Program-made: the position numbers and the translations under genes | Notes under the pieces: generated by a model | Database searches by the model: none | Seen by the model: the letters and a program-made list of their open reading frames with translations, nothing else | Told to the model about the DNA's origin: nothing | Part shown: positions 1-64,000 of the stretch, one piece after another | How the letters are laid out: each line of letters starts with the position of its first letter | Position numbering within the stretch: position 1 is the first letter of the stretch | DNA from: an uncultured Candidatus Saccharibacteria bacterium | Lineage (GTDB): Bacteria > Patescibacteriota > Minisyncoccia > Phycocordibacterales > DATDWN01 | NCBI GenBank assembly: GCA_964616425.1 | Contig: CAZTQY010000002.1 | Coordinates: 2,910 to 66,909 of the forward strand | Reading direction: 5' to 3' | Length of the DNA: 64,000 bases

Positions 1-1637
1 TATCCTATAGATTTTCTATCCTCTATTTCGTCCCTATAAAAGTCCATCAAGTTTCCTTTTAGTGCGTAATCAAATATCGTAGTTTTTACTTGCCTAGTCT
101 GAACTAAAAACTGCTTATCGCTCACAGCTCTCATAGCCAAAAGTATATGAAATATTTTTTCATTTATCTGAAAGTCGGGGATTGAAAAATATGAATCTAG
201 AGACACAACAGCTGTATTTTCGATTTTATCGTTTAGGTATGTCAGCGCCATTTCAGTTCCTATCAATATACTGCCTGGAGACTGATAAAAGTTGTCGCGA
301 ACTGCAACAGCTTGCTTGTGGGTGCTGACATGATCTTTATCCATTATAAAAATTTTTATATTCGGAAATAGATTTGTTATTTCTTCTGCGACTCTTTCTA
401 CACCTATACCTAAAGGATTCAGTCTCCAACCACCACAGTTTACACAAAGTTTTTGTGCATCATCACGTTCTCCACAATGGTTACATACAAACAGATTTTT
501 TCCTTCACCTTTTGCATTTCGTTTCCCGTAGAGTACAGTCGGAGCACCACAATTTTTACATACAACTACAGTTCCACAGTCAGTACACACTGTTATAGGA
601 TAAAGCCCCTTTCTTGCACAAAACAAAAATGTTTTCTCATTATTTTCACTAGTATTTTGTATTAACTTTTTGAATTTTTCTCCAAATAGTGAAAACTCTT
701 TCTTTTTCATGTCTGCTGGCTCTCTCATACTAACTAGCTCACAGTTCGCAGTCGTTAAAGATCTAAATTTTAAAGGGGATAGTTCAGTATATTTTCCTTT
801 TTTTTCTTCCCATAATGTTTCAATTCGCAACAATGTGTCTCCGAGGACAAGTCTAATGTTCATTTCTTTTGCTAGAGATTCTGCAACATCACGTATATCT
901 ATATATGGCCTGGTCTGCATTTTATAAGCTCTTGAACTTTCTCGTTCCAATATGATTGAACCCAGATCTTTTCTGGGTAGTGACAAAAAAGAACCTGTAC
1001 CAATGATGAGTGTAGGATGATTCTCCTCATTGATATTTTTCCATGTCGAAATAAGTTCTTTTTTTGATAACCCTGAGTGAAGTATGTGGGTGTATTTTTC
1101 AATACCTTTTTCTAGAGTGTTTCTTGCATTCAACAAGTCCTCTGTTGTTGGTAGACAAAAGAATACACTTTTTCCTTTTGCAAATTCTTCTCTAATAAGA
1201 CTTCTGTATGTTGCATATCGTTCTTCGTCATCTGATTGAAGTAATCCGGTCTCGTAGAAACCACCTGTCTGTTTGATTTTTGTATCAATTGATAATTCAG
1301 AGCTGTTCTCTAGTATCGTTCCTGGTATTAGTGCTGAGAGTACACTACCAACACTGCCAGCGTTATAGTCTGCAATTTTTTGGCATGCTCGGATAAATTC
1401 ATCTGATAAAAACGATCTTGATTCAATACTGTCTATTTTCTTAATACTGTATGTAAGCGATTTTAATTCAGATTTAATTTCTGTCGCGATGCGGTTTTCT
1501 GTTACAAGCCCATATATGGTCTTTTTCCGAAGGGGAATAGATACAATAGATCCGACAGAGACATCCGCTTTTGTAAAATATGTCAGAGTATCTTTCGGGA
1601 TTCCTCTGCTGATTGGTATTACGGTTAGTATATTCAT
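1..1637 (-). CDS. priA: Primosomal protein N' (PriA), truncated at the window edge (C-terminus lies beyond position 1)
   Basis: Manual translation of the minus strand from the ATG near 1637 gives MNILTVIPISRGIPKDTLTYFTKADV... Downstream it gives the HSGL, IIGTGSFL, ESSRAYKMQTRPYIDIRDVA and CTDCG...CKNCG...CNHCG...CVNCGG (Cys4 zinc-finger) blocks typical of PriA. It is absent from the ORF track only because it runs off the window edge. Confidence 0.8.
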   Translation of the reverse strand, partial: MNILTVIPISRGIPKDTLTYFTKADVSVGSIVSIPLRKKTIYGLVTENRIATEIKSELKSLTYSIKKIDSIESRSFLSDEFIRACQKIADYNAGSVGSVLSALIPGTILENSSELSIDTKIKQTGGFYETGLLQSDDEERYATYRSLIREEFAKGKSVFFCLPTTEDLLNARNTLEKGIEKYTHILHSGLSKKELISTWKNINEENHPTLIIGTGSFLSLPRKDLGSIILERESSRAYKMQTRPYIDIRDVAESLAKEMNIRLVLGDTLLRIETLWEEKKGKYTELSPLKFRSLTTANCELVSMREPADMKKKEFSLFGEKFKKLIQNTSENNEKTFLFCARKGLYPITVCTDCGTVVVCKNCGAPTVLYGKRNAKGEGKNLFVCNHCGERDDAQKLCVNCGGWRLNPLGIGVERVAEEITNLFPNIKIFIMDKDHVSTHKQAVAVRDNFYQSPGSILIGTEMALTYLNDKIENTAVVSLDSYFSIPDFQINEKIFHILLAMRAVSDKQFLVQTRQVKTTIFDYALKGNLMDFYRDEIEDRKSIG

Positions 1638-1758
1638 GTGAATCACAACTGCTGCAAGCGAGCGGTCACGTGACCATTGCTCGGCTCCGCACAGTTACAG
1701 CGTTGTATGACCATTATATCAGAAACATACACAACAATTTTATCGTGCTAGAAAACGT

Positions 1759-2523
1759 CTAGATGATGATTTGCATCAAGTTTTCGCCATCTAAAACGTA
1801 TATAAAACTCGTGTCCATTTCGATGAAAGCAGGTCTAGTCCCTCTATATATTGGTAAGAAATTTTGAACTCCAGATGTATCAGTTTCTATTGCATAAATA
1901 CTGTTTGCTGTAGAGAATATAATCGCGTCATTCCTGTCTTTGTAAAAAGAAACACTTCGTATAGCTGTATCTGGTTCAATAACTTTTATTTGTTTTTCTC
2001 CATTGCTTATCATGACTCCGTTATCGTCTACCCATAGTTTATATTTCTCATCTGAAGAAATCTTCGGTTTATCTTGTGTTGGTAGTTGGTCGCGTGTTAT
2101 CTGATTTCGTATTTTCCAATATTCTGGATCACTTTGTGTGATTATTTGTCCTGAGGCATTTTGAGAAACAAAAAGTGGATTTAATATAATTTCTCCTTTT
2201 GATGGCATTACAAACTCCTTTGTCCATGGGAAGTATCCGTCACGACCAATTATTATGGAGTGGGCTTTTGGAGAAAGTTTTATTTTTACAGTTTCATTGT
2301 CTGTAGTAGTTTCTATTTTTTTTGAGTTGTCGATATAAATAGAAGTAAGTGGAAGAGGTACTTTAATTGTAAGATTTCCAGATTTACCCAAAGTAAGGTT
2401 GCTTGTAAATCTGTAACCATCAACATATAAATATATTCCTAAAATGACCACTACAGTTAGTATTGCAATCCAAAAATATTTGATTTTATTTGTTAATTTT
2501 TGCTCTTTTGCAATATTGTCCAT
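1759..2523 (-). CDS. Hypothetical membrane-anchored protein with an N-terminal TM helix
   Basis: 254-aa ORF in the track. A hydrophobic segment (FWIAILTVVVILGIYLY) follows a charged N-terminus. No recognisable motif. Confidence 0.4.
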   Translation of the reverse strand: MDNIAKEQKLTNKIKYFWIAILTVVVILGIYLYVDGYRFTSNLTLGKSGNLTIKVPLPLTSIYIDNSKKIETTTDNETVKIKLSPKAHSIIIGRDGYFPWTKEFVMPSKGEIILNPLFVSQNASGQIITQSDPEYWKIRNQITRDQLPTQDKPKISSDEKYKLWVDDNGVMISNGEKQIKVIEPDTAIRSVSFYKDRNDAIIFSTANSIYAIETDTSGVQNFLPIYRGTRPAFIEMDTSFIYVLDGENLMQIII

Positions 2524-2552
2524 ATCGGCTATTATAGTTGTACATTTAATTT

Positions 2553-3566
2553 ATGGCAATTTTCTCTAAAAAACTAGGAATAGATCTCGGGACAGCCAAT
2601 ATATTGGTTTTTGTTCCTGGTAGGGGGATTGTGCTAAATGAACCTTCAGTTGTCGCAGTTTCAGAAGAAGATAACCGAATAGTTGCTATCGGTCTTGAAG
2701 CCAAAGAAATGATAGGTAGAACTCCAGATAACATCATTGCGTATAGACCAATGAAAGACGGTGTTATTGCGGATTACCGAGTTACAGAAGCAATGCTCAG
2801 GTATTATATAGACAAAGCTCTTGGTAAATGGAATTTTGTAAAACCAGAGGTTTTAGTATCTGTGCCTGCTGGAGTTACTTCAACTGAAAGAAGAGCTGTA
2901 ATAGAGGCCGCCATTCGTGCAGGGGCAAAGAACGCTTATGTTGTAAAAGAGCCCATCTTGGCTGCTATAGGAGCTGGTATACCTATCCACGAGGCTATGG
3001 GTCACATGATAGTTGATATTGGTGGTGGTACTACAGATGTGGCAGTCATATCTTTGGGAGGAATCGTTTCTTCGACTTCGGTAAAATGCGCTGGTAACAA
3101 AATAGATTATGCTATTGCAGACTATATTAAAAAAACTTTTAATCTTGGTATTGGAGATAAAACTGCAGAAGATATAAAAATAAAAGTAGGATCAGCTATA
3201 CCTTTAGATGAAGAGCTTTCGATTGTTATAAAAGGCCGTGATTTTGTCACAGGACTTCCTCGAAGTGTGGAAATAAAAACTAATGAAATTGTAAAAGCGA
3301 TCAGCAAAGACTTGCGAGAGATGATAAAAGCTATAAAAGATGTGTTACAAGAAACTCCACCAGAACTATCATCAGATATTATTGATCAGGGAATTATAAT
3401 GACTGGGGGAACTTCTCAGCTCCGAAATTTTCCAGAACTTGTGTTCCGTCGAACAGGTGTAAAGGCTGTGTTAGCAAAAGATGCACTATATTGTGTAGTA
3501 AAGGGTACTGGAATAGCGCTGGAACATCTAGATATGTACAAAAAATCTGTAATTAGTAAGAGGTAG
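2553..3566 (+). CDS. mreB: Rod shape-determining actin-like protein MreB (paralog 1)
   Basis: GIDLGTAN phosphate-1 motif, DIGGGTTD motif and overall MreB length (337 aa). Confidence 0.9.
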   Translation: MAIFSKKLGIDLGTANILVFVPGRGIVLNEPSVVAVSEEDNRIVAIGLEAKEMIGRTPDNIIAYRPMKDGVIADYRVTEAMLRYYIDKALGKWNFVKPEVLVSVPAGVTSTERRAVIEAAIRAGAKNAYVVKEPILAAIGAGIPIHEAMGHMIVDIGGGTTDVAVISLGGIVSSTSVKCAGNKIDYAIADYIKKTFNLGIGDKTAEDIKIKVGSAIPLDEELSIVIKGRDFVTGLPRSVEIKTNEIVKAISKDLREMIKAIKDVLQETPPELSSDIIDQGIIMTGGTSQLRNFPELVFRRTGVKAVLAKDALYCVVKGTGIALEHLDMYKKSVISKR

Positions 3567-3618
3567 TCAGCTCGGGTCTTTTTGAGAGTTTGTGTTTAGA
3601 TTTTGATATAATAATAAA

Positions 3619-4287
3619 ATGCAAAGCTTGATTGACTCATACAAAAAGACAAATAATCTTCATCACGCGTATTTTCTGGTTGGAGACAAAAAGCATATTT
3701 TAAATTCCCTAATTTCTTTTATCGAAACTGAAGTTGGTTTTGAAACATCAGGCAATCCAGATTTTTGGTTAGGCGGTTTTGACAACTTGAGTATTGATGA
3801 TGCTAGAGCAATTTCTCAGAGTTCAGAGAGAAAAGACTTTTCAAATGGAAAAAAGATTTTTATAATTCAAACTGATTTTATAAGTCTTGAAGCGCAGAAC
3901 TCGTTACTCAAAGTTTTTGAAGAGCCTACAGAAGGTACTCATTTTTTTATTATTTCTCCGCAGGATATGCTTTTGCCGACATTGAGATCTAGAATGCAGA
4001 TAATTGAGTTTAAAAGTTTAAATACTGAAAAAGTAGAAAGTATTTTAAATATGAAACTAAAAGATAGATTGTTAAAAGTTAAAGAAATAACAGACGGTAT
4101 AAGTGACGAAGAGAAAACAAAACAAGATGCCATCAGACTTTTAAATAGTGTAGAAGAAGAACTGTATGGTTTGGGGGTGGAAAAATCACATTCTTCGCTA
4201 AGATTATGTGAAGAAACTCGTGCATCTCTGTATGATAGAGGGGCTCCAATTAAAATTATTCTAGAAAATTTACTTTTAAATGTATAA
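3619..4287 (+). CDS. holB: DNA polymerase III delta-prime subunit (clamp-loader HolB-like)
   Basis: N-terminal HHAYFLVGD (delta-prime HAYLF-type box without a full P-loop), followed by a SRCQ-like RSRMQII motif. Confidence 0.6.
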   Translation: MQSLIDSYKKTNNLHHAYFLVGDKKHILNSLISFIETEVGFETSGNPDFWLGGFDNLSIDDARAISQSSERKDFSNGKKIFIIQTDFISLEAQNSLLKVFEEPTEGTHFFIISPQDMLLPTLRSRMQIIEFKSLNTEKVESILNMKLKDRLLKVKEITDGISDEEKTKQDAIRLLNSVEEELYGLGVEKSHSSLRLCEETRASLYDRGAPIKIILENLLLNV

Positions 4288-4311
4288 AATTCTGGTATAA
4301 TCGCTATCTAT

Positions 4312-4863
4312 ATGGCATATAACACAGCACAATTTAAACAAAACCTTAAAGATGTCGAAGAGTGGCTAAAAAAAGAGTTCACTGGTATTAGAACTGGTCG
4401 AGCGAACCCATCTATTTTGGACGGAATAAAAGTCGAATCCTATGGAACAGAGTTACCGATTAACCAGGTGGCCAATATTTCAGTTGAAGACGCTCGTATG
4501 ATACGTATTACTCCTTGGGATATGTCTCAAGTCAAATCTATCGAAAAAGCTATTATGGTTTCTGACCTTGGACTTTCAGTTTCTATTGACGATAGAGGTT
4601 TAAGAGTTAACTTCCCAGAACTGACTTCTGATCGAAGATCTGCACTTATAAAAATTGCAAAACAGAAACTAGAAGATGCAAAAGTCACGATTCGAGCAGA
4701 GAGAGAAAAATCAATAAAGGAAATTGATTCTGCGGAAAAAGCAAAGGAAATTTCTGAAGATGAAAAATTTAGAATGAAAGCTGATCTTCAGAAAGTTTTG
4801 GATGATGCAAATAGAGAGTTGGATGCATTGTTTACAAAGAAAGAGAAAGAGATAACTGAGTAA
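4312..4863 (+). CDS. frr: Ribosome recycling factor
   Basis: 183 aa. GIRTGRANPSILD and charged C-terminal coiled region are typical of RRF. Confidence 0.9.
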   Translation: MAYNTAQFKQNLKDVEEWLKKEFTGIRTGRANPSILDGIKVESYGTELPINQVANISVEDARMIRITPWDMSQVKSIEKAIMVSDLGLSVSIDDRGLRVNFPELTSDRRSALIKIAKQKLEDAKVTIRAEREKSIKEIDSAEKAKEISEDEKFRMKADLQKVLDDANRELDALFTKKEKEITE

Positions 4864-4991
4864 CAGATTTTTTTCTCCTCATAACTTTTTTGAAGCACGC
4901 ATAATTTCTGGGCTAGAAATTTGCTCGCTCTCGGCTACCCGCCTGCGAGAGGCTCCAAAAAAGTTATGAGTCAACAAAATCTTACAAACAT

Positions 4992-6086
4992 ATGAGTATA
5001 ATAATATTTCTAATCATTTTAGCAGTTCTAATATTGGTCCATGAATTTGGACATTTTATTGTTGCAAAAAAATCTGGTATTCGTGTGGATGAGTTTGGAC
5101 TAGGATTTCCTCCTAAAATCGCTTCAAAACAGTGGGGAAGTACGCTTTATACGCTTAACGCTATTCCATTTGGTGGATTTGTGAAAATCTTCGGGGAAGA
5201 CTCTCACGGAGAAGTCTTGAGTGAAGATGACAGAAACGGAAGTTTTGTTTTTAAGCCTAAATGGATTCAAGCACTAGTTTTGGTTGCAGGAGTTACTTTT
5301 AATATTATTTTTGCTTGGCTACTGATTTCTTTTAGTTTTGCTATCGGGATTCCTTCATCTGTTGATTACCAAGGCGCTGGTACTGTAGTTGACCCACATC
5401 TTGTTGTAACTGAGGTAATGCAAGATTCTCCAGCCAAAGTCGCAGGATTAAAGACTGGGGACTATATAGTCTCTGTGGCTTCTTCAAACACATCTCTATC
5501 TGAACAAGAAATAAATGTGGAAAGTGTTCAAAATTTTATTTCGAGTTCAGATTCTATTTCAGTTTCATTTGTTCGTGGAAAAGATCCTGTAAAAACAGTA
5601 AATATTTTACCAAGTACAGATATTGTTCCAGGTAAAAAAGCTATAGGTATAGCGATGGATGAAATAGGTACACTAAAGCTTCCACTTCACCTTGCACTTT
5701 TAGAGGGAACAAAAGCAACATATTTTTTGACAGTAAATACAGCAAAAGGACTCATGACTTTTCTTTGGGGCGCTATTTTATTTAAATCTGACTTTTCTCA
5801 AGTTAGTGGTCCTATCGGTATAGCTGGTGTTGTTGGTGATGCAGCAAAGCTTGGGTTTACTTATCTTGTATCTTTGACTGCTTTGATATCAATAAACCTA
5901 GCGATAATAAACCTTCTTCCTTTTCCTGCGCTTGATGGGGGAAGGTTGTTGTTTGTTGCTATCGAGGCTATAAGACGAAAGCCAATTTCTCCGGTTTTTG
6001 TTAGAAATGCAAATTTTATTGGTTTTGCTTTCCTTTTGATTTTGATGTTTGTGGTTTCTGCGCATGACATTTTTAAACTGTTCTAG
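4992..6086 (+). CDS. rseP: RseP-type site-2 zinc metalloprotease with a PDZ domain
   Basis: N-terminal TM with HEFGHF (HExxH), an internal PDZ-like segment and a C-terminal LDGG motif. Confidence 0.85.
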   Translation: MSIIIFLIILAVLILVHEFGHFIVAKKSGIRVDEFGLGFPPKIASKQWGSTLYTLNAIPFGGFVKIFGEDSHGEVLSEDDRNGSFVFKPKWIQALVLVAGVTFNIIFAWLLISFSFAIGIPSSVDYQGAGTVVDPHLVVTEVMQDSPAKVAGLKTGDYIVSVASSNTSLSEQEINVESVQNFISSSDSISVSFVRGKDPVKTVNILPSTDIVPGKKAIGIAMDEIGTLKLPLHLALLEGTKATYFLTVNTAKGLMTFLWGAILFKSDFSQVSGPIGIAGVVGDAAKLGFTYLVSLTALISINLAIINLLPFPALDGGRLLFVAIEAIRRKPISPVFVRNANFIGFAFLLILMFVVSAHDIFKLF

Positions 6087-6121
6087 TTGATTTATTTTGA
6101 GGTAATGGTAGATTAATCTCT

Positions 6122-6250
6122 GGACGGAGCAGTTGACTTTCCTGGTAAGCGGTCCTAGAACTGATATCCCAGTGAGTCGAACAATTGCTCCGTCCGACGA
6201 ATTCATTTCTGACTTCGTTTCAAGGCCCACATCGATGAAGGGCCTTTTTT
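6122..6250 (+). promoter_or_regulatory. Structured leader (about 13-bp long-range stem enclosing about 50 nt) followed by an intrinsic terminator, immediately upstream of proS
   Basis: ggacggagcagttg (6122-6135) pairs with caattgctccgtcc (6183-6196). Then aaggccc...gggcctttttt (6222-6250), 34 nt before the proS ATG. Confidence 0.45.
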
Positions 6251-6283
6251 GACCCAGTTACTTTTTTAATATAGTATTTAGGC

Positions 6284-7531
6284 ATGCGACAATCACAACT
6301 TTTTACAAAGACAAGAAAAGAAATTCCAGCAGATGAAACAGCTAAAAATGCCCAGTTACTTATACGGGCTGGTTTTGTGCATAAAGAGTTGGCAGGAGTG
6401 TACTCATATTTACCATTAGGACTTAGAACATTAAATAAAATTGTCGAGGTTATACGACAAGAAATGAATGCAGTCGGTGGGCAGGAGTTGCTGATGTCTG
6501 CACTCCAAGACAAAGAACTTTGGACAAAAACCGATAGATGGGACGACAAAAATGTTGATAATTGGTTCAAAACAGAACTCAAGAGTGGTGGAGAGACAGG
6601 GCTAGGCATTACTCACGAGGAACCTTTGACTAGAATAATGAGTGGATATATTTCCTCATACAAAGATTTACCTGTTTTTGCGTATCAGTTTCAAAATAAA
6701 TTTCGAAATGAAATGAGAGCTAAGAGTGGTGTTATGAGAGGAAAAGAGTTTTTGATGAAGGATATGTATAGTTTTTCTCTAGATGAAAAAAGTCACGAAG
6801 AAGACTATAACAAAATACGAAGTGCATATACTCGTATTTTTGATCGATTAGGTATTGGGGATAAAACTTTTGTCACATTTGCTGATGGGGGTATTTTTTC
6901 AGATTTTTCAGAAGAATTTCAGACTATTACTGAGGCTGGAGAAGATGTTATATATATACATGAAGATAAAAAAATTGCACTAAATAAAGAGGTTTACAAT
7001 GACAAAACTATTGAAAAGCTTGGTTTGAATAAAAATGACTTAGTTGAAAAGAAAGCTGTTGAGGTAGGAAATATTTTCCATCTTGGAACTAGATTTTCAG
7101 ATGCTTTGGGATTAGATTACAAAGATGAGTCAGGGGCTGAGCACGCTGTTGTTATGGGAAGTTATGGAATAGGGCCTACTCGTCTTCTTGGAACTATTGT
7201 GGAGACTCTTGCTGATGATAAAGGAATGATATGGCCAAAAGAGATAGCCCCATTTTCTGTACACTTGATAAAACTTGGAAACACTGATAGTACACAGGCA
7301 TATGCTGATAGTCTCTATGCAAAATTGCAGAGTAATGGTATCGAAGTTCTCTATGATGATAGAGATCTCAGGCCAGGAGAAAAGTTCGCAGATTCAGATT
7401 TGATTGGTATTCCTGTGAGATTTGTTGTAAGTGACAAAACTGTTGCTGAGAATAAAATCGAAGTTAAGTATAGAAATACTTTAGAAGCACAGTTATTGTC
7501 AGAAGATGAAGCCTTGAAAATTTTGGTGTAG
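6284..7531 (+). CDS. proS: Prolyl-tRNA synthetase (short form, no large editing insertion)
   Basis: 415 aa with class II aaRS motifs and a C-terminal anticodon-binding region. Confidence 0.85.
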   Translation: MRQSQLFTKTRKEIPADETAKNAQLLIRAGFVHKELAGVYSYLPLGLRTLNKIVEVIRQEMNAVGGQELLMSALQDKELWTKTDRWDDKNVDNWFKTELKSGGETGLGITHEEPLTRIMSGYISSYKDLPVFAYQFQNKFRNEMRAKSGVMRGKEFLMKDMYSFSLDEKSHEEDYNKIRSAYTRIFDRLGIGDKTFVTFADGGIFSDFSEEFQTITEAGEDVIYIHEDKKIALNKEVYNDKTIEKLGLNKNDLVEKKAVEVGNIFHLGTRFSDALGLDYKDESGAEHAVVMGSYGIGPTRLLGTIVETLADDKGMIWPKEIAPFSVHLIKLGNTDSTQAYADSLYAKLQSNGIEVLYDDRDLRPGEKFADSDLIGIPVRFVVSDKTVAENKIEVKYRNTLEAQLLSEDEALKILV

Positions 7532-7712
7532 TCAAAGAGTCTTATTGACTCATGTCTCGAAAAAAGCCTTTCGCAAGAGTTTAGAAAATAAATGAGGTAT
7601 TCCGAATATTATTTTCTTGAACGATGAGAAGTTCGCTAGCTCACCAGAGCTAGATAGATTGCTTTTTGAGAGATTTGAGGAATAAAAGACTCTTTGTGCT
7701 AATATAGCAAAA

Positions 7713-8774
7713 ATGATTAAAAACTTTGAACAACTAAAACGACTGATTTCCAATGATATTGGTATAGATTTGGGTACTGCAAATACTCTAGTGTACCTTC
7801 ATGGAAAGGGTGTGGTAATAAATGAGCCTTCTGTTGTGGCAGTAAACCAGAAAACTGGTCGTGTTGTGGCCGTAGGAAAAGATGCAAAAAATATGTTAGG
7901 TAGAACTCCTGCTCATATAATAGCCGTACGGCCTCTAGTAGATGGAGTCATTTCTGACTTTGAAGTGACAGAAGAAATGATAACTTATCTTTTGAATAAG
8001 GCTCAGAAATCAAACAAGAAACTTTTGGGTCCAAGAGTTGTTGTAGGTGTTCCATCTGGAATAACAAACGTTGAAATACGCGCGGTTAGAGATGCAACAA
8101 AAAACGCTGGTGCTTCTGAAGTCTATATAGTTGAGGAACCAATGGCTGCAGCAATAGGTATGAGAATGCCTATACTTGAGCCAGTTGGAAATATGATTAT
8201 TGATATTGGTGGCGGAACAACAGATATCGCAGTGATATCTTTGGGTGGTGTTGTTCGATCAAAAAACCTTCGTGTAGCTGGAGACAAACTAAACAGCGAC
8301 ATAATGTCATATGTTCGTTCTGAATTTAAAATTTTGATAGGTGAGAAGACTGCAGAAAATATCAAAATATCAATCGGAGCTATTCTTCCAGGTGATGAAC
8401 CACTAGAGGCTTCGATAAGAGGCCGAGATTTGATATCTGGTTTGCCAAGAGAAGTGGTTATAACGGATTCAGACATTAGAGAAGCTATTAGTCAGTCTAT
8501 AAACACTCTGATAGAGGGTATTAAAGAAGTTCTTGAGACAACTCCACCAGAGGTTCTAGCTGATGTTATGCAAAGGGGGATATTTCTAGCTGGGGGAGGT
8601 GCACTAATAAAAGGCTTTGCTGAGCTTATAAATGAATATGTTAAAATACCAATCCATATAGCTCCTGATCCATTAACTGCAGTTGCCAGAGGTACTGGAA
8701 TAATATTAGAAAACATGGAAATGTATAAGGACGTTTTAATTACAAATAAAGATGAACTACCTCCTAAGAAGTAA
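7713..8774 (+). CDS. mreB: Rod shape-determining protein MreB (paralog 2), heads an mreBCD-mrdA operon
   Basis: GIDLGTAN and DIGGGTTD motifs. Overlaps the following mreC. Confidence 0.9.
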   Translation: MIKNFEQLKRLISNDIGIDLGTANTLVYLHGKGVVINEPSVVAVNQKTGRVVAVGKDAKNMLGRTPAHIIAVRPLVDGVISDFEVTEEMITYLLNKAQKSNKKLLGPRVVVGVPSGITNVEIRAVRDATKNAGASEVYIVEEPMAAAIGMRMPILEPVGNMIIDIGGGTTDIAVISLGGVVRSKNLRVAGDKLNSDIMSYVRSEFKILIGEKTAENIKISIGAILPGDEPLEASIRGRDLISGLPREVVITDSDIREAISQSINTLIEGIKEVLETTPPEVLADVMQRGIFLAGGGALIKGFAELINEYVKIPIHIAPDPLTAVARGTGIILENMEMYKDVLITNKDELPPKK

Positions 8775-9549
8775 ACCAAGAAACGAGATCAAAAAGAGGA
8801 TTATTTTGGTTATCGCCACTTTTTCAGTCCTTGTTTTAGTTGGGCTTATCTCGTCTAGTTTTTTGAGAAACTTTTTTTACACTATTTCTAGACCTGTTTG
8901 GGAGTCTGAAAATATAATAACTATTCCATTTAGGAGTATCGGAGGCTTTTTTAAATTCAAAAGTAATTTGGTACAGCAAAATCTAGAATTGCAGGATGAA
9001 TTGAATTCATTAAAGTTAAAAGAAATTGATTATGATATTTTATTAAAGGAGAATCAGGATTTAAAGAGTGATATTGGACGTGTAAGCGGTAAGAATCTTG
9101 TTTTCTCTAGAGTTTTGTCTAGACCTCCACGTTCACCATATGATACTTTTGTTATTGATATAGGTTCAACTTTGGGAGTCACACAGGCTAACAGAGTTTA
9201 CCTTTCTGATAATGTTATTATTGGTGTTGTTACCACAGTCACACCCAACACCTCTCTTGTTCAGCTTTTTTCAACTGGTGGTAATAAACAAGAAGCAATT
9301 TTATCGAGAACTGGAACATCTTTTGTTTTGACAGGGAAAGGAGGGGCTAACTTTCAGTTAGAAGTTCCAAAGGATGCTGACATTGCGTGGGGTGATATGT
9401 TTCTATATCCTGGCATAAATTCATCAATATTGGGTAGTGTGTATTATATTGACATTAACTCTCAAAGTTCGTTTAAAACCATATATATCAAGACTCCAGG
9501 TAACGTTTTTAGAACCAAGTCAGTATTTGTAGACACAAATGTAAAGTAA
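8752..9549 (+). CDS. mreC: Rod shape-determining protein MreC
   Basis: N-terminal TM, coiled-coil (LQDELNSLKLKE), C-terminal beta domain, position after mreB. Confidence 0.75.
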   Translation: MNYLLRSKPRNEIKKRIILVIATFSVLVLVGLISSSFLRNFFYTISRPVWESENIITIPFRSIGGFFKFKSNLVQQNLELQDELNSLKLKEIDYDILLKENQDLKSDIGRVSGKNLVFSRVLSRPPRSPYDTFVIDIGSTLGVTQANRVYLSDNVIIGVVTTVTPNTSLVQLFSTGGNKQEAILSRTGTSFVLTGKGGANFQLEVPKDADIAWGDMFLYPGINSSILGSVYYIDINSQSSFKTIYIKTPGNVFRTKSVFVDTNVK

Positions 9550-9573
9550 TATTGCCTTGTGTGATATTATATT

Positions 9574-9831
9574 TTGGTGAAAAGTATATATCAAAGAATA
9601 GGCTTATTTGTGCTTGTTTATCTGTCAGTTTTAACCCTACCGTGGTGGTTGTCGGTTTTGATATTGATCTCTCTGACAATTTATTTTCAAAACTATTTTG
9701 AAGTAATGTTTTTTGGATTTTTGATTGATATCTTGTATTCATACAAATATCCAATGCCATTTATGGGGCTTTTGATTTCGACAGTCTTTTTGATATTAGT
9801 TATTCTAATCAAAACACGAATCCGTACATAA
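9574..9831 (+). CDS. Small polytopic membrane protein, MreD-like by position
   Basis: 85 aa with three hydrophobic segments, sitting between mreC and PBP2. No sequence motif seen. Confidence 0.4.
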   Translation: MVKSIYQRIGLFVLVYLSVLTLPWWLSVLILISLTIYFQNYFEVMFFGFLIDILYSYKYPMPFMGLLISTVFLILVILIKTRIRT

Positions 9832-9832
9832 A

Positions 9833-11536
9833 ATGTTCCACAGTCTAAAAACAATTTTTCGAAGAAGAAATTTGAAGGCCAATAGAGACATAGATCCAGA
9901 TGAGATTTTTCTCGACTCTCAAAATCTTCCGGAATTTGATACCAACCAGTTTGAGGGACGAATAGAAAAACCAATATCTAGAAATGTTTTTACATTTGTA
10001 GTTATGTTTGTTGTTATTGTTGGCTCAATATTTTGTTACAAATTGTGGAGTTTGCAGGTAACTAACGGTGAGACATTTAGAACTAGAAGTGATAACAACA
10101 GTCTACACAAAACATTAATATATGCGAATAGAGGTGTGATATATGATAGAAATGGTGTTCCACTAGTATGGAATGATGTAAATCCGGAATCTTCGGATTA
10201 TTCTCTGCGTGTCTACGCTACTTCTACGGGACTTTCAACAGTAATAGGATATTTGAAATATCCAACAAAGGATTCTTCTGGTATTTACTATCAAGAAAAG
10301 TTTGATCCAAAGGATGGTATGGAGAAAATATACAATAATCAGTTATCAGGTCTAGATGGTACAAAAATAATAGAGACAGATGTAAAGGGAAATGTTATTT
10401 CTGAAAGTGTGGTGGATAAACCAGTAGATGGTCAAAACGTTGTTACTTCAATAGATATCAGGTTACAGAGACGACTCAACACATCTCTTTTGGATATTGC
10501 CGATCGTGCTGGCTACAAAGGTGGAGCCGGAATAATAATGGATGTTAAAACAGGTGAGATTTTGGCATCGAGTAACTTTCCAGAATATGATTCTCAAATA
10601 ATGACTGATGGTTCAAACGGTACCAAAATCACTGAATGGATAAACTCAAGTAATCATCCATTTTTAAACAGAGCGATAGATGGTCTGTATACACCTGGGT
10701 CTATTATGAAATTGTTTGTGGCTATGGGAGTTTTGGATCAACAAGTTATTTCACCAACAAAACAGATTTTAAGTACGGGTTCAATCACAATACCTAACCC
10801 GTTTTATCCAGATAAACCATCAGTATTTATGGATTGGAAGGCCCATGGTTTAGTTGATCTACGCAGAGCAATAGCCGTTTCGTCCAATGTGTACTTTTAT
10901 GAAGTTTCTGGCGGGTATAAAGATCAAAAGGGAATTGGAATAGATAACTTAGATAAATACGTAAGCATGTTCGGTTTTGGTGCTACGACGGGCCTTGATT
11001 TTCCTGGAGAAAAAAACGGAACAGTGCCAAGTCCAGAGTGGAAAAAGAAAACTTTTGATGGGGAAGACTGGCGAGTTGGAGATACGTATAACACCGCTAT
11101 CGGTCAGTATGGTTTTCAAGTTTCACCAATCCAGGTTGTTAGAGCTGTTGGAGCTATAGCGACAAACGGAAAATTATTAACACCAACTTTTATAAAGGAT
11201 AAAGCTGGCACACTACCAGTTTCAGATGTGGTTTTAAATCCTAGTTATTATCAGATTGTTAAAGAAGGAATGCGACAGGGTGTGACTGAGGGAACTTCAC
11301 AAGCAATAAACTTTCCATTTGTTCGTGTTGCCTCAAAAACTGGAACAGCTCAAATCGGAGTAGCAAAAGATGAAGTTAACTCATGGGTAGTTGGCTTCTG
11401 GCCGTACGAAAATCCAAAGTACGCTTATGTAGTTGTGATGGAAAGAGGCTCAAAGAACAACCAATTTGGAGCGGTGTTGGTTATGCAAGAGTTTCTGGAC
11501 TGGGTCCATGTATATACCCCAGAGTATTTGGAGTAA
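9833..11536 (+). CDS. mrdA: Penicillin-binding protein 2 (elongation transpeptidase)
   Basis: SIMK (SxxK), SSN (SxN) and KTGT motifs. N-terminal TM. Operon position after mreCD. Confidence 0.85.
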   Translation: MFHSLKTIFRRRNLKANRDIDPDEIFLDSQNLPEFDTNQFEGRIEKPISRNVFTFVVMFVVIVGSIFCYKLWSLQVTNGETFRTRSDNNSLHKTLIYANRGVIYDRNGVPLVWNDVNPESSDYSLRVYATSTGLSTVIGYLKYPTKDSSGIYYQEKFDPKDGMEKIYNNQLSGLDGTKIIETDVKGNVISESVVDKPVDGQNVVTSIDIRLQRRLNTSLLDIADRAGYKGGAGIIMDVKTGEILASSNFPEYDSQIMTDGSNGTKITEWINSSNHPFLNRAIDGLYTPGSIMKLFVAMGVLDQQVISPTKQILSTGSITIPNPFYPDKPSVFMDWKAHGLVDLRRAIAVSSNVYFYEVSGGYKDQKGIGIDNLDKYVSMFGFGATTGLDFPGEKNGTVPSPEWKKKTFDGEDWRVGDTYNTAIGQYGFQVSPIQVVRAVGAIATNGKLLTPTFIKDKAGTLPVSDVVLNPSYYQIVKEGMRQGVTEGTSQAINFPFVRVASKTGTAQIGVAKDEVNSWVVGFWPYENPKYAYVVVMERGSKNNQFGAVLVMQEFLDWVHVYTPEYLE

Positions 11537-11537
11537 A

Positions 11538-11652
11538 CCTCAGAATTTGGCGAACTCCTCGTTCCCAAATTAAAAATATTCGTCACCTTAGCCTTAACTA
11601 AGGCTCCTCATATTTTTAATTTCTCACGTCGGATTTCATCCAAATTCTGAGG
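11538..11652. repeat. Intergenic element bounded by a 13-bp inverted repeat with an inner hairpin
   Basis: cctcagaatttgg (11538-11550) and ccaaattctgagg (11640-11652). Inner ccttagcc-ttaa-ctaagg hairpin at about 11586-11607. Confidence 0.55.
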
Positions 11653-11687
11653 TTAGAGATAACTTCTTTTTATCTGTCTTGAGTAAA

Positions 11688-11716
11688 TTGACCGTAGTGT
11701 ATTTTTAAGCTATACT
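11688..11716 (+). promoter_or_regulatory. Sigma70-like promoter for greA
   Basis: TTGACC (11688-11693), 17-nt spacer, TATACT (11711-11716), about 35 nt upstream of the greA ATG. Confidence 0.45.
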
Positions 11717-11750
11717 ATGCGGAATTAGTTAATTAAAAAAGCCCAAAACA

Positions 11751-12203
11751 ATGAAGGAATATTTGACACAAGAGAAATATGACGAGTTTAAGGCGGAGTT
11801 AGCACTACTAAAAGGTACAAAGAGAAAAGAGGTGGCAGAAGCTCTAGAATATGCAAAGTCTTTGGGAGATTTGTCTGAAAATGCAGAGTATCATGAGGCA
11901 CGAGATAACCAAGGTGTGATAGAAGATAGAATAGCTAAACTTGAGGATTTGCTAAAAAATGCAAGTATCATCAAGTCTAACAATACTGGTATGGTTGGGG
12001 TGGGCTCTGTGGTTACTGTTGAAAAAGATGGTAAAAAAGTTGAATATACTATCGTAGGTTCAGAAGAGTCTGATTTTGTAGCGAACAAAATTTCTATGCG
12101 TTCACCTTTTGGTCAGGCAATAATGGGTAAGAAAAAGGGGGATACTTTTACATTCAAAGCGCCTAATGGTGAGCTTACATATTCAGTTAAGGAAGTTAAG
12201 TAA
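11751..12203 (+). CDS. greA: Transcription elongation factor GreA
   Basis: 150 aa with the conserved acidic-tip region. Confidence 0.9.
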   Translation: MKEYLTQEKYDEFKAELALLKGTKRKEVAEALEYAKSLGDLSENAEYHEARDNQGVIEDRIAKLEDLLKNASIIKSNNTGMVGVGSVVTVEKDGKKVEYTIVGSEESDFVANKISMRSPFGQAIMGKKKGDTFTFKAPNGELTYSVKEVK

Positions 12204-12329
12204 AATATTTTCTCTAGTTTTTACAGACACGCATAAACCCCTGTTGGGGTTTTGCTTTGCTCGAAAATCAAGAAAACAATAGTCCTCACTCCAGAGCCTT
12301 CTCGCAAACTCGCTTCGCACCACACGGAC

Positions 12330-12420
12330 ACTAATGTGCCACTTAGTACTTCCAATTTCTAATCGCTCTACTCAAGAAATTTAGGTCGCTCAAACAATGC
12401 TCCAGGCTTCTTTCTGTTCG
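12330..12420 (+). repeat. Diverged copy of the dispersed intergenic GUAC-hairpin repeat family
   Basis: cacttagtacttcc...ggtcgctcaaacaatgctcc resembles ggagtacatttgtacaccttggtcgtaaacaaatcctgcg of the 42165 copy. Confidence 0.3.
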
Positions 12421-12509
12421 TCGTTGTTTTCTAATTTCCTGCGCAGGTCTATAAAAAATATAGAAAATTCTACTTTGGAGATTTTAGAATCAAATGTTAG
12501 TATATTGTC

Positions 12510-13970
12510 ATGGCATCACTTGAAGAAATAAAGCAGGGACGACTTGCAAAGCTACAAATCTTAAAAGACAAAGGTATTAACCCGTATCCTGCATCAGTTC
12601 CTAGAGATTTTTCTATTAGTTACTTTAGGGAAAATTTTGATTCAAAGGTTTCTGAAGCCGGCAAAGTTTCTATCGCTGGAAGAGTTATGGCCTTGAGAGG
12701 TCAGGGAGCGATACTTTTTGCTGTACTTTTTGATGGGACTGAAAAAATTCAAGCAATAATAAAAAAAGACACCTTAACTGATGAAGTCTTTTCTCTTTTT
12801 GTCGATACAGTAGATATTGGAGATTTTATTTCTGTTACAGGAACTCCAATGCTTTCGAAAACTGGTGAACAGAGTGTTATGGCTGAGTCTTGGGTAATGG
12901 CTGGAAAGACACTGCTTCCTTTGCCTGAAAAATGGCACGGACTACAGGATGTTGATGAGAGATACAGAAAGCGATACTTAGACTTCCTTATGGATGACGA
13001 TTTGCGAGCTTTGATCGTAAAGAAATCAAAGTTCTGGTCAGTGGCTAGAGATTTTCTAAACAAAGAAGGTTTCCTTGAGGTAGAGACTCCAACACTAGAG
13101 GTAACTACTGGTGGAGCCGAAGCTAGACCTTTTAAAACACATCATAACGACTTTGATCTAGATGTTTTTATGCGGATATCGGTTGGTGAGTTGTGGCAGA
13201 AGAGACTGATGTCTGCTGGTTTCGAAAAAACATTTGAGTTGGGAAGAGTATATAGAAACGAAGGTTCATCTCCTGAGCATTTGCAAGAATTCACAAACCT
13301 TGAGTTTTACGCTTCTTTCATGACTTTTGAAGATGGAAAAGAGTTAGTCAAAAAACTTTATAAAAAATTAGCAGAAGATACTTTTGGTAAAACAGAGTTT
13401 GAAACTCGAGGTCACAAGTTTGACCTAGCAGGAGAGTGGGAAGAGCTCGACTATGTCGAAACAGTAAAGAAAATGACTGGTGTAGACGTTATAAAAGACA
13501 CTGTAGAAACTTTGCAGGCAAAACTAGATGAGCTAAAAGTAAAATACGATGGAAATAACAGAGAGAGGATGACAGATAGTTTGTGGAAGTACTGTCGAAA
13601 ATCTATCGCAGGCCCAGCGTTTCTAGTAAACCATCCAAAACTAGTTGCGCCTCTTTCAAAGGAACATCCAGAAAATTCAAACCTTACAAAAACATTTCAA
13701 GTGATCCTGGCTGGTAGTGAACTTGGTCGTGCACATGCAGAACTTAATGATCCGATAGACCAAGCGCAGAGGTTTAGTAAACAAAAGGAACTTATCGAAG
13801 GGGGAGATGAAGAGGCAATGATGTCAGACGATGAGTATGTTGAAATGCTCGAGTATGGAATGCCCCCTACATTTGGTTTCGGCTTTGGAGAGAGACTCTT
13901 TGCATTCCTTGCGGATAAACCGTTACGAGAGTTGCAAACCTTCCCACTAATGCGCCCAAAATCCGAGTAA
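12510..13970 (+). CDS. lysS: Lysyl-tRNA synthetase, class II
   Basis: 486 aa with an N-terminal OB-fold region and class II catalytic motifs. Confidence 0.9.
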   Translation: MASLEEIKQGRLAKLQILKDKGINPYPASVPRDFSISYFRENFDSKVSEAGKVSIAGRVMALRGQGAILFAVLFDGTEKIQAIIKKDTLTDEVFSLFVDTVDIGDFISVTGTPMLSKTGEQSVMAESWVMAGKTLLPLPEKWHGLQDVDERYRKRYLDFLMDDDLRALIVKKSKFWSVARDFLNKEGFLEVETPTLEVTTGGAEARPFKTHHNDFDLDVFMRISVGELWQKRLMSAGFEKTFELGRVYRNEGSSPEHLQEFTNLEFYASFMTFEDGKELVKKLYKKLAEDTFGKTEFETRGHKFDLAGEWEELDYVETVKKMTGVDVIKDTVETLQAKLDELKVKYDGNNRERMTDSLWKYCRKSIAGPAFLVNHPKLVAPLSKEHPENSNLTKTFQVILAGSELGRAHAELNDPIDQAQRFSKQKELIEGGDEEAMMSDDEYVEMLEYGMPPTFGFGFGERLFAFLADKPLRELQTFPLMRPKSE

Positions 13971-14043
13971 AATTATCTCATCTACGCGACCTTATTTTCT
14001 TATGAGCAATGCGAATTAGAAAATGGAAGTACTCTTGTGGTGT

Positions 14044-14128
14044 GTTGTTGCTGTTCAATTTTATTCATTCACCGTACGTCAAAGTACGGCTCACTCACAA
14101 AATCTCCAGCGCCTAGCATCTGAGGCAA
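14044..14128 (+). repeat. Dispersed intergenic repeat (GUAC-hairpin family), copy downstream of lysS
   Basis: gttgttgctgttcaatttt...accgtacgtcaaagtacggctcactcacaaaatctccagcgcctagcatctgaggca. Near-identical to the copy at 35326-35410. Confidence 0.7.
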
Positions 14129-14144
14129 TTTAACTCAGATTAGA

Positions 14145-14170
14145 GACCACCAAAGTAGGTGGTTTTTTGG
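14145..14170 (+). terminator. Intrinsic terminator after lysS
   Basis: gaccacc-aaagta-ggtggt followed by tttttt. Confidence 0.7.
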
Positions 14171-14179
14171 TACTCAAAA

Positions 14180-14580
14180 TCATCTATTGACACAATCTGC
14201 TGGAGGTGTATAATATTATATGTGAATGGAAGAGGTGGCGTAAACGTGAACCTTTGGCGATATTCGCGGAGGATGGCGGTTACGCAGAAATACATCATTC
14301 CAATGTCACACCAGCTTGCGGAGGCTTCCAAATCGTCCTTACAGCCTTAGTTGTTCGGTCGATAAATAGATTCGCAGGCTGGAGTTCTTCTCAGGCATCA
14401 GTTCTTCCGAACAGGAGGTGCTCGTTGTATGAGTTTGGTTCCGGCAGGATGTAGGCCTGTCGGCAGAGATGGGGCCTGTTGTACCCATATAAGTTCTGTT
14501 CCGCAGGTGGGTGTCCACAATACACCAGGCACGGCCCCACCTGCGGAAATCTACAAGCTGACTTCGGTCGGCTTTTTTCG
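14180..14580 (+). ncRNA. Probable structured non-coding RNA gene of unidentified class (candidates: RNase P RNA, tmRNA, 6S)
   Basis: About 400 nt at roughly 55% GC in a 35% GC genome, with only short overlapping ORFs. Bounded by the lysS terminator upstream. Ends with an 11-bp stem (ccgcaggtggg/cccacctgcgg) plus an agctgac-ttcg-gtcggc-tttttt terminator at 14556-14579. Confidence 0.5.
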
Positions 14581-14605
14581 TATCTGAATTCCCAAAATAG
14601 AGCGA

Positions 14606-14801
14606 AATCATGAGTTTTTAAAACCCTGCGGAAGCAATTAGCAAATAACGACAAAGATAAAGTAAGCCTGAAGCATCTACCCCGCAGGGGCGACCAAAGG
14701 GAGTCTGCGTAAGGCTACGTATCGAGGAGATTAGTTGCTTGATTGCTGAGCAAGAGCAAAAATTCAACAGAATTTTATGTGTGTTTTAAAAACTCATGAT
14801 T
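14606..14801. repeat. Element bounded by a 19-bp perfect inverted repeat enclosing about 158 nt of GC-rich sequence
   Basis: aatcatgagtttttaaaac (14606-14624) and gttttaaaaactcatgatt (14783-14801). Inner cctgcgg...ccgcagg complementary pair. Confidence 0.55.
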
Positions 14802-14844
14802 GAGCCAAAGTTATCCACTTTTTTGTGGATGTTTTTGGTAGACA

Positions 14845-14890
14845 GTGGGAAGTAGTGGTATATAATGTTATCTAAGTGGGAAGTAGTGGG
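14845..14890 (+). promoter_or_regulatory. mra promoter with direct GTGGG repeats (probable MraZ operator) flanking a tatataat -10 box
   Basis: gtgggaagtagtgg (14845-14858), tatataat (14859-14866), gtgggaagtagtggg (14876-14890), 30 nt upstream of mraZ. Confidence 0.6.
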
Positions 14891-14919
14891 AAACGCCAAA
14901 AAATTAAAATAATAAAATC

Positions 14920-15354
14920 ATGCTTATAGGAGAATACACACATAGCATAGATGATAAAAATAGGCTTTCTCTTCCTGCAAAATTTCGAACAGAGCTTGGT
15001 AAAAAAATAGTTGTTACTCAAGGTTTGGATAACTGTCTTTGGGTTTTCAAACATGTAGAGTGGCAAAAGATTGAAGAGAAGTTAAATCAATCTTCAATCG
15101 GTCAAGCTGATAATCGAAGTTTTAACCGCTTGATGTTTTCTAGTGCAGTGGAGGCCGAAGTAGATTCTATCGGTCGAATACTTGTTCCAGAATTTTTAAG
15201 AGACAGAGCAAATTTAAAAAATAAAGTAGTAGTTATCGGGGTCTCTAGTCGAGTTGAAATTTGGAACGAGAAGACTTGGAGCGACTATAAGAAAGTCGTT
15301 GAAAAACAAGCTGATGCACTGGCAGAAAAGTTAGGCCAAGTTGGAGTCATATAA
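14920..15354 (+). CDS. mraZ: Transcriptional regulator MraZ
   Basis: 144 aa. The duplicated DxxxR motif region (IDDKNRLSLPAKFR ... VDSIGRILVPEFLR) is typical of MraZ. Confidence 0.9.
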   Translation: MLIGEYTHSIDDKNRLSLPAKFRTELGKKIVVTQGLDNCLWVFKHVEWQKIEEKLNQSSIGQADNRSFNRLMFSSAVEAEVDSIGRILVPEFLRDRANLKNKVVVIGVSSRVEIWNEKTWSDYKKVVEKQADALAEKLGQVGVI

Positions 15355-15356
15355 AT

Positions 15357-16277
15357 ATGATTCATAAGACTGTTCTTTTACATGAAGCTATAGATGGATT
15401 GGATATCAAAAATGGTGACATTTTTGTTGACGGTACATTGGGAGGAGGCGGACATAGTGAGGAAGTAGCAAAAAGGTTTGGTAATTCTGTTGTCATGATC
15501 GGAATTGACCTTGATCCTGAAGCAATAGAACGTGCCTCTGCACGACTTTCCCCACTAAATCCAAACATACAATACATTCATGGCAGTTTTCGCAACATAG
15601 ATAATCTTTTGGAGACATCTGGTATCAAAAGTGCAGATAAAATTTTGCTTGATATTGGACTTTCTTCAAACCAGTTCGAGGATTCTGGTCGAGGTTTCTC
15701 ATTTCAAAAGGATGAGCCTCTGATAATGTCATTCAAAAAGGATTTAAAACAGGAAGACCTTACCGCGAGAGAAATCGTTAACACTTGGGATTTAGAGAAT
15801 ATATCTACTATCCTCAAGAGCTATGGTGAAGAGCAGTTTGCTTGGAAAATTGCCAAGGCGATAGTAGCTAGAAGAGAGATAAAACCGATTGATACTACAT
15901 TTGATCTGGTTGAAATCATAAAAATAGCCACTCCAAAGTGGTATCACCACAAAAGAATTCACCCAGCTACAAAAACATTTCAAGCTTTACGTATAACTGT
16001 AAATGATGAGATAGAGAGTTTGAAGGATGGTGTTGCAAAAGGGTTTAGTATTCTAAATCCTGGAGGTAGACTGGCGGTCATATCATTCCACAGCATCGAG
16101 GACAGAGTAATAAAAAATTTTTATAGAGATAGAGACAAGGAAGGTTTAGGTAAGGTGATTACAAAAAAACCCATAATACCTACTGAGGCGGAAATAGCAG
16201 AAAATCCTAGATCACGAAGTAGTAAATTGCGAATAATAGAGAAAACAACCGTGCGAAGCCGAGCAGTGGTCGCATGA
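15357..16277 (+). CDS. rsmH: 16S rRNA m4C1402 methyltransferase RsmH (MraW)
   Basis: VDGTLGGGGHS SAM-binding motif, position after mraZ. Confidence 0.9.
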   Translation: MIHKTVLLHEAIDGLDIKNGDIFVDGTLGGGGHSEEVAKRFGNSVVMIGIDLDPEAIERASARLSPLNPNIQYIHGSFRNIDNLLETSGIKSADKILLDIGLSSNQFEDSGRGFSFQKDEPLIMSFKKDLKQEDLTAREIVNTWDLENISTILKSYGEEQFAWKIAKAIVARREIKPIDTTFDLVEIIKIATPKWYHHKRIHPATKTFQALRITVNDEIESLKDGVAKGFSILNPGGRLAVISFHSIEDRVIKNFYRDRDKEGLGKVITKKPIIPTEAEIAENPRSRSSKLRIIEKTTVRSRAVVA

Positions 16278-16286
16278 CCAAATATA

Positions 16287-16598
16287 ATGACAGAAAAAGT
16301 ATTACAAATAAATAATGAGAAGACTATATTCTGGAGTATTTTGGCACTCTTGCTGTTATCTTTTGGTTTCTATATGTATTTTATAAATGCAACAGTACAT
16401 AATGTAGTTGCAAGACAAAATCTTGAAGCTGAAGCATCAAATCTAACACTGACTATTGGCAACCAAGAATTTCAATATATAACAAGCCGTAACAATGTAA
16501 CATTAGCCCTCGCACATTCAATGGGTTTCAAAGATGTTTCAGAAAAAACATTTATATCAAGAGATGGTGGCAAGCAAGTTTCTCTTCTTTCCAGATAA
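16287..16598 (+). CDS. FtsL-like single-pass membrane protein of the dcw cluster
   Basis: 103 aa with a single TM, sitting between rsmH and ftsI. Confidence 0.45.
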   Translation: MTEKVLQINNEKTIFWSILALLLLSFGFYMYFINATVHNVVARQNLEAEASNLTLTIGNQEFQYITSRNNVTLALAHSMGFKDVSEKTFISRDGGKQVSLLSR

Positions 16599-16656
16599 AA
16601 TATTTTTATATTTCATAGTTTTTTGATAAGATAGATATTGCTATTTTCTTTTTAAT

Positions 16657-18363
16657 ATGAAGAACAACTACATACTCAGAATTCGTATAATCTCTCTAGC
16701 TATTTTTGCGTTTGCTCTGTTACTTATCGGTCGATTGTATGTATTGCAGATAGTAAGAAACGATAACTATATAAATAAAGCAGACAGGCAGTATTCATCT
16801 TCGGCAAATAAAGTGTTTAGTCGGGGAACAATATATTTTCAAAATAAAGATAAAACTCTAGTATCAGCTGCCACACTAAAATCTGGTTTTATCGTTGCTA
16901 TAAATCCAGAAATTTTACAAGAGCCTGATGATGTTTGGTTGAAGATAAAAGATTTAATTTCGATTGAGCATGATGCTTTCATATTGAAGGCTAACAAAAA
17001 AAATGATCCATATGAGGAGATTGCTACTCATGTGGACGAGGCTGTTGGAAAACAGATTTCTGATTTAAATATAAAAGGTTTACAAGTATATAAAGAGAGA
17101 TGGAGGTTTTATCCAGGAGGTAACACAGCGGCTCATGTTTTAGGTATTTTGGGGTACAAGGGTGATGAATATGCTGGAAGGTATGGTCTTGAGAGTAAAT
17201 ATGAGACATTACTTGAGCGAAAAGATGGAGCGTATGTTAATTTTTTTGCTGAAATGTTTTCTGATATAAAAGCCGCGACTAATCCAAGTGAAGAAAATGA
17301 AGGAGATATAGTTACGACCATAGAACCTACTGTACAGACTTTTCTTCAGTCTGTTTTGGCTAGCACAACGGAAAAATGGGACTCAGATTTGACTGGAGGC
17401 ATAATAATGGACCCAAAAACCGGAGAAATAATCGCCATGGAAACTTATCCGACTTTTGATCCAAATAACTCTGGTGAACAAAAGAATTCTGCAATATTCT
17501 CAAACCCTCTGGTGGAAAATGTGTATGAAATGGGTTCTATTATTAAACCGCTAACAGTGGCTGCTGGAATTGATCTTGGAGTTATAACATCCAAGTCAAC
17601 GTACTACGACAAAGGTTTTGTGATGATAAGTGGAAAAAAGGTTTCTAACTTTGATGGTAAAGAAAGAGGAGTTGTTAATATGCAAGATTTACTCTCTCAG
17701 TCACTAAATGTTGGTGCTGCATATGTAGAAAAGCTAATAGGTAATAAAAAATTTGCTGAGTATATTAACTTGTATGGTTTGGGAGAGAAAACTGGTATTG
17801 AACTTCCAAATGAAGCAAAAGATTTGATATCTAGTCTAAAAGGAAATATTGATATTGATTTTGCAACTGCATCTTTTGGTCAGGGTATAGCTCTTACTCC
17901 AGTTTCAACTATTAGAGCACTGTCAGTCATTGCAAACGGTGGTTTTCTTGTTAACCCTCACTTGGTTAAAAGTATAAATTATAAAATCGGTGTTTCAAAA
18001 GATACTCCTATAGATCCAGGCAAATATGTTTTAAAGAGAGAGACCACTGAAGAGGTTGCGAGGATGATGACATACAGTGTGGACAATGTGCTTTCTAATG
18101 GTACACTCAAAATACCTAACTATAGTGTGGCTGCAAAGACAGGTACAGCACAGATAGCCAAGGAGGGTGGGGGTGGGTACTATGATGACCAGTTTCTACA
18201 CTCATTTGTAGGTTTTTTCCCATCGTATAACCCAAGATTCATTATATTTTTGTACACTTTGCATCCAAAAGGAGCTCAGTTCGGTTCAGAAACACTAACA
18301 CACCCTTTTATGGATATAGTCAACTTCCTCATTAACTACTACGAAATCCCCCCAGACCGTTGA
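16657..18363 (+). CDS. ftsI: Division-type penicillin-binding protein (FtsI/PBP3-like transpeptidase)
   Basis: N-terminal TM, SIIK (SxxK), SLN and KTGT motifs, dcw position. Confidence 0.8.
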   Translation: MKNNYILRIRIISLAIFAFALLLIGRLYVLQIVRNDNYINKADRQYSSSANKVFSRGTIYFQNKDKTLVSAATLKSGFIVAINPEILQEPDDVWLKIKDLISIEHDAFILKANKKNDPYEEIATHVDEAVGKQISDLNIKGLQVYKERWRFYPGGNTAAHVLGILGYKGDEYAGRYGLESKYETLLERKDGAYVNFFAEMFSDIKAATNPSEENEGDIVTTIEPTVQTFLQSVLASTTEKWDSDLTGGIIMDPKTGEIIAMETYPTFDPNNSGEQKNSAIFSNPLVENVYEMGSIIKPLTVAAGIDLGVITSKSTYYDKGFVMISGKKVSNFDGKERGVVNMQDLLSQSLNVGAAYVEKLIGNKKFAEYINLYGLGEKTGIELPNEAKDLISSLKGNIDIDFATASFGQGIALTPVSTIRALSVIANGGFLVNPHLVKSINYKIGVSKDTPIDPGKYVLKRETTEEVARMMTYSVDNVLSNGTLKIPNYSVAAKTGTAQIAKEGGGGYYDDQFLHSFVGFFPSYNPRFIIFLYTLHPKGAQFGSETLTHPFMDIVNFLINYYEIPPDR

Positions 18364-18380
18364 AATTACTTTATATACTT

Positions 18381-18468
18381 CGTTGTGATTAGATTTTATT
18401 CGATCACTGTACGTTAGAGTACAGCTCACTCATAAAATCTCTCACGCCTTGTCTCTAAAGCAATTTCC
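18381..18468 (+). repeat. Dispersed intergenic repeat (GUAC-hairpin family), copy downstream of ftsI
   Basis: ...ttcgatcactgtacgttagagtacagctcactcataaaatctctcacgcc... The stem ctgtac/gtacag shows compensatory changes relative to ccgtac/gtacgg in the other copies. Confidence 0.65.
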
Positions 18469-18491
18469 ATGGTCTGATCATTATAAATTTT

Positions 18492-19796
18492 ATGGATTAT
18501 CTTAAATTCTTAGCAAAGCAAATACTAAAGCATGAGGCAAAGCTCGTGTTAAAAAAGTATAATCCAAAAGTTATTGCTGTTATAGGTAGTGTTGGAAAAT
18601 CTCTAACTAAAGAGGCTATATATCAGGTTTTATCAAAGAAATTTTTTGTTAGGAAAAGTGAAAAGAGTTTTACTGCAGAGTTAGGTATTCCGTTAACTAT
18701 TATTGGTTGTGGTGAAGGTGTCGGTAGTATTGTTCAGCTTATTAGTAATATTTTTTTCGGACTTCGAGTTATACTTTTCAAATCAACATATCCAACTTGG
18801 CTTATTTTAGAAGTTGATGGAGACAAACCGGGCGACTTGGAAAAAGTCAGTTCGTATTTAAGAGTAGATATTTTGGTAATAACTGCCATAGGCGAAGTTC
18901 CTTCTCATATAGAAAAATTTGGTGACCTATACACTTTTTTGAAAGAAAAAGTTGCTATGGTTGATGCTGTGAGGTTTGGAGGGGGAGTGATATATAACGC
19001 AGATGATCTGGTTACAAGTAACCTTGCTCAAAATTCGAAAGTAAAAATGATCTCAGTTGGTATAGGAGAAGGTGGGACACAGATTTCCGGATCCAAATTT
19101 GAGATTTTGTATGGTACGGGGAAGACTGGTTCAGTTCCGACTGGTATGTCATTTTCAATAAAAAATAAAACCAATCTTTTGCCTGTTAATGTATTCGAAA
19201 CTATTGGTATGCAAAATGAGTATGCTATCTTGTTTGCGTACGCTGTAGGTTTGGAATTTGGTCTTGAACCAGCTCAGTTAGTTCAGTCACTTGGTAAGTA
19301 TAATACTTTGCCAGGACGAATGAGAATGATTCCTGGGATAAAGGATACACTCATAATAGACGATACATATAACTCATCACCAATAGCTATTGCAGAAGCA
19401 ATAAATGTTTTGAAAGAAATAAAATCTGTTGAGAAAAAAATAGCAGTAGTGGGTGACATGCTAGAACTTGGTCAGTTCTCTGCAATAGAACACAGGCGAG
19501 TAGCACAGATGCTAAATGGTGTTGCGACAGATGTTATTTGTGTTGGCTTGCGGACACGTAAAGTCGTTGAGGAGCTAGTCAACTTTGGTTTTCCTGAATC
19601 AAAAATCAATTCTTTCGACACTTCAGATGAAGTTGAAAATTATTTACAAAATCTAATCAGCGAAGGAGATATTATTCTCGTGAAAGGCTCTCAGGCAATG
19701 CGAATGGAACGAATCGTAGAGGGGATAATGAGATATCCAGAGGAGAAGAAGAAACTGTTAGTCAGACAGGAGGAAGAGTGGAGGGGGAGAAATTGA
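18492..19796 (+). CDS. murF: UDP-MurNAc-tripeptide--D-Ala-D-Ala ligase
   Basis: Mur ligase P-loop VIAVIGSVGKS, 434 aa, dcw position. Confidence 0.75.
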   Translation: MDYLKFLAKQILKHEAKLVLKKYNPKVIAVIGSVGKSLTKEAIYQVLSKKFFVRKSEKSFTAELGIPLTIIGCGEGVGSIVQLISNIFFGLRVILFKSTYPTWLILEVDGDKPGDLEKVSSYLRVDILVITAIGEVPSHIEKFGDLYTFLKEKVAMVDAVRFGGGVIYNADDLVTSNLAQNSKVKMISVGIGEGGTQISGSKFEILYGTGKTGSVPTGMSFSIKNKTNLLPVNVFETIGMQNEYAILFAYAVGLEFGLEPAQLVQSLGKYNTLPGRMRMIPGIKDTLIIDDTYNSSPIAIAEAINVLKEIKSVEKKIAVVGDMLELGQFSAIEHRRVAQMLNGVATDVICVGLRTRKVVEELVNFGFPESKINSFDTSDEVENYLQNLISEGDIILVKGSQAMRMERIVEGIMRYPEEKKKLLVRQEEEWRGRN

Positions 19797-20132
19797 TTAA
19801 ATTCCTAACTGAAATTTCCAATTCATTTTCACTATAGATAAATTAAATGGAGTTGAAATATTGCTTTGTTTTTTAAATGGAATCACTAAATCTTTTAATT
19901 TGATCAACATGGATTCTAAATCTTGTTCTGAAGCATTTGGAAAGGTTGCGTACACATAAATTTCAACAGGGGCAGCGTTTACAGTTATCTTGTTCTCTGA
20001 AGCAAAAACTGAAATATCTTTAGGATCATATTCTGTGGCTTTTGCTGCAAATCCATGAATTGCTTCAGCGACTATTTTAATTTCCTCTGGAGAGATTCTA
20101 CTTTTTTCGTAATCAATTCTAACTATAGGCAT
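19797..20132 (-). CDS. Tautomerase-superfamily (4-oxalocrotonate tautomerase-like) protein
   Basis: The internal Met gives MPIVRIDYEKSRISPEEIKIVAEAIHGFAAKATEYDPKDISVFASE, matching the Pro1-I-x-x-I ... S-x-E-x-K ... EAI ... P ... V-x-V ... E pattern. The track ORF start at 20216 runs into the tRNA-end repeat, so the later start is preferred. Confidence 0.45.
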   Translation of the reverse strand: MPIVRIDYEKSRISPEEIKIVAEAIHGFAAKATEYDPKDISVFASENKITVNAAPVEIYVYATFPNASEQDLESMLIKLKDLVIPFKKQSNISTPFNLSIVKMNWKFQLGI

Positions 20133-20151
20133 AATATTAATTATAACATGT

Positions 20152-20170
20152 TGTGACCTTACCGGGAATC
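20152..20170 (-). repeat. Direct repeat of a tRNA 3' end (copy 1 of 3)
   Basis: Minus strand gattcccggtaaggtcaca is identical to the 3' end of the tRNA at 20461-20532. Confidence 0.65.
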
Positions 20171-20308
20171 TTTCATTACATGAAGGGTCCCCGTGTTTGG
20201 ATATTTTTGTTCGCAAAGCTCCAAAACTATCTCAAACAGGCTTCGATTTCCGACGTAGAGTCTCCCAGACTCTACTGTAAGGTCAAAGCTTTTTGCTTCG
20301 CCAAAACC

Positions 20309-20333
20309 TGTGACCTTACCGGGAAATTCGAAA
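20309..20333 (-). repeat. Direct repeat of a tRNA T-loop plus 3' end (copy 2 of 3)
   Basis: Minus strand ttcgaatttcccggtaaggtcaca. Confidence 0.65.
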
Positions 20334-20460
20334 CTTACAGTTTCAGTACACCTTTTCTATTTTTTGTTTCTAACCGAACAAAAAATTATCAAAGGTTTTC
20401 GATTCCCTAAACAAAACATGTTTTGTTTTAAGGTCACAAAATTTCGTGACCTCAATTTTG

Positions 20461-20532
20461 TGACCTTACCGGGAATCGAACCCGGATTTAAGCCTTGAGA
20501 AGGCTTCGTCCTAACCGTTAGACGATAAGGCC
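20461..20532 (-). tRNA. tRNA-Glu, anticodon CUC
   Basis: 72-nt cloverleaf read on the minus strand: GGCCTTA / D-arm GTCT..GGAC / anticodon stem AAGCC-TTCTCAA-GGCTT / T-arm CCGGG-TTCGATT-CCCGG / TAAGGTC-A. CCA is not encoded. Confidence 0.65.
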
Positions 20533-20550
20533 AATAATCTAAATTTAAAA

Positions 20551-20693
20551 CTAGGGAATCGAACCGGCTCTCCTCCTTACAGGAGCAGTATACCTTTCGC
20601 TCTCTGACTACAGAGTGCTCAAGGTCTTGCAGTTGGGTCCCTATCCCAACTTCACCTCTCAAAGACCTTGTCTAACCTCTAGACTATAAGGCC
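20551..20693 (-). pseudogene. tRNA-like fragment or pseudo-tRNA
   Basis: Minus strand starts GGCCTTATAGTCTAGAGGTTAGACAAGGTCTTTGAGA, with an acceptor and D-arm nearly identical to the adjacent tRNA. The anticodon stem AGGTC only finds its partner GACCT about 36 nt later. A distal GCCGGTTCGATTCCC has no matching T-stem or acceptor 3' end. Confidence 0.4.
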
Positions 20694-20745
20694 AATTGAA
20701 CAGGAAAACTATAGCATTTTTTACAAAAAAATCAAAAATAAAAAA

Positions 20746-20784
20746 TTGACAAGTAGCTATTTTGCTATTAAATGTATTTAGGAG
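20746..20784 (+). promoter_or_regulatory. Promoter (consensus -35 TTGACA) and AGGAGG Shine-Dalgarno for the REC-like gene
   Basis: ttgaca 20746-20751, a -10 candidate tattaa/taaatg around 20766-20774, aggagg 20779-20784, ATG at 20790. Confidence 0.4.
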
Positions 20785-20789
20785 GCAGC

Positions 20790-21260
20790 ATGAAAATTCT
20801 GTTGGTAGAGGATGACTGGGTTGAGCGCGAGATGGCGCTCGATGACATCCGTGCACTGCTACCCAGAGCAGAAGTGACCGCGCTTATGAACGCTGGGGAA
20901 ATGCTCCTCAAGGTTCAGGAGGGTACTGATCTGGGTGGCGTGGATGTTGTGGTCATGGAACACCACCTTCCTCTCTGGGCAATCGGTGAGTCAGAGGAGG
21001 AGTGGGACCAAGCAGTAGGCAATCTCGAAAGAGATTTTCCTGAGGTGATTAGGGAATGGGACGGTCAGTTAGCTGGTGAGCGGCTCGTCCGCTACATGCG
21101 ATCGATAGGAATTCTGATTCCCGTTCTCTTCCACACGTACACTCAGGAATCACACATCGCTGAGGATGTTCGGAGAATGTCCAAAGTCTTCTACTGCTGC
21201 AAGCTACTTGAAAGGGAGCATCTTCCTGAAGCGATCACTGCGGCTGTGCAGGCTCGCTGA
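20790..21260 (+). CDS. Stand-alone CheY-like receiver (REC) domain protein, probably a pseudo-receiver
   Basis: KILLVEDD start. Glu appears where the phospho-acceptor Asp is expected (VDVVVMEHHLP). Conserved T/S (LFHTYT) and Lys (SKVFY) are present. About 57% GC. Start placed at 20790 (SD-ATG) rather than the track's 20772. Confidence 0.55.
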   Translation: MKILLVEDDWVEREMALDDIRALLPRAEVTALMNAGEMLLKVQEGTDLGGVDVVVMEHHLPLWAIGESEEEWDQAVGNLERDFPEVIREWDGQLAGERLVRYMRSIGILIPVLFHTYTQESHIAEDVRRMSKVFYCCKLLEREHLPEAITAAVQAR

Positions 21261-21265
21261 ACAAC

Positions 21266-21316
21266 CCGCTACAACTACGCACGGACGACCCGTTCGAAGT
21301 TGAGCGGGTTTTCCAA
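21266..21316 (+). terminator. Terminator hairpin after the REC-like gene
   Basis: aacccgct ... agcgggtttt. Confidence 0.5.
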
Positions 21317-21342
21317 TGTCAGGAAGGTGATATAATTTAATT

Positions 21343-21708
21343 ATGTCATTCGAAAACATATTTGGTCCGGACAGTTTGAGCATAGAAAAGAACCGGATAC
21401 TGGGTTTGCTCGAAAGAGATGGTCAGTCAGATGAAGCCATGTCCGCAGTACTGGCTTGGACAGAACAGATGGAAGTCAGATCGCTTATTTCATCTAGAGA
21501 AATGGTCCGTTTCAACGTAGATAGAGCTGCTCTATACGAGGCAATTGGCGATATAGAAGGAATGTTTGAAACACTTGCCGAAGCTTTTTATCAAATCAAA
21601 TCAGAAAAGGATTCAGGAAATGAACCAGGGGATTGGCAGGAGTTGTATGATAAGGTTGAAGGACTTTTAAAAGAAATGGATGCAAAATATCCAACTAATA
21701 ACGAGTAA
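21343..21708 (+). CDS. Hypothetical acidic protein
   Basis: 121-aa ORF. An extended -10 (tgatataat) sits immediately upstream. Confidence 0.35.
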   Translation: MSFENIFGPDSLSIEKNRILGLLERDGQSDEAMSAVLAWTEQMEVRSLISSREMVRFNVDRAALYEAIGDIEGMFETLAEAFYQIKSEKDSGNEPGDWQELYDKVEGLLKEMDAKYPTNNE

Positions 21709-21709
21709 C

Positions 21710-22063
21710 ATGTTAAAGAACAAAGTACAGTCACTCACAAATGCTCTGAGAGGTGTTGGATTCGTCTGGAAGGAGGAGTCAAACTTTGGTGTTATTATCT
21801 TTTTTGCCGTATTGGCACTTTGTATAGGATATTATTTTGATTTCACTCTCATTGAGTACTCTATCTGTGCTGTTATCATCACCATAGTTATGGTTGCTGA
21901 GATGGTTAACACTGCTATCGAGGATATATGTAACAAGATAGAGCCAAATCAGGATCCATCGATTGGTAAAATAAAAGACATTTCAAGTGGGTTTGTGCTT
22001 ATTGCTTCTCTTGGTGCAGGCGTTGCAGGACTTTTGGTATTCTTCAATCATTTCACATTTTAG
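21710..22063 (+). CDS. dgkA: Diacylglycerol/undecaprenol kinase family protein (DgkA)
   Basis: Three TM helices and the DgkA signature AEMVNTAIEDICNK. Internal Met start at 21710 preferred over 21680 because the earlier start overlaps the upstream gene. Confidence 0.65.
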   Translation: MLKNKVQSLTNALRGVGFVWKEESNFGVIIFFAVLALCIGYYFDFTLIEYSICAVIITIVMVAEMVNTAIEDICNKIEPNQDPSIGKIKDISSGFVLIASLGAGVAGLLVFFNHFTF

Positions 22064-22104
22064 TAAAATTTGTTGGCTATAACCGAATAAGATATAATTG
22101 ATTC

Positions 22105-24867
22105 ATGGAAAATTATTCTGAAAAGTTAAACTTTACTAGTCCAGAAGCTGAGATAGCCTACTTACGAGAAAAAATAGCAAACAAGGAACTTGAACTTCGA
22201 GAAAAGAAAGTTGATTTTAAAATTGATGAAGTTGTGAGTAGTGAGATCAGTCGATACAGAGATAAACTCTCTAAAGATGTTTTGGATGAGACTCTAGCCT
22301 TGTCAAAAGTAGACTTAGAGTCCCTCGTACTAGATCTCGCTCCAGAGAGGCACGACAAAAAAATAGAAGAGCTACTAGGTATACTTGATACAAAAGGGGT
22401 AAAGAATGCTATGTCTGTTTTATCCGAGTTCAAAGATCCCCATCTAGAGGATGATTTTCATAGGTTTCTGGTTCAATACGTAAAGAAAGGTTTTAAACCA
22501 AAAGAGTTAAATGTTTCCGACAAGGAGTACCGTGGTCTTAATATGACACTTTACGAGGTGGTTCTACCAGAGGATCCTTCAGATTCAGGTAATGAAAAGA
22601 AAAGTAAAACTCTCAAAGAGTTGATTTCTAGTATGGAGCAGTTTCTGGCTGGTATGCTCTCTGTTACAACAAAGGACGATACAAAAAGTTATAAAGAAAA
22701 CTACATCGTACTCGAAATAGCAAACGCTAACGGCAGTGACCAGTTTATTTTCTATGTTGCTGTTCCGAACATTCACAAGTCACTTTTTGAAAAACAAATT
22801 ATCTCTGTTTTCCATAATGCAAAACTGACAGAGGCAACAGGGGACTACAATATTTTCAACGGAGAAGGTGTTTCTTTGGGCTCATATGTTACATCATCAG
22901 TAAATCCTATTTATCCTTTCAAAACATATGAGGCGTTTGACCATGATCCATTAAATATAATTCTCAATAGCTTTTCTAAAATTGAAAAAGAGGGTGAGGG
23001 AGCTGGTATCCAAATAGTTTTCTCTCCAAAGTCTGACTACTATAATAAAAAATATAACTATGCTATCGAAAAGATAGAAAAAGGGGTTCCAACAAAAGAA
23101 GCTATAGATTTGCCAGAAACAGTTACAGGTGAGTTGCGAAAAGGCTTGTTCTCATTTTTTAAATCTGTTCCAAGTAAAAAAGAAGGTGAGGAAGAAAAGC
23201 CTGAAAAAATAGATACAGAAGCAATAGAGAAAATAAAACGAAAGACAGCGAGTACAATAGTGTCAACAAATATTCGCTTGATAGCATCTGCAAAGAGTCG
23301 TCCAGATGCTGAGAGAATTCTGCAAAGTCTAGAGTCTAGTTTTAACCAGTTTACAGACACGTCTTCGGGCGGGCTCAAGGCTGTTAGGTTAGATGCAAAA
23401 GCATTGATGAAGATGTTTAGAGAGTACTCTTTTAGAGTGTTTAACCCTGAGCAGAACTTGCCACTTAACCTTACAGAGTTTGCAACTCTTATACATTTTA
23501 ATACTTCTACACTTGTCCCAACTCCTCAACTGAAACAATCACAAACTATTTCTGCTCCGGCTCCAGCAGATATGCAGAATGCTGGGACATTTTTGGGAGT
23601 AAATACCTATAGAAATGTTGATACACCAATCTACATGCAGGATGAGGATAGGTTGAGACATTTGTACACTATTGGTCAGACAGGTACGGGTAAAACACGT
23701 TTCCTAAAGAGTTTAATTATTCAAGATATAAAAGCTGGCCATGGAGCATGTTTTATTGATCCACACGGAACAGATGTTTTAGATATCTTGGCAAATATTC
23801 CACAAGAACGATACAACGATGTTATTTATTTTGACCCTAGTCATGTAGAGCGACCTATGGCTCTCAATATGCTTGAGTACGATAGAAATTTCCCAGAGCA
23901 GAAAACTTTTGTTGTAAACGAACTATTTAGTATTTTCCAAAAATTGTACGGAGCGGTTCCAGAATCTCTTGGGCCTATGTTCGAACAGTATTTCAGAAAT
24001 GCGACTATGCTTGTGATCGAGGACCCAGACTCAGGTTGTACTTTGTTGGATGTTTCTCGTGTTATGACAAACAAAGAGTTTCGTAAGATGAAACTTGAGA
24101 AATGTAAAAATCCAGTTGTTGTTCAGTTCTGGACAGAGGTTGCAGAGAAAGCTGGTGGTGAGGCATCTCTCGCGAACATCGTCCCGTACATCACATCAAA
24201 GTTTGATGTCTTCCTTGCAAACGATATTATGAGACCTATCATCGCCCAAGAAAAATCTTCTTTCAACTTTAGGGAGATAATGGATAACAAAAAAATCCTT
24301 TTGGTAAATCTATCAAAAGGTAGACTAGGGGACATAAATGCGAACCTTATCGGACTTATTTTAGTAGGAAAGATACTTATGGCTGCACTATCACGAGTTG
24401 ACTCTGCTTCTGGAAACTTTCCACCGTTTTATCTATATATAGATGAGTTCCAGAATATTACAACAGATTCTATTTCAACTATTTTGTCAGAGGCGCGAAA
24501 GTATAAACTTTCACTTAACATTGCACACCAGTTTATTGCTCAGTTGCAAGAAAACATCAGAGATGCAGTGTTCGGAAACGTAGGATCTATAGTTGCGCAC
24601 AGGGTCGGAGCAGAGGATGCAGAATATTTGGAAAAACAGTTTTCTCCAGAGTTTACGGCAAAGGATATTATGAATATTGATAACTTGAATTCTTATGTGA
24701 AAATGTTGGTGGGTGGAAAACCAGTAAAAGCATTTAATATGAAAGACTCACAGCCTCCAGAAGGAAACCCAGCAATCGTAGACAAATTGAAACAACTGTC
24801 ATTTCTTGAGTATGGAGGGGATAGGGAAGCAGTCGAAGCCGAAATTCTAAGAAAGTATAATAAATAA
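22105..24867 (+). CDS. VirD4/TraG/TraD-like (T4SS coupling-protein family) P-loop ATPase, 920 aa, no N-terminal TM anchor
   Basis: Walker A GQTGTGKT, FIDPHG motif, Walker B-like YLYIDEFQN, C-terminal AHQ/ATPase core. Long soluble N-terminal region. Confidence 0.55.
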   Translation: MENYSEKLNFTSPEAEIAYLREKIANKELELREKKVDFKIDEVVSSEISRYRDKLSKDVLDETLALSKVDLESLVLDLAPERHDKKIEELLGILDTKGVKNAMSVLSEFKDPHLEDDFHRFLVQYVKKGFKPKELNVSDKEYRGLNMTLYEVVLPEDPSDSGNEKKSKTLKELISSMEQFLAGMLSVTTKDDTKSYKENYIVLEIANANGSDQFIFYVAVPNIHKSLFEKQIISVFHNAKLTEATGDYNIFNGEGVSLGSYVTSSVNPIYPFKTYEAFDHDPLNIILNSFSKIEKEGEGAGIQIVFSPKSDYYNKKYNYAIEKIEKGVPTKEAIDLPETVTGELRKGLFSFFKSVPSKKEGEEEKPEKIDTEAIEKIKRKTASTIVSTNIRLIASAKSRPDAERILQSLESSFNQFTDTSSGGLKAVRLDAKALMKMFREYSFRVFNPEQNLPLNLTEFATLIHFNTSTLVPTPQLKQSQTISAPAPADMQNAGTFLGVNTYRNVDTPIYMQDEDRLRHLYTIGQTGTGKTRFLKSLIIQDIKAGHGACFIDPHGTDVLDILANIPQERYNDVIYFDPSHVERPMALNMLEYDRNFPEQKTFVVNELFSIFQKLYGAVPESLGPMFEQYFRNATMLVIEDPDSGCTLLDVSRVMTNKEFRKMKLEKCKNPVVVQFWTEVAEKAGGEASLANIVPYITSKFDVFLANDIMRPIIAQEKSSFNFREIMDNKKILLVNLSKGRLGDINANLIGLILVGKILMAALSRVDSASGNFPPFYLYIDEFQNITTDSISTILSEARKYKLSLNIAHQFIAQLQENIRDAVFGNVGSIVAHRVGAEDAEYLEKQFSPEFTAKDIMNIDNLNSYVKMLVGGKPVKAFNMKDSQPPEGNPAIVDKLKQLSFLEYGGDREAVEAEILRKYNK

Positions 24868-24893
24868 TTTCAAAATATCTTATAGAAAGCGAA

Positions 24894-24926
24894 AGGACCC
24901 GACGCAACATGTGTGCGCAGGGTCCT
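24894..24926. terminator. Hairpin (7-bp stem) at the convergent junction of the ATPase gene and small ORF C
   Basis: aggaccc ... gggtcct. Confidence 0.4.
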
Positions 24927-24935
24927 GATGAGGGA

Positions 24936-25130
24936 CTAGTCGATGGGAAACTCTATTTCGTTTCCCTGATCGGCGGCAGCCTCTGCTCCAGAGAGAAGCT
25001 TGTCGAGGCGTACAGCCTCGAGGCATTCTTCTTTTTCGACCCCTCTCAAATCGTGGGGTAAATCAAGAAGTGACGCCACTTCCTCAGGGGTGAGGTCATC
25101 GCGGTCTTTGCAGGCCGCATCATGAGCCAT
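24936..25130 (-). CDS. Small acidic protein C (64 aa), third gene of a GC-rich triad
   Basis: MAHDAACKDRDDLTPEEVASLLDL... About 58% GC. Preceded on its strand by a near-consensus promoter and GGAGG SD. Paralogous to 28709..28891 (C.RD...[ST].EEVA.L..D block). Confidence 0.55.
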   Translation of the reverse strand: MAHDAACKDRDDLTPEEVASLLDLPHDLRGVEKEECLEAVRLDKLLSGAEAAADQGNEIEFPID

Positions 25131-25185
25131 AGGCTCCTCCTCTGTACTACATTATAATACACATTATGACTCTTTGTCAAGCTAG
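25131..25185 (-). promoter_or_regulatory. Near-consensus sigma70 promoter plus GGAGG SD driving small ORF C
   Basis: Minus strand reads TTGACA-aagagtcataatgtgta-TTATAAT...gtacagaGGAGGagcctATG. The -35 is the complement of tgtcaa at 25175-25180, and the -10 the complement of attataat at 25151-25158. Confidence 0.55.
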
Positions 25186-25241
25186 TTATCCACATAGCGA
25201 AAGAGCCAACCTGGTTTCCCAAATTGGCTCCGTGAAAGTTC

Positions 25242-25454
25242 TCATCGGCTTTTCACTCCTTTTTTGTTTTGGAGTTCCAAAGCCTCTTTCTTGATGTTTC
25301 TCCTTGCGGTTTCTTTTGTTTCTCCAAAGAAGCCAAAATGGATTAGACAGTCATTTAGAACTGTCTCGAACAGGTCGGGGTCCGTATTGCCTTGCATCCT
25401 TTGTCTGTCGTACTCGGAGTTTACCCACCGAGCCATCTTGTGGTTTTCTTTCAT
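25242..25454 (-). CDS. Small basic protein B (70 aa, or 64 aa from the internal Met), middle gene of the triad
   Basis: MKENHKMARWVNSEYDRQRMQG...ARRNIKKEALELQNKKGVKSR. GC-rich. Same position and size as 28907..29089. Confidence 0.45.
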   Translation of the reverse strand: MKENHKMARWVNSEYDRQRMQGNTDPDLFETVLNDCLIHFGFFGETKETARRNIKKEALELQNKKGVKSR

Positions 25455-25518
25455 TAGAGACCTCTAAAAACAGTCTAAAACTAATTTTATTTTTGGTCTA
25501 GTAGTAGCAAATTTATAA

Positions 25519-25565
25519 GAAAAAGGCTGGTGCTGCGTAGGTACTGCAGGCGACCAGCCTTTTTA
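25519..25565. terminator. Bidirectional terminator-like hairpin between small ORFs A and B
   Basis: aaaaaggctggt ... gaccagccttttt. Confidence 0.5.
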
Positions 25566-25598
25566 GGTGACGACGCGACGATCTGTCATAGTTGGCTC

Positions 25599-25802
25599 CT
25601 ACGCCGCCGAGGCTTTTAAAAGATTCTTGTACTCCACACCGATCTGTTTTCGTAGTTCCAGATCGCATGGATTGTCGCCGTTTCGCTCCATCACTCGACT
25701 GACGATTGAATCGAGTTCTGACGCTGATGCGCCATCGCTGTCGGCATAAATCTTTTCTGCCATCTGTTTGACAGTCATCTTCTTCTTGTGCACTTTTATC
25801 AC
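25599..25802 (-). CDS. Small protein A (about 60-67 aa), first gene of the triad
   Basis: ...MTVKQMAEKIYADSDGASASELDSIVSRVMERNGDNP... Paralogous to 29190..29375 (S..E[LV].[DS]IV....ER block). GTG/ATG start ambiguous. GGGAGGGGG SD upstream. Confidence 0.5.
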   Translation of the reverse strand: MIKVHKKKMTVKQMAEKIYADSDGASASELDSIVSRVMERNGDNPCDLELRKQIGVEYKNLLKASAA

Positions 25803-25837
25803 CCCCTCCCTAACAATATTATACTGTTAAGTTAAAA

Positions 25838-25962
25838 ATTATAAAAGTCGGTAAAATTAAACTAAGAAAATAGCTTTAGATGCTAGGCGCGAGCGAGTAC
25901 TACGACCAAGCTGTACATTTAGTACTGTGCGTGGAGTATACGGAGTGAGCAACAACGCAGAT
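25838..25962 (-). repeat. Dispersed intergenic repeat (GUAC-hairpin family), minus-orientation copy downstream of yqeY
   Basis: The reverse complement reads gttgttgctcactccgtatactccacgcacagtactaaatgtacagcttggtcgtagtactcgctcgcgcctagcatct. It combines motifs of the 14044 and 37128 copies. Confidence 0.55.
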
Positions 25963-25974
25963 GAAGCTATTTTA

Positions 25975-26430
25975 TTAGTTTAGTAGTTCGTCAACTACTG
26001 CTTTGACTGTATCTCCATCTGCCTTTCCTTTGAGATCTTTCATGAGAGCACCCATGAACATTCCAGCTTTTGATTTATCAACTGCTCCCATCTCTGCCAT
26101 TTTAGCTTTTGCAATTGTCATTACATCTTCTTTACTCATCATTGCTGGTAGGTATGTTTCTAGTATTGCGAGTTCGGCTTTTTCGTCCTCAGCGAGTTCT
26201 GGTCGTCCACCACTAACGAACTGTTCGATTGAATCCTTTCTCTGCTTTACAGCGCGACGTATAACCGCAAGTGCATCTTCATCAGATAACTCATCTTGTG
26301 GCATTTTGCCTAGCTTTACTAACTCGTTTGTAAATGCTGATGAAAGTCCACGAACAACACCAAGCTTTACTGAATCTTTGGCTTTCATAGCTTCTTTCAT
26401 CTGCTCCTTAATATCTATTTGTATTGTCAT
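25975..26430 (-). CDS. yqeY: GatB/YqeY-domain protein
   Basis: 151 aa with a YqeY-like helical domain (…LSDEDALAVIRRAVKQRKDSIEQF…). Confidence 0.7.
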   Translation of the reverse strand: MTIQIDIKEQMKEAMKAKDSVKLGVVRGLSSAFTNELVKLGKMPQDELSDEDALAVIRRAVKQRKDSIEQFVSGGRPELAEDEKAELAILETYLPAMMSKEDVMTIAKAKMAEMGAVDKSKAGMFMGALMKDLKGKADGDTVKAVVDELLN

Positions 26431-26479
26431 AATATCTATAGATTACCATATTGAAACTTATTTTGGTAGAATTGAATAC

Positions 26480-27523
26480 ATGGAAATTACAACTATAATT
26501 TTTATTATTATTGCTCTTGGAATTGGCTTTGCATTGGCCTATTTTCTCCGTCCAAAACAGGAAACAAATGATACCGGTCTCAAACTTATACTTCAACAGA
26601 TAAACGAATTAAATAGGGTCGTAGATGCAAAGATCGGTGAAAGTACGAAAAACATGAACGAGTCGATGCGGAATCAGTTTGATCGTTCAGCGAGTTTGAT
26701 AAGAGATGTGACAGAGGGTCTAACCAAACTAGATGAGACAAACCGACAGGTGGTTTCGTTCGCGGACCAGTTACAAAACCTTCAGGATATTTTGAAAAAC
26801 CCAAAACAGCGGGGGATACTCGGTGAGTACTACCTCGAGACACTTTTGAAAAATGTTTTGGCTCCGAGTCAGTATCAAATGCAGTACGGGTTCAAAAACG
26901 GGGAGATGGTGGACTGTGTGGTTTTTGTAAAAGATAAAATCATCCCTGTAGACTCCAAGTTTTCGCTCGAGAACTATAACAGGATGATAGAAACAAATGA
27001 TAAGTCAGAAAAAGAAAGACTTGAGAAAATTTTCGTAAACGACCTCAAACTTCGCATATCAGAAACAGCAAAATACATAAGGCCGGAGGAGGGGACTATG
27101 GATTTTGCCTTTATGTTCATCCCTCACGAGGCGATTTACTACGACTTACTCATCAACAAAATCGGGGCGGTAACAGAAGAGACAGATAACCTTATCCAGC
27201 GTGCTGCAGGTAAGTACAAAGTCATTATTGTTTCTCCAACATCGTTCCTTGCATACCTCCAGACCGTTCTACAGGGTCTAAAAGCGATGCAAATAGAGGA
27301 AACAACAAAAGACATCATAAAGAGAGTATCTGAGATAGGAACTCATTTAAAAAAGTATGAGGAGTATCACAACAAGATGGGAAGTTCGCTTTCTACAGTG
27401 GTCAGTCACTTTAACAATTCAAGCAAGGAGTTCAAAAAGATAGATAAAGATGTGGTGCGAATAACGGGGGAATCAAACGGTTTTGAACCCTCACTTATCG
27501 ATAAACCAGATAACGAGGAATAA
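26480..27523 (+). CDS. rmuC: DNA recombination protein RmuC
   Basis: N-terminal TM (MEITTIIFIIIALGIGFALAY) and a coiled-coil RmuC core. The track ORF 26003..27523 has an upstream extension that overlaps yqeY, so the start is set at the in-frame Met at 26480. Confidence 0.7.
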   Translation: MEITTIIFIIIALGIGFALAYFLRPKQETNDTGLKLILQQINELNRVVDAKIGESTKNMNESMRNQFDRSASLIRDVTEGLTKLDETNRQVVSFADQLQNLQDILKNPKQRGILGEYYLETLLKNVLAPSQYQMQYGFKNGEMVDCVVFVKDKIIPVDSKFSLENYNRMIETNDKSEKERLEKIFVNDLKLRISETAKYIRPEEGTMDFAFMFIPHEAIYYDLLINKIGAVTEETDNLIQRAAGKYKVIIVSPTSFLAYLQTVLQGLKAMQIEETTKDIIKRVSEIGTHLKKYEEYHNKMGSSLSTVVSHFNNSSKEFKKIDKDVVRITGESNGFEPSLIDKPDNEE

Positions 27524-27524
27524 T

Positions 27525-28289
27525 ATGTATAAATCATTTACAGCAAAAGAATATAAACAACATTTCGGTTTCCCTGAAGATTATGAGATTAAATCATTCA
27601 TATCATATGGAACTTGGAATGACGAAAAGTTTATTGAAAAATTCAATGTGATATTAGGTGAGTTGGGTATACAATACTCAGGCAAGAAGCTTCAGGGTTT
27701 TCTCAGTCATATATATGAATTTACAATAGATGGTAAAACCCACTGGTTTGCTTTGCAATATGGTGGCGCGATGCTTTCCGAGTATGTTCATTTGGCATGT
27801 TTGTTTGGCTCTCAAAAAAATATTCATATTGGAAGTTGTGGTGGATTATATAGTGAATTAAATTCTCTCGATTTAATAGTACCTGAATGGAGTTATGGTA
27901 ACGACAGTGTTACTAGGATGTATGCTCGAGATGTAAATGATCATAAACATTATTCGAATCAGAAGCTTTCTGAGGAGCTTATAAGTTTATTGACCATTCA
28001 AAATAAAGTTTGGAAAGGCCCAATATTTACATGTCAGGCTATGCTGGGAGAAACCTGGGAAGATGTTCAAGAGTGGTCAAATAATGGTTATTACGGGGTA
28101 GAAATGGAAACATCTACAGTTTTTGCCGTATCAAACCACTACAGTGTTCCTTGCGCAAGTATGGTTTATGTATCTGATAATCTTATCAAAGGGCAAACAG
28201 TTCACGATGAGAGTCATAACTCAGAAAAGGAGACTAGAGATAAAGTAAAGGACGAAGTATTTAGGGTTGCAATAAAGGCCGTAATGTAG
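27525..28289 (+). CDS. PNP/UDP-family nucleoside phosphorylase or nucleosidase
   Basis: GVEMETSTVFAV (EME[ST] motif) and SDN motif. Start at the internal Met 27525, immediately after the rmuC stop. Confidence 0.5.
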   Translation: MYKSFTAKEYKQHFGFPEDYEIKSFISYGTWNDEKFIEKFNVILGELGIQYSGKKLQGFLSHIYEFTIDGKTHWFALQYGGAMLSEYVHLACLFGSQKNIHIGSCGGLYSELNSLDLIVPEWSYGNDSVTRMYARDVNDHKHYSNQKLSEELISLLTIQNKVWKGPIFTCQAMLGETWEDVQEWSNNGYYGVEMETSTVFAVSNHYSVPCASMVYVSDNLIKGQTVHDESHNSEKETRDKVKDEVFRVAIKAVM

Positions 28290-28329
28290 GCTTGCCAAGA
28301 CCGGTCATTTTTGCTATATTCTTAGCACT

Positions 28330-28647
28330 ATGGAATTTGCAGTAATACACACAGGAGGAAAGCAATACAAGGTCTCAAAGGGGGACACCGTAAAGATTGA
28401 GAAAATCAAGGGTGATTTCAAGGTAGGAGACAAGATTGTTTTCGACAAAGTGCTACTAGTTGAGGATGGAAAAGATACTAAAATCGGTACTCCATACATT
28501 GCTACTGGCAAGGTAGAGGCTACTCTAGAAGCTGTTGGAAGAAACAAGACAGTTGAGGTTATAAAATACAAACAAAAGTCTCGATATTTCAAGAAGAATG
28601 GTCATAGACAGCCTTGGTTCAAAGTGAAGATAGCAGAGATAAAATAA
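28330..28647 (+). CDS. rplU: 50S ribosomal protein L21
   Basis: 105 aa, MEFAVIHTGGKQYKVSKGD. Confidence 0.9.
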   Translation: MEFAVIHTGGKQYKVSKGDTVKIEKIKGDFKVGDKIVFDKVLLVEDGKDTKIGTPYIATGKVEATLEAVGRNKTVEVIKYKQKSRYFKKNGHRQPWFKVKIAEIK

Positions 28648-28657
28648 TAAAAGAATT

Positions 28658-28681
28658 GGCGCCCCGTGGGGCGCCTTTTCG
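28658..28681 (+). terminator. Intrinsic terminator after rplU
   Basis: ggcgcccc-gtg-gggcgcc-tttt. Confidence 0.75.
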
Positions 28682-28708
28682 TTGGACTTAGAACACGATG
28701 TGAAGACG

Positions 28709-28891
28709 TCAGTTATCGAGTAACGCCTTCATCGTACTTATGTCGAGAACATCTGCAACGAGCTTTGCTACTTCCTCTGACACTCCAGCTTGAATTGTGT
28801 CGCGAATGAAGCATCGCTCGACATCCGCGTCGGCCAATGCGGCCTTGTTCCACTCGTTGTTACGAGCGGAAATTTCGGGTTCGAATTCCAT
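28709..28891 (-). CDS. Small acidic protein C' (60 aa), paralog of 24936..25130
   Basis: MEFEPEISARNNEWNKAALADADVERCFIRDTIQAGVSEEVAKLVADVLD... GC-rich. 15 nt downstream of B'. Confidence 0.5.
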   Translation of the reverse strand: MEFEPEISARNNEWNKAALADADVERCFIRDTIQAGVSEEVAKLVADVLDISTMKALLDN

Positions 28892-28906
28892 AACGGAGCC
28901 TTTCTG

Positions 28907-29089
28907 TCAGCCGGGTTGTTCCAGCAGTTCAGTTCGAATCTCGAGGAGCGCCTGAATAATCGCTTCCTCGGGATCGGATAGACCTTTCTTGAGACTATCT
29001 AGGTAGTCTGCTGCACGTTTTTCGGTCCAGCCGTGCTTGTTGGCAATTTCTCGGATTTTTCGCTTGCGAATTTCTGGGCTCAGTGCCAT
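28907..29089 (-). CDS. Small basic protein B' (60 aa)
   Basis: MALSPEIRKRKIREIANKHGWTEKRAADYLDSLKKGLSDPEEAIIQALLEIRTELLEQPG. GGAGG SD 6 nt upstream of the ATG at 29089. The longer track ORF (to 29263) overlaps A' and the AT-rich intergenic region, so the shorter reading is preferred. Confidence 0.5.
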   Translation of the reverse strand: MALSPEIRKRKIREIANKHGWTEKRAADYLDSLKKGLSDPEEAIIQALLEIRTELLEQPG

Positions 29090-29143
29090 TCCGGGCCTCC
29101 GGATATAAGTGTATATAAATAATATTCTTTTACAATACGATGA

Positions 29144-29188
29144 AAGACCCGGGTACATGGAGTTAGGGTCTCCATCTCGCGGGTCTTG
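29144..29188 (-). terminator. Hairpin (8-bp stem) immediately after the A' stop, between A' and B'
   Basis: aagacccg...cgggtctt, with an inner atggag...ctccat stem. Confidence 0.4.
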
Positions 29189-29189
29189 A

Positions 29190-29375
29190 TTAGTCGACAG
29201 AAACAGCGGCCTCCATCTCTTTGTACATGCGCACCCATGCGAGGATCTCTCGCACAGCTGCACGAGTCGAAAGGCGCGCTCTTTCTTTGTGGTCGAGGAC
29301 GATATCGCAGACCTCTTCCCAAGAGCAGTTGAGCTCGTTGGCGATAAGCGCCACCAAACGTGACGGTCTTTTCAT
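29190..29375 (-). CDS. Small protein A' (61 aa), paralog of 25599..25802
   Basis: MKRPSRLVALIANELNCSWEEVCDIVLDHKERARL... Possibly HTH-like. GC-rich. AGGGAG SD upstream. Confidence 0.5.
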   Translation of the reverse strand: MKRPSRLVALIANELNCSWEEVCDIVLDHKERARLSTRAAVREILAWVRMYKEMEAAVSVD

Positions 29376-29548
29376 TGTTTACACTCCCTTTACAACATTA
29401 ATAAAAAAATTTCATTACTGCAAATTTTAGAACTTTCAGATTTGGATGAAATTCGAGGCAACCAAGAAAAATAAGAGGAGTCTTATCTAGTATAAGGTGA
29501 CGAGAATTTTTTGATGGTTAACGAAGAAGTTCGCCAAATATGAAAGCT

Positions 29549-30160
29549 CTACTGTCGGTTCTTCAAAGCGTTTTTAATTGTGTCGCTATCAGAGTATTCC
29601 AGTTCTGTTCCTGTTGATAATCCACGACCGAGGGTTGATATTTTGATACTATTTTTATCAGCAAGTGGTTTTAAAATTTGTTCGAGATAGGTTAGAGTGT
29701 TTTCTCCCTCTGGGTTGTAACTTAATGCGAGGATAATTTCTGAAAGCCCGTTCGAAACTTTCTTTTCAATATTTTCTATAAGTTCCTTTTGCCGTACTCG
29801 TTTTTCCGGATTTTTTTCAAGTATTGGAACTGTGCCTCCGAGTACAAAATAGTAACCGTTGTAGAAATGTGTTTTTTCTATATTTTCAAAATCAACATCA
29901 TGAGAAACTATCATTAGTGACTTTTTGTCTCGACTGCTATCTCGACAGATAGGACATGTATTCGAGTTGTCATTTAAAAAGAATCTAAAACATGTATCAC
30001 ATGAGTGAACGGTTGCTCGTACGTCGTTAATGAGTCTAGCTAGGTCGTTTGCGTATGCGGGGTTTCTGTTAAGTAAAAAATACACAAACCTTTTGGCCTG
30101 TCTCGGTCCTATTCCAGGAAACTCTTTGAAGAGTTCTATGAGTCTCTGAGTATTATCCAT
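29549..30160 (-). CDS. recR: Recombination protein RecR
   Basis: C4 zinc finger CDTC...CPIC, Toprim region, 203 aa. Confidence 0.9.
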   Translation of the reverse strand: MDNTQRLIELFKEFPGIGPRQAKRFVYFLLNRNPAYANDLARLINDVRATVHSCDTCFRFFLNDNSNTCPICRDSSRDKKSLMIVSHDVDFENIEKTHFYNGYYFVLGGTVPILEKNPEKRVRQKELIENIEKKVSNGLSEIILALSYNPEGENTLTYLEQILKPLADKNSIKISTLGRGLSTGTELEYSDSDTIKNALKNRQ

Positions 30161-30162
30161 AA

Positions 30163-31563
30163 TTAGAAATCACTAAACTCTTTGTCCGCTCCGCCATACT
30201 GAGACTTATCCATACTCTGGAATGTAGCTTTTTTATCATTGAAGAATAGTTCGACTTTTCCAGTCTCTCCATTTCTATGTTTTTCAATAAGGATTTCTGC
30301 TATGTTTGTTCTTTCTGACTCATCCTTGTACTTGTCTTCTCTGTGAATGAACATAACCACATCGGCATCCTGCTCGATGGAACCTGAGTCTCGTAGGTCA
30401 GATAGTCTTGGCCGTCCGCCACGTTGCTCCACGGCTCTGGATAGCTGTGACAGTGCCAAAACTGGACAGTCTAGTTCGCGAGCCAAGTTTTTGAGTGAGC
30501 GAGATATTTCTGTCACTTGTTGAACTACGTTGTCGTTTTTTGTTGAAGTTGGGACCATGAGTTGTAGGTAGTCCACAACAATAAGTCCAAGACCATGTTC
30601 ACTCTTTAACCTTCGTGCGATAGAGCGCATTTTTAGGATATTGTTTCCTGGTTGATCATCTATGAAAATAGGAGCCTTGTTTAGCTTGTCGAGAGACTCA
30701 CGGATAGCTTCAAAGTCATCTTGGCGAGAAAGTTTTCCTGTTCTGAGTTTCCAAGCATCAACATTTGCTTGTGCTGCAAGCATTCTATCTACCAACTGCT
30801 GACTACTCATTTCGAGAGAGAAAATGCCAACAGGGATGTTGTGGTTTACTGCTGCTTGCCGTGCTATATCGAGAGCAAATGAAGTCTTTCCTACAGATGG
30901 TCTAGCCGCAAGAATAATGAGGTCAGATTTTTGTAGTCCTGAAAGTTTGTTATCTATCGCTTCAAATCCAGTTGGGATTCCTCGTAAACCTTTGTCGTCG
31001 CTGTGTAGTCGGTCTAGTCTTTCCCAAGCTTCTGTCAGCTCATCTTTGATAGGAACAAATTTGTGTGCAGTGTTAAAGTTTGTGACATCAAAAAGTTTTT
31101 TCTCTGCATTGTCTAGCATTTCCTCCAACTCTTTGTTTTCGTCGTAACCGATTTGTGATATGTGATCAGATGCTTCGATGAGTCGTCTCATCATGTATTT
31201 CTTTTGAACTATTTCGGCATAGTAGCCGATGTTACTAGAAGATGGCACAGAGTTAACAACTTCTGTGAGATATGTGTTTCCACCGATTTGGTCCAGCCAA
31301 CCTTTTTCTTTAAGCTTTGCTGAAACAGAAAGTAAATCAATAGGGGAACGCTTTGTAAAAAGTTCCATCATTGTTTCGAAAATCACTCGATGCTTTTCAG
31401 AATAAAAAGAATCTTGGTTAACAATATCTGTAACATCGAAAAGAGATTCTGGTCTCAACATAACAGAACCAAGGAACGCCATCTCAGCCTCCAAGTTTTG
31501 TGGAGGTATTCGCATTCTGTTTGGAAATGTTTGTGGAATTACATTCTGAATCTTTTGGACCAT
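30163..31563 (-). CDS. dnaB: Replicative DNA helicase DnaB
   Basis: Walker A ARPSVGKTSFAL, RecA-like core, 466 aa. Confidence 0.9.
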   Translation of the reverse strand: MVQKIQNVIPQTFPNRMRIPPQNLEAEMAFLGSVMLRPESLFDVTDIVNQDSFYSEKHRVIFETMMELFTKRSPIDLLSVSAKLKEKGWLDQIGGNTYLTEVVNSVPSSSNIGYYAEIVQKKYMMRRLIEASDHISQIGYDENKELEEMLDNAEKKLFDVTNFNTAHKFVPIKDELTEAWERLDRLHSDDKGLRGIPTGFEAIDNKLSGLQKSDLIILAARPSVGKTSFALDIARQAAVNHNIPVGIFSLEMSSQQLVDRMLAAQANVDAWKLRTGKLSRQDDFEAIRESLDKLNKAPIFIDDQPGNNILKMRSIARRLKSEHGLGLIVVDYLQLMVPTSTKNDNVVQQVTEISRSLKNLARELDCPVLALSQLSRAVEQRGGRPRLSDLRDSGSIEQDADVVMFIHREDKYKDESERTNIAEILIEKHRNGETGKVELFFNDKKATFQSMDKSQYGGADKEFSDF

Positions 31564-31638
31564 AATGAAATCATTTTAGCATGGCCTTGTTTTTATACGC
31601 CACTTGCGCAAAGGTACTAAACTGTGGGAAAGCTGTGT

Positions 31639-33036
31639 TTAACGAGGAGTAACCACTGTACCATCTGGTGTATCTTTGACTTCAAACCCAAATTCTTCGA
31701 TTTTGGCTCTTAATTCATCACTTTTTGTAAAATCTTTAGTATTTCTAGCTAAATCTCGTTCTTTTATAAGGTTTTGTACTTCTTCAGGTATTTTTATAGA
31801 TTCAGTAAGTTTATATCCAGCAAGTTCTAAACCTAAAACTCTATCAAAATCTAAAATAGTTGCTTTTTTATCTGCATCTGATATTTCTCTATCTTTTATT
31901 ATTTCCCACACCAATGCTAATGCCTTTGGTGTATCTAAATCATCATTAACTAGTTCATTGAATTTATTCACTATTATTTTTCCATTATCTGGGTATGAAT
32001 AAATTTTCAGTCTCAGAGTTTTAATTGAAGTATCTGCTCCCTCTAGTGCCTCCCAACTAAATTGTAGTGGTGATGAATATCTAGCTCCAAGAAAAACATA
32101 CCGGAGTGCTAGTGGATCAATTCCTTTGTCTTTCAAAGATTGCAATTTTATAAAATTGTCACCAGACTTTGCCATTTTTTCGCTACCATTTTCTGTCGCC
32201 ATATTTAGGTGTGCATTGTGTAACCAGTATTTTGCATATGGATTTCCAGCACAAACGGCCTGAGCTATTTCGTTACTGTGGTGAACAGGTATGTGATCGA
32301 TACCACCAGTGTGAATATCGAATTCTGGTCCTAGGTATTTTACTGACATTGCAGAACACTCGATATGCCATCCAGGAAAACCTTTTCCAAATTGAGAATC
32401 GTATCCAATTTTATTGTCGAATTTCCATAAAGCAAAATCCAAGTGGTTCTTCTTCTCCTTTACAGGTATCACTCTGGCAAATTCTTCAATAAGTTTTTTT
32501 CTATCTATTCCAAAAATATTATTATAATCTTTGTATTTTGAGGTTTCAAAATATACTCCGTCAGAAGTTGAATAAGTAAAACCTTTGTCAGTTAGTGTTT
32601 GAACTAGATTAATATCTTCCTGTATGTGGTCGCTAGCAAAAGGGAAATGTTCAGGTAGTTCAATATTCAGAGAAGCTAAATCTTTTTTAAATTCTTCAAA
32701 GTAAAAGTTTGCTACCTCTCGCATTGCTTCTAGTGTTAGAGGTTTACCTTCTCTTTTCAGAGCTTTTGTCATTTTATCCTCACCGTCATCGTTGTCTGAG
32801 GAAAGGTGACCAATATCAGTTATATTTATAACTTGGTTTACTTTATAGCCGTTGTATTCAAAAGTTCGTCTCAAGATGTCAGCAAAGACATAGCTTCGTA
32901 GGTTTCCAATATGAGCGTAGTTATATACAGTCGGTCCACAGTTATACATAGAAACCTCACCTTGTTTCAAGGGTTCAAATTTTCTCTTTTCTTTAGTTAG
33001 TGTGTCGTTTAGGTATATGTCCATATCTATATCCAT
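31639..33036 (-). CDS. cysS: Cysteinyl-tRNA synthetase
   Basis: HIGN (HIGH) and KMAKS (KMSKS) motifs. CGPTVY start region. Confidence 0.9.
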   Translation of the reverse strand: MDIDMDIYLNDTLTKEKRKFEPLKQGEVSMYNCGPTVYNYAHIGNLRSYVFADILRRTFEYNGYKVNQVINITDIGHLSSDNDDGEDKMTKALKREGKPLTLEAMREVANFYFEEFKKDLASLNIELPEHFPFASDHIQEDINLVQTLTDKGFTYSTSDGVYFETSKYKDYNNIFGIDRKKLIEEFARVIPVKEKKNHLDFALWKFDNKIGYDSQFGKGFPGWHIECSAMSVKYLGPEFDIHTGGIDHIPVHHSNEIAQAVCAGNPYAKYWLHNAHLNMATENGSEKMAKSGDNFIKLQSLKDKGIDPLALRYVFLGARYSSPLQFSWEALEGADTSIKTLRLKIYSYPDNGKIIVNKFNELVNDDLDTPKALALVWEIIKDREISDADKKATILDFDRVLGLELAGYKLTESIKIPEEVQNLIKERDLARNTKDFTKSDELRAKIEEFGFEVKDTPDGTVVTPR

Positions 33037-33953
33037 TTTTTATGCTTTGCGTAGACAAAGGCTACTGATGCATAAGCTACCATAGATACAATAACTATCC
33101 AAAAGCCGTTTGAGTTGTTTTCAAGTGGGACACCTCCAACTCTCATAGCAAAAATCCAAGATATTAGGTTCATTGGGAGCAGTATTCCTCCTAGAACTGT
33201 TAGTTGTTTTACAGTTTCATTTTGTTTTGAGGTTAAAAGTGAGTTGTTTGTGTCCCGAAGTTCTCTTAACATTTCTAAGTTAGACTTTATAGTTGTGTTA
33301 ATTTTCAAGTAGTCAACCAAAATAGAGTCAATCTCATGTGCAAAATTTTCTCCAAATATTCTTCCTCCATGATCCCGAAGTGATTCTAGGATTTTGAAAT
33401 GCAAATCTGTTGTTCTTTTGAAATCTAACAGCGTTCTTGTGACTTCAGAGATTGAAATCACCATTTCCTTTTCCTTTCCTTTGAAAATATCGCTTGTTAT
33501 GTCGTCTGTTATATCATCTATGTATTCTAGTTCTTCAAAAAGTGAATTATATAGTTCTTTTAACATTCTCATTAACAAAATATGGTCATGAGCCTTTTTC
33601 TTGTCTCCACTTTTTTCAAGAATCTCGTGAACCTCTAAATCCTTTGAGAATTTATGTAGCGCATCGATCGTATCGTATCTTGCAGTTATTAGAGCGTCTT
33701 TTCCAATAATAAAATCGATTTCTTGGCTTCTACCTGTTGTGTGAGAATGTTTAAAAACAGGGAAGTGGAGTATGCAATACACATATGTATCATGGAATTC
33801 TATTCTGGGTTTTGGTGTAGCTGAAGTTAGTTCTTTTGCTACGAACGGGTGAATATTGTAAGTATTCATTAATTCATGAATTTCTTCTGGAGTCCCGTTA
33901 TCAACATCTATCCAAGTTTCTCCACTGTACTTGTGTTCAGTTATCATATGCAT
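33027..33953 (-). CDS. CorA-family (MIT superfamily) divalent-cation transporter with an atypical AMR in place of GMN
   Basis: N-terminal cytoplasmic domain and two C-terminal TM helices with LLPMNLISWIFAMRVGG, which aligns to the CorA LP..F.AGIYGMNF region. Confidence 0.55.
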   Translation of the reverse strand: MHMITEHKYSGETWIDVDNGTPEEIHELMNTYNIHPFVAKELTSATPKPRIEFHDTYVYCILHFPVFKHSHTTGRSQEIDFIIGKDALITARYDTIDALHKFSKDLEVHEILEKSGDKKKAHDHILLMRMLKELYNSLFEELEYIDDITDDITSDIFKGKEKEMVISISEVTRTLLDFKRTTDLHFKILESLRDHGGRIFGENFAHEIDSILVDYLKINTTIKSNLEMLRELRDTNNSLLTSKQNETVKQLTVLGGILLPMNLISWIFAMRVGGVPLENNSNGFWIVIVSMVAYASVAFVYAKHKKWI

Positions 33954-34069
33954 TAATTATATCTGAATATACATTTCACTACAATATTTTTTTGAACCTA
34001 TCTAGAGTTTTTTATTAAACTATTTAAAAACAAATTTAAACTTGCAAAACTTTTCAGAGGTTGCGATAA

Positions 34070-35305
34070 TTGAATGCAATGAGAGACTTTTTTAAGTATA
34101 GAGCATATGTTCTAGTAGCCATCGCAGTTGTGGGTGGCATATTTTTTTCTGGGTACTATTTTGGTAGAAACAGTATGTCAGACGAAGAGAAAATTTTTTC
34201 TTTAATGAACAAAACTGATTCAGAAAATAAAATTGATTTTGCTCCATTTTGGAAAGCTTGGAATATAATCAATGAAAAATATGTTCCAACAAATAGCACA
34301 ACTACTGAAAAGGTAGACGACCAAGATAGAGTTTACGGTGCTATTGAGGGTATGGTTAAGTCACTAGGTGATCCGTACACGACTTTTTTCCCACCGGTTG
34401 AATCAAAACAGTTTAATGAGACTATTGCAGGACAAATCGAGGGTGTAGGTATGGAAGTTGGAATGAAAGATGATGTTCTTACTGTTATTGCTCCAGTAAA
34501 AGGTACACCAGCGTACAAAGCAGGAATAAAAGCGGGGGACAAAATACTAAAAATAGATGATTTAATTACTTCTGGACTAAGTGTTGAAGAAGCTGTCAAA
34601 AATATTCGTGGCAAGAAGGGAACTGCAGTTAAACTTACTCTTTTGAGAGATGGGGTAAAAGATCCATATGTGATTGATGTTGTTAGGGATGTAATAAATA
34701 TGCCTACGGTTGATACGGAGACAAATGGTGATGTATTTATTATTCGTCTATATTCATTCTCTGCTATTTCCCCAAACCTTTTCAGAGATGCGCTACGTGA
34801 CTTTGTGCAGTCTGGAAAATACAAATTGATTATTGATTTGCGCGGAAACCCTGGAGGATACCTAGAAGCTGCTCAAGACATGGCTTCATGGTTTCTACCA
34901 ACAGGAAAGGTTATCGTTAGTGAGGATTTTAGAGACGAGAAAGATAAACAAATTTTCCGATCTAGAGGATACAATATATTTAACGAAAATCTTAAACTAG
35001 TCATTTTGATTGATGGAGGTTCCGCTTCTGCTTCAGAGATTCTGGCTGGAGCACTTCACGACCATGGTATTGCAACACTTGTTGGTTCTCAGTCATTTGG
35101 AAAGGGTTCAGTTCAGGAACTCGTGGATATAACAGAAGATACAAGTCTTAAAGTTACTATTGCAAAATGGCTTACGCCAAATGGAATATCTATTTCACAC
35201 AACGGACTTACTCCAGATGTTGAAGTTAAACTAGATGAGAAGAAATATCTGGAAGATAAGACCGATACTCAACTAAACAAAGCATTAGAAATTCTTTCAA
35301 AATAA
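34070..35305 (+). CDS. ctpA: C-terminal processing peptidase (S41 family, Prc/CtpA)
   Basis: N-terminal TM, PDZ domain, and GSASASEILAGAL with catalytic Ser and Lys (…SFGKGSVQ). Confidence 0.85.
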   Translation: MNAMRDFFKYRAYVLVAIAVVGGIFFSGYYFGRNSMSDEEKIFSLMNKTDSENKIDFAPFWKAWNIINEKYVPTNSTTTEKVDDQDRVYGAIEGMVKSLGDPYTTFFPPVESKQFNETIAGQIEGVGMEVGMKDDVLTVIAPVKGTPAYKAGIKAGDKILKIDDLITSGLSVEEAVKNIRGKKGTAVKLTLLRDGVKDPYVIDVVRDVINMPTVDTETNGDVFIIRLYSFSAISPNLFRDALRDFVQSGKYKLIIDLRGNPGGYLEAAQDMASWFLPTGKVIVSEDFRDEKDKQIFRSRGYNIFNENLKLVILIDGGSASASEILAGALHDHGIATLVGSQSFGKGSVQELVDITEDTSLKVTIAKWLTPNGISISHNGLTPDVEVKLDEKKYLEDKTDTQLNKALEILSK

Positions 35306-35325
35306 TTCCAAAAACACCCCATATA

Positions 35326-35410
35326 CGTTGTTGCTGTTCAATTTTTCTCATTCACCGTACGTCAAAGTACGTATCACTCGCAAAATTTCCAGCGCCTAGT
35401 ATCTGAGGCA
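35326..35410 (+). repeat. Dispersed intergenic repeat (GUAC-hairpin family), copy downstream of ctpA
   Basis: cgttgttgctgttcaatttttctcattcaccgtacgtcaaagtacgtatcactcgcaaaatttccagcgcctagtatctgaggca. Confidence 0.7.
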
Positions 35411-35438
35411 TTTTTGAAATTATTACGTTTATGCTAAT

Positions 35439-35891
35439 ATGGGAAATATGAAAGTTATATTCCTAAAAGACGTCAAAAATGTCGGACGAAAATATGACAT
35501 AAAAGATGTGGCTGATGGCTACGCGATAAATATGCTTTTGCCAAAAAAGCTGGCTGAAATAGCAACTCCTCAAGCTATAAAGAAAGTTGAGGACATGAAG
35601 AATAATGATCTTACTCAGAAAAGGATTCAAGAAGAATTGCTACAGAAGAATCTAGAAGTTATAAACAGTATGAAGATTACTGTTAACGGAAAGGCAAATG
35701 AAAAGGGGCATCTCTTTGCTGGTATTACAAAAGAAATGCTAGTTTCTGAAATACAAAAATCATCTCGACTTAGTATTGATCCAAACCTCATTCAACTTTC
35801 AAAGCCAATCAAAGAAGTTGGGGAGCACAAAGTTACAATTCAAGCTGGTAATAAAAAAGCAGAGTTTACACTAATTATTACTGGAAACTAA
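35439..35891 (+). CDS. rplI: 50S ribosomal protein L9
   Basis: 150 aa, [26 protein letters not shown]. Confidence 0.9.
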
Positions 35892-35898
35892 ATATAAG

Positions 35899-35940
35899 AA
35901 AACCGCCGGACTGACAGATATCGCCAGCTGGCGGTTTTCT
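35899..35940 (+). terminator. Intrinsic terminator after rplI, also at the 3' end of the convergent GC-rich gene
   Basis: aaaaccgccgg...ccagctggcggttttct. Confidence 0.65.
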
Positions 35941-35955
35941 GTAGTTCGGCGGTTG

Positions 35956-36333
35956 TTACTTGGTTTTGCGCCTCTTCCTGTCGGTGAAGTCCTGCTGGAG
36001 CCAAGCGTCCACGTCGACTCCCCGAGAATCAAGGATGGAGCACCAAACCATGATGGCTGTGTCTCCGATGCCTTCGTACTCCATCAACTGATGGAGGTCA
36101 ATCCTCCGGGCGAGCTCGTGCACTCCCTTGGGTTTGAACCTTTGCAAAACGAGATCGAGATTGGCGGCAGCGAAGAAGTTCGCAGTTTCCGCCTTCACAA
36201 CCATGTCACGTCGGGTGAACTGGTCTTTGCCGACCTGTACAATCGTCTCAGGGAGACGATCGACGTAGTTCTTACCGATGTGGTCTTTCCAGCGTTTGTG
36301 TGCCATGTACGCCACTCCTTTGAGGCGTTTCAA
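35956..36333 (-). CDS. Hypothetical GC-rich protein (about 55% GC)
   Basis: 125-aa ORF, MKRLKGVAYMAHKRWKDHIGKNYVDRLPETIV... Composition differs from the flanking ribosomal genes. The plus-strand ORF 35953..36336 is its mirror artefact. Confidence 0.45.
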   Translation of the reverse strand: MKRLKGVAYMAHKRWKDHIGKNYVDRLPETIVQVGKDQFTRRDMVVKAETANFFAAANLDLVLQRFKPKGVHELARRIDLHQLMEYEGIGDTAIMVWCSILDSRGVDVDAWLQQDFTDRKRRKTK

Positions 36334-36408
36334 TGATAATTATATCACTTTATATGTACATGTCAAGTACTTTTAAGTAAGAAAAAACGCCCAACTGGGC
36401 GCTAGTTC

Positions 36409-36681
36409 CTATATAACGTGGATGACTTTCTTTACGTGAGTCGTGTTGTCGAAATGCATCTTTCGCTTTGTTCCAAACTTAACTTTTCCGGATATAAGAG
36501 AAAAGATAGTGTGGTCCTTGCCCATAGATACTCCTTTTCCAGGAAGAACGTCAGTTCCTCTCTGTCGGATAAGTATTGAGCCGGCCTGTGCCAAATCTCC
36601 TTCGGTGATTTTAACACCCAAGTATTTTGGATTTGAATCTCGGCCGTTTTTGGTTGTTCCCGCGGACTTTTTATGTGCCAT
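36409..36681 (-). CDS. rpmA: 50S ribosomal protein L27
   Basis: [24 protein letters not shown], 90 aa. Confidence 0.9.
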
Positions 36682-36707
36682 GACTAATTAATATATGATA
36701 AAATGTT

Positions 36708-37112
36708 GTGGATATGAGTATAAATGATTTATATGAAAAAATCAAGCCTTTTTATACCATACTTCTAGTGTTGGTTATTTGTGGGATAATCGCCTCATTA
36801 GTTAAGCTATCTATGCTTGAAAATGGTAAAACTGGCATTAAAATCAGTTATCCAAATGCTGAAATGGCTAGTTTGGTCCTAGTTTCTACTCAGGATGAAG
36901 CCTCTAATGGTGTAGCCTCTAGTCTAACTCAAGATCCATCTTCTACTCAGTCAGGAGAGGTTATTGGTTCAAAGTCTGGAAAGAAATATTATTTTCCATG
37001 GTGCGGAACTGTAAAAAGAATTAAACCAGAGAATCAAGTTCATTTTGTTTCGATTGATGAGGCAAAAAAAGCGGGCTTTACACCGGGAGGAAATTGTAAA
37101 GGCCTAAAGTAG
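36708..37112 (+). CDS. Membrane-anchored protein with a C-terminal Cys-containing Ada-like metal-binding motif
   Basis: N-terminal TM, low-complexity linker, then C-terminal YYFPWCG...EAKKAGFTPGGNC. Confidence 0.35.
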   Translation: MDMSINDLYEKIKPFYTILLVLVICGIIASLVKLSMLENGKTGIKISYPNAEMASLVLVSTQDEASNGVASSLTQDPSSTQSGEVIGSKSGKKYYFPWCGTVKRIKPENQVHFVSIDEAKKAGFTPGGNCKGLK

Positions 37113-37127
37113 TCCGGTCCTTTTTCC

Positions 37128-37232
37128 TAAATTTCTTTGTTGTTCGTTTGCGTTTGCTCCACGCGCAGTATACTTATACAGCTTGGTCGCAAGCCGCACT
37201 CACGCCTCGAACTTTAGAAAAAATTTACCGGA
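37128..37232 (+). repeat. Dispersed intergenic repeat (GUAC-hairpin family, second subtype)
   Basis: tttgttgttcgtttgcgtttgctccacgcgcagtatacttatacagcttggtcgcaagccgcactcacgcctcgaacttta. Confidence 0.65.
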
Positions 37233-37293
37233 CTCAATTTAAATAATCCACTTGTTTATTTTAAGTTCATGAAAAATATGTTACAGTATTTTT

Positions 37294-38886
37294 ATGCAAT
37301 ATCTTACATTTATAGCGAGAGTTAAGTCTCTTTTTACAAAGAAACGAGTCATTTGGGGTTTAGTAATAATTTTCCTTATTTTCATTGGATGGTTTTTCTT
37401 TATTAGAAAGCCAAACAATTCTAGTGTGCAAACAGCTCAAGTTGTTAAAAAAGATATAAAAAGAACTGTTCTAACAACCGGTCAAGTTGTGAGTTCAATC
37501 GATCTCAGTTTAAGTTTCCAATCCAGCGGTGTGGTTAGAAGAATCAACGTAAAAGAAGGGGATAACGTATATGCAGGTCAGGTTTTGGCCGTGCTTGATC
37601 AAGGTAATGTATCTGGAAGTCTAGAGAGTGCAAAAGGTGCTCTAGCTCAGGCCAAGGCAAATTATGAGAAAGTTAAGGCTGCTGCAAGTGCCCAAGATAT
37701 AGCTGTCAGTCAGGCGTCTGTTGATTCCGCAACGGTAACTCTGGAGAATGCAAAACAGGATCTGATTAATGAAATTACAAATGCTTATAACAATGCAAAT
37801 ACGGCTATCTTGTCTTATACGAACATTTTGTACTCAAATCCACAGTCAAATTATCCTCAGTTTAGTATTGCTGGCACAGTTCAAACAAATGCTCAAGCAG
37901 TTAGTAATGCCAATAATGATCGTGTAGTTATAAATGGTTTACTAGCATCTTGGCAAGTCAGCGTCTACTCTTTGACAGAAGCAAATATGGAGCAAGTTGC
38001 TACAGAATCACTAAATAATTTGTTGAAAGTTGGAAGTTATTTAAATAATATAATTAATATTTTAACTTCGTACACACAGGTTGCAACTGGTGGAAGTCAA
38101 ACATCTCTTACTACATATCAAACTGGAGTTGCTACTGCAAAAAGTACAGTTGATACATCATACACAGCTATATTGAATGACCTCCAAGCGATAAAAACAG
38201 CTAGTTATGCATTGGCTTCAGCTAAGGCTTCTCTGGCTCTAAAACAATCTCCCGCTAGACCAGAAGATATCAGTATTGCAGAGGCGCAGGTTCAGTCTGC
38301 ACAAGGTCAGTACGATTTGGCTTTATCGGCATTAAATAACACAGTGATCGTCGCGCCAGAAAGTGGAACTATTACACAAGTAGATATAAAACTTGGTGAA
38401 CAGGCCACTGCAATGAAAGAAGTTATAAAACTTCTAAATGTTGGACAGCTACACACAGAGGCGCAGGTTAGTGAGGCTGATATTGCTTCAGTTTTTGTTG
38501 GACAAACGATAGACAACACTTTTGATGCTTTGGGTCCAGATAAACATTTTGAAAGTAAAGTTTTGACAGTAAATCCAGCTGCGACACTCGTCTCTGGTGT
38601 GGTTAACTACAAAATAACAGGAAGTTTGGAAAATATTCCAGAAGTTAGACCTGGTATGACATCCAACATGACTATTCTTGTTGCAGAAAAGAAAGATGTA
38701 TTAGTTGCTCCTTCATCTTCGATAATAAATCAAGATGGTAAGAAATTTGTGAGAATAATCGATGATCCAAAAACAAAAACATATCATCAGGTTGAAGTAA
38801 CTACTGGACTTGAAGCAGATGGTGGGGAAGTTGAGGTGTTATCTGGATTGACTACAGACAATCAAGTTGTGACTTACATTAAATAA
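37294..38886 (+). CDS. HlyD/MacA-family periplasmic adaptor (membrane fusion protein)
   Basis: N-terminal TM, biotinyl/lipoyl-like hairpin (VVRRINVKEGDNVYAGQVLAVLD), long coiled-coil, C-terminal beta-barrel domain. Confidence 0.8.
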   Translation: MQYLTFIARVKSLFTKKRVIWGLVIIFLIFIGWFFFIRKPNNSSVQTAQVVKKDIKRTVLTTGQVVSSIDLSLSFQSSGVVRRINVKEGDNVYAGQVLAVLDQGNVSGSLESAKGALAQAKANYEKVKAAASAQDIAVSQASVDSATVTLENAKQDLINEITNAYNNANTAILSYTNILYSNPQSNYPQFSIAGTVQTNAQAVSNANNDRVVINGLLASWQVSVYSLTEANMEQVATESLNNLLKVGSYLNNIINILTSYTQVATGGSQTSLTTYQTGVATAKSTVDTSYTAILNDLQAIKTASYALASAKASLALKQSPARPEDISIAEAQVQSAQGQYDLALSALNNTVIVAPESGTITQVDIKLGEQATAMKEVIKLLNVGQLHTEAQVSEADIASVFVGQTIDNTFDALGPDKHFESKVLTVNPAATLVSGVVNYKITGSLENIPEVRPGMTSNMTILVAEKKDVLVAPSSSIINQDGKKFVRIIDDPKTKTYHQVEVTTGLEADGGEVEVLSGLTTDNQVVTYIK

Positions 38887-38894
38887 AATAAATA

Positions 38895-39611
38895 ATGCCA
38901 ATAATACGTACAGAAAACCTACAAAAAGAATATTTTAATGAAGGGGTTGGTACTCCAGTATTGTTTGGAGTTAACTTTATTATGGAAAAAGGTGAGTTTG
39001 TTGCAATCATGGGCCCTTCAGGTTCAGGAAAATCAACTCTCATGCATATACTAGGCTTTCTAGACAAGGCTACTGCTGGTTTGTATGAGTTTGAAGGACA
39101 GGACACGAGAAACTTTGACAAAGATTATCTAGCGAAACTTAGAAATGAGCGAATAGGTTTCGTCTTCCAATCTTTTAATCTACTTTCTAGAACAACAGTT
39201 TTGGACAACGTTAAACTTCCGCTGATGTATAGCAATAAAACAAACCATGATGACTTGGCTAAAAAAGCTTTGGCTGATGTCGGGCTTTCTCATCGTTTGG
39301 GTTACTATACCAACCAGATTTCTGGTGGAGAAAAACAGAGAGTTGCTATTGCTAGAGCTTTGGTTAACGATCCAGCTGTTATTTTTGCAGATGAACCAAC
39401 TGGAAACTTGGATTCAAAGTCGGGTAATGCCGTGCTGTCTATTCTTCAGGAACTCAACGCAAAAGGTCACACTATTATTTTGGTTACTCATGAGATGGAC
39501 ACCGCCAATCACGCAAAGAGAATTATTCGTGTAAAGGATGGAATGATTGTGGCAGATGAATTGGTAAAGCATAGAACATTTGCTACAGCAGGAAGCGAGT
39601 TGAAGAAATAG
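38895..39611 (+). CDS. ABC transporter ATP-binding protein (MacB/LolD type)
   Basis: GPSGSGKST Walker A, LSGGEKQR signature, FADEPTGNLD Walker B. Confidence 0.9.
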   Translation: MPIIRTENLQKEYFNEGVGTPVLFGVNFIMEKGEFVAIMGPSGSGKSTLMHILGFLDKATAGLYEFEGQDTRNFDKDYLAKLRNERIGFVFQSFNLLSRTTVLDNVKLPLMYSNKTNHDDLAKKALADVGLSHRLGYYTNQISGGEKQRVAIARALVNDPAVIFADEPTGNLDSKSGNAVLSILQELNAKGHTIILVTHEMDTANHAKRIIRVKDGMIVADELVKHRTFATAGSELKK

Positions 39612-39625
39612 TTTCTTAAAACAAA

Positions 39626-40897
39626 ATGGGTTTTACATCTACCATAAAAGCAACAGTAAAAAACTTACTGGCCAGAAAGGGTCGAACTTTTTTGACGATG
39701 CTCGGTATCATTATTGGTGTTGCTGGAGTGATAATTATTATCTCACTTGGTGCTGGTGCTCAAAGTTTAGTTTTGGGACAAGTAAATAAACTTGGTTCAA
39801 ACCTGCTAAGTATTCAACCTGGAAAAAGTGATACAAACGGTCCACCAGCCCAAGTGTATGGGGTTATTATAACTTCTCTTATCGAAGATGATGCGATGGC
39901 TCTCCGATCACAAGTGCCCCACGCTTCAGCTGTTAATTCACTCGTAAGAGGTGTTGGAACTGTTACCTGGCAAAATAAAACTATTGATACCAATTTTGTT
40001 GGAACAGACTCTGGTTATTCAGCTGTAGTTGATTTTACAATGAGTGATGGAGCTTTTATGAACCAGTCAGAGGCAGATGGTGGGGCGAACGTGGTAGTTC
40101 TCGGTTCTACTGTTGCAGACTCACTTTTCAAGGGAACTGGTGTAGATCCAATAGGTCAAGTTATAAAAGTAAAAACGTCGACAGCATCCAACTCAGGGAG
40201 TTTGGGTATACCACTTCGTATAGTCGGAGTGGTGAACCCACGAGGTAGTGCATTTTTCCAGGACCAAGATGACCAAATATTTGTTCCTCTTGCTATTGGC
40301 CAAAGTCAGTTGTTAGGAATCCGCTATCTTCAAGTAATAAACATGAAAGTGGATAAGGCAGATAATATTGATCAGACTATAGTTGATGTGACTAGAGTTC
40401 TAAAACAAAGACATCATATCTTAACTGATGATAATATTGATTTTACTGTTAGAAACCAAGCTACAGCTATCGGACTTCTAACAACTATAACAAACGCATT
40501 GAGTTTGTTTCTAACTTCTATGGCCGCTGTATCTCTACTGGTTGGTGGAATTGGTATTTTAAATATAATGTTGGTAACTGTTGCAGAGAGGACAAGAGAG
40601 ATTGGTCTTCGCAAAGCGGTGGGAGCAACAAATAAAAATATTATGAAGCAGTTTTTGATTGAGTCTGGTATTTTAACAGCACTTGGTGGTCTTATTGGTA
40701 TAATAGTCGGTGTCATCATTTCCTATTTAATGTCTGTTTTGATGAACTATCTCGGTTATGACTGGGCATTTGTTATATCTCTTTGGTCGGTCGTTTTAGC
40801 AATCTCAGTGTCGGTTTTGACTGGTGTTATATTCGGACTTTATCCATCATATAAAGCATCAAAGCTTGATCCGATAGATGCTTTAAGATACGAATAA
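39626..40897 (+). CDS. ABC transporter permease (FtsX/MacB-like)
   Basis: N-terminal TM, large periplasmic domain, C-terminal FtsX 3-TM bundle. Confidence 0.8.
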   Translation: MGFTSTIKATVKNLLARKGRTFLTMLGIIIGVAGVIIIISLGAGAQSLVLGQVNKLGSNLLSIQPGKSDTNGPPAQVYGVIITSLIEDDAMALRSQVPHASAVNSLVRGVGTVTWQNKTIDTNFVGTDSGYSAVVDFTMSDGAFMNQSEADGGANVVVLGSTVADSLFKGTGVDPIGQVIKVKTSTASNSGSLGIPLRIVGVVNPRGSAFFQDQDDQIFVPLAIGQSQLLGIRYLQVINMKVDKADNIDQTIVDVTRVLKQRHHILTDDNIDFTVRNQATAIGLLTTITNALSLFLTSMAAVSLLVGGIGILNIMLVTVAERTREIGLRKAVGATNKNIMKQFLIESGILTALGGLIGIIVGVIISYLMSVLMNYLGYDWAFVISLWSVVLAISVSVLTGVIFGLYPSYKASKLDPIDALRYE

Positions 40898-40898
40898 A

Positions 40899-42143
40899 AT
40901 GATTAAACTACTAAAACAATCCATCAAAGCATTGAGCGCCAACAAGGGCAGAACTTTTTTGACGATGCTTGGTATTATCATTGGTATCGCAACTGTTGTG
41001 TTGGTGCTTTCTGCTGGTGAAGGTTTTAGAAGTCTGATCAACTCACAGGTAGCAACACTTGGAACAAACACTCTTTTCATACAAACACGTGTTCCTCCAA
41101 CAACGAAAAACCGAGCTAGTAACAGTTCGGGTCCTGGAGGTTCTTTTACTGGAGTAACAATAACAAGTTTCAAAGAACGTGATCTAGATAATATTAAAAA
41201 ACTTTCCAACGTAGAGGGTGCATATGGAATTGTGACAGGCCAAATCTCATCAAGTTACAGAAGTAACAAAAAGACAGTTATATATTATGGTGCTGGTGCA
41301 GAGCGATTTAGTATTGATAAAAGTGAACTATCATCTGGAAGATTTTATACAGAGAGTGAGGACAGTGGAGGGGCTCAAGTAGTAATACTCGGTAGCAACG
41401 TTGCTAGTGATTTGTTCGGCCAAGACGAACCTGTTGGAAAACTTTTGCGTCTCGGCAGTTTAAATTTTCTAGTTATTGGTGTTTACAAACCACAGGGGGC
41501 TTTGAGTGGAAACGATGATTTAGTTTTCATGCCATTAACAACCGCTCAGAAAAAAATGTTGGGTGTGGATTACATTTCTGTCGGTATAGTTGCTCTCCGA
41601 GACATTAACCTCAGTGACGCAACAGCAGAAGAAATAAAAGCAGTTATGCGAGATAACCATTCTATAACCAACCCTGACAAAGACGACTTTGATGTGCAAA
41701 CACAGGCTCAAGCGCTAGAAACATTCAATACTATTTTTGGTGGCGTGACTTATCTTCTGGTTGCCATAGCCGCGATATCACTTATCGTTGGGGGAGTTGG
41801 GATTATGAACATTATGTACGTTGTTGTGACAGAGAGAACATCTGAAATAGGTTTGAAAAAAGCTATTGGTGCGCGCGAGTCTGATATTTTGAAAGAATTT
41901 TTGCTCGAAGCTGTTTTGGTCACTGTTTTCGGGGGGATAATAGGTCTTTTGTTCGGATCGTTTCTGGGATTTATAATTTCGGTCATTGCTCAGTCGTTTA
42001 ACCTAGAGTGGACATTTTCTGTACCGCTGTATGCCATTTTCATCGCATTCGGAGTTTCTGGAGCGATCGGTATTTTCTTTGGAGTTTTTCCGGCGAGGTC
42101 TGCCGCCAAGATGGATCCGATTGAAGCACTTCGCTATGAATAG
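40899..42143 (+). CDS. ABC transporter permease (FtsX/MacB-like), second copy
   Basis: Same architecture as the previous gene. Translationally coupled to it. Confidence 0.8.
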   Translation: MIKLLKQSIKALSANKGRTFLTMLGIIIGIATVVLVLSAGEGFRSLINSQVATLGTNTLFIQTRVPPTTKNRASNSSGPGGSFTGVTITSFKERDLDNIKKLSNVEGAYGIVTGQISSSYRSNKKTVIYYGAGAERFSIDKSELSSGRFYTESEDSGGAQVVILGSNVASDLFGQDEPVGKLLRLGSLNFLVIGVYKPQGALSGNDDLVFMPLTTAQKKMLGVDYISVGIVALRDINLSDATAEEIKAVMRDNHSITNPDKDDFDVQTQAQALETFNTIFGGVTYLLVAIAAISLIVGGVGIMNIMYVVVTERTSEIGLKKAIGARESDILKEFLLEAVLVTVFGGIIGLLFGSFLGFIISVIAQSFNLEWTFSVPLYAIFIAFGVSGAIGIFFGVFPARSAAKMDPIEALRYE

Positions 42144-42164
42144 TTAAAACTTCCAAAACTGGCG

Positions 42165-42270
42165 AATTTCTATGTTCTCGAATTTGTTTCCTTCACGCGG
42201 AGTACATTTGTACACCTTGGTCGTAAACAAATCCTGCGAACTACGAACTTCACTCAGTTTGTGAAAGTTT
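42165..42270 (+). repeat. Dispersed intergenic repeat (GUAC-hairpin family, second subtype)
   Basis: aatttctatgttctcgaatttgtttccttcacgcggagtacatttgtacaccttggtcgtaaacaaatcctgcgaactacgaacttcact. About 75% identical to the 37128 copy. Confidence 0.65.
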
Positions 42271-42302
42271 AATTTGTATTTAATTGTGATATATTCATTA
42301 AT

Positions 42303-42821
42303 ATGAAACTAACTTATGCAGACATAATTTCATCACTTGCACTTATTACAGCAACTGCTGCATTAGTCTGGAATATAATTAGAGATCTAATATTAGATAG
42401 AGTGTCAATTAAGTTAGATATTAAATTTGGAGAAATTGGGAATATTAAAAATTCAATGACTGCATTATTTGTTGAAGCGGGAAGCTTAAAACCAGTTCAC
42501 AAGTTTGATAAGGTTGGAATGCTTGTCAAAATAATAAATACTGGGAGAAGAGAAATTGTTGTAAGTGGTGTGGGTGGAAAATTAATAGATGGTAACGATA
42601 TATCAATGGCTGTTGACGGTCTTCCTAAACTACTAAAACCATATGAAGAATTTTCGAGCCTATCTGAAATTAAAGTTGACTTCAAGGATATGATTATTAA
42701 TAAAAAAATACTTGAGTTGTGGGCAAAAGATACAAAGGGTAAGAAGTGGTTTTTGACAGCTCAATCATGGAAGAATTTAAGCGATAGTGCCGAATATATT
42801 AATCTTAATAAGCATATTTAA
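42303..42821 (+). CDS. Hypothetical protein with an N-terminal TM
   Basis: 172-aa ORF downstream of the exporter operon. Confidence 0.35.
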   Translation: MKLTYADIISSLALITATAALVWNIIRDLILDRVSIKLDIKFGEIGNIKNSMTALFVEAGSLKPVHKFDKVGMLVKIINTGRREIVVSGVGGKLIDGNDISMAVDGLPKLLKPYEEFSSLSEIKVDFKDMIINKKILELWAKDTKGKKWFLTAQSWKNLSDSAEYINLNKHI

Positions 42822-42827
42822 AATAAA

Positions 42828-42886
42828 TGAAAACCGCGAGATGCGTGAGACTTGCGTCTCGCGATTCTCGCGGTTGGTCCTGACTC
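42828..42886. terminator. Bidirectional terminator-like complex hairpin at a convergent gene junction
   Basis: aaaaccgcgagatgcgtgagacttgcgtctcgcgattctcgcggtt. Confidence 0.5.
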
Positions 42887-42915
42887 TCGTCAGTGTTTTC
42901 GTTGTCGGACGACAA

Positions 42916-44784
42916 CTACTTCGATGGCTTATAAGCCCGTCCAGTGATGCTACCTTCGTGCCGAGCCATGATCTCGGAAGCGCGCTGGTTGTACACCTGC
43001 GCAGTTTCGATATCAATGTTCGTGAAGTAGTGATACCAGGCTTCTTCAACACTGGTCGGAACAACTAAGTCCGACGCGTGCTTTCCAAAGCTGTGATGCC
43101 ACTGCTCCGACGAAATCTCTTTTCCGGCAATCGCTGCAAGCGTGCGAGCCTTCTCGTAGCTCGTGAATACTTCGCTGACTGGCGAACCGAAGTTCAACCA
43201 ATACAGATCAGTTTCCACGAGATCGAGTTGAGACCCGAGCGTCGCAATCGACCACTCAAGAAATTCGATACTCCGCTCACAAGAGTCGGTTGTCTCACCT
43301 GGAGATCCGAAGATCAAGGAATAGTGGAGATGCGTGCCACTCTTTCGAATGTTGCGCACCGCCTCATAGTTCTCCTCAATCCGCGAACCTTTACCCAAAG
43401 AAGACTTTATGACACCTTGTGCGAGGATTCTGCCGTCACCTGAATCCATCCCTACGTTCACCAGAAGTCGGTCACTCACGAGTGAGAGCCAACTATCAAG
43501 GAGTTCGGGTTGGAGGGCGAGGCCTTGAGCACGACCATAGATTGTCAGAGCATCGAATGAAGCTCCAACTTTCTGCAGTCGTTCTACAAGTGGACGCATC
43601 TCATAAGCTGAATCGGTCGTGTTGAAGATCATGCGGATCCCTAACGACTCGTAAGCTTCGAGTGTACGTCTCAAGTAATCCTCAGAAGGAATACGAATAT
43701 CAGCAACTCCTGCAATCGTGCAGTAACTGCAAACATCCGTACCACGGGTGCGGGTGCACCCCTGAGCAAACAGAGCGATGCCATTTCGGACAGCGTCACC
43801 GTTCTGATGTTTGTGACCGAACACCTTTCGGTAATTCGACCATACCTCTTTCCAGTACGAATCCGGGAAAAGATCAAACTTCGGAACGATGAAGACATCT
43901 TCGACATCGAAGGCGCCTTGTCGCTCAAGTTCCTTTAGGTTCTTGAGTTCTGACATAAGCACCTGCTGGACGTTTGATCGTGCCGATCCGCCACTCATCA
44001 CAGCCACTCCAGGAATTTGAAGCCTTGAGAGCTCCACTTTCCCGAATTGACGGAAGAAGTTACGAATCGACGCGAGGCTATTGGAAGTGAAGACCACATC
44101 AATGGGGTGACCTGGCAAACTCAAGATCTCGTTTGCTCGGAAGATTGCTGAATCGTTTCCAGAGATAACTGCCGAAGCTCCAAGTGTCTTGGCCTGCTTA
44201 GCCAACTCAACTCCGCGTTCCACTCCAGTCACAACGAGACCAAGGCCGACGACATCGCCTGGTTGAACGAGTTTCTCAAGATCGCAATGACCTTGAACGA
44301 GCTCGTCCCACAAGACAACATCATAACCTTCCTCGTGTGCAGCCGTCCCAACGTAGAGCATTCCCAAGTGAGGCCATGTTCGGTATTGTCTACCAACCTC
44401 GACATCCCACAAAGTTTGCTCAACATTGATCAGCACGAAGCGCCGACGAGCTTGCTGTGCGACAGCGAAGAACGCTGATGCACAGAAGATTTCGGGCTTG
44501 CGGGTCAGGTCCGAACGAACAACGATCACCGTATGGTGTTTCTCTGGAATATCGTACAGATGAACGAGCTGATATTTCTTGACCGGATCACGTTCTTCCG
44601 CGATGGCAGCTGATAACCAGTTGTCATGCAGGTTTCTGTTTACGAAAACGTGTCTCTCCACATCGTGATGGATGTAAGCCGGATTCCCGAATATTAGTTC
44701 GGGAATCGCTGCTTCACCTGACCAGACCGTCTCTGTTTTGAACAGGGAGGCGATCATGAGAACTGCGATTACAAGTTTGCGCAT
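42916..44784 (-). CDS. GC-rich (about 50% GC) putative secreted protein with a B12-binding/radical-SAM-like region and a non-canonical Cx7CxxC motif
   Basis: Signal-peptide-like N-terminus MRKLVIAVLMIASLF, a Rossmann-like DVVGLGLVVTGVERGVELAKQAKTLGASAVISG, and a Cys cluster GCTRTRGTDVCSYC. Confidence 0.35.
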   Translation of the reverse strand: MRKLVIAVLMIASLFKTETVWSGEAAIPELIFGNPAYIHHDVERHVFVNRNLHDNWLSAAIAEERDPVKKYQLVHLYDIPEKHHTVIVVRSDLTRKPEIFCASAFFAVAQQARRRFVLINVEQTLWDVEVGRQYRTWPHLGMLYVGTAAHEEGYDVVLWDELVQGHCDLEKLVQPGDVVGLGLVVTGVERGVELAKQAKTLGASAVISGNDSAIFRANEILSLPGHPIDVVFTSNSLASIRNFFRQFGKVELSRLQIPGVAVMSGGSARSNVQQVLMSELKNLKELERQGAFDVEDVFIVPKFDLFPDSYWKEVWSNYRKVFGHKHQNGDAVRNGIALFAQGCTRTRGTDVCSYCTIAGVADIRIPSEDYLRRTLEAYESLGIRMIFNTTDSAYEMRPLVERLQKVGASFDALTIYGRAQGLALQPELLDSWLSLVSDRLLVNVGMDSGDGRILAQGVIKSSLGKGSRIEENYEAVRNIRKSGTHLHYSLIFGSPGETTDSCERSIEFLEWSIATLGSQLDLVETDLYWLNFGSPVSEVFTSYEKARTLAAIAGKEISSEQWHHSFGKHASDLVVPTSVEEAWYHYFTNIDIETAQVYNQRASEIMARHEGSITGRAYKPSK

Positions 44785-44922
44785 GACCTGCCTCCAAGAT
44801 ATAGGGGTTTACAAAGAGCTTTTTCATCCAGTATTATACTCTTATTTTAGTATATTGTCAATGTACTGTTAATAAAAATCAGAATCCTAAACATTTAGAT
44901 ATTTATATGTTAATCTTTCACT

Positions 44923-45807
44923 ATGTCGGAATACACGATACTTTTATTTTATAAATACGTTCATATAGAAAACCCAGAGGAGCTTCGGGATGAGCAGAGG
45001 GCACTTTGTGAAAAGTTGGGTCTAAAAGGGCGAATAATCGTTGCACATGAGGGCATTAACGTTACTGTAGAAGGAACTACAGAAGCCACAAATGAATATT
45101 TAAGGGTCTATCTTGCAGACCCGCGTTTTGCCGACACTCATATAAAGAAAAGCGCGGGAACAGGGAACTCATTTCCAAAACTTTCAGTTAAAGTTCGAAA
45201 AGAAATTGTTTCTCTACATTTGGAAAACGACATCAACCCAAACGAGTTAACTGGGCATCATTTGAAACCAGAAGAACTGAAACAGTGGTATGAATCAGGA
45301 AAGGATTTTGTTGTTATCGATTTCCGAAACGACTATGAGTTTAAAGTTGGTAGATTCAAAAACTCTATCATGCCAACACTACAGAATTTCCGCGACATTC
45401 CAAAAGCTCTAGGTGAGATAGAAGATTTAAAAGATAAAACTGTTTTAACTGTTTGTACTGGAGGTGTGAGGTGTGAAAAAGCTTCAGGACTTTTGAAACG
45501 CGAAGGTTTTAAAGACGTTCACCAGTTGGATGGTGGCATGGTTACATATATGGAAAAGTTTCCTGGTGGGGAGTTCGAGGGATCACTATATGTTTTCGAC
45601 AAACGCATAACAATGACTTTTGATCCGGCAGACAAACACAAAGTGATAGGAAAGTGTGATAAATGCGAAACAGCAAGTGAGAGATATGTAAATTGTAAAT
45701 ATCCTAGATGCAATAAACATTTTATATGTTGCGAAGCTTGCTCTGAGGAGGATGGAAGATCATTCTGTAGTGAGGAATGTCGAGAAAAAGTGATAGTAAC
45801 AGCGTAA
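44923..45807 (+). CDS. trhO: Rhodanese-domain protein of the YceA/TrhO family (tRNA U34 hydroxylase-like) with a C-terminal Cys-rich zinc ribbon
   Basis: ILLFYKY...GRIIVAHEGIN start, a rhodanese CTGGVRCE active-site loop, and a C-terminal CDKCE...CKYPRC...CCEACSEE cluster. Confidence 0.7.
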   Translation: MSEYTILLFYKYVHIENPEELRDEQRALCEKLGLKGRIIVAHEGINVTVEGTTEATNEYLRVYLADPRFADTHIKKSAGTGNSFPKLSVKVRKEIVSLHLENDINPNELTGHHLKPEELKQWYESGKDFVVIDFRNDYEFKVGRFKNSIMPTLQNFRDIPKALGEIEDLKDKTVLTVCTGGVRCEKASGLLKREGFKDVHQLDGGMVTYMEKFPGGEFEGSLYVFDKRITMTFDPADKHKVIGKCDKCETASERYVNCKYPRCNKHFICCEACSEEDGRSFCSEECREKVIVTA

Positions 45808-45809
45808 AA

Positions 45810-47573
45810 ATGCAAAATAAAAATACAATAAAAACATCTTGGGATTTGAGTGTGTTTTACAAGGGTGAAAATGATCCAAAGATAGAGAAGGATATTAAAA
45901 AAGCAGAAAAAGCTATAGCTGACTTCGAAAAGAAGTACCGCAACAAAGACTTTACTTCTACACCAAAGAAGCTACTTGCTGCATTAAAGGATGACCAAGT
46001 CATAAATGATCTAGTATCAAAAGTTAAAGGTCCTTCATATTTTCATTATCGAACAGACTTGAATTCAGATGATTCTGTTGCACAGGCGATGTCTACAAAA
46101 ATTTCAAATAGACTGACATTGTCTATGAACAAGCTAGTATTTTTTGGTATCGCTATTTCAAAAATTCCAACAAAGGAGCATAAAAAGTTTTTGGCTGATA
46201 AAGAACTTGAACCATACAGATATTCACTTAAAAATATTTTTGAAAATGCAAAGCATGTTCTAACAGAAAAGGAGGAGCAGTTGGTTGGGCTACTTTCAAA
46301 TACAAGTTATGGAATGTGGGTGGATGGTCAGGACAAACTACTTTCTCAACAGGTTGTAGACTTTAACGGCAAGAAACTACCTATTGCAGAAGCTATGTCT
46401 GTTGTCTCTTCATTACCAAAAAAAGATAGACACGAACTGTCTGACAAAATAAGTACAACTCTAAAATCTATTAGCCATTTTGCGGAGGCTGAAATAAACG
46501 CTGTATATAACTTTAAAAAAGTTATGGATGAAAGGAGGGGATTCAAACAACCATACGATGGAACTTTTTTGAGTTATCAAAACGATGAAAAAACTATTTT
46601 GCTTTTGGTTGACGTTGTGACAAAAGGTTTCAAGATAAGTCAGCGTTTTTATCGTTTGCATGCAAAACTTTTGAAAGAAAAGAAGTTAGTAGTATCAGAC
46701 CGAAGTGTGAAAATAGGGGAGATTAACAAAAAATTTGATTTTGATGCTGCAGTTTCGCTGGTTGGAGAGGTGTTTGAAAAAGTTGGACCACAGTACAAGA
46801 AAATTTTTGACAAAATATTAGATGGACAGACAGATGTTTTTCCAAAGAAAGGTAAAACTGGAGGAGCATATTGTTCAGGTGGATATAACTCACCTACACT
46901 GGTTTTGCTCAACCACACCGATGATCTACGTTCACTTGAAACTCTAGCACACGAGATGGGCCATGCAGTTCACACAGAACTCGCAAAGTCTCAACCATCT
47001 TGGTATCAGGATTACTCTATGTCTACTGCAGAAGTTGCAAGTACTTTTTTTGAACAAGTTACACTTTCTGAAATTGAAAAACAACTGACTGATGATGAAA
47101 AAGTAATACTTCTTCATAACCAGCTTATGGGTGATGTCTCTACTATATTCAGACAAATAGCTTGTTTCAACTTTGAACTCGAGTTGCACCAGAGAATACG
47201 TGCAGAAGGACAGCTTTCAAAAGAAGATATGGCAAAACTTTTGCGAAAACACCTAGAGTCTTATCTTGGGGAAGCATTTAACGTGACAGATGATGATGGA
47301 TACTATTTTGTAAGCTGGTCACATATACGTAGATTTTTCTACGTTTACACATATGCCTATGGACAGTTAATAAGCCGAGCACTGTTTGAAAATTGGAAGA
47401 AAGATAAAAAGTATGCAGAGAAAATAGAAAAGTTTCTGTCTCTTGGTGGTTCTATGACACCAGAAGAAATATTTAAAAAAGTTGGAATTAATGTAAAAGA
47501 TCCGAAATTCTTTGAATCTGGCTTGAAAAGTATTGAAAAAGATATAGAAAAATTAGAAAAACTAACAAAATAG
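45810..47573 (+). CDS. pepF: Oligoendopeptidase F (M3B family)
   Basis: HEMGHAVH zinc motif, about 590 aa. Start at the internal Met 45810 (the track ORF from 45777 overlaps trhO). Confidence 0.75.
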   Translation: MQNKNTIKTSWDLSVFYKGENDPKIEKDIKKAEKAIADFEKKYRNKDFTSTPKKLLAALKDDQVINDLVSKVKGPSYFHYRTDLNSDDSVAQAMSTKISNRLTLSMNKLVFFGIAISKIPTKEHKKFLADKELEPYRYSLKNIFENAKHVLTEKEEQLVGLLSNTSYGMWVDGQDKLLSQQVVDFNGKKLPIAEAMSVVSSLPKKDRHELSDKISTTLKSISHFAEAEINAVYNFKKVMDERRGFKQPYDGTFLSYQNDEKTILLLVDVVTKGFKISQRFYRLHAKLLKEKKLVVSDRSVKIGEINKKFDFDAAVSLVGEVFEKVGPQYKKIFDKILDGQTDVFPKKGKTGGAYCSGGYNSPTLVLLNHTDDLRSLETLAHEMGHAVHTELAKSQPSWYQDYSMSTAEVASTFFEQVTLSEIEKQLTDDEKVILLHNQLMGDVSTIFRQIACFNFELELHQRIRAEGQLSKEDMAKLLRKHLESYLGEAFNVTDDDGYYFVSWSHIRRFFYVYTYAYGQLISRALFENWKKDKKYAEKIEKFLSLGGSMTPEEIFKKVGINVKDPKFFESGLKSIEKDIEKLEKLTK

Positions 47574-47631
47574 TTTAAAAATTATTTTGTTATGTTATAC
47601 TAGAATTAAATAAAATTATTTAATTCTGGTA

Positions 47632-48312
47632 ATGAAAAGATTTTTCTACTACACTCCAATTTTTCTCCAGAAAATCGCTTTTTTTGTTTTTGGATTTTTA
47701 TATAAAGTCTTTTTGAGGATTGAAATCAAGGGGAAAGAAAATCTACTTGGTTTAACTGGTCCAATAATTCTTGCGGCAAACCATACTAGTGAGCTAGATG
47801 TAACAGCAACACCTCTTTTGCTACCATTTTTCTCACCACTTCTACCTGTGTACTTTGTCTCAGCGCCAAAGGAGGCTTTTACAACTTTTGGTTGGAGAAA
47901 CTATATTTACGGTGGAGTTTTCTTTAATGTACTCGGTGGATACGCTATACATTCTGGTCACAAGGACTACTCCGTCTCCCTTACTGACCATTTGCAGTTG
48001 CTAAAGAAAGGTAGAACAGTTTATATTTTTCCGGAAGGCAAAAGGACTTTAGATGGAAATCTAAATCCTGCCAGAGGGGGGTTAGGATACTTGGCATTTG
48101 AATCAAAAGCTACAGTTGTTCCGATTGCAATTAACACTTTTCATGCGCTCAGCTGGAAAGTGTTTTTGTTAAGACAGAGGAAAGTGGTGATTGAAATTAT
48201 GAAACCAATAAAAGCAGAAGAGCTATTTGGAACTGACGAGCCAATAGTGGATGATTACCGTATGGCTTCACAAATCGTGATGGATAAGATTAGAGATAAT
48301 TTAAGCAGTTAA
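47632..48312 (+). CDS. plsC: 1-acyl-sn-glycerol-3-phosphate acyltransferase
   Basis: NHTSELD (HxxxxD) and FPEGKRT motifs. Confidence 0.8.
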   Translation: MKRFFYYTPIFLQKIAFFVFGFLYKVFLRIEIKGKENLLGLTGPIILAANHTSELDVTATPLLLPFFSPLLPVYFVSAPKEAFTTFGWRNYIYGGVFFNVLGGYAIHSGHKDYSVSLTDHLQLLKKGRTVYIFPEGKRTLDGNLNPARGGLGYLAFESKATVVPIAINTFHALSWKVFLLRQRKVVIEIMKPIKAEELFGTDEPIVDDYRMASQIVMDKIRDNLSS

Positions 48313-48315
48313 TTT

Positions 48316-49470
48316 ATGAAATCATTTAAAAATTTTATTTTAGATTTGTTTTTTATTTTGAAAGGATTTTTTAAAAAAAAGGAAATCCAGGAGTATAAGT
48401 TTGCATTTATTGTTCATTCTAGAAATTATCATGATATTTTTAGAAAATTCCCAGGTTTTAAATGGGTTCCCAAAAAAATAGTTCTATTTATTATGAAACA
48501 TATGTGGCCAATTACATTGTCAAAAGTTACTGGCGTAAAATCTATTGAGACAGGAAAAGATATAGGGGGATATGTCTTGGGTATAACGATGACAGCTGAT
48601 CAAATGCTGAAAAATCGTGAATATGCACTGAAAAAGATCAGGCAATCTCTGTATCTGGCAAAGGGAAGAGGTGTAAAAATCGTAGGTTTAGGAGGTCTAA
48701 CGTCATCTATGTCAAAAGGCGGTCTAGATCTACTTGATATTCCTATAAATATAACAACGGGACATGCATATACTGCATATAATGTAACTCAGAATCTCGA
48801 GAAGATTGCGGAGATTTTCGGTATTCCAAAGAAACAAATCAAGGTGGCTATCGTTGGAGCTGCGGGTTCTGTGGGTTCAATGTCTTCAAACCTATTGGCT
48901 AGATCTGGATATGGATCAATTGTTTTGATTGATTTGAAAAGAAAACATGAGGCTTTTGTTGAGTTGAAAGAGCAAATGATAAAGTTAAACCCAGAAATTA
49001 ATGTTACTTTTTCTGATAGCATAGTGGATATTAAAGGATGCGATTTTGTTGTTACTGCCACAAACACAGCGGAAGCTTTAGTAACGAACGATATAGTAGA
49101 AGATGGAATGGTTATTATAGATGATGCACAGCCTTCAGATATACACTCTGATGTTTTGAAAATGGAAAACGTATTAGTGTTAGAAGCTGGTGTTGTTCAT
49201 ACACCAAACATAAACAGTAACTTTAACTATGGATTGAAAAATCGGACAGATAATTTTTGTTGTATGGCGGAGTTGCTAATACTCGCGAGTATGGAATGGG
49301 ACAAGCACTATGTTATAAACAGAGCAACTCTTGAAAATATTGACCACATATCTAAACTTGGTGAGCAGTTAGAATTTAATCTTGCTTCGTTCCAAAACTT
49401 TCAAGAATCCATATCACATGATAAAATTGAACATGTAAAGAAGATTGCTCAAAAAAAACATGGCATTTAA
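48316..49470 (+). CDS. Acyl-ACP reductase (AAR)-like NAD(P)-binding protein
   Basis: GLGGLTS...TTGHAYTAY...VAIVGAAGSVGS resembles the cyanobacterial AAR core ALGGFTS...TTGNTHTAY...VAVVGATGDIGS (comparison made from memory). Confidence 0.45.
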   Translation: MKSFKNFILDLFFILKGFFKKKEIQEYKFAFIVHSRNYHDIFRKFPGFKWVPKKIVLFIMKHMWPITLSKVTGVKSIETGKDIGGYVLGITMTADQMLKNREYALKKIRQSLYLAKGRGVKIVGLGGLTSSMSKGGLDLLDIPINITTGHAYTAYNVTQNLEKIAEIFGIPKKQIKVAIVGAAGSVGSMSSNLLARSGYGSIVLIDLKRKHEAFVELKEQMIKLNPEINVTFSDSIVDIKGCDFVVTATNTAEALVTNDIVEDGMVIIDDAQPSDIHSDVLKMENVLVLEAGVVHTPNINSNFNYGLKNRTDNFCCMAELLILASMEWDKHYVINRATLENIDHISKLGEQLEFNLASFQNFQESISHDKIEHVKKIAQKKHGI

Positions 49471-51052
49471 TTTTGATTTAATTAATATTTTTATCCTGCT
49501 CGTTATCGTTTCAAATTCTATTTTAGGGTTATTTATTTATTTGAGTAATAGAAAAGAACCCGTAAATATAAATTTCTTTATATTTTCTATTACAGCCACA
49601 ATGTGGGGTGTAACAATGTTCTTATTTAGAAGTTTTCCTGAGTTCAACAGTGATGGATTTTTTGCTCGAATTTTATATGCGAGTGCTGCCACTATCCCAT
49701 TTGTATTTCTGTATTTCATTAGATTTTTTCCTACAAGTAGGTTTGGTATGACCAGAATAAAAATTCAGCTACTTTCCGTGCCTTTTCTAATAGTTTTTTC
49801 ACTTGCTCTATTGCCAAACATGTTGATAGTTTCTAGCTATCAGCCAGTGGTTGGAGAACCTATAATAGTATTCAATAAACTATTTCATACTTTTTATGCA
49901 CTATATATAACTAGCTACTTTTCAATCTGTTACTTTCTTTTATTTTACAAATATTATAAGTCAGAAGGTATTGAAAAAATTCAATTAGCATATGTTATTA
50001 CTGGAACTCTAGTAGCAACAATGATTGGTGTATCTACCAATCTAATTTTCCCGTACTTTGGTGATTTCAAATTTAATTGGATGGGACAAATTGGAGTTAT
50101 TTCAATGATTGGAGCTATAGCATATTCAATAATGAAACATAAGTTGTTTAACATGAAAGTTCTTGCAACCCAGTTTACTGTAGTTATTCTTTGTATTTCA
50201 TTATTCACAAAAGTTCTGTTTTCTGTTGATCAGAAAGATTTTATTATCAATATTATAATCCTAATCATTACTGGAATTATTGGTCTGTTTCTTATTAGGA
50301 GTGTTATTGGTGAAGTGCGTCAGAGAGAACAGATTGAAAAATTGGCAGATGATCTAAGGATCGCAAATCAAGGCCAATCCAGTATTATGCATTTTATGAA
50401 CCATCAGGTTAAAGGTAGGCTGGGGAATATAAAAAATATTTTTGCTGAACTAATGACTGATGACTATGGTCAAATGCCTCCAGACTCTAAACCTCTATTG
50501 AACAAAGGCTTAGATGAAGCAGATATTGGAGTGAATTATGTGCAAAATATTCTGAAGGGGGCTTCTGCTGAAAATGGAACTTTACCATATGATATGAAAT
50601 TGATGGACTTTAAGTCAGTGGTCACTGATGCGTTTGAAAAACAGAGAGATCGTGCTGAAAGTCGTGGATTAAAATTTAATCTTGCAGTTTCAGAAGGGGA
50701 CTATTCAATGACTGGAGATTCGTTGCAGTTAGGAGAATCGATTAGAAATCTGATAGATAATTCCATAAACTATACACAAGAAGGAGAGATAAATCTTCAG
50801 CTATCCGTTTCTGACAATAAGATAAGATTGGCAATAAAAGATACGGGTGTTGGGCTTTCTCCAGAAGATAAAGCCAAATTATTTAAATCTGGTGGACGTG
50901 GTGATGAATCAATAAAGATTAATATAAACTCAACAGGGTACGGGCTAGTTTTTGTAAAAGGAGTAGTGGAGTCACACAAAGGTAAAGTTTGGGCAGAGTC
51001 AGACGGCCGTGGAAAAGGATCTGTGTTTATAGTAGAAATACCAAAAAGTTAG
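49445..51052 (+). CDS. Membrane sensor histidine kinase (multi-TM N-terminus, HATPase_c C-terminus)
   Basis: Eight or more hydrophobic segments, an H-box region IMHFMNHQVKGRL, and N/G1/G2 boxes (DTGVGLS, GYGLVFVKG). Confidence 0.7.
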   Translation: MLKKNMAFNFDLINIFILLVIVSNSILGLFIYLSNRKEPVNINFFIFSITATMWGVTMFLFRSFPEFNSDGFFARILYASAATIPFVFLYFIRFFPTSRFGMTRIKIQLLSVPFLIVFSLALLPNMLIVSSYQPVVGEPIIVFNKLFHTFYALYITSYFSICYFLLFYKYYKSEGIEKIQLAYVITGTLVATMIGVSTNLIFPYFGDFKFNWMGQIGVISMIGAIAYSIMKHKLFNMKVLATQFTVVILCISLFTKVLFSVDQKDFIINIIILIITGIIGLFLIRSVIGEVRQREQIEKLADDLRIANQGQSSIMHFMNHQVKGRLGNIKNIFAELMTDDYGQMPPDSKPLLNKGLDEADIGVNYVQNILKGASAENGTLPYDMKLMDFKSVVTDAFEKQRDRAESRGLKFNLAVSEGDYSMTGDSLQLGESIRNLIDNSINYTQEGEINLQLSVSDNKIRLAIKDTGVGLSPEDKAKLFKSGGRGDESIKININSTGYGLVFVKGVVESHKGKVWAESDGRGKGSVFIVEIPKS

Positions 51053-51699
51053 ATATTGTAAATAAATAGTTTTTTAACTAATTTATCGCTATCCTTTCCT
51101 ACAACTATAATTTCGTCTGCTTTTCGATCGGCGCATTCAAAATCACAAGAAATAATTCTTTTTGGAGTATTCGAGTTTTTGATTATCTGGGGTATTAAAT
51201 TTGAGACAGCATTCGGAAAGAGATATAAAAAAATGTGAGTTGCGTCCTGAGTATCTGTTTTAAAGATATTTTCTCTTTGTATGTGAATATTTTTGTATTT
51301 TCTGGTATTAAATTTTGCTATTAGAAATGGTAAAAAAGCCACTTCTATTCCAACGGCTTTTATATTAGGAAATTGCTTTACTGCTTGTATTAAAATTCTT
51401 CCATCTCCACAGCCTAGATCATATAGAACGCTATTTTCTGATAGCTTCAAACCATCAGTAATTAAATTTAATTTTTCATTTGCGATGCTCACAAATGGTG
51501 CGTCTGTCGTAAATATCGCTAAGATTTGAATTGACAGTAGAAAAATAATAATGGATAGGACTGCGAGTGAAGATAGCAGTATTAGGATGTAAGCAAAAAT
51601 CATTAGTAAAATATATATGATGTAGTGAGTATTTACAATTATGATAGTATACAAATATGTCACAAGAATCAGTTTGGGATAGGGAATACAGGAATTCAA
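51049..51699 (-). CDS. Class I SAM-dependent methyltransferase with an N-terminal TM
   Basis: VLYDLGCGDGRIL motif I. The annotated start overlaps the divergent neighbour by 43 nt, so the real start may be the internal Met near 51603. Confidence 0.6.
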   Translation of the reverse strand: MNSCIPYPKLILVTYLYTIIIVNTHYIIYILLMIFAYILILLSSLAVLSIIIFLLSIQILAIFTTDAPFVSIANEKLNLITDGLKLSENSVLYDLGCGDGRILIQAVKQFPNIKAVGIEVAFLPFLIAKFNTRKYKNIHIQRENIFKTDTQDATHIFLYLFPNAVSNLIPQIIKNSNTPKRIISCDFECADRKADEIIVVGKDSDKLVKKLFIYNI

Positions 51700-52355
51700 A
51701 ATTTCTCACAAAGGAAAACAAACCTCAGTCGGACGTGGTTCGTTTTGTGCAGTTTCTTAGAAAAGATCAGAAATTAGTAACAGAAGCACTAAAAGTTTTA
51801 GATCTTGGTTCTGGAGCAGGTAGAAATAGCTTTTATTTTGCTGATATGGGGAATATGGTCACAGGTTTAGAAATTTCTAAAACAGCAGTTGGTATTGCAG
51901 ATCAATATGCAAAAGATGCGGGACTGAACATAAGCTATGTTAAGCAAAGTATAGGGGATGAGTTTCCGTGCGAGGACAACTCTATCGATATTGCTCTCGA
52001 CATAACATCATCTAACTCTCTTACCGAGAAAGAACGTGAGGTTTTTCTTTCTGAAACAAATCGAGTCTTAAAAAATGGCGGGTATTTTTTTACAAAAGCT
52101 CTGTGCAAAGAAGGAGATGAAAACGCGAAATATTTGATAAAAAATAACCCTGGCAAAGAAAAAGATACATACATAATGCCTGAAGTAGGTGTAACTGAGA
52201 GAGTTTGGACAAAAGAAGATTTTGTTTCAACGTATGAAAAGTATTTTGAAATTATTTTTATAGATAAGAAAACTAGTTATTCAAAAATAAAAGGACGTTC
52301 CTATAAACGTAACTTTTGGATCGTGTATATGAAAAAGCGAGCGGCCGGGAACTAG
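51657..52355 (+). CDS. Class I SAM-dependent methyltransferase (TehB/TPMT-like)
   Basis: VLDLGSGAGRNSFYFA motif I. Confidence 0.65.
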   Translation: MSQESVWDREYRNSKFLTKENKPQSDVVRFVQFLRKDQKLVTEALKVLDLGSGAGRNSFYFADMGNMVTGLEISKTAVGIADQYAKDAGLNISYVKQSIGDEFPCEDNSIDIALDITSSNSLTEKEREVFLSETNRVLKNGGYFFTKALCKEGDENAKYLIKNNPGKEKDTYIMPEVGVTERVWTKEDFVSTYEKYFEIIFIDKKTSYSKIKGRSYKRNFWIVYMKKRAAGN

Positions 52356-52371
52356 TCCCAACCGCCCACTA

Positions 52372-53097
52372 CTATCGCTTTGAAATCCATCTCAGAATCT
52401 GGGTTGCTACCCAGGGGGCTTGCCATGACGCGAGCGTCAGATGGCCAACGTTCTTGAGTTCGATGATTTCAGCTTGCTGACCTGCTGAAAGCATTTTTCT
52501 CCCAAGCTTCCACTGAGCTTTGCAGTTGATCCACCTGTCCTGGTCACCAAACACGTGAAGAGTCGGATAGTTGTATCCGTGGAAGACTGGAGGAACAAAA
52601 GCAAGTGTTCTGGCTTCATTGCCCGAGATCATGGTTCTGTGTCTCACGGCTCTTTCGATGTTGCTGTGAATTCCAGGTTCCACGAGTACTCGATATTCGT
52701 GCTCGGTTGTTCGAATCATCCTGCCGAGCATGAGGTCAGAAACTCGACCCCTCATAACTTTCCAAAGGGTTTCAGTCATGTACTGGATGCCCCATGGCAT
52801 AGCCGGTGAGAGCATCACGACTCCAGCAAGTGGTCGTCTCAGTTGATGCAGTCTTTCGGCTACAATACGCACAGCGCTGCCGCCAGCAGACTGACCAACC
52901 AAGAAGACGGCTTCCGAACCAGTGACATGACTGTAGTACGCGTCAAGTACCAATCTAACACGATCTTCGTGTGTTACGACACTAGAAGTGTCGATAACCA
53001 CAACCTCGTGGTCGGCACTCAACAGTTTCCTTTTCAAGAAATCGAACGTAACTTCCGGATGGCCTCCAAGACCATCCACACAAATTACAGTGGCCAT
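52372..53097 (-). CDS. Alpha/beta-hydrolase (esterase/lipase-like), GC-rich
   Basis: GQSAG nucleophile elbow, about 55% GC. Confidence 0.6.
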   Translation of the reverse strand: MATVICVDGLGGHPEVTFDFLKRKLLSADHEVVVIDTSSVVTHEDRVRLVLDAYYSHVTGSEAVFLVGQSAGGSAVRIVAERLHQLRRPLAGVVMLSPAMPWGIQYMTETLWKVMRGRVSDLMLGRMIRTTEHEYRVLVEPGIHSNIERAVRHRTMISGNEARTLAFVPPVFHGYNYPTLHVFGDQDRWINCKAQWKLGRKMLSAGQQAEIIELKNVGHLTLASWQAPWVATQILRWISKR

Positions 53098-53332
53098 GAA
53101 GGCCCTCCTTCTATTTTTACTATTACATTAATTATAGTGTGAGTCAATACTTGACTAAATACTGATATCTGTTAAAGTCATGACTAATGACAAATATTGG
53201 TAACCAACTGAATATTGGAGGAAAAGGCCGAACAGGTTTTGTTTCTTCTGTTGTATCTAAAAAAACACCAGCAGCATATGCGGGTGGGTTACGCTGTATT
53301 TCTAGAACTTAATCAAAAGCGATTGAGTCCTA

Positions 53333-53360
53333 AAAATGCCGCGTTACGCGGCATTTTTAG
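53333..53360. terminator. Bidirectional terminator hairpin
   Basis: aaaaatgccgcg-ttac-cgcggcattttt. Confidence 0.6.
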
Positions 53361-53404
53361 TTCTTTGGGTTCTTTAATAACATAAGTTTGCACAAGGAGG
53401 ACGC

Positions 53405-55186
53405 ATGACCGAGTTGGACCGTAAAAGCCCATTTCTGTACCTGTTTGGTAAGATGTGGGAGTACTCTGCAGGAGACCGAATCAAGGTTGTTCTGTACGTT
53501 AGCCTGGCAATTGTAAGTGAGATTGTGAACACATTCTGGGCTCCACTTGTCATGGCACGGATCATGAATATTGTAAGCACAGAAGGTATCACTGAGACAA
53601 GCACTCATCAGTTGATACTTCTCACATTACTCTTCCCGGTCGGTACTATGATTGTTTGGCTTTTTCATGGACCATCACGGTACATTGAAAACATCAATGC
53701 ATTCATGGCCAAAGTACGCTACCGGGAACATCAACTCAAAGGTGTCATGGGTATGCCACTTGAGTGGCATACTGAGCGACACACTGGTAATGTTCTCGAT
53801 CGGATCGAGAAGGGCGCGATGTCTATTTTTGATTTTTCATCAGAGACATCGCAATTCCTAAAGCCGATCATCAAGCTCATTGGTTGTTTTGGTGGTGTGG
53901 TTTACTTTAGCAACATTTCAGCAGTCGTTGTGATTGCGATCATGGTGATTGGAGTAGCTATTACGATCAAGATCGACACAGTGTGTGCTCCGCTCATCAA
54001 AGAGCTTAGTAGACAGGAGAATGTATTGTCCGAAGGTGTCCATGACGCAATCAACAACATCTCGACTGTCATTACGCTCCGCGTAGAGAAGCCAGTATTC
54101 ACTTCACTCATGCATAAAATCATGAGCCCACTTTCAGTGTTCAAAAAAAACGCGGCACTGAATGAGATCAAATGGTTCCTGACGAGTATGTGTTGTGCAG
54201 TCATGACTGTTCTTGTCTACTGTGTGTACTTCTTTCAACACGAAAGTGTTGCAACGAAGGTGTCAGTTGGGAGCTTTTTCCTGGTTGTCAGTTATCTCGA
54301 CAAGATCAGTGAACTGTTTTATCAGTTTACCGACCTCTACGGGTGGACGATCCGGCGAAAGTTTCGGCTGCAAAATGGCGACGAGCTCGCTGCTGAGTTT
54401 ACAGAGCGGAGTTTTGTTGACCACGTATTGCCCGAACACTGGAAAGTGTTGCAAGTAAGAGACCTGAGTTTCTCCTACGGGATGGTAAACGATCGACAAC
54501 TGCAACAACTCGACGATGTATCATGTGATATTTTCCGCAAAGAAAATATTGCCATCGTTGGGCGCAGTGGGGGTGGCAAAACTACCTTCCTCAGTATTCT
54601 GCGGAATATTTTCTTTCCACAGAAAGGTACAGTCCTGGTAGACGGGGAAGAGATTCTCACAGGGTTTGGTGGTATCAGTGAAGCAATTGGACTTGTTCAG
54701 CAGGATCCTCAGATCTTTGAGCGTACTATTCGCGAGAATATTACGCTCGGGGCTGAGTATTCAGATGAGCTTATCCAACACTACGCCAAGATCGCACTCT
54801 TTGCTCATGTTGTTGAAGCGTTCCCTAAAAAGTACGATTCAATGATCAAGGAGCAGGGTGTAAATCTGTCAGGAGGCGAAATCCAGCGTCTTGCACTCAC
54901 GAGGGCACTCCTCGCAAGTCACGACAAAGACATCGTCCTCCTCGACGAGCCGACAAGCAGTTTGGATCCTGCTACTGCACCGGGTGTGCTCAGAAACATC
55001 ATCCAGCAGTTTCAGGATAAGACTATCATTGCATCGATCCATTCGATGCAACTGCTTCCACTCTTTGATCGAGTCTTTGTTTTCGACAAAGGCAAGATCG
55101 TTGGGATGGGGACACCGTCGGAGTTGCTCGCAAACTGTCCAAAGTTCATTGAACTGTGGGAGGAACAGTTTATACCTACGAGGTAG
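53405..55186 (+). CDS. Fused ABC exporter (TMD plus NBD, ABCB/MsbA-like), GC-enriched
   Basis: Six TM helices, then GRSGGGKTT Walker A, LSGGEIQR signature, LLDEPTSSLD Walker B. AAGGAGG SD upstream. Confidence 0.85.
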   Translation: MTELDRKSPFLYLFGKMWEYSAGDRIKVVLYVSLAIVSEIVNTFWAPLVMARIMNIVSTEGITETSTHQLILLTLLFPVGTMIVWLFHGPSRYIENINAFMAKVRYREHQLKGVMGMPLEWHTERHTGNVLDRIEKGAMSIFDFSSETSQFLKPIIKLIGCFGGVVYFSNISAVVVIAIMVIGVAITIKIDTVCAPLIKELSRQENVLSEGVHDAINNISTVITLRVEKPVFTSLMHKIMSPLSVFKKNAALNEIKWFLTSMCCAVMTVLVYCVYFFQHESVATKVSVGSFFLVVSYLDKISELFYQFTDLYGWTIRRKFRLQNGDELAAEFTERSFVDHVLPEHWKVLQVRDLSFSYGMVNDRQLQQLDDVSCDIFRKENIAIVGRSGGGKTTFLSILRNIFFPQKGTVLVDGEEILTGFGGISEAIGLVQQDPQIFERTIRENITLGAEYSDELIQHYAKIALFAHVVEAFPKKYDSMIKEQGVNLSGGEIQRLALTRALLASHDKDIVLLDEPTSSLDPATAPGVLRNIIQQFQDKTIIASIHSMQLLPLFDRVFVFDKGKIVGMGTPSELLANCPKFIELWEEQFIPTR

Positions 55187-55195
55187 TTTTTAAAG

Positions 55196-55227
55196 ACCCC
55201 GCATCGAAAGATGCGGGGTTTCTCTTT
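55196..55227 (+). terminator. Intrinsic terminator after the ABC exporter
   Basis: accccgcatc-gaaa-gatgcggggt-ttctcttt. Confidence 0.65.
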
Positions 55228-55254
55228 ATACAAAAGATTTGCTAAAATACTTTT

Positions 55255-56235
55255 ATGACTAAAAAAACATTACTTTCTGGAGTAAAACCTACAGGACGGC
55301 CACATATTGGAAACTATTTTGGCGCTATGAAGCAGTTTGTTGATATGCAGGATGAATACAATGCTATTTATATGATAGCCGACTATCACGCACTTAACTT
55401 TATCCAAAATAAAGAAGAATTAAACAAAGCAATAATTGACCTAACTATTGATTATCTAGCTCTGGGATTAGACCCAAAGAAATCTATTATTTTCAAGCAG
55501 TCAGATGTAATGGAACATACAGAACTTACATGGATTTTCGATACTATAACAACAATGCCTTATTTAGAGCGTGCACATGCATACAAAGATGCAGAGGCAA
55601 AAGACAAGGAAATAACAGTTGGTACTTTTAATTACCCAATGCTAATGGCTTCAGATATTCTTTTGTACGATACTGATGCTGTACCAGTTGGTCAGGATCA
55701 GAAACAACATGTTGAATACGCTCGAGATACTGCACAAAAATTTAATTTTACATTTGGAAAAGAAGTTTTTAAACTTCCTGAGTCAAAGATTTTATCAGAA
55801 GTTGCAGTTGTGCCTGGACTAGATGGTCAGAAAATGAGTAAAAGTTATGGAAACACAATTCCGCTTTTTGCTACATTGGATGAAATCACAAAAGCAGTGA
55901 TGTCTATTCCTACTGACTCAAAACCAATGAATGAATCTCGTAATGCAGATGAGGATAATGTTTATAAACTACACAAACTATTTTCAAAACCAGAAGACTT
56001 GTATGTTTTACATGAGAGATATGCAAAAGGTGAAATAGGACACAAAGAATCTAAAGAAATATTGATAAAAAATATAGATGCATTTATTTCACCACTACGT
56101 GAAAAGAGAGAGCAAATTGCTCATGATATCGACTATGTTCTAGATGTTCTGAAAGACGGTGGTAAACGTGCAAAAGCAAAAGCTGAAAAGAAAATGGAAG
56201 CAGTGCGCGAGGCTATTGGAGTGAAATTATATTAG
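55255..56235 (+). CDS. trpS: Tryptophanyl-tRNA synthetase
   Basis: TGRPHIGN (HIGH) and KMSKS motifs, 326 aa. Confidence 0.9.
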   Translation: MTKKTLLSGVKPTGRPHIGNYFGAMKQFVDMQDEYNAIYMIADYHALNFIQNKEELNKAIIDLTIDYLALGLDPKKSIIFKQSDVMEHTELTWIFDTITTMPYLERAHAYKDAEAKDKEITVGTFNYPMLMASDILLYDTDAVPVGQDQKQHVEYARDTAQKFNFTFGKEVFKLPESKILSEVAVVPGLDGQKMSKSYGNTIPLFATLDEITKAVMSIPTDSKPMNESRNADEDNVYKLHKLFSKPEDLYVLHERYAKGEIGHKESKEILIKNIDAFISPLREKREQIAHDIDYVLDVLKDGGKRAKAKAEKKMEAVREAIGVKLY

Positions 56236-56242
56236 AAATATA

Positions 56243-56755
56243 ATGTTAAATATAAATTTTTATCCAGACTCAGATTTAGGTGACTATACACAAGCAGTAA
56301 AAGAGTATGAAGAAATTTGGAAAATAGATGGTAAAAAAATTTGTGATCAATGGGAAAAAATTACTAATTTATCTTTCAAAGAAAGTAATATTAATGCTAT
56401 AGTAGCAAATCTAAGATCAGGTTCTCATCCTCTAACCTTAAGAAGTGATCTTACTTTAGATCAAAAGAAGATTATTCTAATACATGAGCTTGGTCATAGA
56501 ATTTTATATAAAAGAGTGAACTGGATGAAATCCGTTGATTCGTTTGGACATCATAAATTTTTGTATTTGGTTCTTTGTGATGTCTTCGAGGATTTATTCG
56601 GTAAAGAATTCTTACTTAAAGCTATCGAATATGATAATACTCTACCTGATCTATATGGTAACTCGTGGAAGTGGGTATCGGTATATTCAAAGGAAGAAAG
56701 GTTAAATTTATTTAACAAAATACTAAATGGAGATCTTTCAGTAATTACTAAATAA
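56243..56755 (+). CDS. Hypothetical protein with an HExxH motif (putative small zinc metallopeptidase)
   Basis: IILIHELGHRIL. First gene of a four-gene translationally coupled operon. Confidence 0.4.
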   Translation: MLNINFYPDSDLGDYTQAVKEYEEIWKIDGKKICDQWEKITNLSFKESNINAIVANLRSGSHPLTLRSDLTLDQKKIILIHELGHRILYKRVNWMKSVDSFGHHKFLYLVLCDVFEDLFGKEFLLKAIEYDNTLPDLYGNSWKWVSVYSKEERLNLFNKILNGDLSVITK

Positions 56756-57549
56756 TGTATAAATCTATATTATTACCAAGAGAAAAATACAATGAATCTG
56801 CAAATAAATGGGGTAAATCACCCATAATGATGGAGATTAAAAATGATAAGCAAGTGCTTTTTTATTTTGGTGCAAATCATTCTAGGAATCCAGAAGATAG
56901 TCAGTACCCAGCTTTAAGAGAGTATTGGGATAAGTTTATTGAAAAAACAAAGGATAAAAATAAAGTAGTTTTAATTGAGGGGGGGTTGAGAAAATTGTCA
57001 GCAGATGATACAGAGACTAAGGCTATTGAACATGGGGCAGAGGCTGGATTGATTACAATACTTGCAAATATTCAAGGCGTAGCTATAGAGTCTCCAGATA
57101 TCAATGAATCTGATATGTTTGATTTATTAAAAGATTCAGTTCAACGCGACGAATTTCTTTTGTTATGGTTTCTTATATGGTTTGATAATTTTCAAAGATT
57201 CCCTGAACCTAAACCAGATTTTGATAAATTCTTTGAAAGTTGGAAAGAAAGACAATCCAAGAGAGCTTTGTGGGAGGGGTTAGATCTTTCTTTTCAGTCG
57301 TTAAGAGATTTATACAAAAGAATTATTGGAAGAGAATTTAACGAAAAAGAGGACCAGAATATTTTAATTGATCCTAACAAATTCGGAGCAAGAACAAATG
57401 AGATTGTTCGTATGCAAAGTGATTTGAGGGAAGAACGAGTTGTGTCAGAGATAGTTCGTCACTGGAATCTGGGTGAAAGTATTTTTGTTGTATTTGGAAA
57501 TGGACACTTAATAATTCAAGAACCAGCTTTAAAAATTTTATTAAAATAA
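56755..57549 (+). CDS. TraB/GumN-family-like protein
   Basis: N-terminal FYFGANHS and C-terminal VVFGNGHL resemble the GT[AS]H...GaaH pair of the TraB/PrgY family. Confidence 0.35.
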   Translation: MYKSILLPREKYNESANKWGKSPIMMEIKNDKQVLFYFGANHSRNPEDSQYPALREYWDKFIEKTKDKNKVVLIEGGLRKLSADDTETKAIEHGAEAGLITILANIQGVAIESPDINESDMFDLLKDSVQRDEFLLLWFLIWFDNFQRFPEPKPDFDKFFESWKERQSKRALWEGLDLSFQSLRDLYKRIIGREFNEKEDQNILIDPNKFGARTNEIVRMQSDLREERVVSEIVRHWNLGESIFVVFGNGHLIIQEPALKILLK

Positions 57550-57550
57550 A

Positions 57551-58066
57551 ATGAGTGAAGGAATAGAAAGAATTCAATCAGGAAAGGAAATTTTAAAAAG
57601 CTTAGAGTCTGAAGGTGTTTATGTTTTTCATGGGTCTTTAAATCCAGATATTGAAATACTTGAACCAAGGCAAAGTACCCATGTGGACTTAAGAAAACCA
57701 ACAGAAATGATAAGGGATGGTGAACCTACTGTTTCAGCGACTCCCTATTCTGAAATTGCCATTTTCAGGTCTATTATGAGAGGTTCAAATCTCGGTGTTA
57801 AAGATTTGGTTACAAAATTTGGTATAGTAGATGGTAACGTTGGATTTTATGTTTCTACGCAAGAAGCAATAGAGAAAGTGAGAGAGAAAAAAGGTTATGT
57901 TTATGTATTTAATAAATCAGACTTTGAACCGTATGATAGAAATGGAAATATCAGTGAGAAAAGTATGGAATGGAGATCATATAAGCCAGTAAAACCAATT
58001 AGAGTAGTTGAGGTTAATTATGAGGATTTACCGGAAGTGGAAAAAATAACAGTAGGTGATAAGTAG
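57551..58066 (+). CDS. Hypothetical protein
   Basis: 171-aa ORF, last gene of the operon. Confidence 0.3.
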   Translation: MSEGIERIQSGKEILKSLESEGVYVFHGSLNPDIEILEPRQSTHVDLRKPTEMIRDGEPTVSATPYSEIAIFRSIMRGSNLGVKDLVTKFGIVDGNVGFYVSTQEAIEKVREKKGYVYVFNKSDFEPYDRNGNISEKSMEWRSYKPVKPIRVVEVNYEDLPEVEKITVGDK

Positions 58067-58086
58067 GTTCAAGAAATAAACGACGA

Positions 58087-58111
58087 GGCCCGCGGGGTTA
58101 GCGCGGGCCGT
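58087..58111. terminator. Bidirectional GC hairpin terminator
   Basis: ggcccgcg-gggttag-cgcgggcc. Confidence 0.6.
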
Positions 58112-58406
58112 TGGTGTGCATGGGAGCTGTGCAGATGTGTTCCTCGAATACAGAGTCAGCGGGTCTCATAGTTGGAAAGAATGGTGTCCCTCCGCATACT
58201 TCACAAACCGGCGGTCTTTTGCCGAATTTCTGAACCTCCTCACCTTTGGTGATGATTGTTCGGAGATCATCGAGTGTGAATGAGATGTTACCAAGATCAA
58301 CGATTGTTCCTCCTGCAACAATATCTCCAGCGAAGACATCTTCGACGTGGATTTCCAATCTACGTCGGTCTTCGCTGATTGGAAAAGTGAGGTATTCCTT
58401 ATTCAT
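58098..58406 (-). CDS. Hypothetical GC-rich small protein with a CxxC pair
   Basis: 102 aa, ...PPVCEVCGG...HICTAPMH. About 52% GC. Confidence 0.35.
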   Translation of the reverse strand: MNKEYLTFPISEDRRRLEIHVEDVFAGDIVAGGTIVDLGNISFTLDDLRTIITKGEEVQKFGKRPPVCEVCGGTPFFPTMRPADSVFEEHICTAPMHTNGPR

Positions 58407-58444
58407 CTGCTCCTCCTATGTTCAGATTATATTTATAGCCATCA

Positions 58445-59821
58445 ATGTCAAGTTGTGTTAGTATTTTATTTATCATGAAAAGAACTTATATAAAGGATCT
58501 AGGACAGTTTATAGGGCAGGAAGTAAACATTCGAGGCTGGGTAGATGTTCGTCGAGACCAAGGAAAAATGGTTTTTATGGATATCAGAGATATGACTGGA
58601 AAGGTTCAGTCTGTGGTTTTGCCTAATCACGTTGAGGCATTAGAAGCTGTAAAAGAGGTGAGAAACGAGTGGGTCCTCTCTATACAAGGTTTGGTAAATA
58701 AGCGTCCTGAGAGAAATATAAAAGCAGGTGTTATGAACGGGGTTATTGAGATAGAAATTTTGGCTATAAATGTTTTGGCTAAAGCTGAACCGCTTCCTTT
58801 TGATATGTCAGTAGATGGATATAATCTAGATTTGTCTACCGAGTTGGATAATAGAGCATTAGTTTTGAGACAACCAAAAATTCAAGCTATTTTCAAAGTT
58901 CAAGAAACAGTGATTGATTCTTTCAGAGAGTTTATGAAAAAGAATATGTTTTTTGAATTTCAGGCTCCAGCTATTACACCAGCAACTGCGGAGGGTGGGG
59001 CAGAAGTTTTCCAAGTTGATTATTTTGACAAGAAAGCTTTTCTAACTCAGTCTCCACAGTTGTACAAGCAGATTGTTATGTCTGCTTTTGAACGAGCTTT
59101 TTCTGTAAACAAAGTTTTTCGCGCAGAACCATCATCAACAACTCGTCACCTGACTGAAATAGTTTCACTCGATGCAGAAATGGGATTTATAGATTCATGG
59201 ACTGATGTGAGAGATATGGCAGAAGAGACAGTGCGATATATATTGAATCAAGTTTCTACAAAGAACGCTGAACATTTGAAGGTGCTAAATGTTGAACTGC
59301 CCGTTATGTTAGACAAGACTCCAACAATGTCCCTAAAAGAAGTTCAGCAAAAAATATTTGATAAAACAGGAAGAGATGTAAGAGGTGAAAAAGATACGAA
59401 CCCACAGGATGAAAGAGAGATTTGTGAAATCATAAAAGAAGAAACTGGTTCTGACTTTGTGTTCATCTACGGTTATCCGACTCGCAAGAAACCATTTTAC
59501 GTTTACCCAAATCCAGAGGAACCAGAGTTCAACGAAGGTATGGATCTCATCTGTCGCGGTGTTGAGTGGCTTTCAGGTGGAAGAAGAATAAATGAATATG
59601 ACCAACTCATGAAACATGTTGAGGAGTGGGGAATGGATCCAAATAAAATCAAAATGTTCTTGCAGGCATTCAAATACGGAGTTCCTCCCGAAGGTGGTTT
59701 TGCTTTTGGTGCTGAACGCATTACTATGCAGCTATTGGGTCTAAAAAATGTTCGTGAGGCGTCTATGTTCCCACGAGATATGAACAGAATCGATGAACGA
59801 CTAACTGATGAGGGGTATTAA
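58445..59821 (+). CDS. Class IIb aspartyl/asparaginyl-tRNA synthetase (archaeal/AsnRS-like short form)
   Basis: N-terminal OB fold, FRAEPSSTTRHLTE motif 2 region, GGFAFGAERITM motif 3. The real start may be the Met at about 58475. Confidence 0.8.
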   Translation: MSSCVSILFIMKRTYIKDLGQFIGQEVNIRGWVDVRRDQGKMVFMDIRDMTGKVQSVVLPNHVEALEAVKEVRNEWVLSIQGLVNKRPERNIKAGVMNGVIEIEILAINVLAKAEPLPFDMSVDGYNLDLSTELDNRALVLRQPKIQAIFKVQETVIDSFREFMKKNMFFEFQAPAITPATAEGGAEVFQVDYFDKKAFLTQSPQLYKQIVMSAFERAFSVNKVFRAEPSSTTRHLTEIVSLDAEMGFIDSWTDVRDMAEETVRYILNQVSTKNAEHLKVLNVELPVMLDKTPTMSLKEVQQKIFDKTGRDVRGEKDTNPQDEREICEIIKEETGSDFVFIYGYPTRKKPFYVYPNPEEPEFNEGMDLICRGVEWLSGGRRINEYDQLMKHVEEWGMDPNKIKMFLQAFKYGVPPEGGFAFGAERITMQLLGLKNVREASMFPRDMNRIDERLTDEGY

Positions 59822-59824
59822 TTT

Positions 59825-60367
59825 ATGAAAAAAGTATTTATCGTTCATGGTCTTCAAGGTAGTCCTAACGGGGGTTGGAGACCTTGGCTTATGAGTGAAC
59901 TTGAAAATAATGAAATATATGCTTGTGCGCTACCTATGCCTCGATCAGAGGCGCCTATAGTTTTAGAGTGGGTGGAAGAAATAACTCGTGTTGTAGACAT
60001 GAATCCAAATGATGAGATATGTCTCGTAGGTCACAGTCTAGGCGTACCTGCTATTTTGAGATATTTAGAAGATGATGATTCAAGAAAAATAAGTAAAGTA
60101 GTCTTAGTCTCTGGTCCGTCAGAGAAAAATGGTAATCCTAAGATTGAAAATTTTTTGGAAACCCCATTTAATTTTGAAATGATAAAAAACAAAGTTGATC
60201 AATTTTACATTATTCATGGAGTAAACGATCCAGTTGTGCCTTTCGCAAATGCAGAAACTCTAGCAACTGAACTTGGAGGAAAACTAATTCCTATTGAAAA
60301 CGGTGGTCACTTAAACGGTTCTAGTGGCTGGAGACAGTTACCACAAGCATTGGAAGTTTTGATATGA
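59825..60367 (+). CDS. RBBP9/YdeN-like serine hydrolase (alpha/beta fold)
   Basis: VFIVHG...GHSLG nucleophile motif, 180 aa. Confidence 0.6.
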   Translation: MKKVFIVHGLQGSPNGGWRPWLMSELENNEIYACALPMPRSEAPIVLEWVEEITRVVDMNPNDEICLVGHSLGVPAILRYLEDDDSRKISKVVLVSGPSEKNGNPKIENFLETPFNFEMIKNKVDQFYIIHGVNDPVVPFANAETLATELGGKLIPIENGGHLNGSSGWRQLPQALEVLI

Positions 60368-60371
60368 GTCT

Positions 60372-60977
60372 ATGAGCAAAGAAAAATCTAAAAATATTGG
60401 TTTTGATCTTGATGATGTGCTACTCGATTTTTGTGATGCATTGTTGAAGCATTTGAACGCCAAGTACAATAAGGATGTAAAAAGAGAAGCGATAAATCAC
60501 TATTTTGTTGAGGATTTTTTTGGTATTCCACGGAGTGAAGGACGAGAACTATTTGATAATTTCTTCTTTCATGAGGACCACTTACATGCAGTTCCAGTAT
60601 CAGGGGCTCAAGAAGTTATTGAGAGTTTGAGTAAAGATAGTAATCTACATATAATTACAGCTAAGCCAGAAATATTGAGAGATATTACGCTTACATGGTT
60701 AAGAACCCACTACCCCGAAAGATTTAGTAGTGTTCATTTTGCGAATTTTTTTACAGATACTCATGAAAAAAGAAAGAAGTCAGAAATTTGTTTAGAGCAC
60801 AACATTGATATTTTCGTAGATGACTCATATGAAACCGCAATTGATGTATCGTCTGTCGGAATACCAGTTTTGTTATTTGATGCTCCATGGAATCAACAAG
60901 ATTATCTTCCAAAAGGAGTTACAAGAATATATTCGTGGCGCGATATAGAAAAAGAAATACATAATTTGCTACAATAG
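60372..60977 (+). CDS. HAD-superfamily 5'(3')-deoxyribonucleotidase-like phosphatase
   Basis: DLDDVL motif I and a FVDDS motif. Confidence 0.55.
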   Translation: MSKEKSKNIGFDLDDVLLDFCDALLKHLNAKYNKDVKREAINHYFVEDFFGIPRSEGRELFDNFFFHEDHLHAVPVSGAQEVIESLSKDSNLHIITAKPEILRDITLTWLRTHYPERFSSVHFANFFTDTHEKRKKSEICLEHNIDIFVDDSYETAIDVSSVGIPVLLFDAPWNQQDYLPKGVTRIYSWRDIEKEIHNLLQ

Positions 60978-60981
60978 ACTC

Positions 60982-61725
60982 GTGGAATCATCCTACAACG
61001 TAAAAACACATATATTTGAGGGGCCACTTGATACGCTCCTTTCTCTTATAGAAAAGCGGAAACTTTTCATAAACGACATATCGCTTGCTCAGGTGGCTGA
61101 CGATTATATTTCATATGTTAGATCACTAACAGATTTTCCACTTGCTGACTCAGCACACTTTGTTTTGATTGCATCAACACTTGTTCTCATAAAGTCCAAG
61201 TCTCTTTTGCCAAACTTGTCACTAACAGAGGAGGAGCAGAGTAATATCGACGATCTCGAAGATAGATTGAAGCAGTATCAGAAATACAAAGCATTGAGCG
61301 CACATCTCAAAGAAAGATTCGGAATAAACGTAGAGTATCTACGGCTCCCTTCAAAAGAAAAAATCGTCGTTTTCACTCCTGACAAAAATACTTCAGTTGC
61401 GAGAATAAGTGAGGTAATAAAATCTGTAATATCTGGAATGCCGAAAAAGGAATTTGTTCCAAAAGCCATTGTGCAAAAAGTCATAAGTCTTGAAGAGATG
61501 ATGGACAGTTTAGCTGACAGAATAACAAAGAGTATGAAAATGAGTTTTCGTGATTTTGCCCGTTCGACAAGCTCAGGGCAAGCTGGACCAGAAAAGATAA
61601 ATGTTATAGTTTCTTTTTTGGCCATGCTGGAGTTGGTAAAACAGGGAATAATACAGGTTCGTCAGGATAAGGATTTTCATGATATTGAGATAGAGACAAA
61701 TGAGGTTGGTGTGCCAAATTATTAA
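60982..61725 (+). CDS. scpA: Segregation and condensation protein A
   Basis: FEGPLDTLLSLIEKRKLFINDISLAQVADDY N-terminus is typical of ScpA. Confidence 0.85.
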   Translation: MESSYNVKTHIFEGPLDTLLSLIEKRKLFINDISLAQVADDYISYVRSLTDFPLADSAHFVLIASTLVLIKSKSLLPNLSLTEEEQSNIDDLEDRLKQYQKYKALSAHLKERFGINVEYLRLPSKEKIVVFTPDKNTSVARISEVIKSVISGMPKKEFVPKAIVQKVISLEEMMDSLADRITKSMKMSFRDFARSTSSGQAGPEKINVIVSFLAMLELVKQGIIQVRQDKDFHDIEIETNEVGVPNY

Positions 61726-61730
61726 TTTGC

Positions 61731-61846
61731 AAATCTCTTTCTCGCAGCATGTTTTACTCAACACACATAAATCGTTGCTACGATTTTGCTTTTCTCGGCC
61801 CGTCGGCCTGTGAAGGTCTCGTAAAACATGCAGCTTAAAGAGATTT
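61731..61846. repeat. Intergenic element bounded by an imperfect inverted repeat of about 26 nt, between scpA and scpB
   Basis: aaatctctttctcgcagcatgttttac (61731-61757) versus gtaaaacatgcagcttaaagagattt (61821-61846). Confidence 0.5.
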
Positions 61847-61864
61847 TATATATAATGTTACATA

Positions 61865-62455
61865 ATGAAATCTTCAGAACTTATAAAACAAATAGAAGCG
61901 GTACTTTTCTACCTTGCTGAGCCAGTAAAGATTGATTTTTTGGCTAAAACATTGGAAGTCTCAAAAAAAGAAATCGAAGCTGGGCTTAAAGAACTAGAGG
62001 AAACTTTGGGTCAAAGAGGCGTAAGGATTGTAAATCATAATGATGAAGTTGTTCTAACTACCGCACCTGAACTCGCTCCATTAATTGAAAAGATTATTAA
62101 AGAAGAACGAGAAAGAGACCTCGGACGTGCAGGCATAGAGACCCTAGCCATCATAGCTTATAAAGGTCCAGTTTCTAAAAAAGAAATAGAATACATAAGA
62201 GGGGTTAACTCCCAGTTTGCCTTGAGAAATCTCCTTCTCCGAGGGCTTGTGGAAAGAAGGGCTAGTTCCTGGGATGAACGTGTTATAGTTTATAGTATTA
62301 CTGCTGACTCATTGCGTTATTTGGGTTTGAGTAGTATCACTGAATTGCCAGAATATATGGAAGTTAGAAAGCAACTAGAAGTTGAATCAGAAGATGAATC
62401 TGAAACTGATCTGCCTCAACGGCAGACAAGTACAAAAGAAAATGATGGCCAGTAG
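61865..62455 (+). CDS. scpB: Segregation and condensation protein B
   Basis: Tandem winged-helix layout (IEAVLFYLAEPVKIDFLAKTL...; ETLAIIAYKGPVSKKEIEYIRGV). Confidence 0.85.
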   Translation: MKSSELIKQIEAVLFYLAEPVKIDFLAKTLEVSKKEIEAGLKELEETLGQRGVRIVNHNDEVVLTTAPELAPLIEKIIKEERERDLGRAGIETLAIIAYKGPVSKKEIEYIRGVNSQFALRNLLLRGLVERRASSWDERVIVYSITADSLRYLGLSSITELPEYMEVRKQLEVESEDESETDLPQRQTSTKENDGQ

Positions 62456-62553
62456 TAGAAAATAGCATCGGATAAATCCATAAATTGGTAATAGTATGAT
62501 AAAATTAACATTATTAAATATATATTTAAAGACAACATTCTGTTCATAGAACT

Positions 62554-63534
62554 ATGTCATTTTTCACTACTGGGATGGATAAAATAGAATATTTTAGAAA
62601 TAAATACGGAATATCAAGTGGACTTTTTATGTTTAATGTTTTTCTAGTGCTCTCTATTGTTGGAGTGTCTTTTGCTATTGTTGCAACAAAAAATAAAATT
62701 GTTTCTATAGAAACAAAAGCTCCTGAAAAAATTATTTCTACAAAGATGTTTGATAATTTGAACTTGGTGGCTAAGGCTGTATATGTTTACGATGTAAATG
62801 CAAAAAAAGTGATTTTTGAAAAGAATTCAGACTCTCAACTACCTTTGGCTTCGTTAACAAAACTCATGACAGCAATAACTGCAATGGATATGTTGCCAAA
62901 TGATTCAAAGATCACAATCAAAAAAGAATTTCTTGCTGAGGAAGGGGACACTGGTTTGTTGGCGAATGAATCTTGGAAACTAAAAGATCTACTTGATTTT
63001 TCACTAGTTGCTTCTTCGAATGATGGTGCTAGGTCTATTGCTTCGGTAATAGGAGCTTTTGATTTAAAAACAGATGATTATGATTTGGGTAGAAAGGATT
63101 TTATAGAAAAAATGAACATAAAAGCTAAAGAGCTTGGACTTACTCAAACATATTTTATAAATGAAAGCGGTCTTGATGTTAATACATCAACTAGCGGTGG
63201 TTATGGTTCTGCACAGGATGTTGGAAACCTTTTAAAGTATATTTTAGTTACAAATCAAGATATTCTTGAAGCAACAAAATACAAAAATTTTAGTGTTGAT
63301 TCTGATACTACTGAACACATGGCAAAAAATACTAATTCAAGTGTTAGTAATATCCCTGGGTTGTTAGCCTCAAAGACTGGATATACTGATTTGGCTGGTG
63401 GAAATTTGGCTGTAGCTTTTGATCCGTCTGTCGGTAAACCTATTGTGATTGTAGTTTTAGGATCTACTATAAATGGACGGTTTAGTGATGTGAAAAGTCT
63501 GGTTGATGCAAGTTTGGAATATGTGCAGGAATAA
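62554..63534 (+). CDS. dacA: D-alanyl-D-alanine carboxypeptidase (S11, PBP5/6-like)
   Basis: SLTKLMT (SxxK), SSND (SxN) and KTGYT motifs. N-terminal TM/signal. Confidence 0.8.
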   Translation: MSFFTTGMDKIEYFRNKYGISSGLFMFNVFLVLSIVGVSFAIVATKNKIVSIETKAPEKIISTKMFDNLNLVAKAVYVYDVNAKKVIFEKNSDSQLPLASLTKLMTAITAMDMLPNDSKITIKKEFLAEEGDTGLLANESWKLKDLLDFSLVASSNDGARSIASVIGAFDLKTDDYDLGRKDFIEKMNIKAKELGLTQTYFINESGLDVNTSTSGGYGSAQDVGNLLKYILVTNQDILEATKYKNFSVDSDTTEHMAKNTNSSVSNIPGLLASKTGYTDLAGGNLAVAFDPSVGKPIVIVVLGSTINGRFSDVKSLVDASLEYVQE

Positions 63535-63548
63535 GGTAAACTGGATGA

Positions 63549-64000
63549 TATGTGTGGAATATCTGGCGTAATAGAGCCATCAATTAAGCATAAAGATAAG
63601 GTTATTGAGGCCATGGTCTCAAGAATAATCCATAGAGGTCCTGATGAGGATGGTTTTTATGTTGATAAAAATGTTGGTCTAGGGATGCGTAGGTTGTCTA
63701 TTATAGACCTTTCAACTGGACATCAACCAATAACATCTGAAGACGAAAATTTACTTATCTTTTTTAACGGAGAGATTTATAACTACCTTGAACTCAAGAA
63801 AAACCTTTTAGAGAAAAAATACAAATTTAAAACTGATTCTGATACAGAAGTTATACTCCATATGTACGAAGAGTATGGAGAAAAGATGCTGACTCAACTT
63901 CGTGGAATGTTTACTTTTTGTATATACGATCTTGAAAAGAAAGAAGTCTTTATCGCTAGAGATTTTTTTGGAATAAAACCACTTTACTATTTAGTCCAAA
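63549..64000 (+). CDS. asnB: Asparagine synthetase (glutamine-hydrolysing) AsnB, N-terminal part (runs off the window)
   Basis: MCGISGVIEP... with Cys2 as the Ntn nucleophile and GPDEDGFY, RLSIIDL and GEIYNY motifs. Not in the track because it has no stop within the window. Confidence 0.85.

Follow-up and report, generated by a model that had tools for sequence, protein, structure and literature searches.

The closest described counterparts of the element analyzed here are dispersed repeats of other bacteria. ERIC, or IRU (127 bp), is an imperfect palindrome of transcribed intergenic DNA that forms one stem-loop closed by its ends, is conserved across species, and occurs in both orientations with TA target duplications. 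The conservation of ERIC has long been noted as unexplained, and in its longer variants extra sequence is inserted internally, always at one site. The non-coding MITEs known as Correia (NEMIS) in Neisseria and as RUP in pneumococcus measure 100–160 nt, are polymorphic among strains and species, give long-hairpin transcripts, have fixed terminal inverted repeats matching a known IS family and show TA duplications. YPAL (RU-2) of Yersinia, which is not AT-rich, has direct target duplications of 3–26 bp. Long stem-loop, MITE-like repeats have been reviewed together, the effect of ERIC on mRNA depending on its orientation and on ribosomes opening the structure, and Correia hairpins being substrates of RNase III (PMC2229807). 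REPs, palindromes scattered through extragenic DNA, fold into hairpins as single-stranded DNA or as RNA, and compensatory changes preserve the hairpin; when located at the 3' end of an mRNA, they can stabilise the message upstream (PMC3116915, PMC3733652). Finally, attC sites of integrons are imperfect palindromes located directly 3' of ORFs and in ORF orientation, whose structure is conserved more than their sequence and whose bottom strand is the functional, better-behaved one.

The genomes of CPR/Patescibacteria are very small and tightly packed, and to our knowledge almost no non-coding elements have been described in them; a literature search found no paper on such repeats in CPR/Patescibacteria. 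We propose that the 64-kb stretch of DNA analyzed here (hereafter, the window) contains six members of an intergenic repeat family that had not been described before, imperfect palindromes of the ERIC/Correia/MITE-like kind, and that their long stop-codon hairpin acts as a translation-sensitive mRNA processing or stability element, a reading to which we assign a probability of roughly 55%. The features of the window, with covariance model (CM) scores, are as follows.

13960–14141, plus strand: copy 1, A-type, downstream of lysS, the gene for lysyl-tRNA synthetase; CM 89 bits, E 1.2e-16 for 14017–14142; the 5' arm, AATCCGAGTAAAATT, contains the stop TAA (13968–13970), and 14141 is the last position of the 3' tail, AACTCAGATT.
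13987–14043, plus strand: nested 57-nt hairpin module, bordered by CTCATCTACG and GTTGTTGCTG of copy 1's 5' arm.
14072–14089, plus strand: apical GUAC hairpin of copy 1, CCGUAC GUCAAA GUACGG, the tip of the long hairpin and the feature first noticed.
18352–18477, plus strand: copy 2, A' subtype, flanked by the genes for penicillin-binding protein (PBP2) and Mur ligase; CM 124.9 bits.
35298–35427, plus strand: copy 3, A-type, separating the S41 peptidase gene from rplI, with the stop TAA (35303–35305) in the 5' arm; CM 124.1 bits.
37111–37236, plus strand: copy 4, B-type with tip GUAU/AUAC, after a 134-aa gene with stop TAG at 37110–37112; CM 67.9 bits, E 9e-12; the helix base, AGUCCGGU/ACCGGACU, is followed by the promoter of the downstream membrane-fusion-protein gene.
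42146–42271, plus strand: copy 5, B-type, after the MacB-like permease gene, whose stop TAG (42141–42143) lies 2 nt before the helix base.
25856–25984, minus strand: copy 6, B-type, after the minus-strand gene yqeY, which ends in tandem stops TAA TAA; CM 101.6 bits; the tail, GCUAUUUUCUUAGUUUA, is complementary to the end of yqeY.

An nhmmer profile built from the six copies matched them at E values of 3.9e-16 to 6.3e-24, with the next-best match in the window at E 4.2, and a covariance model scan of the window returned exactly six copies (E 1e-11 to 7e-25). Non-circular searches linked the same sequences: a profile of the three A-type copies recovered the minus-strand copy at 25838 (E 1.2e-5), and single-sequence searches connected that copy with the one at 37128 (E 3e-6), and the latter with the one at 42165 (E 1.5e-5). 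The initial annotation had reported seven copies with boundaries that proved too short, and the extents listed above replace them. Six of the seven were upheld by the profiles and the covariance model; the seventh, a supposed diverged copy at 12330–12420, was matched by neither and belongs to a different unit on the minus strand (12215–12460). Rfam 15 at the gathering threshold identified only a tRNA, and relaxed searches (E ≤ 5 for the whole window, E ≤ 10 for 12150–14950) gave no hit overlapping any copy.

Our census comprises 20 copies in 716 kb (six in the window, 13 in loci L001–L012 of five genome assemblies, and one in locus L067); its sources are the window itself, five assemblies of related CPR genomes, and a single contig whose title reads Gammaproteobacteria. 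They fall into subtypes A and A', four B lineages, and the copy in L003. The family occurs in a narrow CPR/Patescibacteria clade, and no copy was present in ~480 kb of sequence from relatives further removed. All 20 copies, representing ~14 independent sites, lie between co-directional genes and in the orientation of those genes, a stricter placement than the gene-matched position 3' of a gene that had been claimed for the window. The flanking genes, including lysS, PBP2, Mur ligase, rplI, yqeY and macB, keep conserved synteny with relatives that lack the element. Four junctions occupied in the window (from the S41 peptidase gene to rplI, from the 134-aa gene to the membrane-fusion-protein gene, and downstream of the MacB-like gene and of yqeY) have empty orthologues among L065, L067 and L068, and the PBP–Mur ligase junction of L014 is 8 nt long and without the element. 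Because the element is absent from these orthologous junctions of relatives, the copies are insertions.

Once in place, the element has been conserved much better than its neighbouring genes. Orthologous copies are 94–95% identical (copy 2 and its orthologue in L008, 94%; copy 5 and its orthologue at 17769–17894 of L067, 95%), while the neighbouring essential genes have drifted to 73–80% identity in flanking coding DNA. Cores at non-orthologous, unrelated sites in different species are 96–100% identical, and B-type cores share 52–75% identity with other copies. Such strong conservation of old orthologous copies would not be expected if the element were a purely selfish, decaying repeat, and it parallels the unexplained conservation of ERIC.

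Each copy forms a single imperfect hairpin, of which the GUAC stem makes up no more than the tip; the element's own sequence accounts for ~111 nt, and the base that is particular to each flank brings the total to ~125 nt. Over all pairs of the alignment, 82.0% of cells were paired, compared with 68.1 ± 0.9% after shuffling (none of 500 shuffles reached the observed value) and 34–40% when the alignment was slid out of register. Two-sided changes were found at 27 of 42 pairs (18.2 in shuffles), with a covariation score of 0.355 against 0.133. In the apical GUAC stem (helix 4), 92% of cells were paired and three of the six tip pairs had changed on both sides, confirming the covariation first noticed in that stem; the tip and its loop are the best-conserved part of the element, even in the distant L003 copy. 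Fold z-scores of the copies ranged from −5 to −12, and the L005 copy, for example, folded at −49.5 kcal/mol in the sense direction (z −9.9) and at −65.2 kcal/mol in the antisense direction (z −11.6). Only two differences separate the element from that of a near-identical strain, and they replace C·A mismatches in the closing helix by U-A and C-G pairs. The ends common to A-type copies, AAAATyACCUCA and UGAGGCAAUUUU, pair with each other, end pairs covary between copies (GGC/GCC, GGU/ACC, ACC/GGU), and the arms beyond are copy-specific. What the initial annotation had missed is the pairing of its shared head and tail with each other and with the end of the upstream gene.

The base of the hairpin reaches into the upstream gene. 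The 5' arm begins within the closing codons of that gene (the last 6–12 nt of coding sequence) and continues through the stop codon, which lies inside the helix base or at most 3 nt from it in nearly all copies; in copy 2, the G of the TGA (18361–18363, in the 5' arm) is matched by a compensating C of the tail. The outermost 10 pairs differ copy by copy, each being complementary to its own flank. Across the 14 independent sites, 88.4% of these positions were paired, compared with 47.6 ± 3.3% when flanks were swapped, and the maximum in 5000 permutations was 62%. We rejected a general, genome-wide habit of gene ends pairing with downstream sequence: 62 gene ends tested against swapped downstream regions showed no excess pairing (mean duplex energy −9.10 versus −9.16), and three genes reached p ≤ 0.05 where 3.1 were expected, although the test is a crude one that has little power where stems are AU-rich. 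Probable origins of the copy-specific base are either intramolecular template switching into the flank, a process that lengthens the arms of quasipalindromes (PMC3820800, PMC7202029, PMC8604942), or insertion at or beside small pre-existing stop-codon hairpins, a route to which YPAL offers a possible parallel. The second route is weakened, since this crude genome-wide test gave no general excess of stop-codon hairpins.

From this arrangement we infer that the element has an RNA-level role, in mRNA processing or stability. It would share a transcript with the upstream gene and, in many cases, with the downstream gene too. Since the stop codon is part of the 5' arm, no ribosome could terminate without opening the foot of the hairpin, which would re-form on untranslated RNA, making a translation-sensitive 3' or intercistronic hairpin the most likely effect. 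Such a hairpin would set an mRNA processing site or the survival time of the upstream segment, by impeding 3' exonucleases and/or by offering a site to RNases that cleave double-stranded or adjacent single-stranded RNA, as proposed for ERIC and Correia; its folding would also keep the stop codon and the next start codon near each other despite the insertion.

A REP/MITE-like repeat was among the options first raised for these sequences and fits best of them, given the empty orthologous junctions and the cores up to 100% identical across species. Like MITEs, the family is small (~125 nt), non-coding, multi-copy (20 copies) and variable in presence (empty junctions in L065, L067, L068 and L014). 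Comparison of filled and empty sites at four junctions revealed no direct target-site duplication, the flank being repeated in inverted form instead; since the comparison genomes are only ~75–80% identical, short duplications such as TA may nevertheless be present. No transposase domain was detected in the scanned ORFs, including ten unassigned ORFs of the window, or in gene tables (~160 kb of element-bearing genomes). With no target-site duplication found and no partner transposase known, the family as observed falls outside the classical definition of a MITE. Its resemblance to ERIC, compared by description, is one of architecture only and spans different phyla: the length, the imperfect palindrome, the intergenic location, the closure of one stem-loop by its ends and the conservation across species are alike, and the internal insertion at a fixed site in copy 1 and in L012 recalls the longer ERIC variants. 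Unlike ERIC, all 20 copies are gene-oriented, no direct duplication was seen, and the helix, whose base differs from copy to copy, takes in the stop codon. In Correia, NEMIS and RUP elements, which are similar in size, polymorphism and long-hairpin transcripts, the terminal repeats are fixed and match a known IS family, whereas here the outer arms vary and there is no known partner IS. YPAL differs from this family in its direct duplications and in not being AT-rich, and no stop-codon anchoring has been reported for that element.

The functional form could instead be a bottom-strand, single-stranded DNA hairpin read by a strand-specific enzyme (either a RAYT- or IS200/IS605-type HUH/Y1 transposase or a tyrosine recombinase like the one acting on integron attC), in which case orientation, conservation and the GUAC tip would reflect the requirements of the enzyme and the RNA would be a by-product. 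We consider this unlikely. The antisense strand folds 7–22 kcal/mol better than the sense strand in 19 of 19 copies, covering every subtype (A, A', the four B lineages and L003), which keeps a single-stranded-DNA mechanism in play. The sense RNA is the weaker strand in every copy, contrary to what selection for a sense-RNA hairpin would predict. The selected RNA structure proposed in the initial annotation is accordingly upheld as regards a maintained structure, but not as regards sense RNA as the selected form. Mismatches of the sense strand are A·C or pyrimidine–pyrimidine, and its internal loops (UC/UC, GUUCAUUCA/CUCACUCAC, A·C) become tandem GA/AG and G·U on the other strand; the conservation of tip and loop out to L003, the near-identical cores across species, and the attC-like position of an imperfect palindrome of the 57–141 nt scale, just 3' of ORFs and in one orientation, would all suit such an enzyme. 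However, the DNA examined, which covers just a small portion of each genome, yielded no gene for one, and RAYT genes were likewise absent from the loci examined. The arms contain no internal, REP-like palindrome, whereas a REPIN consists of two short inverted REP palindromes with a GTAG or CGTC head; no such head stands at the foot of the hairpin, and CGTC occurs only across the stem/loop junction of the tip. Nor do the ends of the top strand (TAAAATTACC ... GGCAATTTTA) resemble attC core sites, RYYYAAC/GTTRRRY being absent from both strands, and the copies are flanked by core housekeeping genes in conserved synteny rather than by cassette arrays and an integrase. The sole inverted copy of the window follows its gene and not its replichore, GC skew having one sign throughout the window. 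Wobble asymmetry was rejected as proof of the functional strand, since the independent changes, 7 (+2) of A·C type versus 4 of G·U type (9 versus 4 events), did not differ significantly. The stop codon inside the stem and a base that matches the end of its own gene make the choice between an mRNA device and a single-stranded-DNA parasite a testable one.

It is also conceivable, though we think it quite improbable, that the element is a self-tailoring module, whose closing helix is written from the local flank by templated inverted copying, burying the stop codon, and whose core is kept by selection either as a translation-coupled junction switch or as the single-strand substrate of a strand-specific CPR enzyme. 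Such a dispersed structural element, addressed to genes, would, if real, differ from the known repeats with fixed ends.

The position of the stop codon further raises the idea of a host cis-regulatory RNA that governs translation at gene junctions, with the stop held in the hairpin base and the terminating ribosome passed across to the next start (shunt-like termination-reinitiation), or with translation gating the downstream initiation region. A stop that nearly all copies place inside the helix base or no more than 3 nt from it, a next start codon 4–23 nt beyond the 3' base in 9 of 15 copies, the strict orientation, and conservation far above that of the flanking genes are in keeping with it. 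We nevertheless give it little credence: copies 1, 4, 5 and 6 are followed by a promoter or terminator and not by a coupled gene, the same junctions work in relatives without the element, the fold leaves the downstream initiation region unsequestered, and the sense fold is the weaker one.

Even less probable, in our assessment, is a terminator without a U-tract, or a factor-dependent one, at the ends of transcription units. A very stable hairpin just 3' of genes, unpaired sense-strand segments that are C-rich and G-poor, and promoter-like sequence for the next gene after four copies in the window are features that a terminator would share. The 3' flank, however, is A-rich and not U-rich (e.g., AAAAAAATTT and AAAAATACAA), and copy 1 is followed at ~14145–14170 by a separate, canonical hairpin and T-tract terminator, as is its orthologue in L006; the A-rich flank and this second terminator indicate that the elements are not intrinsic terminators. 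Ordinary hairpin and T-tract terminators are used elsewhere in the genome, a terminator scan reported none at the elements, and 125 nt of conserved sequence is more than a terminator needs. Several copies, moreover, are inside conserved operons, such as PBP–Mur ligase, with the next start codon only 8–23 nt away. The U-tract-less terminator suggested in the initial annotation is not supported by these observations.

An origin of the similarity in chance, or in the low complexity of AT-rich spacers, is virtually excluded, even with B-type cores only 52–75% identical to other copies and one spurious copy among those first reported, by E values down to 1e-24 in the window against ~4 for the next match, covariation above all shuffles, the low fold z-scores, and 14 further copies in other genomes.

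Several other candidate identities were examined and set aside. A phage or plasmid origin was rejected after a search of viral contigs and blastn searches of phage records and of 7.3 Gb of plasmid records gave no match to the element. The three stop-free sense frames look compositional, and a conserved peptide is unlikely because the subfamilies differ by indels of 1–2 nt. A promoter within the element was rejected for want of a sigma-70-type match; the base of the 3' arm of copy 3 does overlap the −35 region of the conserved rplI promoter. For genome annotation, the elements will confuse the prediction of gene ends and terminators in CPR genomes, and they offer a marker for strain typing.

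The nested module of copy 1 recurs at the identical internal position in L012, which represents a different site in another genome, and also occurs in the unrelated 12215–12460 unit, where the shared part is the 55-nt hairpin module only. This unit, 250 nt long and on the minus strand, is 92% identical to positions 4058–4306 of L006. The family described here occupies ~1 kb of the 64 kb, and other hairpin families take up additional sequence in the window.

The evidence best supports a new repeat family of CPR bacteria, made up of ERIC-like long hairpins that are anchored on stop codons. The initial annotation had counted seven copies of about 90 nt, and six of them hold. Six of the reported stretches were alike when all seven were aligned with MAFFT, and the seventh, at 12330-12420, stood apart; an nhmmer profile of the six matched exactly those six in the window (E 3.9e-16 to 6.3e-24; next best E 4.2). 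The seventh, taken at the time for a diverged copy, was missed by every profile and single-sequence search and belongs instead to a 250-nt unit on the minus strand. The six copies form two subfamilies, A-type (14044, 18381 and 35326; the most similar three, 75-91% identical) and B-type (37128, 42165 and 25838 on the minus strand). In a non-circular test, a profile of the three A-type copies recovered the minus-strand copy (E 1.2e-5), while single-sequence searches led from 25838(-) to 37128 (E 3e-6) and from 37128 to 42165 (E 1.5e-5).

Other elements in the window (L handles denote loci or contigs from other genomes)
14187-14214, plus strand: sigma-70 promoter, TTGACA-16-TATAAT, perfect match
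14187-14582, plus strand: candidate non-coding RNA gene, with promoter, a G+C-rich stretch of ~360 nt and a terminator (14555-14574)
12215-12460, minus strand: 250-nt unit ending in a CCCCAACAGGGG hairpin, 92% identical to L006 4058-4306, plus strand
11535-11684, plus strand; 29417-29565, minus strand; L065 7104-7204: second long-hairpin family (ATTTGGCGAAC...CATCCAAAT)
4863-4992, 6086-6284, 7531-7713, 61725-61865 and 47560-47600: additional single long hairpins in spacers, each directly following a stop codon, with fold z between -2.6 and -10.9
20460-20532, minus strand: tRNA-Glu, anticodon CUC, the only tRNA in 64 kb

The element proved bigger and more structured than the ~90 nt first assigned to it. 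When copies were printed with their flanks, similarity extended 5' as far as the stop codon of the upstream gene, with the consensus stop-TAA-AAT-nnC-CTCATCTGCG-TTGTTGCTG. It forms pairs with GCATCTGAGGCAATTTTA at the 3' end, and the closing pairing runs on into the upstream coding sequence, taking in its final 6-12 nt. In every copy the 3' tail is the reverse complement of that copy's own gene end (AGACAAGTAAAATT / AATTTTACTTGTCT in L005; CCTGACAGGTAAAAT / ATTTTATCTGTCAGG in L004; CAGACCGTTGAAATT / AATTTCCATGGTCTG in window copy 2, whose TGA stop has its G paired with a C). Minimum free energy folds of all copies gave one shared long-hairpin form with the GUAC stem at its tip (L005 sense fold, -49.5 kcal/mol, z -9.9).

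We evaluated a 42-pair structure on an alignment of 17 copies against column shuffles (n = 500), with slid pairing partners as a second control. Standard pairs filled 82.0% of cells, compared with 68.1 ± 0.9% after shuffling (reached in 0 of 500) and 34-40% with slid partners; both sides had changed at 27 pairs (18.2 ± 2.0 shuffled), and the covariation score was 0.355 versus 0.133. The proposed covariation of the GUAC stem was borne out by double changes at three pairs of the tip helix. The outermost ten pairs are copy-specific: 88.4% were paired over 14 independent sites, compared with 47.6 ± 3.3% (maximum 62%, 5000 permutations) when flanks were swapped between sites. An additional 57-nt hairpin module occupies one and the same internal position in copy 1 and in L012, a copy from another genome that sits at a different site. 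The A-type core (e.g., L005 542-658, L010, L006 3481-3597 and window copy 1) has no stop codon in any sense frame, and in several A-type copies the frame from the upstream stop is open for 37 codons, ending at a TAA in the 3' arm (ATT TAA); this may be a compositional effect, as the unpaired parts of the sense strand are rich in pyrimidines.

The host can be named no more closely than as a CPR/Patescibacteria bacterium. The window, at 38% G+C, carries housekeeping genes (lysS, two PBP2-type genes, a Mur ligase, an S41 peptidase, rplI, yqeY and macAB), and the sources of the closest relatives of its S41 peptidase name these as Parcubacteria, Zambryskibacteria or Paceibacterota. The A-type tip, scanned for as an exact pattern in one genome per species, turned up at 12 loci, 11 of them in four assemblies titled "uncultured Candidatus Saccharibacteria" and one on a contig titled Gammaproteobacteria that carries rplJL. 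The covariance-model scan of related genomes called for in the initial annotation covered 716 kb, comprising the window, the 12 tip loci, 52 metagenome loci carrying PBP relatives (28-90% identity) and the syntenic loci of three relatives. It yielded 14 copies beyond the window's six (13 in L001-L012 and one in L067), 20 in all; the family is therefore confined to a narrow clade. Searches of Rfam, viral contigs, phage records and plasmid records gave no match to the element. The copy on the Gammaproteobacteria-titled contig (L003 6552-6677; 43-45% G+C), a title that may be a binning error, is distant: its core is 61% identical and its tip nearly identical (CTCACCGTACGTTAAAGTACG), and it lies just upstream of rplJ-rplL, with no anchoring on the stop codon of a long ORF. 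A more distant relative (PBP 52% identical) has a borderline covariance-model hit (L015 6831-6946; E 0.012). It lies immediately behind a stop codon and has the motifs TTCCAAAA, GGCGAAT and CTTCATCCAA in common with both B-type copies and the second hairpin family, a hint that the hairpin families form one wider superfamily.

The 3' placement and gene-matched orientation noted at the outset extended to all 20 copies, each lying between co-directional genes in the orientation of those genes. The window's single minus-strand copy follows a minus-strand gene, although GC skew keeps one sign over the entire window. In 10 of the 16 complete copies, the element's own end opens with the three bases of the stop codon, and the next start codon follows 4-23 nt past the 3' foot of the hairpin in 9 of 15; some of the remaining copies have promoter-like sequence downstream, and copy 1 is followed by a separate hairpin and T-tract. 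The hexamer TAAAAT, with which most copies begin, follows only 8 of the 62 gene ends in the window as a whole. TAAAATG is also a recurring stop/start junction of adjacent window genes (e.g., 40895-40901 and 57547-57553).

Four junctions (S41->rplI, 134aa->MFP, MacB-> and yqeY->) lack the element in syntenic relatives with S41 peptidases ~80-87% identical, and in a more distant relative only 8 nt separate the PBP stop from the Mur ligase start. These empty orthologous junctions show that the elements are insertions. The PBP->Mur junction is filled in four genomes, by three different subtypes, and cores are 96-100% identical at unrelated sites of different species. Orthologous copies are 94-95% identical, compared with 73-80% for flanking 600-nt coding blocks and 69-85% for the adjacent spacer. 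A near-identical strain, found in an aquatic metagenome, differs at five positions in the final 80 nt of the gene, all of them synonymous, and at two in the 130-nt element, where both changes turn C.A mismatches in the closing helix into U-A and C-G pairs. A repeat merely decaying after insertion would not be expected to look like this.

The interpretation in the initial annotation is supported in part: among the identities considered, a REP/MITE-like repeat with conserved structure is supported, while any function of the sense RNA is putative. The classical MITE definition does not fit, with no direct target duplication found at the four junctions compared with relatives and no known partner IS. 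A REPIN was rejected, as the element lacks the GTAG/CGTC head and palindromic arms of that class, and so was an integron attC site, as its core sites are missing and core genes flank the element. The suggested U-tract-less terminator, like an intrinsic terminator, is contradicted by the A-rich 3' flank and by separate terminators downstream; elsewhere the window has canonical terminators, and perfect sigma-70 promoters as well. These ERIC-like repeats differ from known repeat families in three ways: they strictly follow gene orientation, their closing helix fits the end of each gene, and they are conserved far better than the genes next to them.

Two routes to the copy-specific base fit the data. 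Intramolecular template switching, by which imperfect inverted repeats are known to mutate (PMC3820800, PMC7202029, PMC8604942), could have lengthened the palindrome into its flank. This would account for uncompensated synonymous changes in the orthologous pairs L011/L009 and copy 1/L006, and for either flank acting as template, since the last two codons at the S41 site differ from those of relatives and complement the conserved rplI promoter region. Alternatively, elements could have inserted into or beside small pre-existing hairpins overlapping stop codons, much as dyad symmetries are the reported targets of YPAL elements (PMC2229807). Hairpins of this kind occur in L065, L067 and L068, at their empty junctions after the S41 and 134-aa genes, and in the window at 47560-47600, although a crude test made genome-wide showed pairing between gene ends and downstream sequence to be in no general excess.

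The antisense fold was more stable than the sense fold by 7-22 kcal/mol in 19 of 19 copies, in every subtype; sense-strand mismatches are A.C or pyrimidine-pyrimidine, which on the opposite strand become G.U and tandem GA/AG. The mechanism may thus act on single-stranded bottom-strand DNA, and the excess of A.C-type over G.U-type separate events (9 versus 4) is suggestive but not significant.

Members of the second long-hairpin family likewise begin at a stop codon, have a copy-specific base and fold more stably in antisense; the family is missing from the orthologous junction of L006, where the stop codon overlaps the -35 box of the next promoter. The five single hairpins had no second copies in the DNA compared; that at 7531-7713 has a TAG stop at its helix base, and that at 47560-47600 is a short AU hairpin, its 5' arm formed by the coding end together with the stop codon. 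The 250-nt unit lies in a different place, on the opposite strand relative to lysS, in the two genomes, and contains a 55-nt hairpin module that recurs in the nested insertion of copy 1 (13987-14043) and in that of L012. The 14187-14582 stretch looks like an undescribed non-coding RNA gene: its fold has z -4.9, it had no Rfam match even at E ≤ 10, and its body has no nucleotide conservation in syntenic L006 (3680-4057). Around tRNA-Glu, 280 nt match L008 at 95% identity, a value far higher than for the flanking genes.

Follow-up and report, generated by a model that had tools for sequence, protein, structure and literature searches.

What is encoded at positions 14180 to 14580 of this 64-kb stretch of DNA (64,000 nucleotides, here called the window), a GC-rich segment without a long open reading frame in the 949-nt spacer that leads from lysS to mraZ? 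CPR/Patescibacteria have tiny genomes with very little noncoding DNA, and to our knowledge their regulatory RNAs are almost entirely unexplored. By its LysS relatives the host is a member of the CPR/Patescibacteria (Paceibacteria/Parcubacteria) near Zambryskibacteria and Nomurabacteria; the LysS proteins of its nearest species representatives are 95, 93, 85, 84, and 74% identical, and a LysS scan of JGI metagenomes returned no relative closer than 74%. The initial annotation, made from the letters alone, had proposed an unannotated structured RNA gene, naming RNase P RNA, tmRNA, or another housekeeping RNA as candidates and a divergent or unusual RNA as the fallback. We conclude that 14187-14580 is a noncoding structured RNA gene of a new, clade-restricted, modular, and fast-evolving family, which is absent from Rfam 15 and has so far been seen only in a small group of Paceibacteria.

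The GC content is 49.9% over 14180-14580, 51.9% over 14221-14580, and 53% over 14300-14580, against a window mean of 37.8%, so that the enrichment reported at the outset holds and the figures given for it (about 55% against 35%) were overstated. Equally GC-rich segments make up only 3.9% of the 401-nt windows in the 64 kb. GC-rich promoter-to-terminator units are also found in the corresponding spacers of close relatives, where they fold as strongly as the window RNA (z of about -5). Elsewhere the window holds other GC-rich cassettes with a promoter and a terminator, and small GC-rich ORF cassettes with a similar promoter and terminator are present in this genome.

The features of the locus are collected in Table 1. 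Only four sites on both strands of the window match the sigma-70 consensus perfectly (12/12), and one of them, at 14187-14214, ends 7 nt ahead of the first predicted helix; this promoter was absent from the initial annotation. With the promoter and the intrinsic terminator, both on the + strand, as its limits, the predicted transcript runs from 14221 to 14580 (∼355 nt). The + strand has a folding energy of -145 kcal/mol (z = -5.95 versus dinucleotide shuffles, 0 of 100 shuffles as good), and the reverse complement gives z = -1.46, i.e., folding is strand specific. Minimum free energy (MFE) and centroid structures both consist of a row of separate hairpin domains. Close to the 3′ end, the perfect stem described as 11 bp is present and is longer than stated, a 13-bp perfect inverted repeat, and the hairpin-T6 terminator that had been placed behind it is there as well, with its hairpin at 14555-14574 followed by the T run. 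On the 5′ side, a hairpin with T6 is likewise present where a lysS terminator had been placed directly upstream of the segment. It is a plausible terminator but not "directly" that of lysS, because it lies 175 nt past the stop codon and follows the repeat at 14044-14131.

TABLE 1 Predicted and annotated features of the lysS-mraZ region, in window coordinates
Feature	Position	Strand	Remarks
greA and another PBP gene	upstream of lysS-mraZ region		
lysS (lysyl-tRNA synthetase)	12510-13970		stop codon at 13970
Polymorphic segment, 593 nt	13973-14565	.	repeat element, promoter, RNA to terminator 5′ arm
Repeated intergenic element, ∼95 nt	14044-14131	+	precedes RNA cassette; within strain-swapped segment
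Hairpin + T6, terminator-like	14142-14170	+	closes lysS 3′ region and repeat; RNAfold -13.0 kcal/mol
Sigma-70 promoter, TTGACA-16-TATAAT, 12/12 consensus	14187-14214	+	RNA gene
Module A, first half: P1 + P1a enclosing variable hairpin	14221-14310	+	MFE structure
P1	14221-14225 with 14306-14310	+	96.7% paired, 2 compensatory pairs
P1a	14227-14231 with 14298-14302	+	
Module A, second half: P2, long hairpin abutting P1	14311-14382	+	12-bp outer stem
Linker hairpin D3, CUUCC with GGAGG	14390-14433	+	MFE structure; includes Shine-Dalgarno-like AGGAGGUG and ATG 14429
Module C: hairpins D4, D5, D6	14436-14552	+	
D4	14441-14463	+	module C hairpin
D5	14464-14498	+	module C hairpin
D6, 13-bp perfect stem (inverted repeat)	14499-14511 / 14536-14548	+	module C
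Intrinsic terminator	14555-14580 (hairpin 14555-14574)	+	8-bp stem, UUCG loop, U6; -10.9 kcal/mol
Conserved structured element, perfect 19-nt inverted repeat	14606-14801	.	between RNA terminator and mraZ promoter
Second terminator-like hairpin	14812-14831		between RNA terminator and mraZ promoter
mraZ/dcw promoter, TAGACA-16-TATAAT (11/12)	14839-14891	+	two MraZ boxes, at 14844 and 14875
mraZ	14920-15354		followed by rsmH, ftsL, PBP transpeptidase, Mur ligase

One account of the segment would be that it codes for protein, either through a small ORF or as the pseudogene of an acquired GC-rich gene. As stated at the outset, ORFs longer than 90 aa are absent and all frames hold overlapping short ones; the longest are of 90 aa (14339-14611, - strand) and 82 aa (14206-14454, + strand). 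The sole ORF with a ribosome-binding site has 52 codons (14429-14587) and a perfect Shine-Dalgarno sequence, AGGAGGTG, 8 nt before its ATG, and one of the small GC-rich ORF cassettes known from this genome occupies the same site in other strains. We nevertheless consider a coding or decayed coding origin extremely improbable. The ORF crosses the terminator as well as the 13-bp stem and stops only past the T run. Its ATG reads ATA in a related locus (L257; loci are denoted by L and a number), indels that are not multiples of three break the frame between homologs, and substitutions track base-pairing rather than codons. Pfam had no match for eight ORFs of the region, and a tblastx comparison with 80 genome loci matched only the shared promoter region of L004 and nothing in the RNA body, so that the decayed protein gene that had been set against an RNA gene was not found.

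We then asked whether the RNA belongs to a known family. Rfam 15 (4,227 families) was searched at gathering thresholds over the whole window and permissively (E ≤ 10) over 14000-15000. At gathering score the 64-kb window yielded tRNA-Glu alone, and the permissive search of 14000-15000 added three chance-level matches only (isrB, HYMAI, and STnc410). RNase P RNA (RF00010/RF00011), tmRNA, 6S RNA, SRP RNA, T-box, and introns, most of which the initial annotation had listed for checking, had no match in 14000-15000 even at E ≤ 10; no riboswitch or ribozyme model of Rfam 15 matched, and an Rfam scan of the related islets at 19 loci returned tRNAs only. ARAGORN found no tmRNA. With up to 2 substitutions allowed, signature strings of RNase P, tmRNA, SRP, and T-box had no match, and the few matches at 3 substitutions appear to be chance ones. 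The earlier failure to see RNase P or tmRNA strings by eye was borne out: neither strand of RNase P P4, CR-I (GAGGAAAGUCC) or CR-V (ACAGAAnnCGGCUUA), matched the + strand with up to 3 substitutions, and a tmRNA T-arm or 5′ signature string was not found within 2. The long string of SRP domain IV (GGAA/AGCA loops) was unmatched within 3 substitutions, and SRP RNA had no Rfam match.

A housekeeping RNA (RNase P, tmRNA, 6S, or SRP) that has diverged beyond the standard models has points in its favor. The size of ∼355 nt and the GC enrichment fit, and none of these RNAs was found elsewhere in the 64-kb window. In its length, its GC richness in an AT-rich genome, its many helices, and its CPR host the window RNA resembles RNase P RNA, including the CPR forms (PMC8172020). 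CPR RNase P RNAs have diverged and can fall below Rfam thresholds; as they are hard to detect (PMC8172020), we did not rely on the Rfam and string negatives alone. Two conspecific contigs, L246 and L247, carry an ORF cassette at this locus, although those genomes may have a copy of the RNA gene at another site. RNase P RNA is an essential gene, expected in all strains of a species. Because the gene is exchanged for something else between strains, RNase P RNA, tmRNA, SRP RNA, and 6S RNA are rejected here, and a divergent housekeeping RNA is nearly refuted. Further points on this side are that several related species also lack the gene at the locus, that the fold is a set of separate hairpins with neither a rod nor a P4-centered core and gives no RNase P covariance-model signal, that BLAST cannot align the sequence in close relatives, even at 95% LysS identity, and that L007 has two units in tandem. 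The housekeeping candidates of the initial annotation thus fall, and its fallback of a divergent or unusual RNA, structured and with no Rfam family, proves right.

Regulatory RNAs whose sequence changes rapidly were considered as well. 6S RNA and the CsrB/Rsm RNAs retain their shape or short motifs under rapid sequence drift, and the window RNA may resemble them in this kind of mechanism, with shape retained as sequence drifts. In contrast to 6S RNA, which had no Rfam match here, it lacks both a rod with a central bubble and pairing of its 5′ and 3′ ends. A sponge of the CsrB/RsmZ type was rejected too: the GGA/GGAGG motifs lie mostly inside predicted helices and not in hairpin loops, and no convincing csrA was found, with tblastn for CsrA matching only four distant loci, weakly (E 0.003), and not the window.

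Evidence for a family came from covariance models. The RNA body was unmatched by blastn and nhmmer in the 80 genome loci, even where LysS is 95% identical; PLSDB plasmids gave no match, and the window contains no second copy of it (DGR template repeat or other internal repeat). A covariance model of the single sequence 14221-14385 (R2) found L003:2984-3142 with 44.2 bits (E 2.6e-7) and, with filters off, L007:7300-7424 and L001:8100-8241, all three on the + strand of a lysS-mraZ spacer. A model built from these three loci only, with the window left out (R3), recovered 14221-14385 of the window at 51.8 bits (E 5e-8), along with L258:2039-2172 and L004:7654-7814, the coordinates of the latter having been predicted beforehand by eye. 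Across the related loci (1.52 Mb), R3 matched nothing else at E ≤ 10, and 0.72 Mb of viral contigs that had been chosen by a 5′ motif gave no match at E ≤ 1. Module A is thus syntenic in five other related genomes, always on the same strand of the lysS-mraZ spacer, with its structure conserved and its sequence barely so.

All six module A sequences fold individually into the P1 + P2 topology. The consensus consists of a 5-bp P1 (UGUGR...YCACA) and P1a around a variable hairpin, followed after 0 to 1 nt by P2. Of the pair cells in the alignment of all six, 95.5% are paired, compared with 81% in shuffles and 35 to 45% in slid-partner controls, and 24 of the 37 pairs have changed on both sides (0 of 500 shuffles as good); these counts serve as an indication rather than a formal test, because the sequences are six related ones whose alignment had been fitted to the model. 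The outer stem of P2 is 100% paired in six distinct sequences, with 9 of its 12 pairs compensatory, and the compensatory substitutions in P1 and P2 span lineages that have diverged to 71% LysS identity. In the four relatives checked (L001, L003, L004, and L007), a TTGAC(A/T) hexamer and a TATAAT-like hexamer precede P1, the latter ending 7 nt before it. The window locus therefore has the features by which we define the new family, namely, a TTGAC(A/T)-17-TATAAT-like promoter on the + strand of the lysS-mraZ spacer and P1 + P1a followed by P2 with a match to R3. An unannotated structured RNA gene, as first proposed, is thereby supported by its promoter and terminator, its strand-specific fold, and syntenic homologs with compensatory changes; the comparison for covariation that had been suggested points the same way.

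The 3′ half of the RNA has a separate history. A covariance model of module C, 14436-14552 (R1), matched L257:2772-2888 with 99.6 bits (E 4e-22, 84% identity) and, weakly (16.5 bits), L007:7691-7816, which belongs to a separately promoted unit. Family support for module C is mainly this one 84%-identical homolog in L257. The two-sided pair changes seen in module C come mostly from the weak 16.5-bit match in L007. The 5′ part to which module C is fused in L257 is a different one and is similar to L001's second unit. In L003, L004, and L007, module A is joined instead to the module B hairpin, whose stem covaries and whose 21-nt loop, UGCAAAGCAAAUAGCUGAGGU, is conserved, and L258 has a terminator directly after module A. 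The islet RNAs are thus mosaics in which a small set of modules (A to D) is reused in different arrangements. L002 also has the UGCAAAGCAAAUAGCUGAGGU hairpin, and module A there was undetected by R3. The possibility that D6 is a diverged form of the module B hairpin was rejected as unproven, the MAFFT alignment with the L002, L003, L004, and L007 hairpins being out of register. A phage origin of the RNA was rejected too: 80 viral loci collected with a loose 5′ motif had no match to R3, and IMG/VR does not contain the loop pattern of module B.

Of the 80 genome loci, ∼60 keep lysS next to mraZ, the spacer measuring 148 to 3,930 nt; short spacers without a cassette occur in the related species L260, L054, L008, and L011. 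To follow the locus within the species, we retrieved conspecific contigs by exact-protein look-ups with MraZ and GreA of the window; the same look-up with LysS returned nothing, and FtsL returned no further alleles. L248 carries the window (RNA) allele and is 99.96% identical. L246 and L247 are 99.4 to 99.7% identical to the window over 11700-13972 and 98.8 to 99.8% over 14566-16700, and between these flanks 344 unrelated nucleotides replace 13973-14565. The right-hand junction of the variable cassette, where identity resumes, is the 3′ arm of the RNA terminator, beginning at 14566. The 344-nt cassette encodes a protein of 75 aa (MSDKMKWRLEGYDTFDSEYY...), has a promoter and a ribosome-binding site, and ends in the shared terminator 3′ arm. 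At L001 and L257, the 75-aa ORF, for which Pfam and PADLOC gave no match, also adjoins RNA units. Beside the RNA cassette we saw neither a transposase or integrase nor the terminal repeats of a known mobile element. The RNA gene is an optional accessory cassette in a hypervariable lysS-mraZ islet.

The spacer holds other elements besides the RNA. The repeated element at 14044-14131 has further copies in the window at 18393-18466 and 35327-35414 and in L001, L004, L008, and L009, and its hairpin (CCGTAC/GTACGG) covaries between copies. Downstream, homologs of the 14606-14801 element are found in L007, L004, L002, L246, and L258; we treat it only as context of the RNA. The mraZ promoter and its two MraZ boxes, which score 27 to 29 bits with a position weight matrix, are conserved everywhere among the loci (box consensus AGTGGGAAGAAGTGGGA, from 109 sites). 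As mraZ has its own predicted MraZ-box promoter, it would not depend on the RNA promoter. An MraZ operator at the 5′ end of the RNA was rejected, since the RNA 5′ ends score -9 to +6.7 bits against the 27 to 29 bits of true boxes, as was a replication origin (oriC), given that there is just one DnaA-box-like site and that the GC skew is monotonic.

What might such an RNA do? The reading we favor, with moderate confidence, is a trans-acting, accessory structured small RNA that works through its shape; our best guess adds that this RNA is possibly linked to the dcw cluster, like UpsM. Action by shape is suggested because compensatory change maintains the helices but conservation does not extend to loops and linkers; the members share no conserved single-stranded seed. 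The predicted RNA would be made as an abundant stand-alone transcript and would act in trans through its fold, as a scaffold or decoy for a protein or another ligand rather than through a conserved antisense seed. New alleles may arise by recombination between the conserved flanks, i.e., the lysS end on one side and the terminator with the downstream element on the other, and also by shuffling of modules. The presence or absence of the gene among strains fits a dispensable or selfish element too.

UpsM is an abundant small RNA of Rhodobacter that arises from the dcw leader by partial termination upstream of mraZ (PMC5089854, PMC8266604); in this type of control there is no separate mraZ promoter, and dcw depends on read-through of the sRNA terminator (PMC5089854). 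On an UpsM-like model, transcription from 14187 would mostly terminate, some of it reading through the 14606-14801 element into mraZ-rsmH-ftsL-ftsI, and the RNA or its processing would tune the division operon in cis, in trans, or both. There are shared features: like UpsM of the Rhodobacteraceae, the window RNA lies directly upstream of mraZ in the same orientation, with a strong promoter of its own (14187-14214) and a Rho-independent terminator (14555-14580) on the mraZ strand (PMC5089854, PMC8266604), a small ORF starts before the terminator and meets an in-frame stop just after it, the family is restricted to a narrow clade, and its RNAs are always found beside mraZ. The window RNA differs from UpsM in its length (∼355 nt versus 206 nt), its variability between strains, and its unrelated phylum; the processing of UpsM depends on Hfq and RNase E. 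Moreover, mraZ here retains its own conserved predicted promoter with two MraZ boxes past the terminator, a second terminator-like hairpin intervenes, the RNA is missing in many relatives and in conspecific strains, and a crude duplex-energy search of 60 translation start regions showed no preference for dcw. We therefore regard UpsM-like control of the operon as unlikely. The resemblance, as judged from the description of UpsM and with no Rfam family matching the region, is positional.

Two further readings concern the polymorphism of the site. In one, the lysS-mraZ spacer of these ultra-small bacteria would be an "RNA cassette islet," a recombination hot spot that shuffles modules A to D and the small protein gene even between conspecific strains, much like defense or host-interaction islands; its RNAs would form a new accessory class, for example, decoys or scaffolds in phage defense or episymbiosis, and not ordinary regulators. 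We hold this to be distinctly unlikely. In the other, which we judge very unlikely, the cassettes form a recombining intergenic pool, selfish or neutral, whose helices are kept for the stability or propagation of the cassette or are merely inherited, without a cellular function. Such a pool is favored by the within-species polymorphism, by the recurrence of modules A to D in different combinations, by the several other repeated intergenic elements around the site, and by the GC-rich promoter-terminator cassettes elsewhere in the window. It is harder to reconcile with the compensatory changes in P1 and P2, which indicate purifying selection on structure, or with the consensus promoters kept in all copies checked, and no transposase, integrase, or known terminal repeats adjoin the site. 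A trans-acting, shape-dependent small RNA remains our preferred reading.

Long GC-rich intergenic regions of AT-rich bacteria have yielded orphan structured noncoding RNA motifs in the GC/IGR approach of the Breaker laboratory (PMC8632094, PMC11109978). The window RNA is like those motifs in its long, GC-rich, ORF-free spacer, its covariation, and its lack of an assigned function; it is unlike them in being modular and in being swapped as a cassette at one chromosomal islet. What we describe is a covariation-supported RNA family outside Rfam that adjoins the cell-division operon of a CPR host. For a structured RNA it is unusual in its modular build, in the failure of BLAST where a neighboring protein is still 95% identical, and in its presence or absence within a species. 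GC-rich, RNA-like spacers of CPR genomes should accordingly not be read as missing housekeeping RNAs, such as RNase P RNA, in estimates of genome completeness. The RNA cassette and the small-ORF cassette that replaces it in conspecific strains form a natural allele pair that can be used for functional study.

The block greA-lysS-islet-mraZ-rsmH-ftsL, in which the islet is the hypervariable lysS-mraZ spacer that carries the RNA gene, is bracketed by two class B penicillin-binding-protein genes. Within this spacer, an element at 14606-14801 is predicted to be strongly structured on either strand (z of -6.9 and -6.5) and includes a perfect 19-nt inverted repeat (AATCATGAGTTTTTAAAAC). It is kept in the related locus L007, where the inverted-repeat arms bear compensatory changes, and is also conserved in L004, L002, L246, and L258. 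A partial, inverted copy occupies 12216-12389 of the greA-lysS spacer and provides a terminator-like hairpin there.

Locations of genes, ORFs, and other features (window coordinates unless a related locus, L, is named)
Feature	Location	Strand
Small GC-rich ORFs	24936-25130, 25242-25454, 25599-25802, 35956-36333	-
Small GC-rich ORF	20772-21260	+
75- to 84-aa acidic protein ORF	L246:2358-2585; L001:7521-7748; L257 (84-aa ORF, directly 3' of lysS)	
tRNA-Glu(CUC)	20461-20532	
mraZ promoter with two 17-nt MraZ boxes (AGTGGGAAGTAGTGGKA)	14839-14891	
Class B penicillin-binding-protein genes (transpeptidase and dimerisation domains)	9833-11536, 16657-18363	
Module B	L002:7680-7700; L003:3205-3225; L004:7860-7880; L007:7465-7485	

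A second conserved intergenic element, of ∼95 nt, is present in three copies in the window, 3' of lysS (14044-14131), 5' of murE (18393-18466), and 5' of rplI (35327-35414), as well as in the relatives L001, L004, L008, and L009. The copies show covariation in a CCGTAC/GTACGG hairpin. No Rfam family matched the element, which could function as a cis-regulatory leader or could be a repeat.

At the mraZ promoter, one MraZ box lies inside the -35/-10 spacer and the other just downstream, an arrangement that is conserved in related loci, at >100 sites in all (consensus AGTGGGAAGAAGTGGGA). Directly 5' of the -35 hexamer, at 14811-14831, a DnaA-box-like TTATCCAC(T/A) pairs with GTGGAT as a small hairpin that is kept in many relatives. 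The DnaA-box-like site is single and GC skew is monotonic, and no oriC signature was found in the window. The relative L010 has a long hairpin pair (GGGAATC.../CCCCTCACCCAG...CTGGGTGAGGGG) in its mraZ 5' untranslated region, 3' of the MraZ boxes (L010:5064-5183), with weak likeness to the architecture of module A, the 5' part of the window RNA (17.5 bits with model R2, a single-sequence covariance model of that module).

In four relatives, the islet RNAs carry module B close to their 3' end. The stem of this hairpin covaries, and its 21-nt loop, UGCAAAGCAAAUAGCUGAGGU, is near-invariant; module B was found neither in the window RNA nor in IMG/VR. An alternative or neighboring occupant of the islet is a small, conserved acidic protein of 75 to 84 aa with the pattern …WRLEGYDTFDSE…DEAGA…QDRVYI…PDG.RR.Y and no family match.

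Several small GC-rich ORFs (64 to 162 aa) are found in this AT-rich genome; none of them has a Pfam or PADLOC match, and perfect consensus promoters precede two of them (24936-25130 and 35956-36333). They look like acquired accessory cassettes, and their layout resembles that of the 75-aa ORF cassette replacing the RNA in other strains.

Beside tRNA-Glu(CUC), the minus strand at ∼20553-20695 has a tRNA-like beginning (TGGCCTTATAGTCTAGAGGTTAGAC...), as in the adjoining tRNA, followed by an 8-bp hairpin that has a long loop and a T-loop-like string, TTCGATTCC. Neither ARAGORN nor Rfam made a call here. The sequence is possibly a tRNA, interrupted or decayed, or else an attachment-site remnant.

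What the first reader, a model, noticed from the sequence alone, without database searches (positions are those of the whole stretch)
20140..20700. tRNA-Glu locus carrying three direct repeats of the tRNA 3' end plus a tRNA-like fragment, with palindrome-rich spacers
The 3' end of the tRNA (ttcccggtaaggtcaca) recurs at about 20152-20170 and 20309-20333, spaced about 152 nt apart. A second tRNA-like 5' half (20551-20693) lies beside the intact gene and shares the GGCCTTAT.GTCTA..GGTTAG.AC.A acceptor and D-arm. The spacers hold perfect palindromes: gtagagtct-ccc-agactctac, aaacaaaacatgttttgttt, and taaggtcacaaaat...attttgtgacctta pairing with the tRNA 3' end itself. Repeated tRNA 3' ends are the classic scar of site-specific integration and excision, and the locus borders a foreign island. 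The regular spacing could also mean a decayed tandem tRNA array or a small non-autonomous element that carries the att sequence.
Basis: seen in the sequence. Interest (0 to 1): 0.7.

Follow-up and report, generated by a model that had tools for sequence, protein, structure and literature searches.

The report
tRNA-Glu hotspot with palindromic repeat modules
The repeated tRNA ends are real; they cap small, conserved, self-folding non-coding modules stacked beside a tRNA-Glu gene at a gene-swapping hotspot in a Parcubacteria genome, with no integrase found in any cargo set examined, so this is not an ordinary island scar and the modules may be a new kind of mobile or RNA element.

Summary
TGTGACCTTACCGGGAA occurs exactly three times (20152, 20309, 20459). 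The third copy is the 3' end of a minus-strand tRNA-Glu(CTC). All three palindromes and the tRNA-like 5' half are present.

In relatives, murF-to-tRNA-Glu is hypervariable. One lineage has the empty site, with the tRNA abutting the murF stop. Others carry 0-3 unrelated cargo genes and 0-2 units. A strain with 98% identical murF DNA carries a different gene here. No cargo set holds an integrase, and the window's cargo gene lies outside the repeats.

Each repeat closes a 135-150-nt branched palindrome. Its far end is an inverted copy of the tRNA 3' end. Inside are covarying hairpins, one with a conserved UGUAA loop.

The upstream "tRNA fragment" is a 161-nt element found in five lineages. It joins a tRNA-Glu 5' fragment to the same core, and 8 of its 45 pairs show compensatory changes.

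This module family appeared only beside tRNA-Glu genes and matches no Rfam family.

Best reading (0.45): small integrase-less recombination modules accreted at the tRNA ends. Main rival (0.3): structured leader and trailer RNAs of the tRNA operon. A decayed tRNA array is not supported.

The parts
20460..20532 (-). tRNA-Glu(CTC) gene, no encoded CCA. Its 3' end (20459-20475 on the + strand) is repeat copy 3.
   Evidence: ARAGORN; Rfam RF00005 at 63.6 bits. The same tRNA sequence is present in L018, L152, L154 and in L030/L046/L068.
20309..20458 (-). Unit 2. Parts in + coordinates: repeat copy 2 at 20309-20325; hairpin C (gaaac-ttaca-gtttc) at 20330-20344; long hairpin B at 20351-20395; TTCGATTCCC (inverted T-loop copy) at 20398-20407; hairpin A palindrome at 20409-20428; inverted tRNA-end copy TAAGGTCACA at 20429-20438; spacer to the tRNA at 20439-20458.
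   Evidence: MFE -38.9 kcal/mol, z = -4.8 on the minus strand and -5.8 on the plus strand. The left part is 88% identical to L013 and the right part 87% to L009.
20152..20308 (-). Unit 1. Parts: repeat copy 1 at 20152-20168; hairpin C (UGUAA loop) at 20170-20186; hairpin B at 20192-20240; TTCGATTTCC at 20242-20251; hairpin A at 20255-20275; inverted copy TAAGGTCA at 20278-20285; spacer that forms a 20-nt imperfect palindrome with copy 2 at 20277-20319.
   Evidence: MFE -51.4 kcal/mol, z = -5.4 and -6.9. Homologous units occur in L025, L152 and L076. A compensatory change in hairpin A is seen in L013.
20533..20693 (-). Parts: tRNA-Glu 5' 30 nt at 20664-20693; P1 strands TTTGAGA at 20657-20663 and TTTTAAA at 20544-20550; hairpin H1 at about 20628-20654; ACCTT/AAGGT stem enclosing H2; GTATACTG plus hairpin C at 20570-20593; T-loop-like GGTTCGATTCCC at 20554-20565. 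There is no acceptor 3' strand.
   Evidence: Not called by Rfam or ARAGORN. Present in L018, L019-24, L046 and L029. RNAalifold finds 45 pairs, 8 with compensatory changes (4-sequence version). z = -3.2.
20708..20735 (-). Promoter-like site TTGATT-16 nt-TATAGT, with TG before the -10 box, placed to drive B, tRNA-Glu and the units.
   Evidence: The block 20698-20740 is 97.7% identical to L009, where murF DNA is about 74% identical.
19797..20132 (-). Strain-variable cargo gene: a 111-aa tautomerase-like protein with 31% GC. It lies between the murF stop and repeat copy 1, that is, outside the repeats.
   Evidence: Weak Pfam Tautomerase hit, E = 0.008, below the curated cut-off. Present in L025 (78% identity) and, inverted, in L152. 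Absent from L008, whose murF DNA is 98% identical.
18492..19796 (+). murF-like Mur ligase, the last gene of the dcw cluster and the left anchor of the hotspot.
   Evidence: Pfam Mur_ligase_M and Mur_ligase_C. Homology with relatives stops at 19789.
20790..22063 (+). Right flank: ORF156 (GC 0.53), ORF121 and dagK. ORF156 and ORF121 are variably present in relatives. dagK is the conserved right anchor.

Best explanation
The locus is a recombination hotspot at a tRNA-Glu(CTC) gene that converges on the end of the dcw cluster (murF) in a Parcubacteria (CPR) genome.

The two extra copies of the tRNA 3' end are not bare scars. Each is the closing strand of a 135-150-nt non-coding module. The other end of each module carries an inverted copy of the same tRNA sequence (TGACCTTA ... 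GGGAATCGAA). The module therefore folds back on itself and re-creates the duplex of the tRNA gene's 3' end. Three internal hairpins branch from this stem, and one has a conserved UGUAA loop.

The 'tRNA-like fragment' upstream (element B) is a sibling module. It joins a duplicated tRNA-Glu 5' fragment to the same structured core.

My inference is that these are small, integrase-less recombination modules, resembling att-carrying mini-elements (CIME- or MITE-like). They would enter at the tRNA ends and regenerate the tRNA while leaving or bringing a copy of its end. They can be stacked by accretion and shuffled between strains. The agent would be a recombinase acting in trans, or recombination across the 17-40-nt identities. 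Cargo genes would turn over in the same interval, mostly by replacement between the conserved flanks.

Shown: the repeats, the fold, the family, the covariation, the empty site, the mosaicism, the strain-level cargo replacement, and inversion of the tRNA in some lineages.

Inferred: that the modules move or recombine at the DNA level, and by what enzyme.
For: Exact repeats far beyond chance.

Empty site: in L019 the murF stop is followed after 4-5 nt by the tRNA 3' end. A copy of the tRNA end lies right after the murF stop in L013 and, degenerate, in L008. In L018 it follows a duplicated remnant of the murF end.

Twelve lineages show twelve arrangements, with 0-2 units, 0-3 unrelated cargo genes, and B present or absent. 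L008 has 98% identical murF DNA, yet the whole 19790-20459 interval is replaced by a different 258-aa gene.

Units are mosaic. The right part of window unit 1 matches L011 and L076, the right part of unit 2 matches L009, and the left part of unit 2 matches L013. Units also occur beside tRNA-Glu(TTC) and in other gene contexts (L076, L029, L066, L116, L118).

In L029, B is flanked by a roughly 40-nt direct repeat made of 16 nt of leader plus the tRNA 5' end.

The tRNA with its promoter is inverted relative to murF and dagK in L151, and it is co-directional with murF in L029.

The units in the window are almost pure Watson-Crick palindromes and equally stable on both strands (z -4.8 to -6.9).

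Assemblies often break at this point.
Against: No recombinase was found in cis in any locus. The window's own 55 ORFs were only looked through as the first 70 residues of each and not all were scanned against Pfam.

No free, viral, plasmid or dispersed copy of a unit or of B was found.

The window's cargo gene lies outside the repeats. One cargo swap (L154) has no repeat at all, so much of the turnover may be plain homologous replacement.

Several features fit a functional RNA at least as well. These are the compensatory changes, an excess of G-U pairs on the tRNA-sense strand (32 against 18), placement inside a tRNA operon with a conserved promoter, and DNA identity well above that of neighbouring genes.
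Confidence: 0.45

Rival explanations
1. The units and B are functional structured RNAs of the tRNA-Glu operon: B a 5' leader RNA and the units 3' trailer RNAs. They would be transcribed from the conserved promoter. The copies of the tRNA ends would be kept because the RNAs need an acceptor-like closing stem, for example for RNase P or RNase Z processing or as a decoy for a factor that binds the tRNA end. The copy-number differences would then come from ordinary duplication and loss.
For: B has 45 consensus pairs, 8 with compensatory changes in only 5 sequences, and its P1 helix holds G-U pairs that work only on the tRNA-sense strand. Hairpin C has 4 of 5 pairs with changes on both sides and 89% of cells paired. 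The covariation score over the ten counted pairs (hairpin C plus the basal core stem) is 0.52 against 0.14 in shuffles, 0 of 500. Hairpin A keeps its shape with unrelated sequences. In 9 of 12 units the tRNA-sense strand folds better, with 32 G-U pairs against 18. All parts are co-oriented behind a promoter that is 97.7% conserved. The core of B is about 97% identical between lineages whose murF DNA is about 73-74% identical.
Against: The units are dispensable: they are absent from L019, L154, L068, L108 and L109. In many genomes an intrinsic terminator lies between the tRNA and the unit (L116, L118, L126, L030, L152). The window's units have almost no G-U pairs and fold equally well on both strands. 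Mosaic recombinant units, duplicated tRNA 5' and 3' fragments, and remnants at the murF stop all point to DNA rearrangement. No Rfam family matches.
Confidence: 0.3
2. Classical integration scars. Integrase-encoding islands or prophages would have integrated one after another into the tRNA-Glu 3' end and later decayed, leaving attL and attR repeats with arm remnants between them.
For: The repeat runs from the T-loop to 2 nt past the discriminator (17-24 nt), which is the usual identity block for integrases that target tRNA genes. An empty site exists and displaced fragments lie at the murF stop. tRNA genes are the standard integration target (PMC4383910).
Against: No integrase was found next to the tRNA in any of the cargo sets or the up to 72 neighbouring ORFs scanned. 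There was no attP-like hit in viral contigs; the four 17-mer hits lie inside one phage coding gene. The intervals between repeats are conserved, covarying and palindromic, which is not what decaying arm DNA looks like. Units occur without any cargo. The cargo in the window lies outside the repeats.
Confidence: 0.12
3. A decayed tandem tRNA-Glu array, or tyrT-type trailer repeats made by local tandem duplication and unequal crossing-over, with no mobility and no function.
For: The spacing is regular, 150-157 nt. There is a precedent in the E. coli tyrT operon, where 178-bp trailer repeats each start with the tRNA-Tyr 3' end (own knowledge). B begins with a tRNA 5' half.
Against: The units contain no tRNA 5' half, D arm or Glu anticodon arm, and relaxed ARAGORN and Rfam find nothing tRNA-like in them. 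The two units in the window share only the repeat and short motifs, and each is closer to units in other genomes than to its neighbour. Single units of the same architecture occur in many genomes. The structure is maintained by compensatory change.
Confidence: 0.08

Closest known systems
Genomic islands integrated in tRNA genes (tyrosine-integrase type, as catalogued by Islander, PMC4383910)
   Same: The tRNA gene is the target. A displaced fragment of the tRNA forms a direct repeat with the regenerated gene. Empty and filled sites occur among relatives. Cargo is strain-specific.
   Different: No integrase. The repeat-bounded intervals are 135-150 nt and non-coding. Cargo lies outside the repeats or has no repeat. 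tRNA 5' fragments are duplicated as well (B). The inserts are conserved structured palindromes.
CIMEs (cis-mobilisable elements) and site-specific accretion arrays at att sites, e.g. the ICESt1/ICESt3 family in Streptococcus (own knowledge)
   Same: Integrase-less elements bounded by att repeats and stacked in tandem at one attachment site.
   Different: CIMEs are kilobase-sized and carry genes, and they derive from a recognisable parent ICE. Here the modules are about 140 nt and no parent element or integrase is seen.
E. coli tyrT operon trailer repeats / rtT RNA (own knowledge; Rfam holds an rtT family, which did not match)
   Same: The 3' end of the tRNA recurs at regular intervals of about 150-180 nt in the trailer, on the tRNA strand, probably co-transcribed.
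   Different: The tyrT repeats are near-identical local duplicates. Here the units are divergent and mosaic, are palindromic with an inverted tRNA-end copy, and occur singly in many genomes.
Folded single-strand recombination sites: integron attC and CTX-phi attP (own knowledge)
   Same: Imperfect palindromes of about 60-150 nt whose structure is conserved while the sequence is not. The folded stem imitates the duplex target. They lie next to small single-gene cargo.
   Different: No integron integrase and no evidence for Xer involvement. The attC R and L boxes were not seen by eye, though this was not formally tested. The last cargo gene is not followed by a unit. This is an analogy only.
MITEs and other small non-autonomous repeat elements
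   Same: Size, terminal inverted repeats, strong hairpin potential, no coding capacity.
   Different: They are not dispersed: the core is found only beside tRNA-Glu in 1.24 Mb of sequence. The terminal repeats are the tRNA's own end. No parent IS was found.
Group I introns in Patescibacteria tRNA genes (bioRxiv 10.1101/2025.07.03.662931)
   Same: An interrupted tRNA-like gene in this phylum that tRNA finders miss.
   Different: No RF00028 match even at E up to 10. The insert is only about 125 nt, and there is no 3' exon because the acceptor 3' strand is missing. That paper reports Asn and Asp tRNAs interrupted at position 35/36, not Glu.

Membership tests
tRNA-integrated genomic island (integrase type) | Direct repeat made of a displaced tRNA fragment and the regenerated tRNA end | tested here: met
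   Three exact 17-mers, extending to 20-23 nt. Displaced copies lie at the murF stop in L013, L008 and L018.
tRNA-integrated genomic island (integrase type) | Integrase gene inside the element, usually next to the tRNA | tested here: not met
   No integrase Pfam family is on record for any cargo gene in L008, L009, L011, L018, L146, L151, L152 or L154. None was listed for the up to 72 ORFs beside other tRNA-Glu genes (which shows only 25 of 51 families), and none for the 10 ORFs scanned singly. Nothing integrase-like stood out among the first 70 residues of the window's 55 ORFs, but this was a partial check.
tRNA-integrated genomic island (integrase type) | The repeats bound the variable, foreign DNA; relatives show the empty site | tested here: inconclusive
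   The empty site exists in L019. In the window, however, the repeats bound only non-coding units and the cargo gene lies outside them. The cargo in L154 has no repeat.
Tandem tRNA gene array (decayed) | Each repeat unit derives from a whole tRNA gene, with remnants of the 5' half, D arm and anticodon arm | tested here: not met
   Rfam at E up to 10 and relaxed ARAGORN find no credible tRNA in the units. The units share only the 3' terminal 17-24 nt with the tRNA.
tyrT-type trailer repeats | Units are close tandem copies of one another, each starting with the tRNA 3' end | tested here: not met
   The tRNA end is present, but units 1 and 2 share only short motifs. Each is closer to units in other genomes than to the other. 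There is no Rfam rtT match.
MITE | Terminal inverted repeats and many dispersed copies; a related autonomous IS | tested here: not met
   Inverted ends are present. The copies, however, occur only beside tRNA-Glu, and no transposase is linked to them apart from one IS30-like fragment in L126.
Integron attC / folded-strand att site | Imperfect palindrome with conserved structure; R''/R' core boxes; integron integrase nearby; each cassette is an ORF followed by its site | tested here: inconclusive
   The palindrome and conserved structure are met. The core boxes were not searched formally. No integrase is present. The ORF-plus-site order is not kept in the window, where the tautomerase-like gene is followed directly by murF.
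Group I intron in a tRNA gene | Match to the group I model and two exons that join into a complete tRNA | tested here: not met
   No RF00028 hit. B lacks an acceptor 3' strand.
Any curated RNA family (Rfam 15) | Score at or above the gathering threshold | tested here: not met
   Only the tRNA passes. All other hits in 19900-20900 overlap the tRNA (one sits in its immediate 3' trailer), and all score far below their gathering thresholds.

The most novel reading that the evidence does not exclude
The units and B are a previously undescribed family of elements specific to tRNA-Glu in Parcubacteria. They are about 140-nt modules with a conserved branched fold that includes a UGUAA-loop hairpin. 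They carry copies of the tRNA's own ends, so the folded single strand mimics the duplex of the target. They might be recombined into and out of the tRNA ends without a linked integrase, in the manner of integron attC or CTX-phi attP sites. Alternatively they act as tRNA-end-mimicking RNAs. Either way they would organise a cargo-exchange hotspot in very small genomes.
Probability: 0.25. Interest if true: 0.75.

Novelty: new variant of a known kind. Interest (0 to 1): 0.5.

Why it matters
CPR/Patescibacteria genomes are tiny, and little is known about how they exchange accessory genes. This locus shows a defined hotspot between the cell-wall cluster and a tRNA-Glu gene, where strains with 98% identical flanking DNA carry different genes. 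It also shows that the repeated tRNA ends belong to a conserved family of structured modules rather than to dead prophage ends.

If the modules are mobile without a linked integrase, they point to an unrecognised recombination route. If they are RNAs, they are a new class of tRNA-linked leader and trailer RNAs that mimic tRNA ends.

There is a practical point too: such modules break assemblies and can be mistaken for tRNA pseudogenes or att scars.

Tried and rejected
1. A second tRNA or an intron-bearing tRNA in 20533-20693. ARAGORN with intron options, relaxed thresholds and the mitochondrial mode gave only low-grade calls. Rfam at E up to 10 gave nothing. Rejected.

2. Group I intron. No RF00028 match and no 3' exon. 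The Patescibacteria tRNA-intron paper concerns Asn and Asp tRNAs. Rejected.

3. A phage attP carrying the 17-mer. The four viral-contig hits all lie inside the same phage coding gene, so they are chance matches. B and unit motifs gave 0 viral hits. Blastn against phages and plasmids hit only tRNA-Glu genes.

4. An integrase next to tRNA-Glu. Pfam runs on up to 72 plus 10 neighbouring ORFs listed none. displays only 25 of the 51 families it found, so a weak hit could be hidden.

5. A T-box-like reading of the 'UUUGAGA' segment of B, which contains the Glu codon GAG. The segment is paired in helix P1, with covariation, and there is no T-box match. Rejected.

6. Strand asymmetry as a test of RNA against DNA function. 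The bias towards the tRNA-sense strand is only moderate, and it is absent in the window's own units. Inconclusive.

7. The GTDB genome scan with murF found only distant relatives, at most 40% identity. Closer ones came from the protein search plus contig look-ups.

8. An exact-sequence look-up of the tautomerase-like protein found nothing on record.
Full report
OBSERVATION

The window holds one tRNA gene, tRNA-Glu(CTC), at 20460-20532 on the minus strand (ARAGORN; Rfam tRNA at 63.6 bits).

On the plus strand its 3' end reads TGTGACCTTACCGGGAA. This 17-mer occurs exactly three times in 64 kb, at 20152, 20309 and 20459. No further copy appears even with three mismatches allowed, and 0 of 100 shuffles reach three copies. 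Identity extends to 20-23 nt.

So is the tRNA-like 5' half: 20672-20696 is 88% identical to 20511-20535.

CONTEXT

The flanking genes are MraZ, RsmH, FtsL-like, a PBP and a MurF-like ligase at 14920-19796 on the plus strand. Then come a minus-strand 111-aa tautomerase-like gene (19797-20132), the repeat region, two small ORFs, dagK and a 920-aa DUF8128/TraG-like gene.

MurF homologues place the window in Parcubacteria (CPR). The best named relatives are 'Parcubacteria bacterium C7867' at 75% and Zambryskibacteria at about 58%. GTDB representatives reach only 40%.

The DUF8128 gene, YqeY, RmuC and L21 keep their order in the relatives whose contigs extend that far. They are therefore backbone and not an island.

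COMPARATIVE ANATOMY OF THE murF-tRNA INTERVAL

Percentages are MurF protein identity to the window.

- L019 (65%): the murF stop is followed after 4-5 nt by the tRNA 3' end. This is the empty site.
- L013 (78%): murF stop, 'tt', then a copy of the tRNA end that opens one unit.
- L008 (99% protein, 98% DNA): a degenerate copy sits right after the murF stop. A 258-aa gene of unknown family follows and ends 6 nt from the tRNA. There are no units and no tautomerase-like gene.
- L018 (76%): a 283-aa gene has been inserted with duplication of the last 40 nt or so of murF. Then come the old murF end, 'tt', a slightly degenerate repeat, one unit and the tRNA.
- L025 (76%): tautomerase-like gene, a unit-1 homologue and a terminator.
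- L152 (65%): the tautomerase-like gene inverted, a MOSC gene, a 118-aa gene, the unit-1 homologue, a terminator and the tRNA.
- L009 (75%): a 232-aa membrane-like ORF, then one unit with a degenerate repeat.
- L011 (77%): three unrelated genes, a 9-nt repeat and a short unit.
- L154 (71%): a DUF2200 gene with no unit and no repeat.
- L151 (67%): the tRNA and its promoter are inverted.
- L146 (64%): different cargo again.

No cargo gene carries an integrase family in the precomputed Pfam column. Several assemblies break within 50-75 nt of the murF stop or at the tRNA.

The interval is therefore a hotspot whose ancestral state is murF abutting the tRNA.

THE UNITS

Read on the tRNA strand, each unit has this layout:

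5' TGACCTTA - hairpin A - (C)GGGAATCGAA - long hairpin B - GGTRTACTG - hairpin C with loop UGUAA - TTCGATTCCCGGTAAGGTCACA 3'

The first and third elements are inverted copies of the last element, which is the repeat. The unit therefore folds into a branched rod whose closing stem reproduces the duplex of the tRNA gene's 3' end.

The folds are far more stable than shuffles: z = -5.4 and -4.8 on the tRNA strand, and -6.9 and -5.8 on the other strand.

The same architecture recurs beside tRNA-Glu genes in other Parcubacteria contigs, including a tRNA-Glu(TTC) and unrelated gene contexts (L029, L066, L076, L116, L118).

The hairpins keep their shape while their sequences change:

- Hairpin A is GTAGAGTCT/AGACTCTAC in the window, GCAGAGTCT/AGACTCTGC in L013, AAACAAAAC/GTTTTGTTT in unit 2 and CTTTGTCT/AGACAAAG in L116.
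- Hairpin C has 4 of 5 pairs with changes on both sides and 89% of cells paired. The covariation score over the ten counted pairs (hairpin C plus the basal core stem) is 0.52 against 0.14 in shuffles (0 of 500), and slid controls score much lower.

Units are mosaic. The right part of window unit 1 matches L011 and L076, the right part of unit 2 matches L009, and the left part of unit 2 matches L013.

By eye in the alignment, unit 1 shows only a handful of differences from its L025 homologue over about 116 nt, while murF DNA in relatives of this rank is about 73-74% identical.

ELEMENT B

The 'tRNA-like fragment' is a 161-nt element (20533-20693, minus strand) placed between a conserved promoter-like site and the tRNA. 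The promoter-like site is TTGATT-16 nt-TATAGT, and that block is 97.7% identical to L009.

B is present in L018, L019-L024, L046 and L029. It is absent from L009, L011, L030, L068, L108, L118 and L154.

B begins with the first 30 nt or so of a tRNA-Glu. In L019 this fragment is of a different allele from the resident tRNA. B lacks an acceptor 3' strand.

RNAalifold on five copies gives 45 pairs, 8 with compensatory changes. Helix P1 (UUUGAGA/UUUUAAA) contains G-U pairs that work only on the tRNA strand.

The 3' part of B (ACCTT-hairpin-AAGGT, RTACTG, hairpin C with UGUAA) is the same core as in the units. The B copy in L029 even carries the L013-type core and is flanked by a direct repeat of about 40 nt, made of leader plus tRNA 5' end.

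B and the units have no Rfam match. They have no match in viral contigs, phage records or plasmids beyond the tRNA itself.

INTERPRETATION

Three facts argue against plain integrase scars:

1. No integrase was found in any locus examined (and the look-ups above).
2. The repeat-bounded DNA is conserved and structured.
3. The cargo lies outside the repeats.

A decayed tRNA array is excluded because the units carry nothing of the tRNA except its last 17-24 nt.

Two readings remain, and they are not exclusive.

DNA reading (preferred, 0.45): small integrase-less modules carry copies of the tRNA ends, are inserted, stacked, shuffled and inverted by recombination at those ends, and mark a cargo-exchange hotspot. 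It is supported by the following:

- the empty site
- the displaced copies at the murF stop
- the duplicated 5' fragment with leader in L029
- mosaic units
- inverted tRNA orientation in some lineages
- replacement of the whole interval between strains with 98% identical murF DNA
- the near-perfect Watson-Crick symmetry of the window's units

RNA reading (0.3): B and the units are leader and trailer RNAs with acceptor-like stems. It is supported by the following:

- covariation
- an excess of G-U pairs on the tRNA strand (32 against 18, with 9 of 12 units more stable in that sense)
- co-orientation behind a conserved promoter

It is weakened by dispensability and by terminators that lie between the tRNA and the unit in many genomes.

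The analogy with folded-strand sites (integron attC, CTX-phi attP), with CIME accretion and with the E. coli tyrT repeats rests on my own knowledge. These are leads and not tests.

VERDICT

The sequence observation is correct. The integration-scar interpretation is partly right: this is a hotspot, an empty site exists, and the repeats do derive from the tRNA end. It misses what the repeats belong to.

The thing is a new variant of a known kind. tRNA-end repeats at a hotspot are ordinary. The conserved palindromic module family, including the upstream element, appears undescribed in the libraries searched.

Interest is 0.5. It would rise if DNA mobility without a linked integrase, or a processed tRNA-end-mimicking RNA, were demonstrated.

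Noticed in passing
window 14041-14132 (+), 18393-18449 (+, partial), 25867-25974 (-), 35320-35415 (+), weaker 37135-37207 (-): A dispersed intergenic repeat family of about 90 nt (..cgttgttgctgttcaatttt.ttcattcaccgtacgtcaaagtacggctcactcacaaaatctccagcgcctagcatctgagg..) with a CCGTAC..GTACGG hairpin. The same element sits right after the murF stop in L146-L150 and occurs in L009 and L013. It may be a REP/MITE-like element or a shared regulatory or terminator module.
   Followed up: partly
window 20790-21260 (+): A 156-aa ORF of unknown family has GC 0.53 against about 0.37 for its neighbours. Homologues at 41-43% identity sit at the same position in L019 and L030. It is absent from L009, L018 and L151.
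   Followed up: partly
L151 2898-2971 (+) and flanks: In this relative the tRNA-Glu gene with its promoter is inverted relative to murF and dagK. In L029, L001 and L002 the tRNA is co-directional with murF.
   Followed up: partly
L018 8700-9790: Insertion of a 283-aa gene of unknown family duplicated the last 40 nt or so of murF. The old murF end survives as a remnant next to the displaced tRNA-end copy.
   Followed up: no
window 20570-20593, 20330-20344, 20170-20186 (minus strand): With its closing pair, the hairpin C loop reads C-UGUAA-G, which resembles a tRNA-Tyr (GUA) anticodon loop. Relaxed ARAGORN calls a 'tRNA-Tyr(gta)' inside element B. The meaning is unknown.
   Followed up: no
L034, L039, L059, L143 (metagenome contigs with a tRNA-Glu that ends ..CACC): Contigs with a different type of tRNA-Glu (CCA-encoding) also carry a 17-nt copy of the tRNA 3' end 135-180 nt downstream, after a terminator, together with an inverted T-loop-like segment. 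The geometry may therefore not be limited to Parcubacteria.
   Followed up: no
L147-L150, and many of L026-L145: Assembled contigs often end within about 50-75 nt of the murF stop or at the tRNA-Glu. This is what strain-level heterogeneity or repeats at the locus would produce.
   Followed up: no
window 20133-20151 and L025, L152: The tautomerase-like gene is preceded by TATAAT or TACAAT placed 7 nt before its ATG in three genomes, which suggests a leaderless transcript with its own promoter.
   Followed up: no
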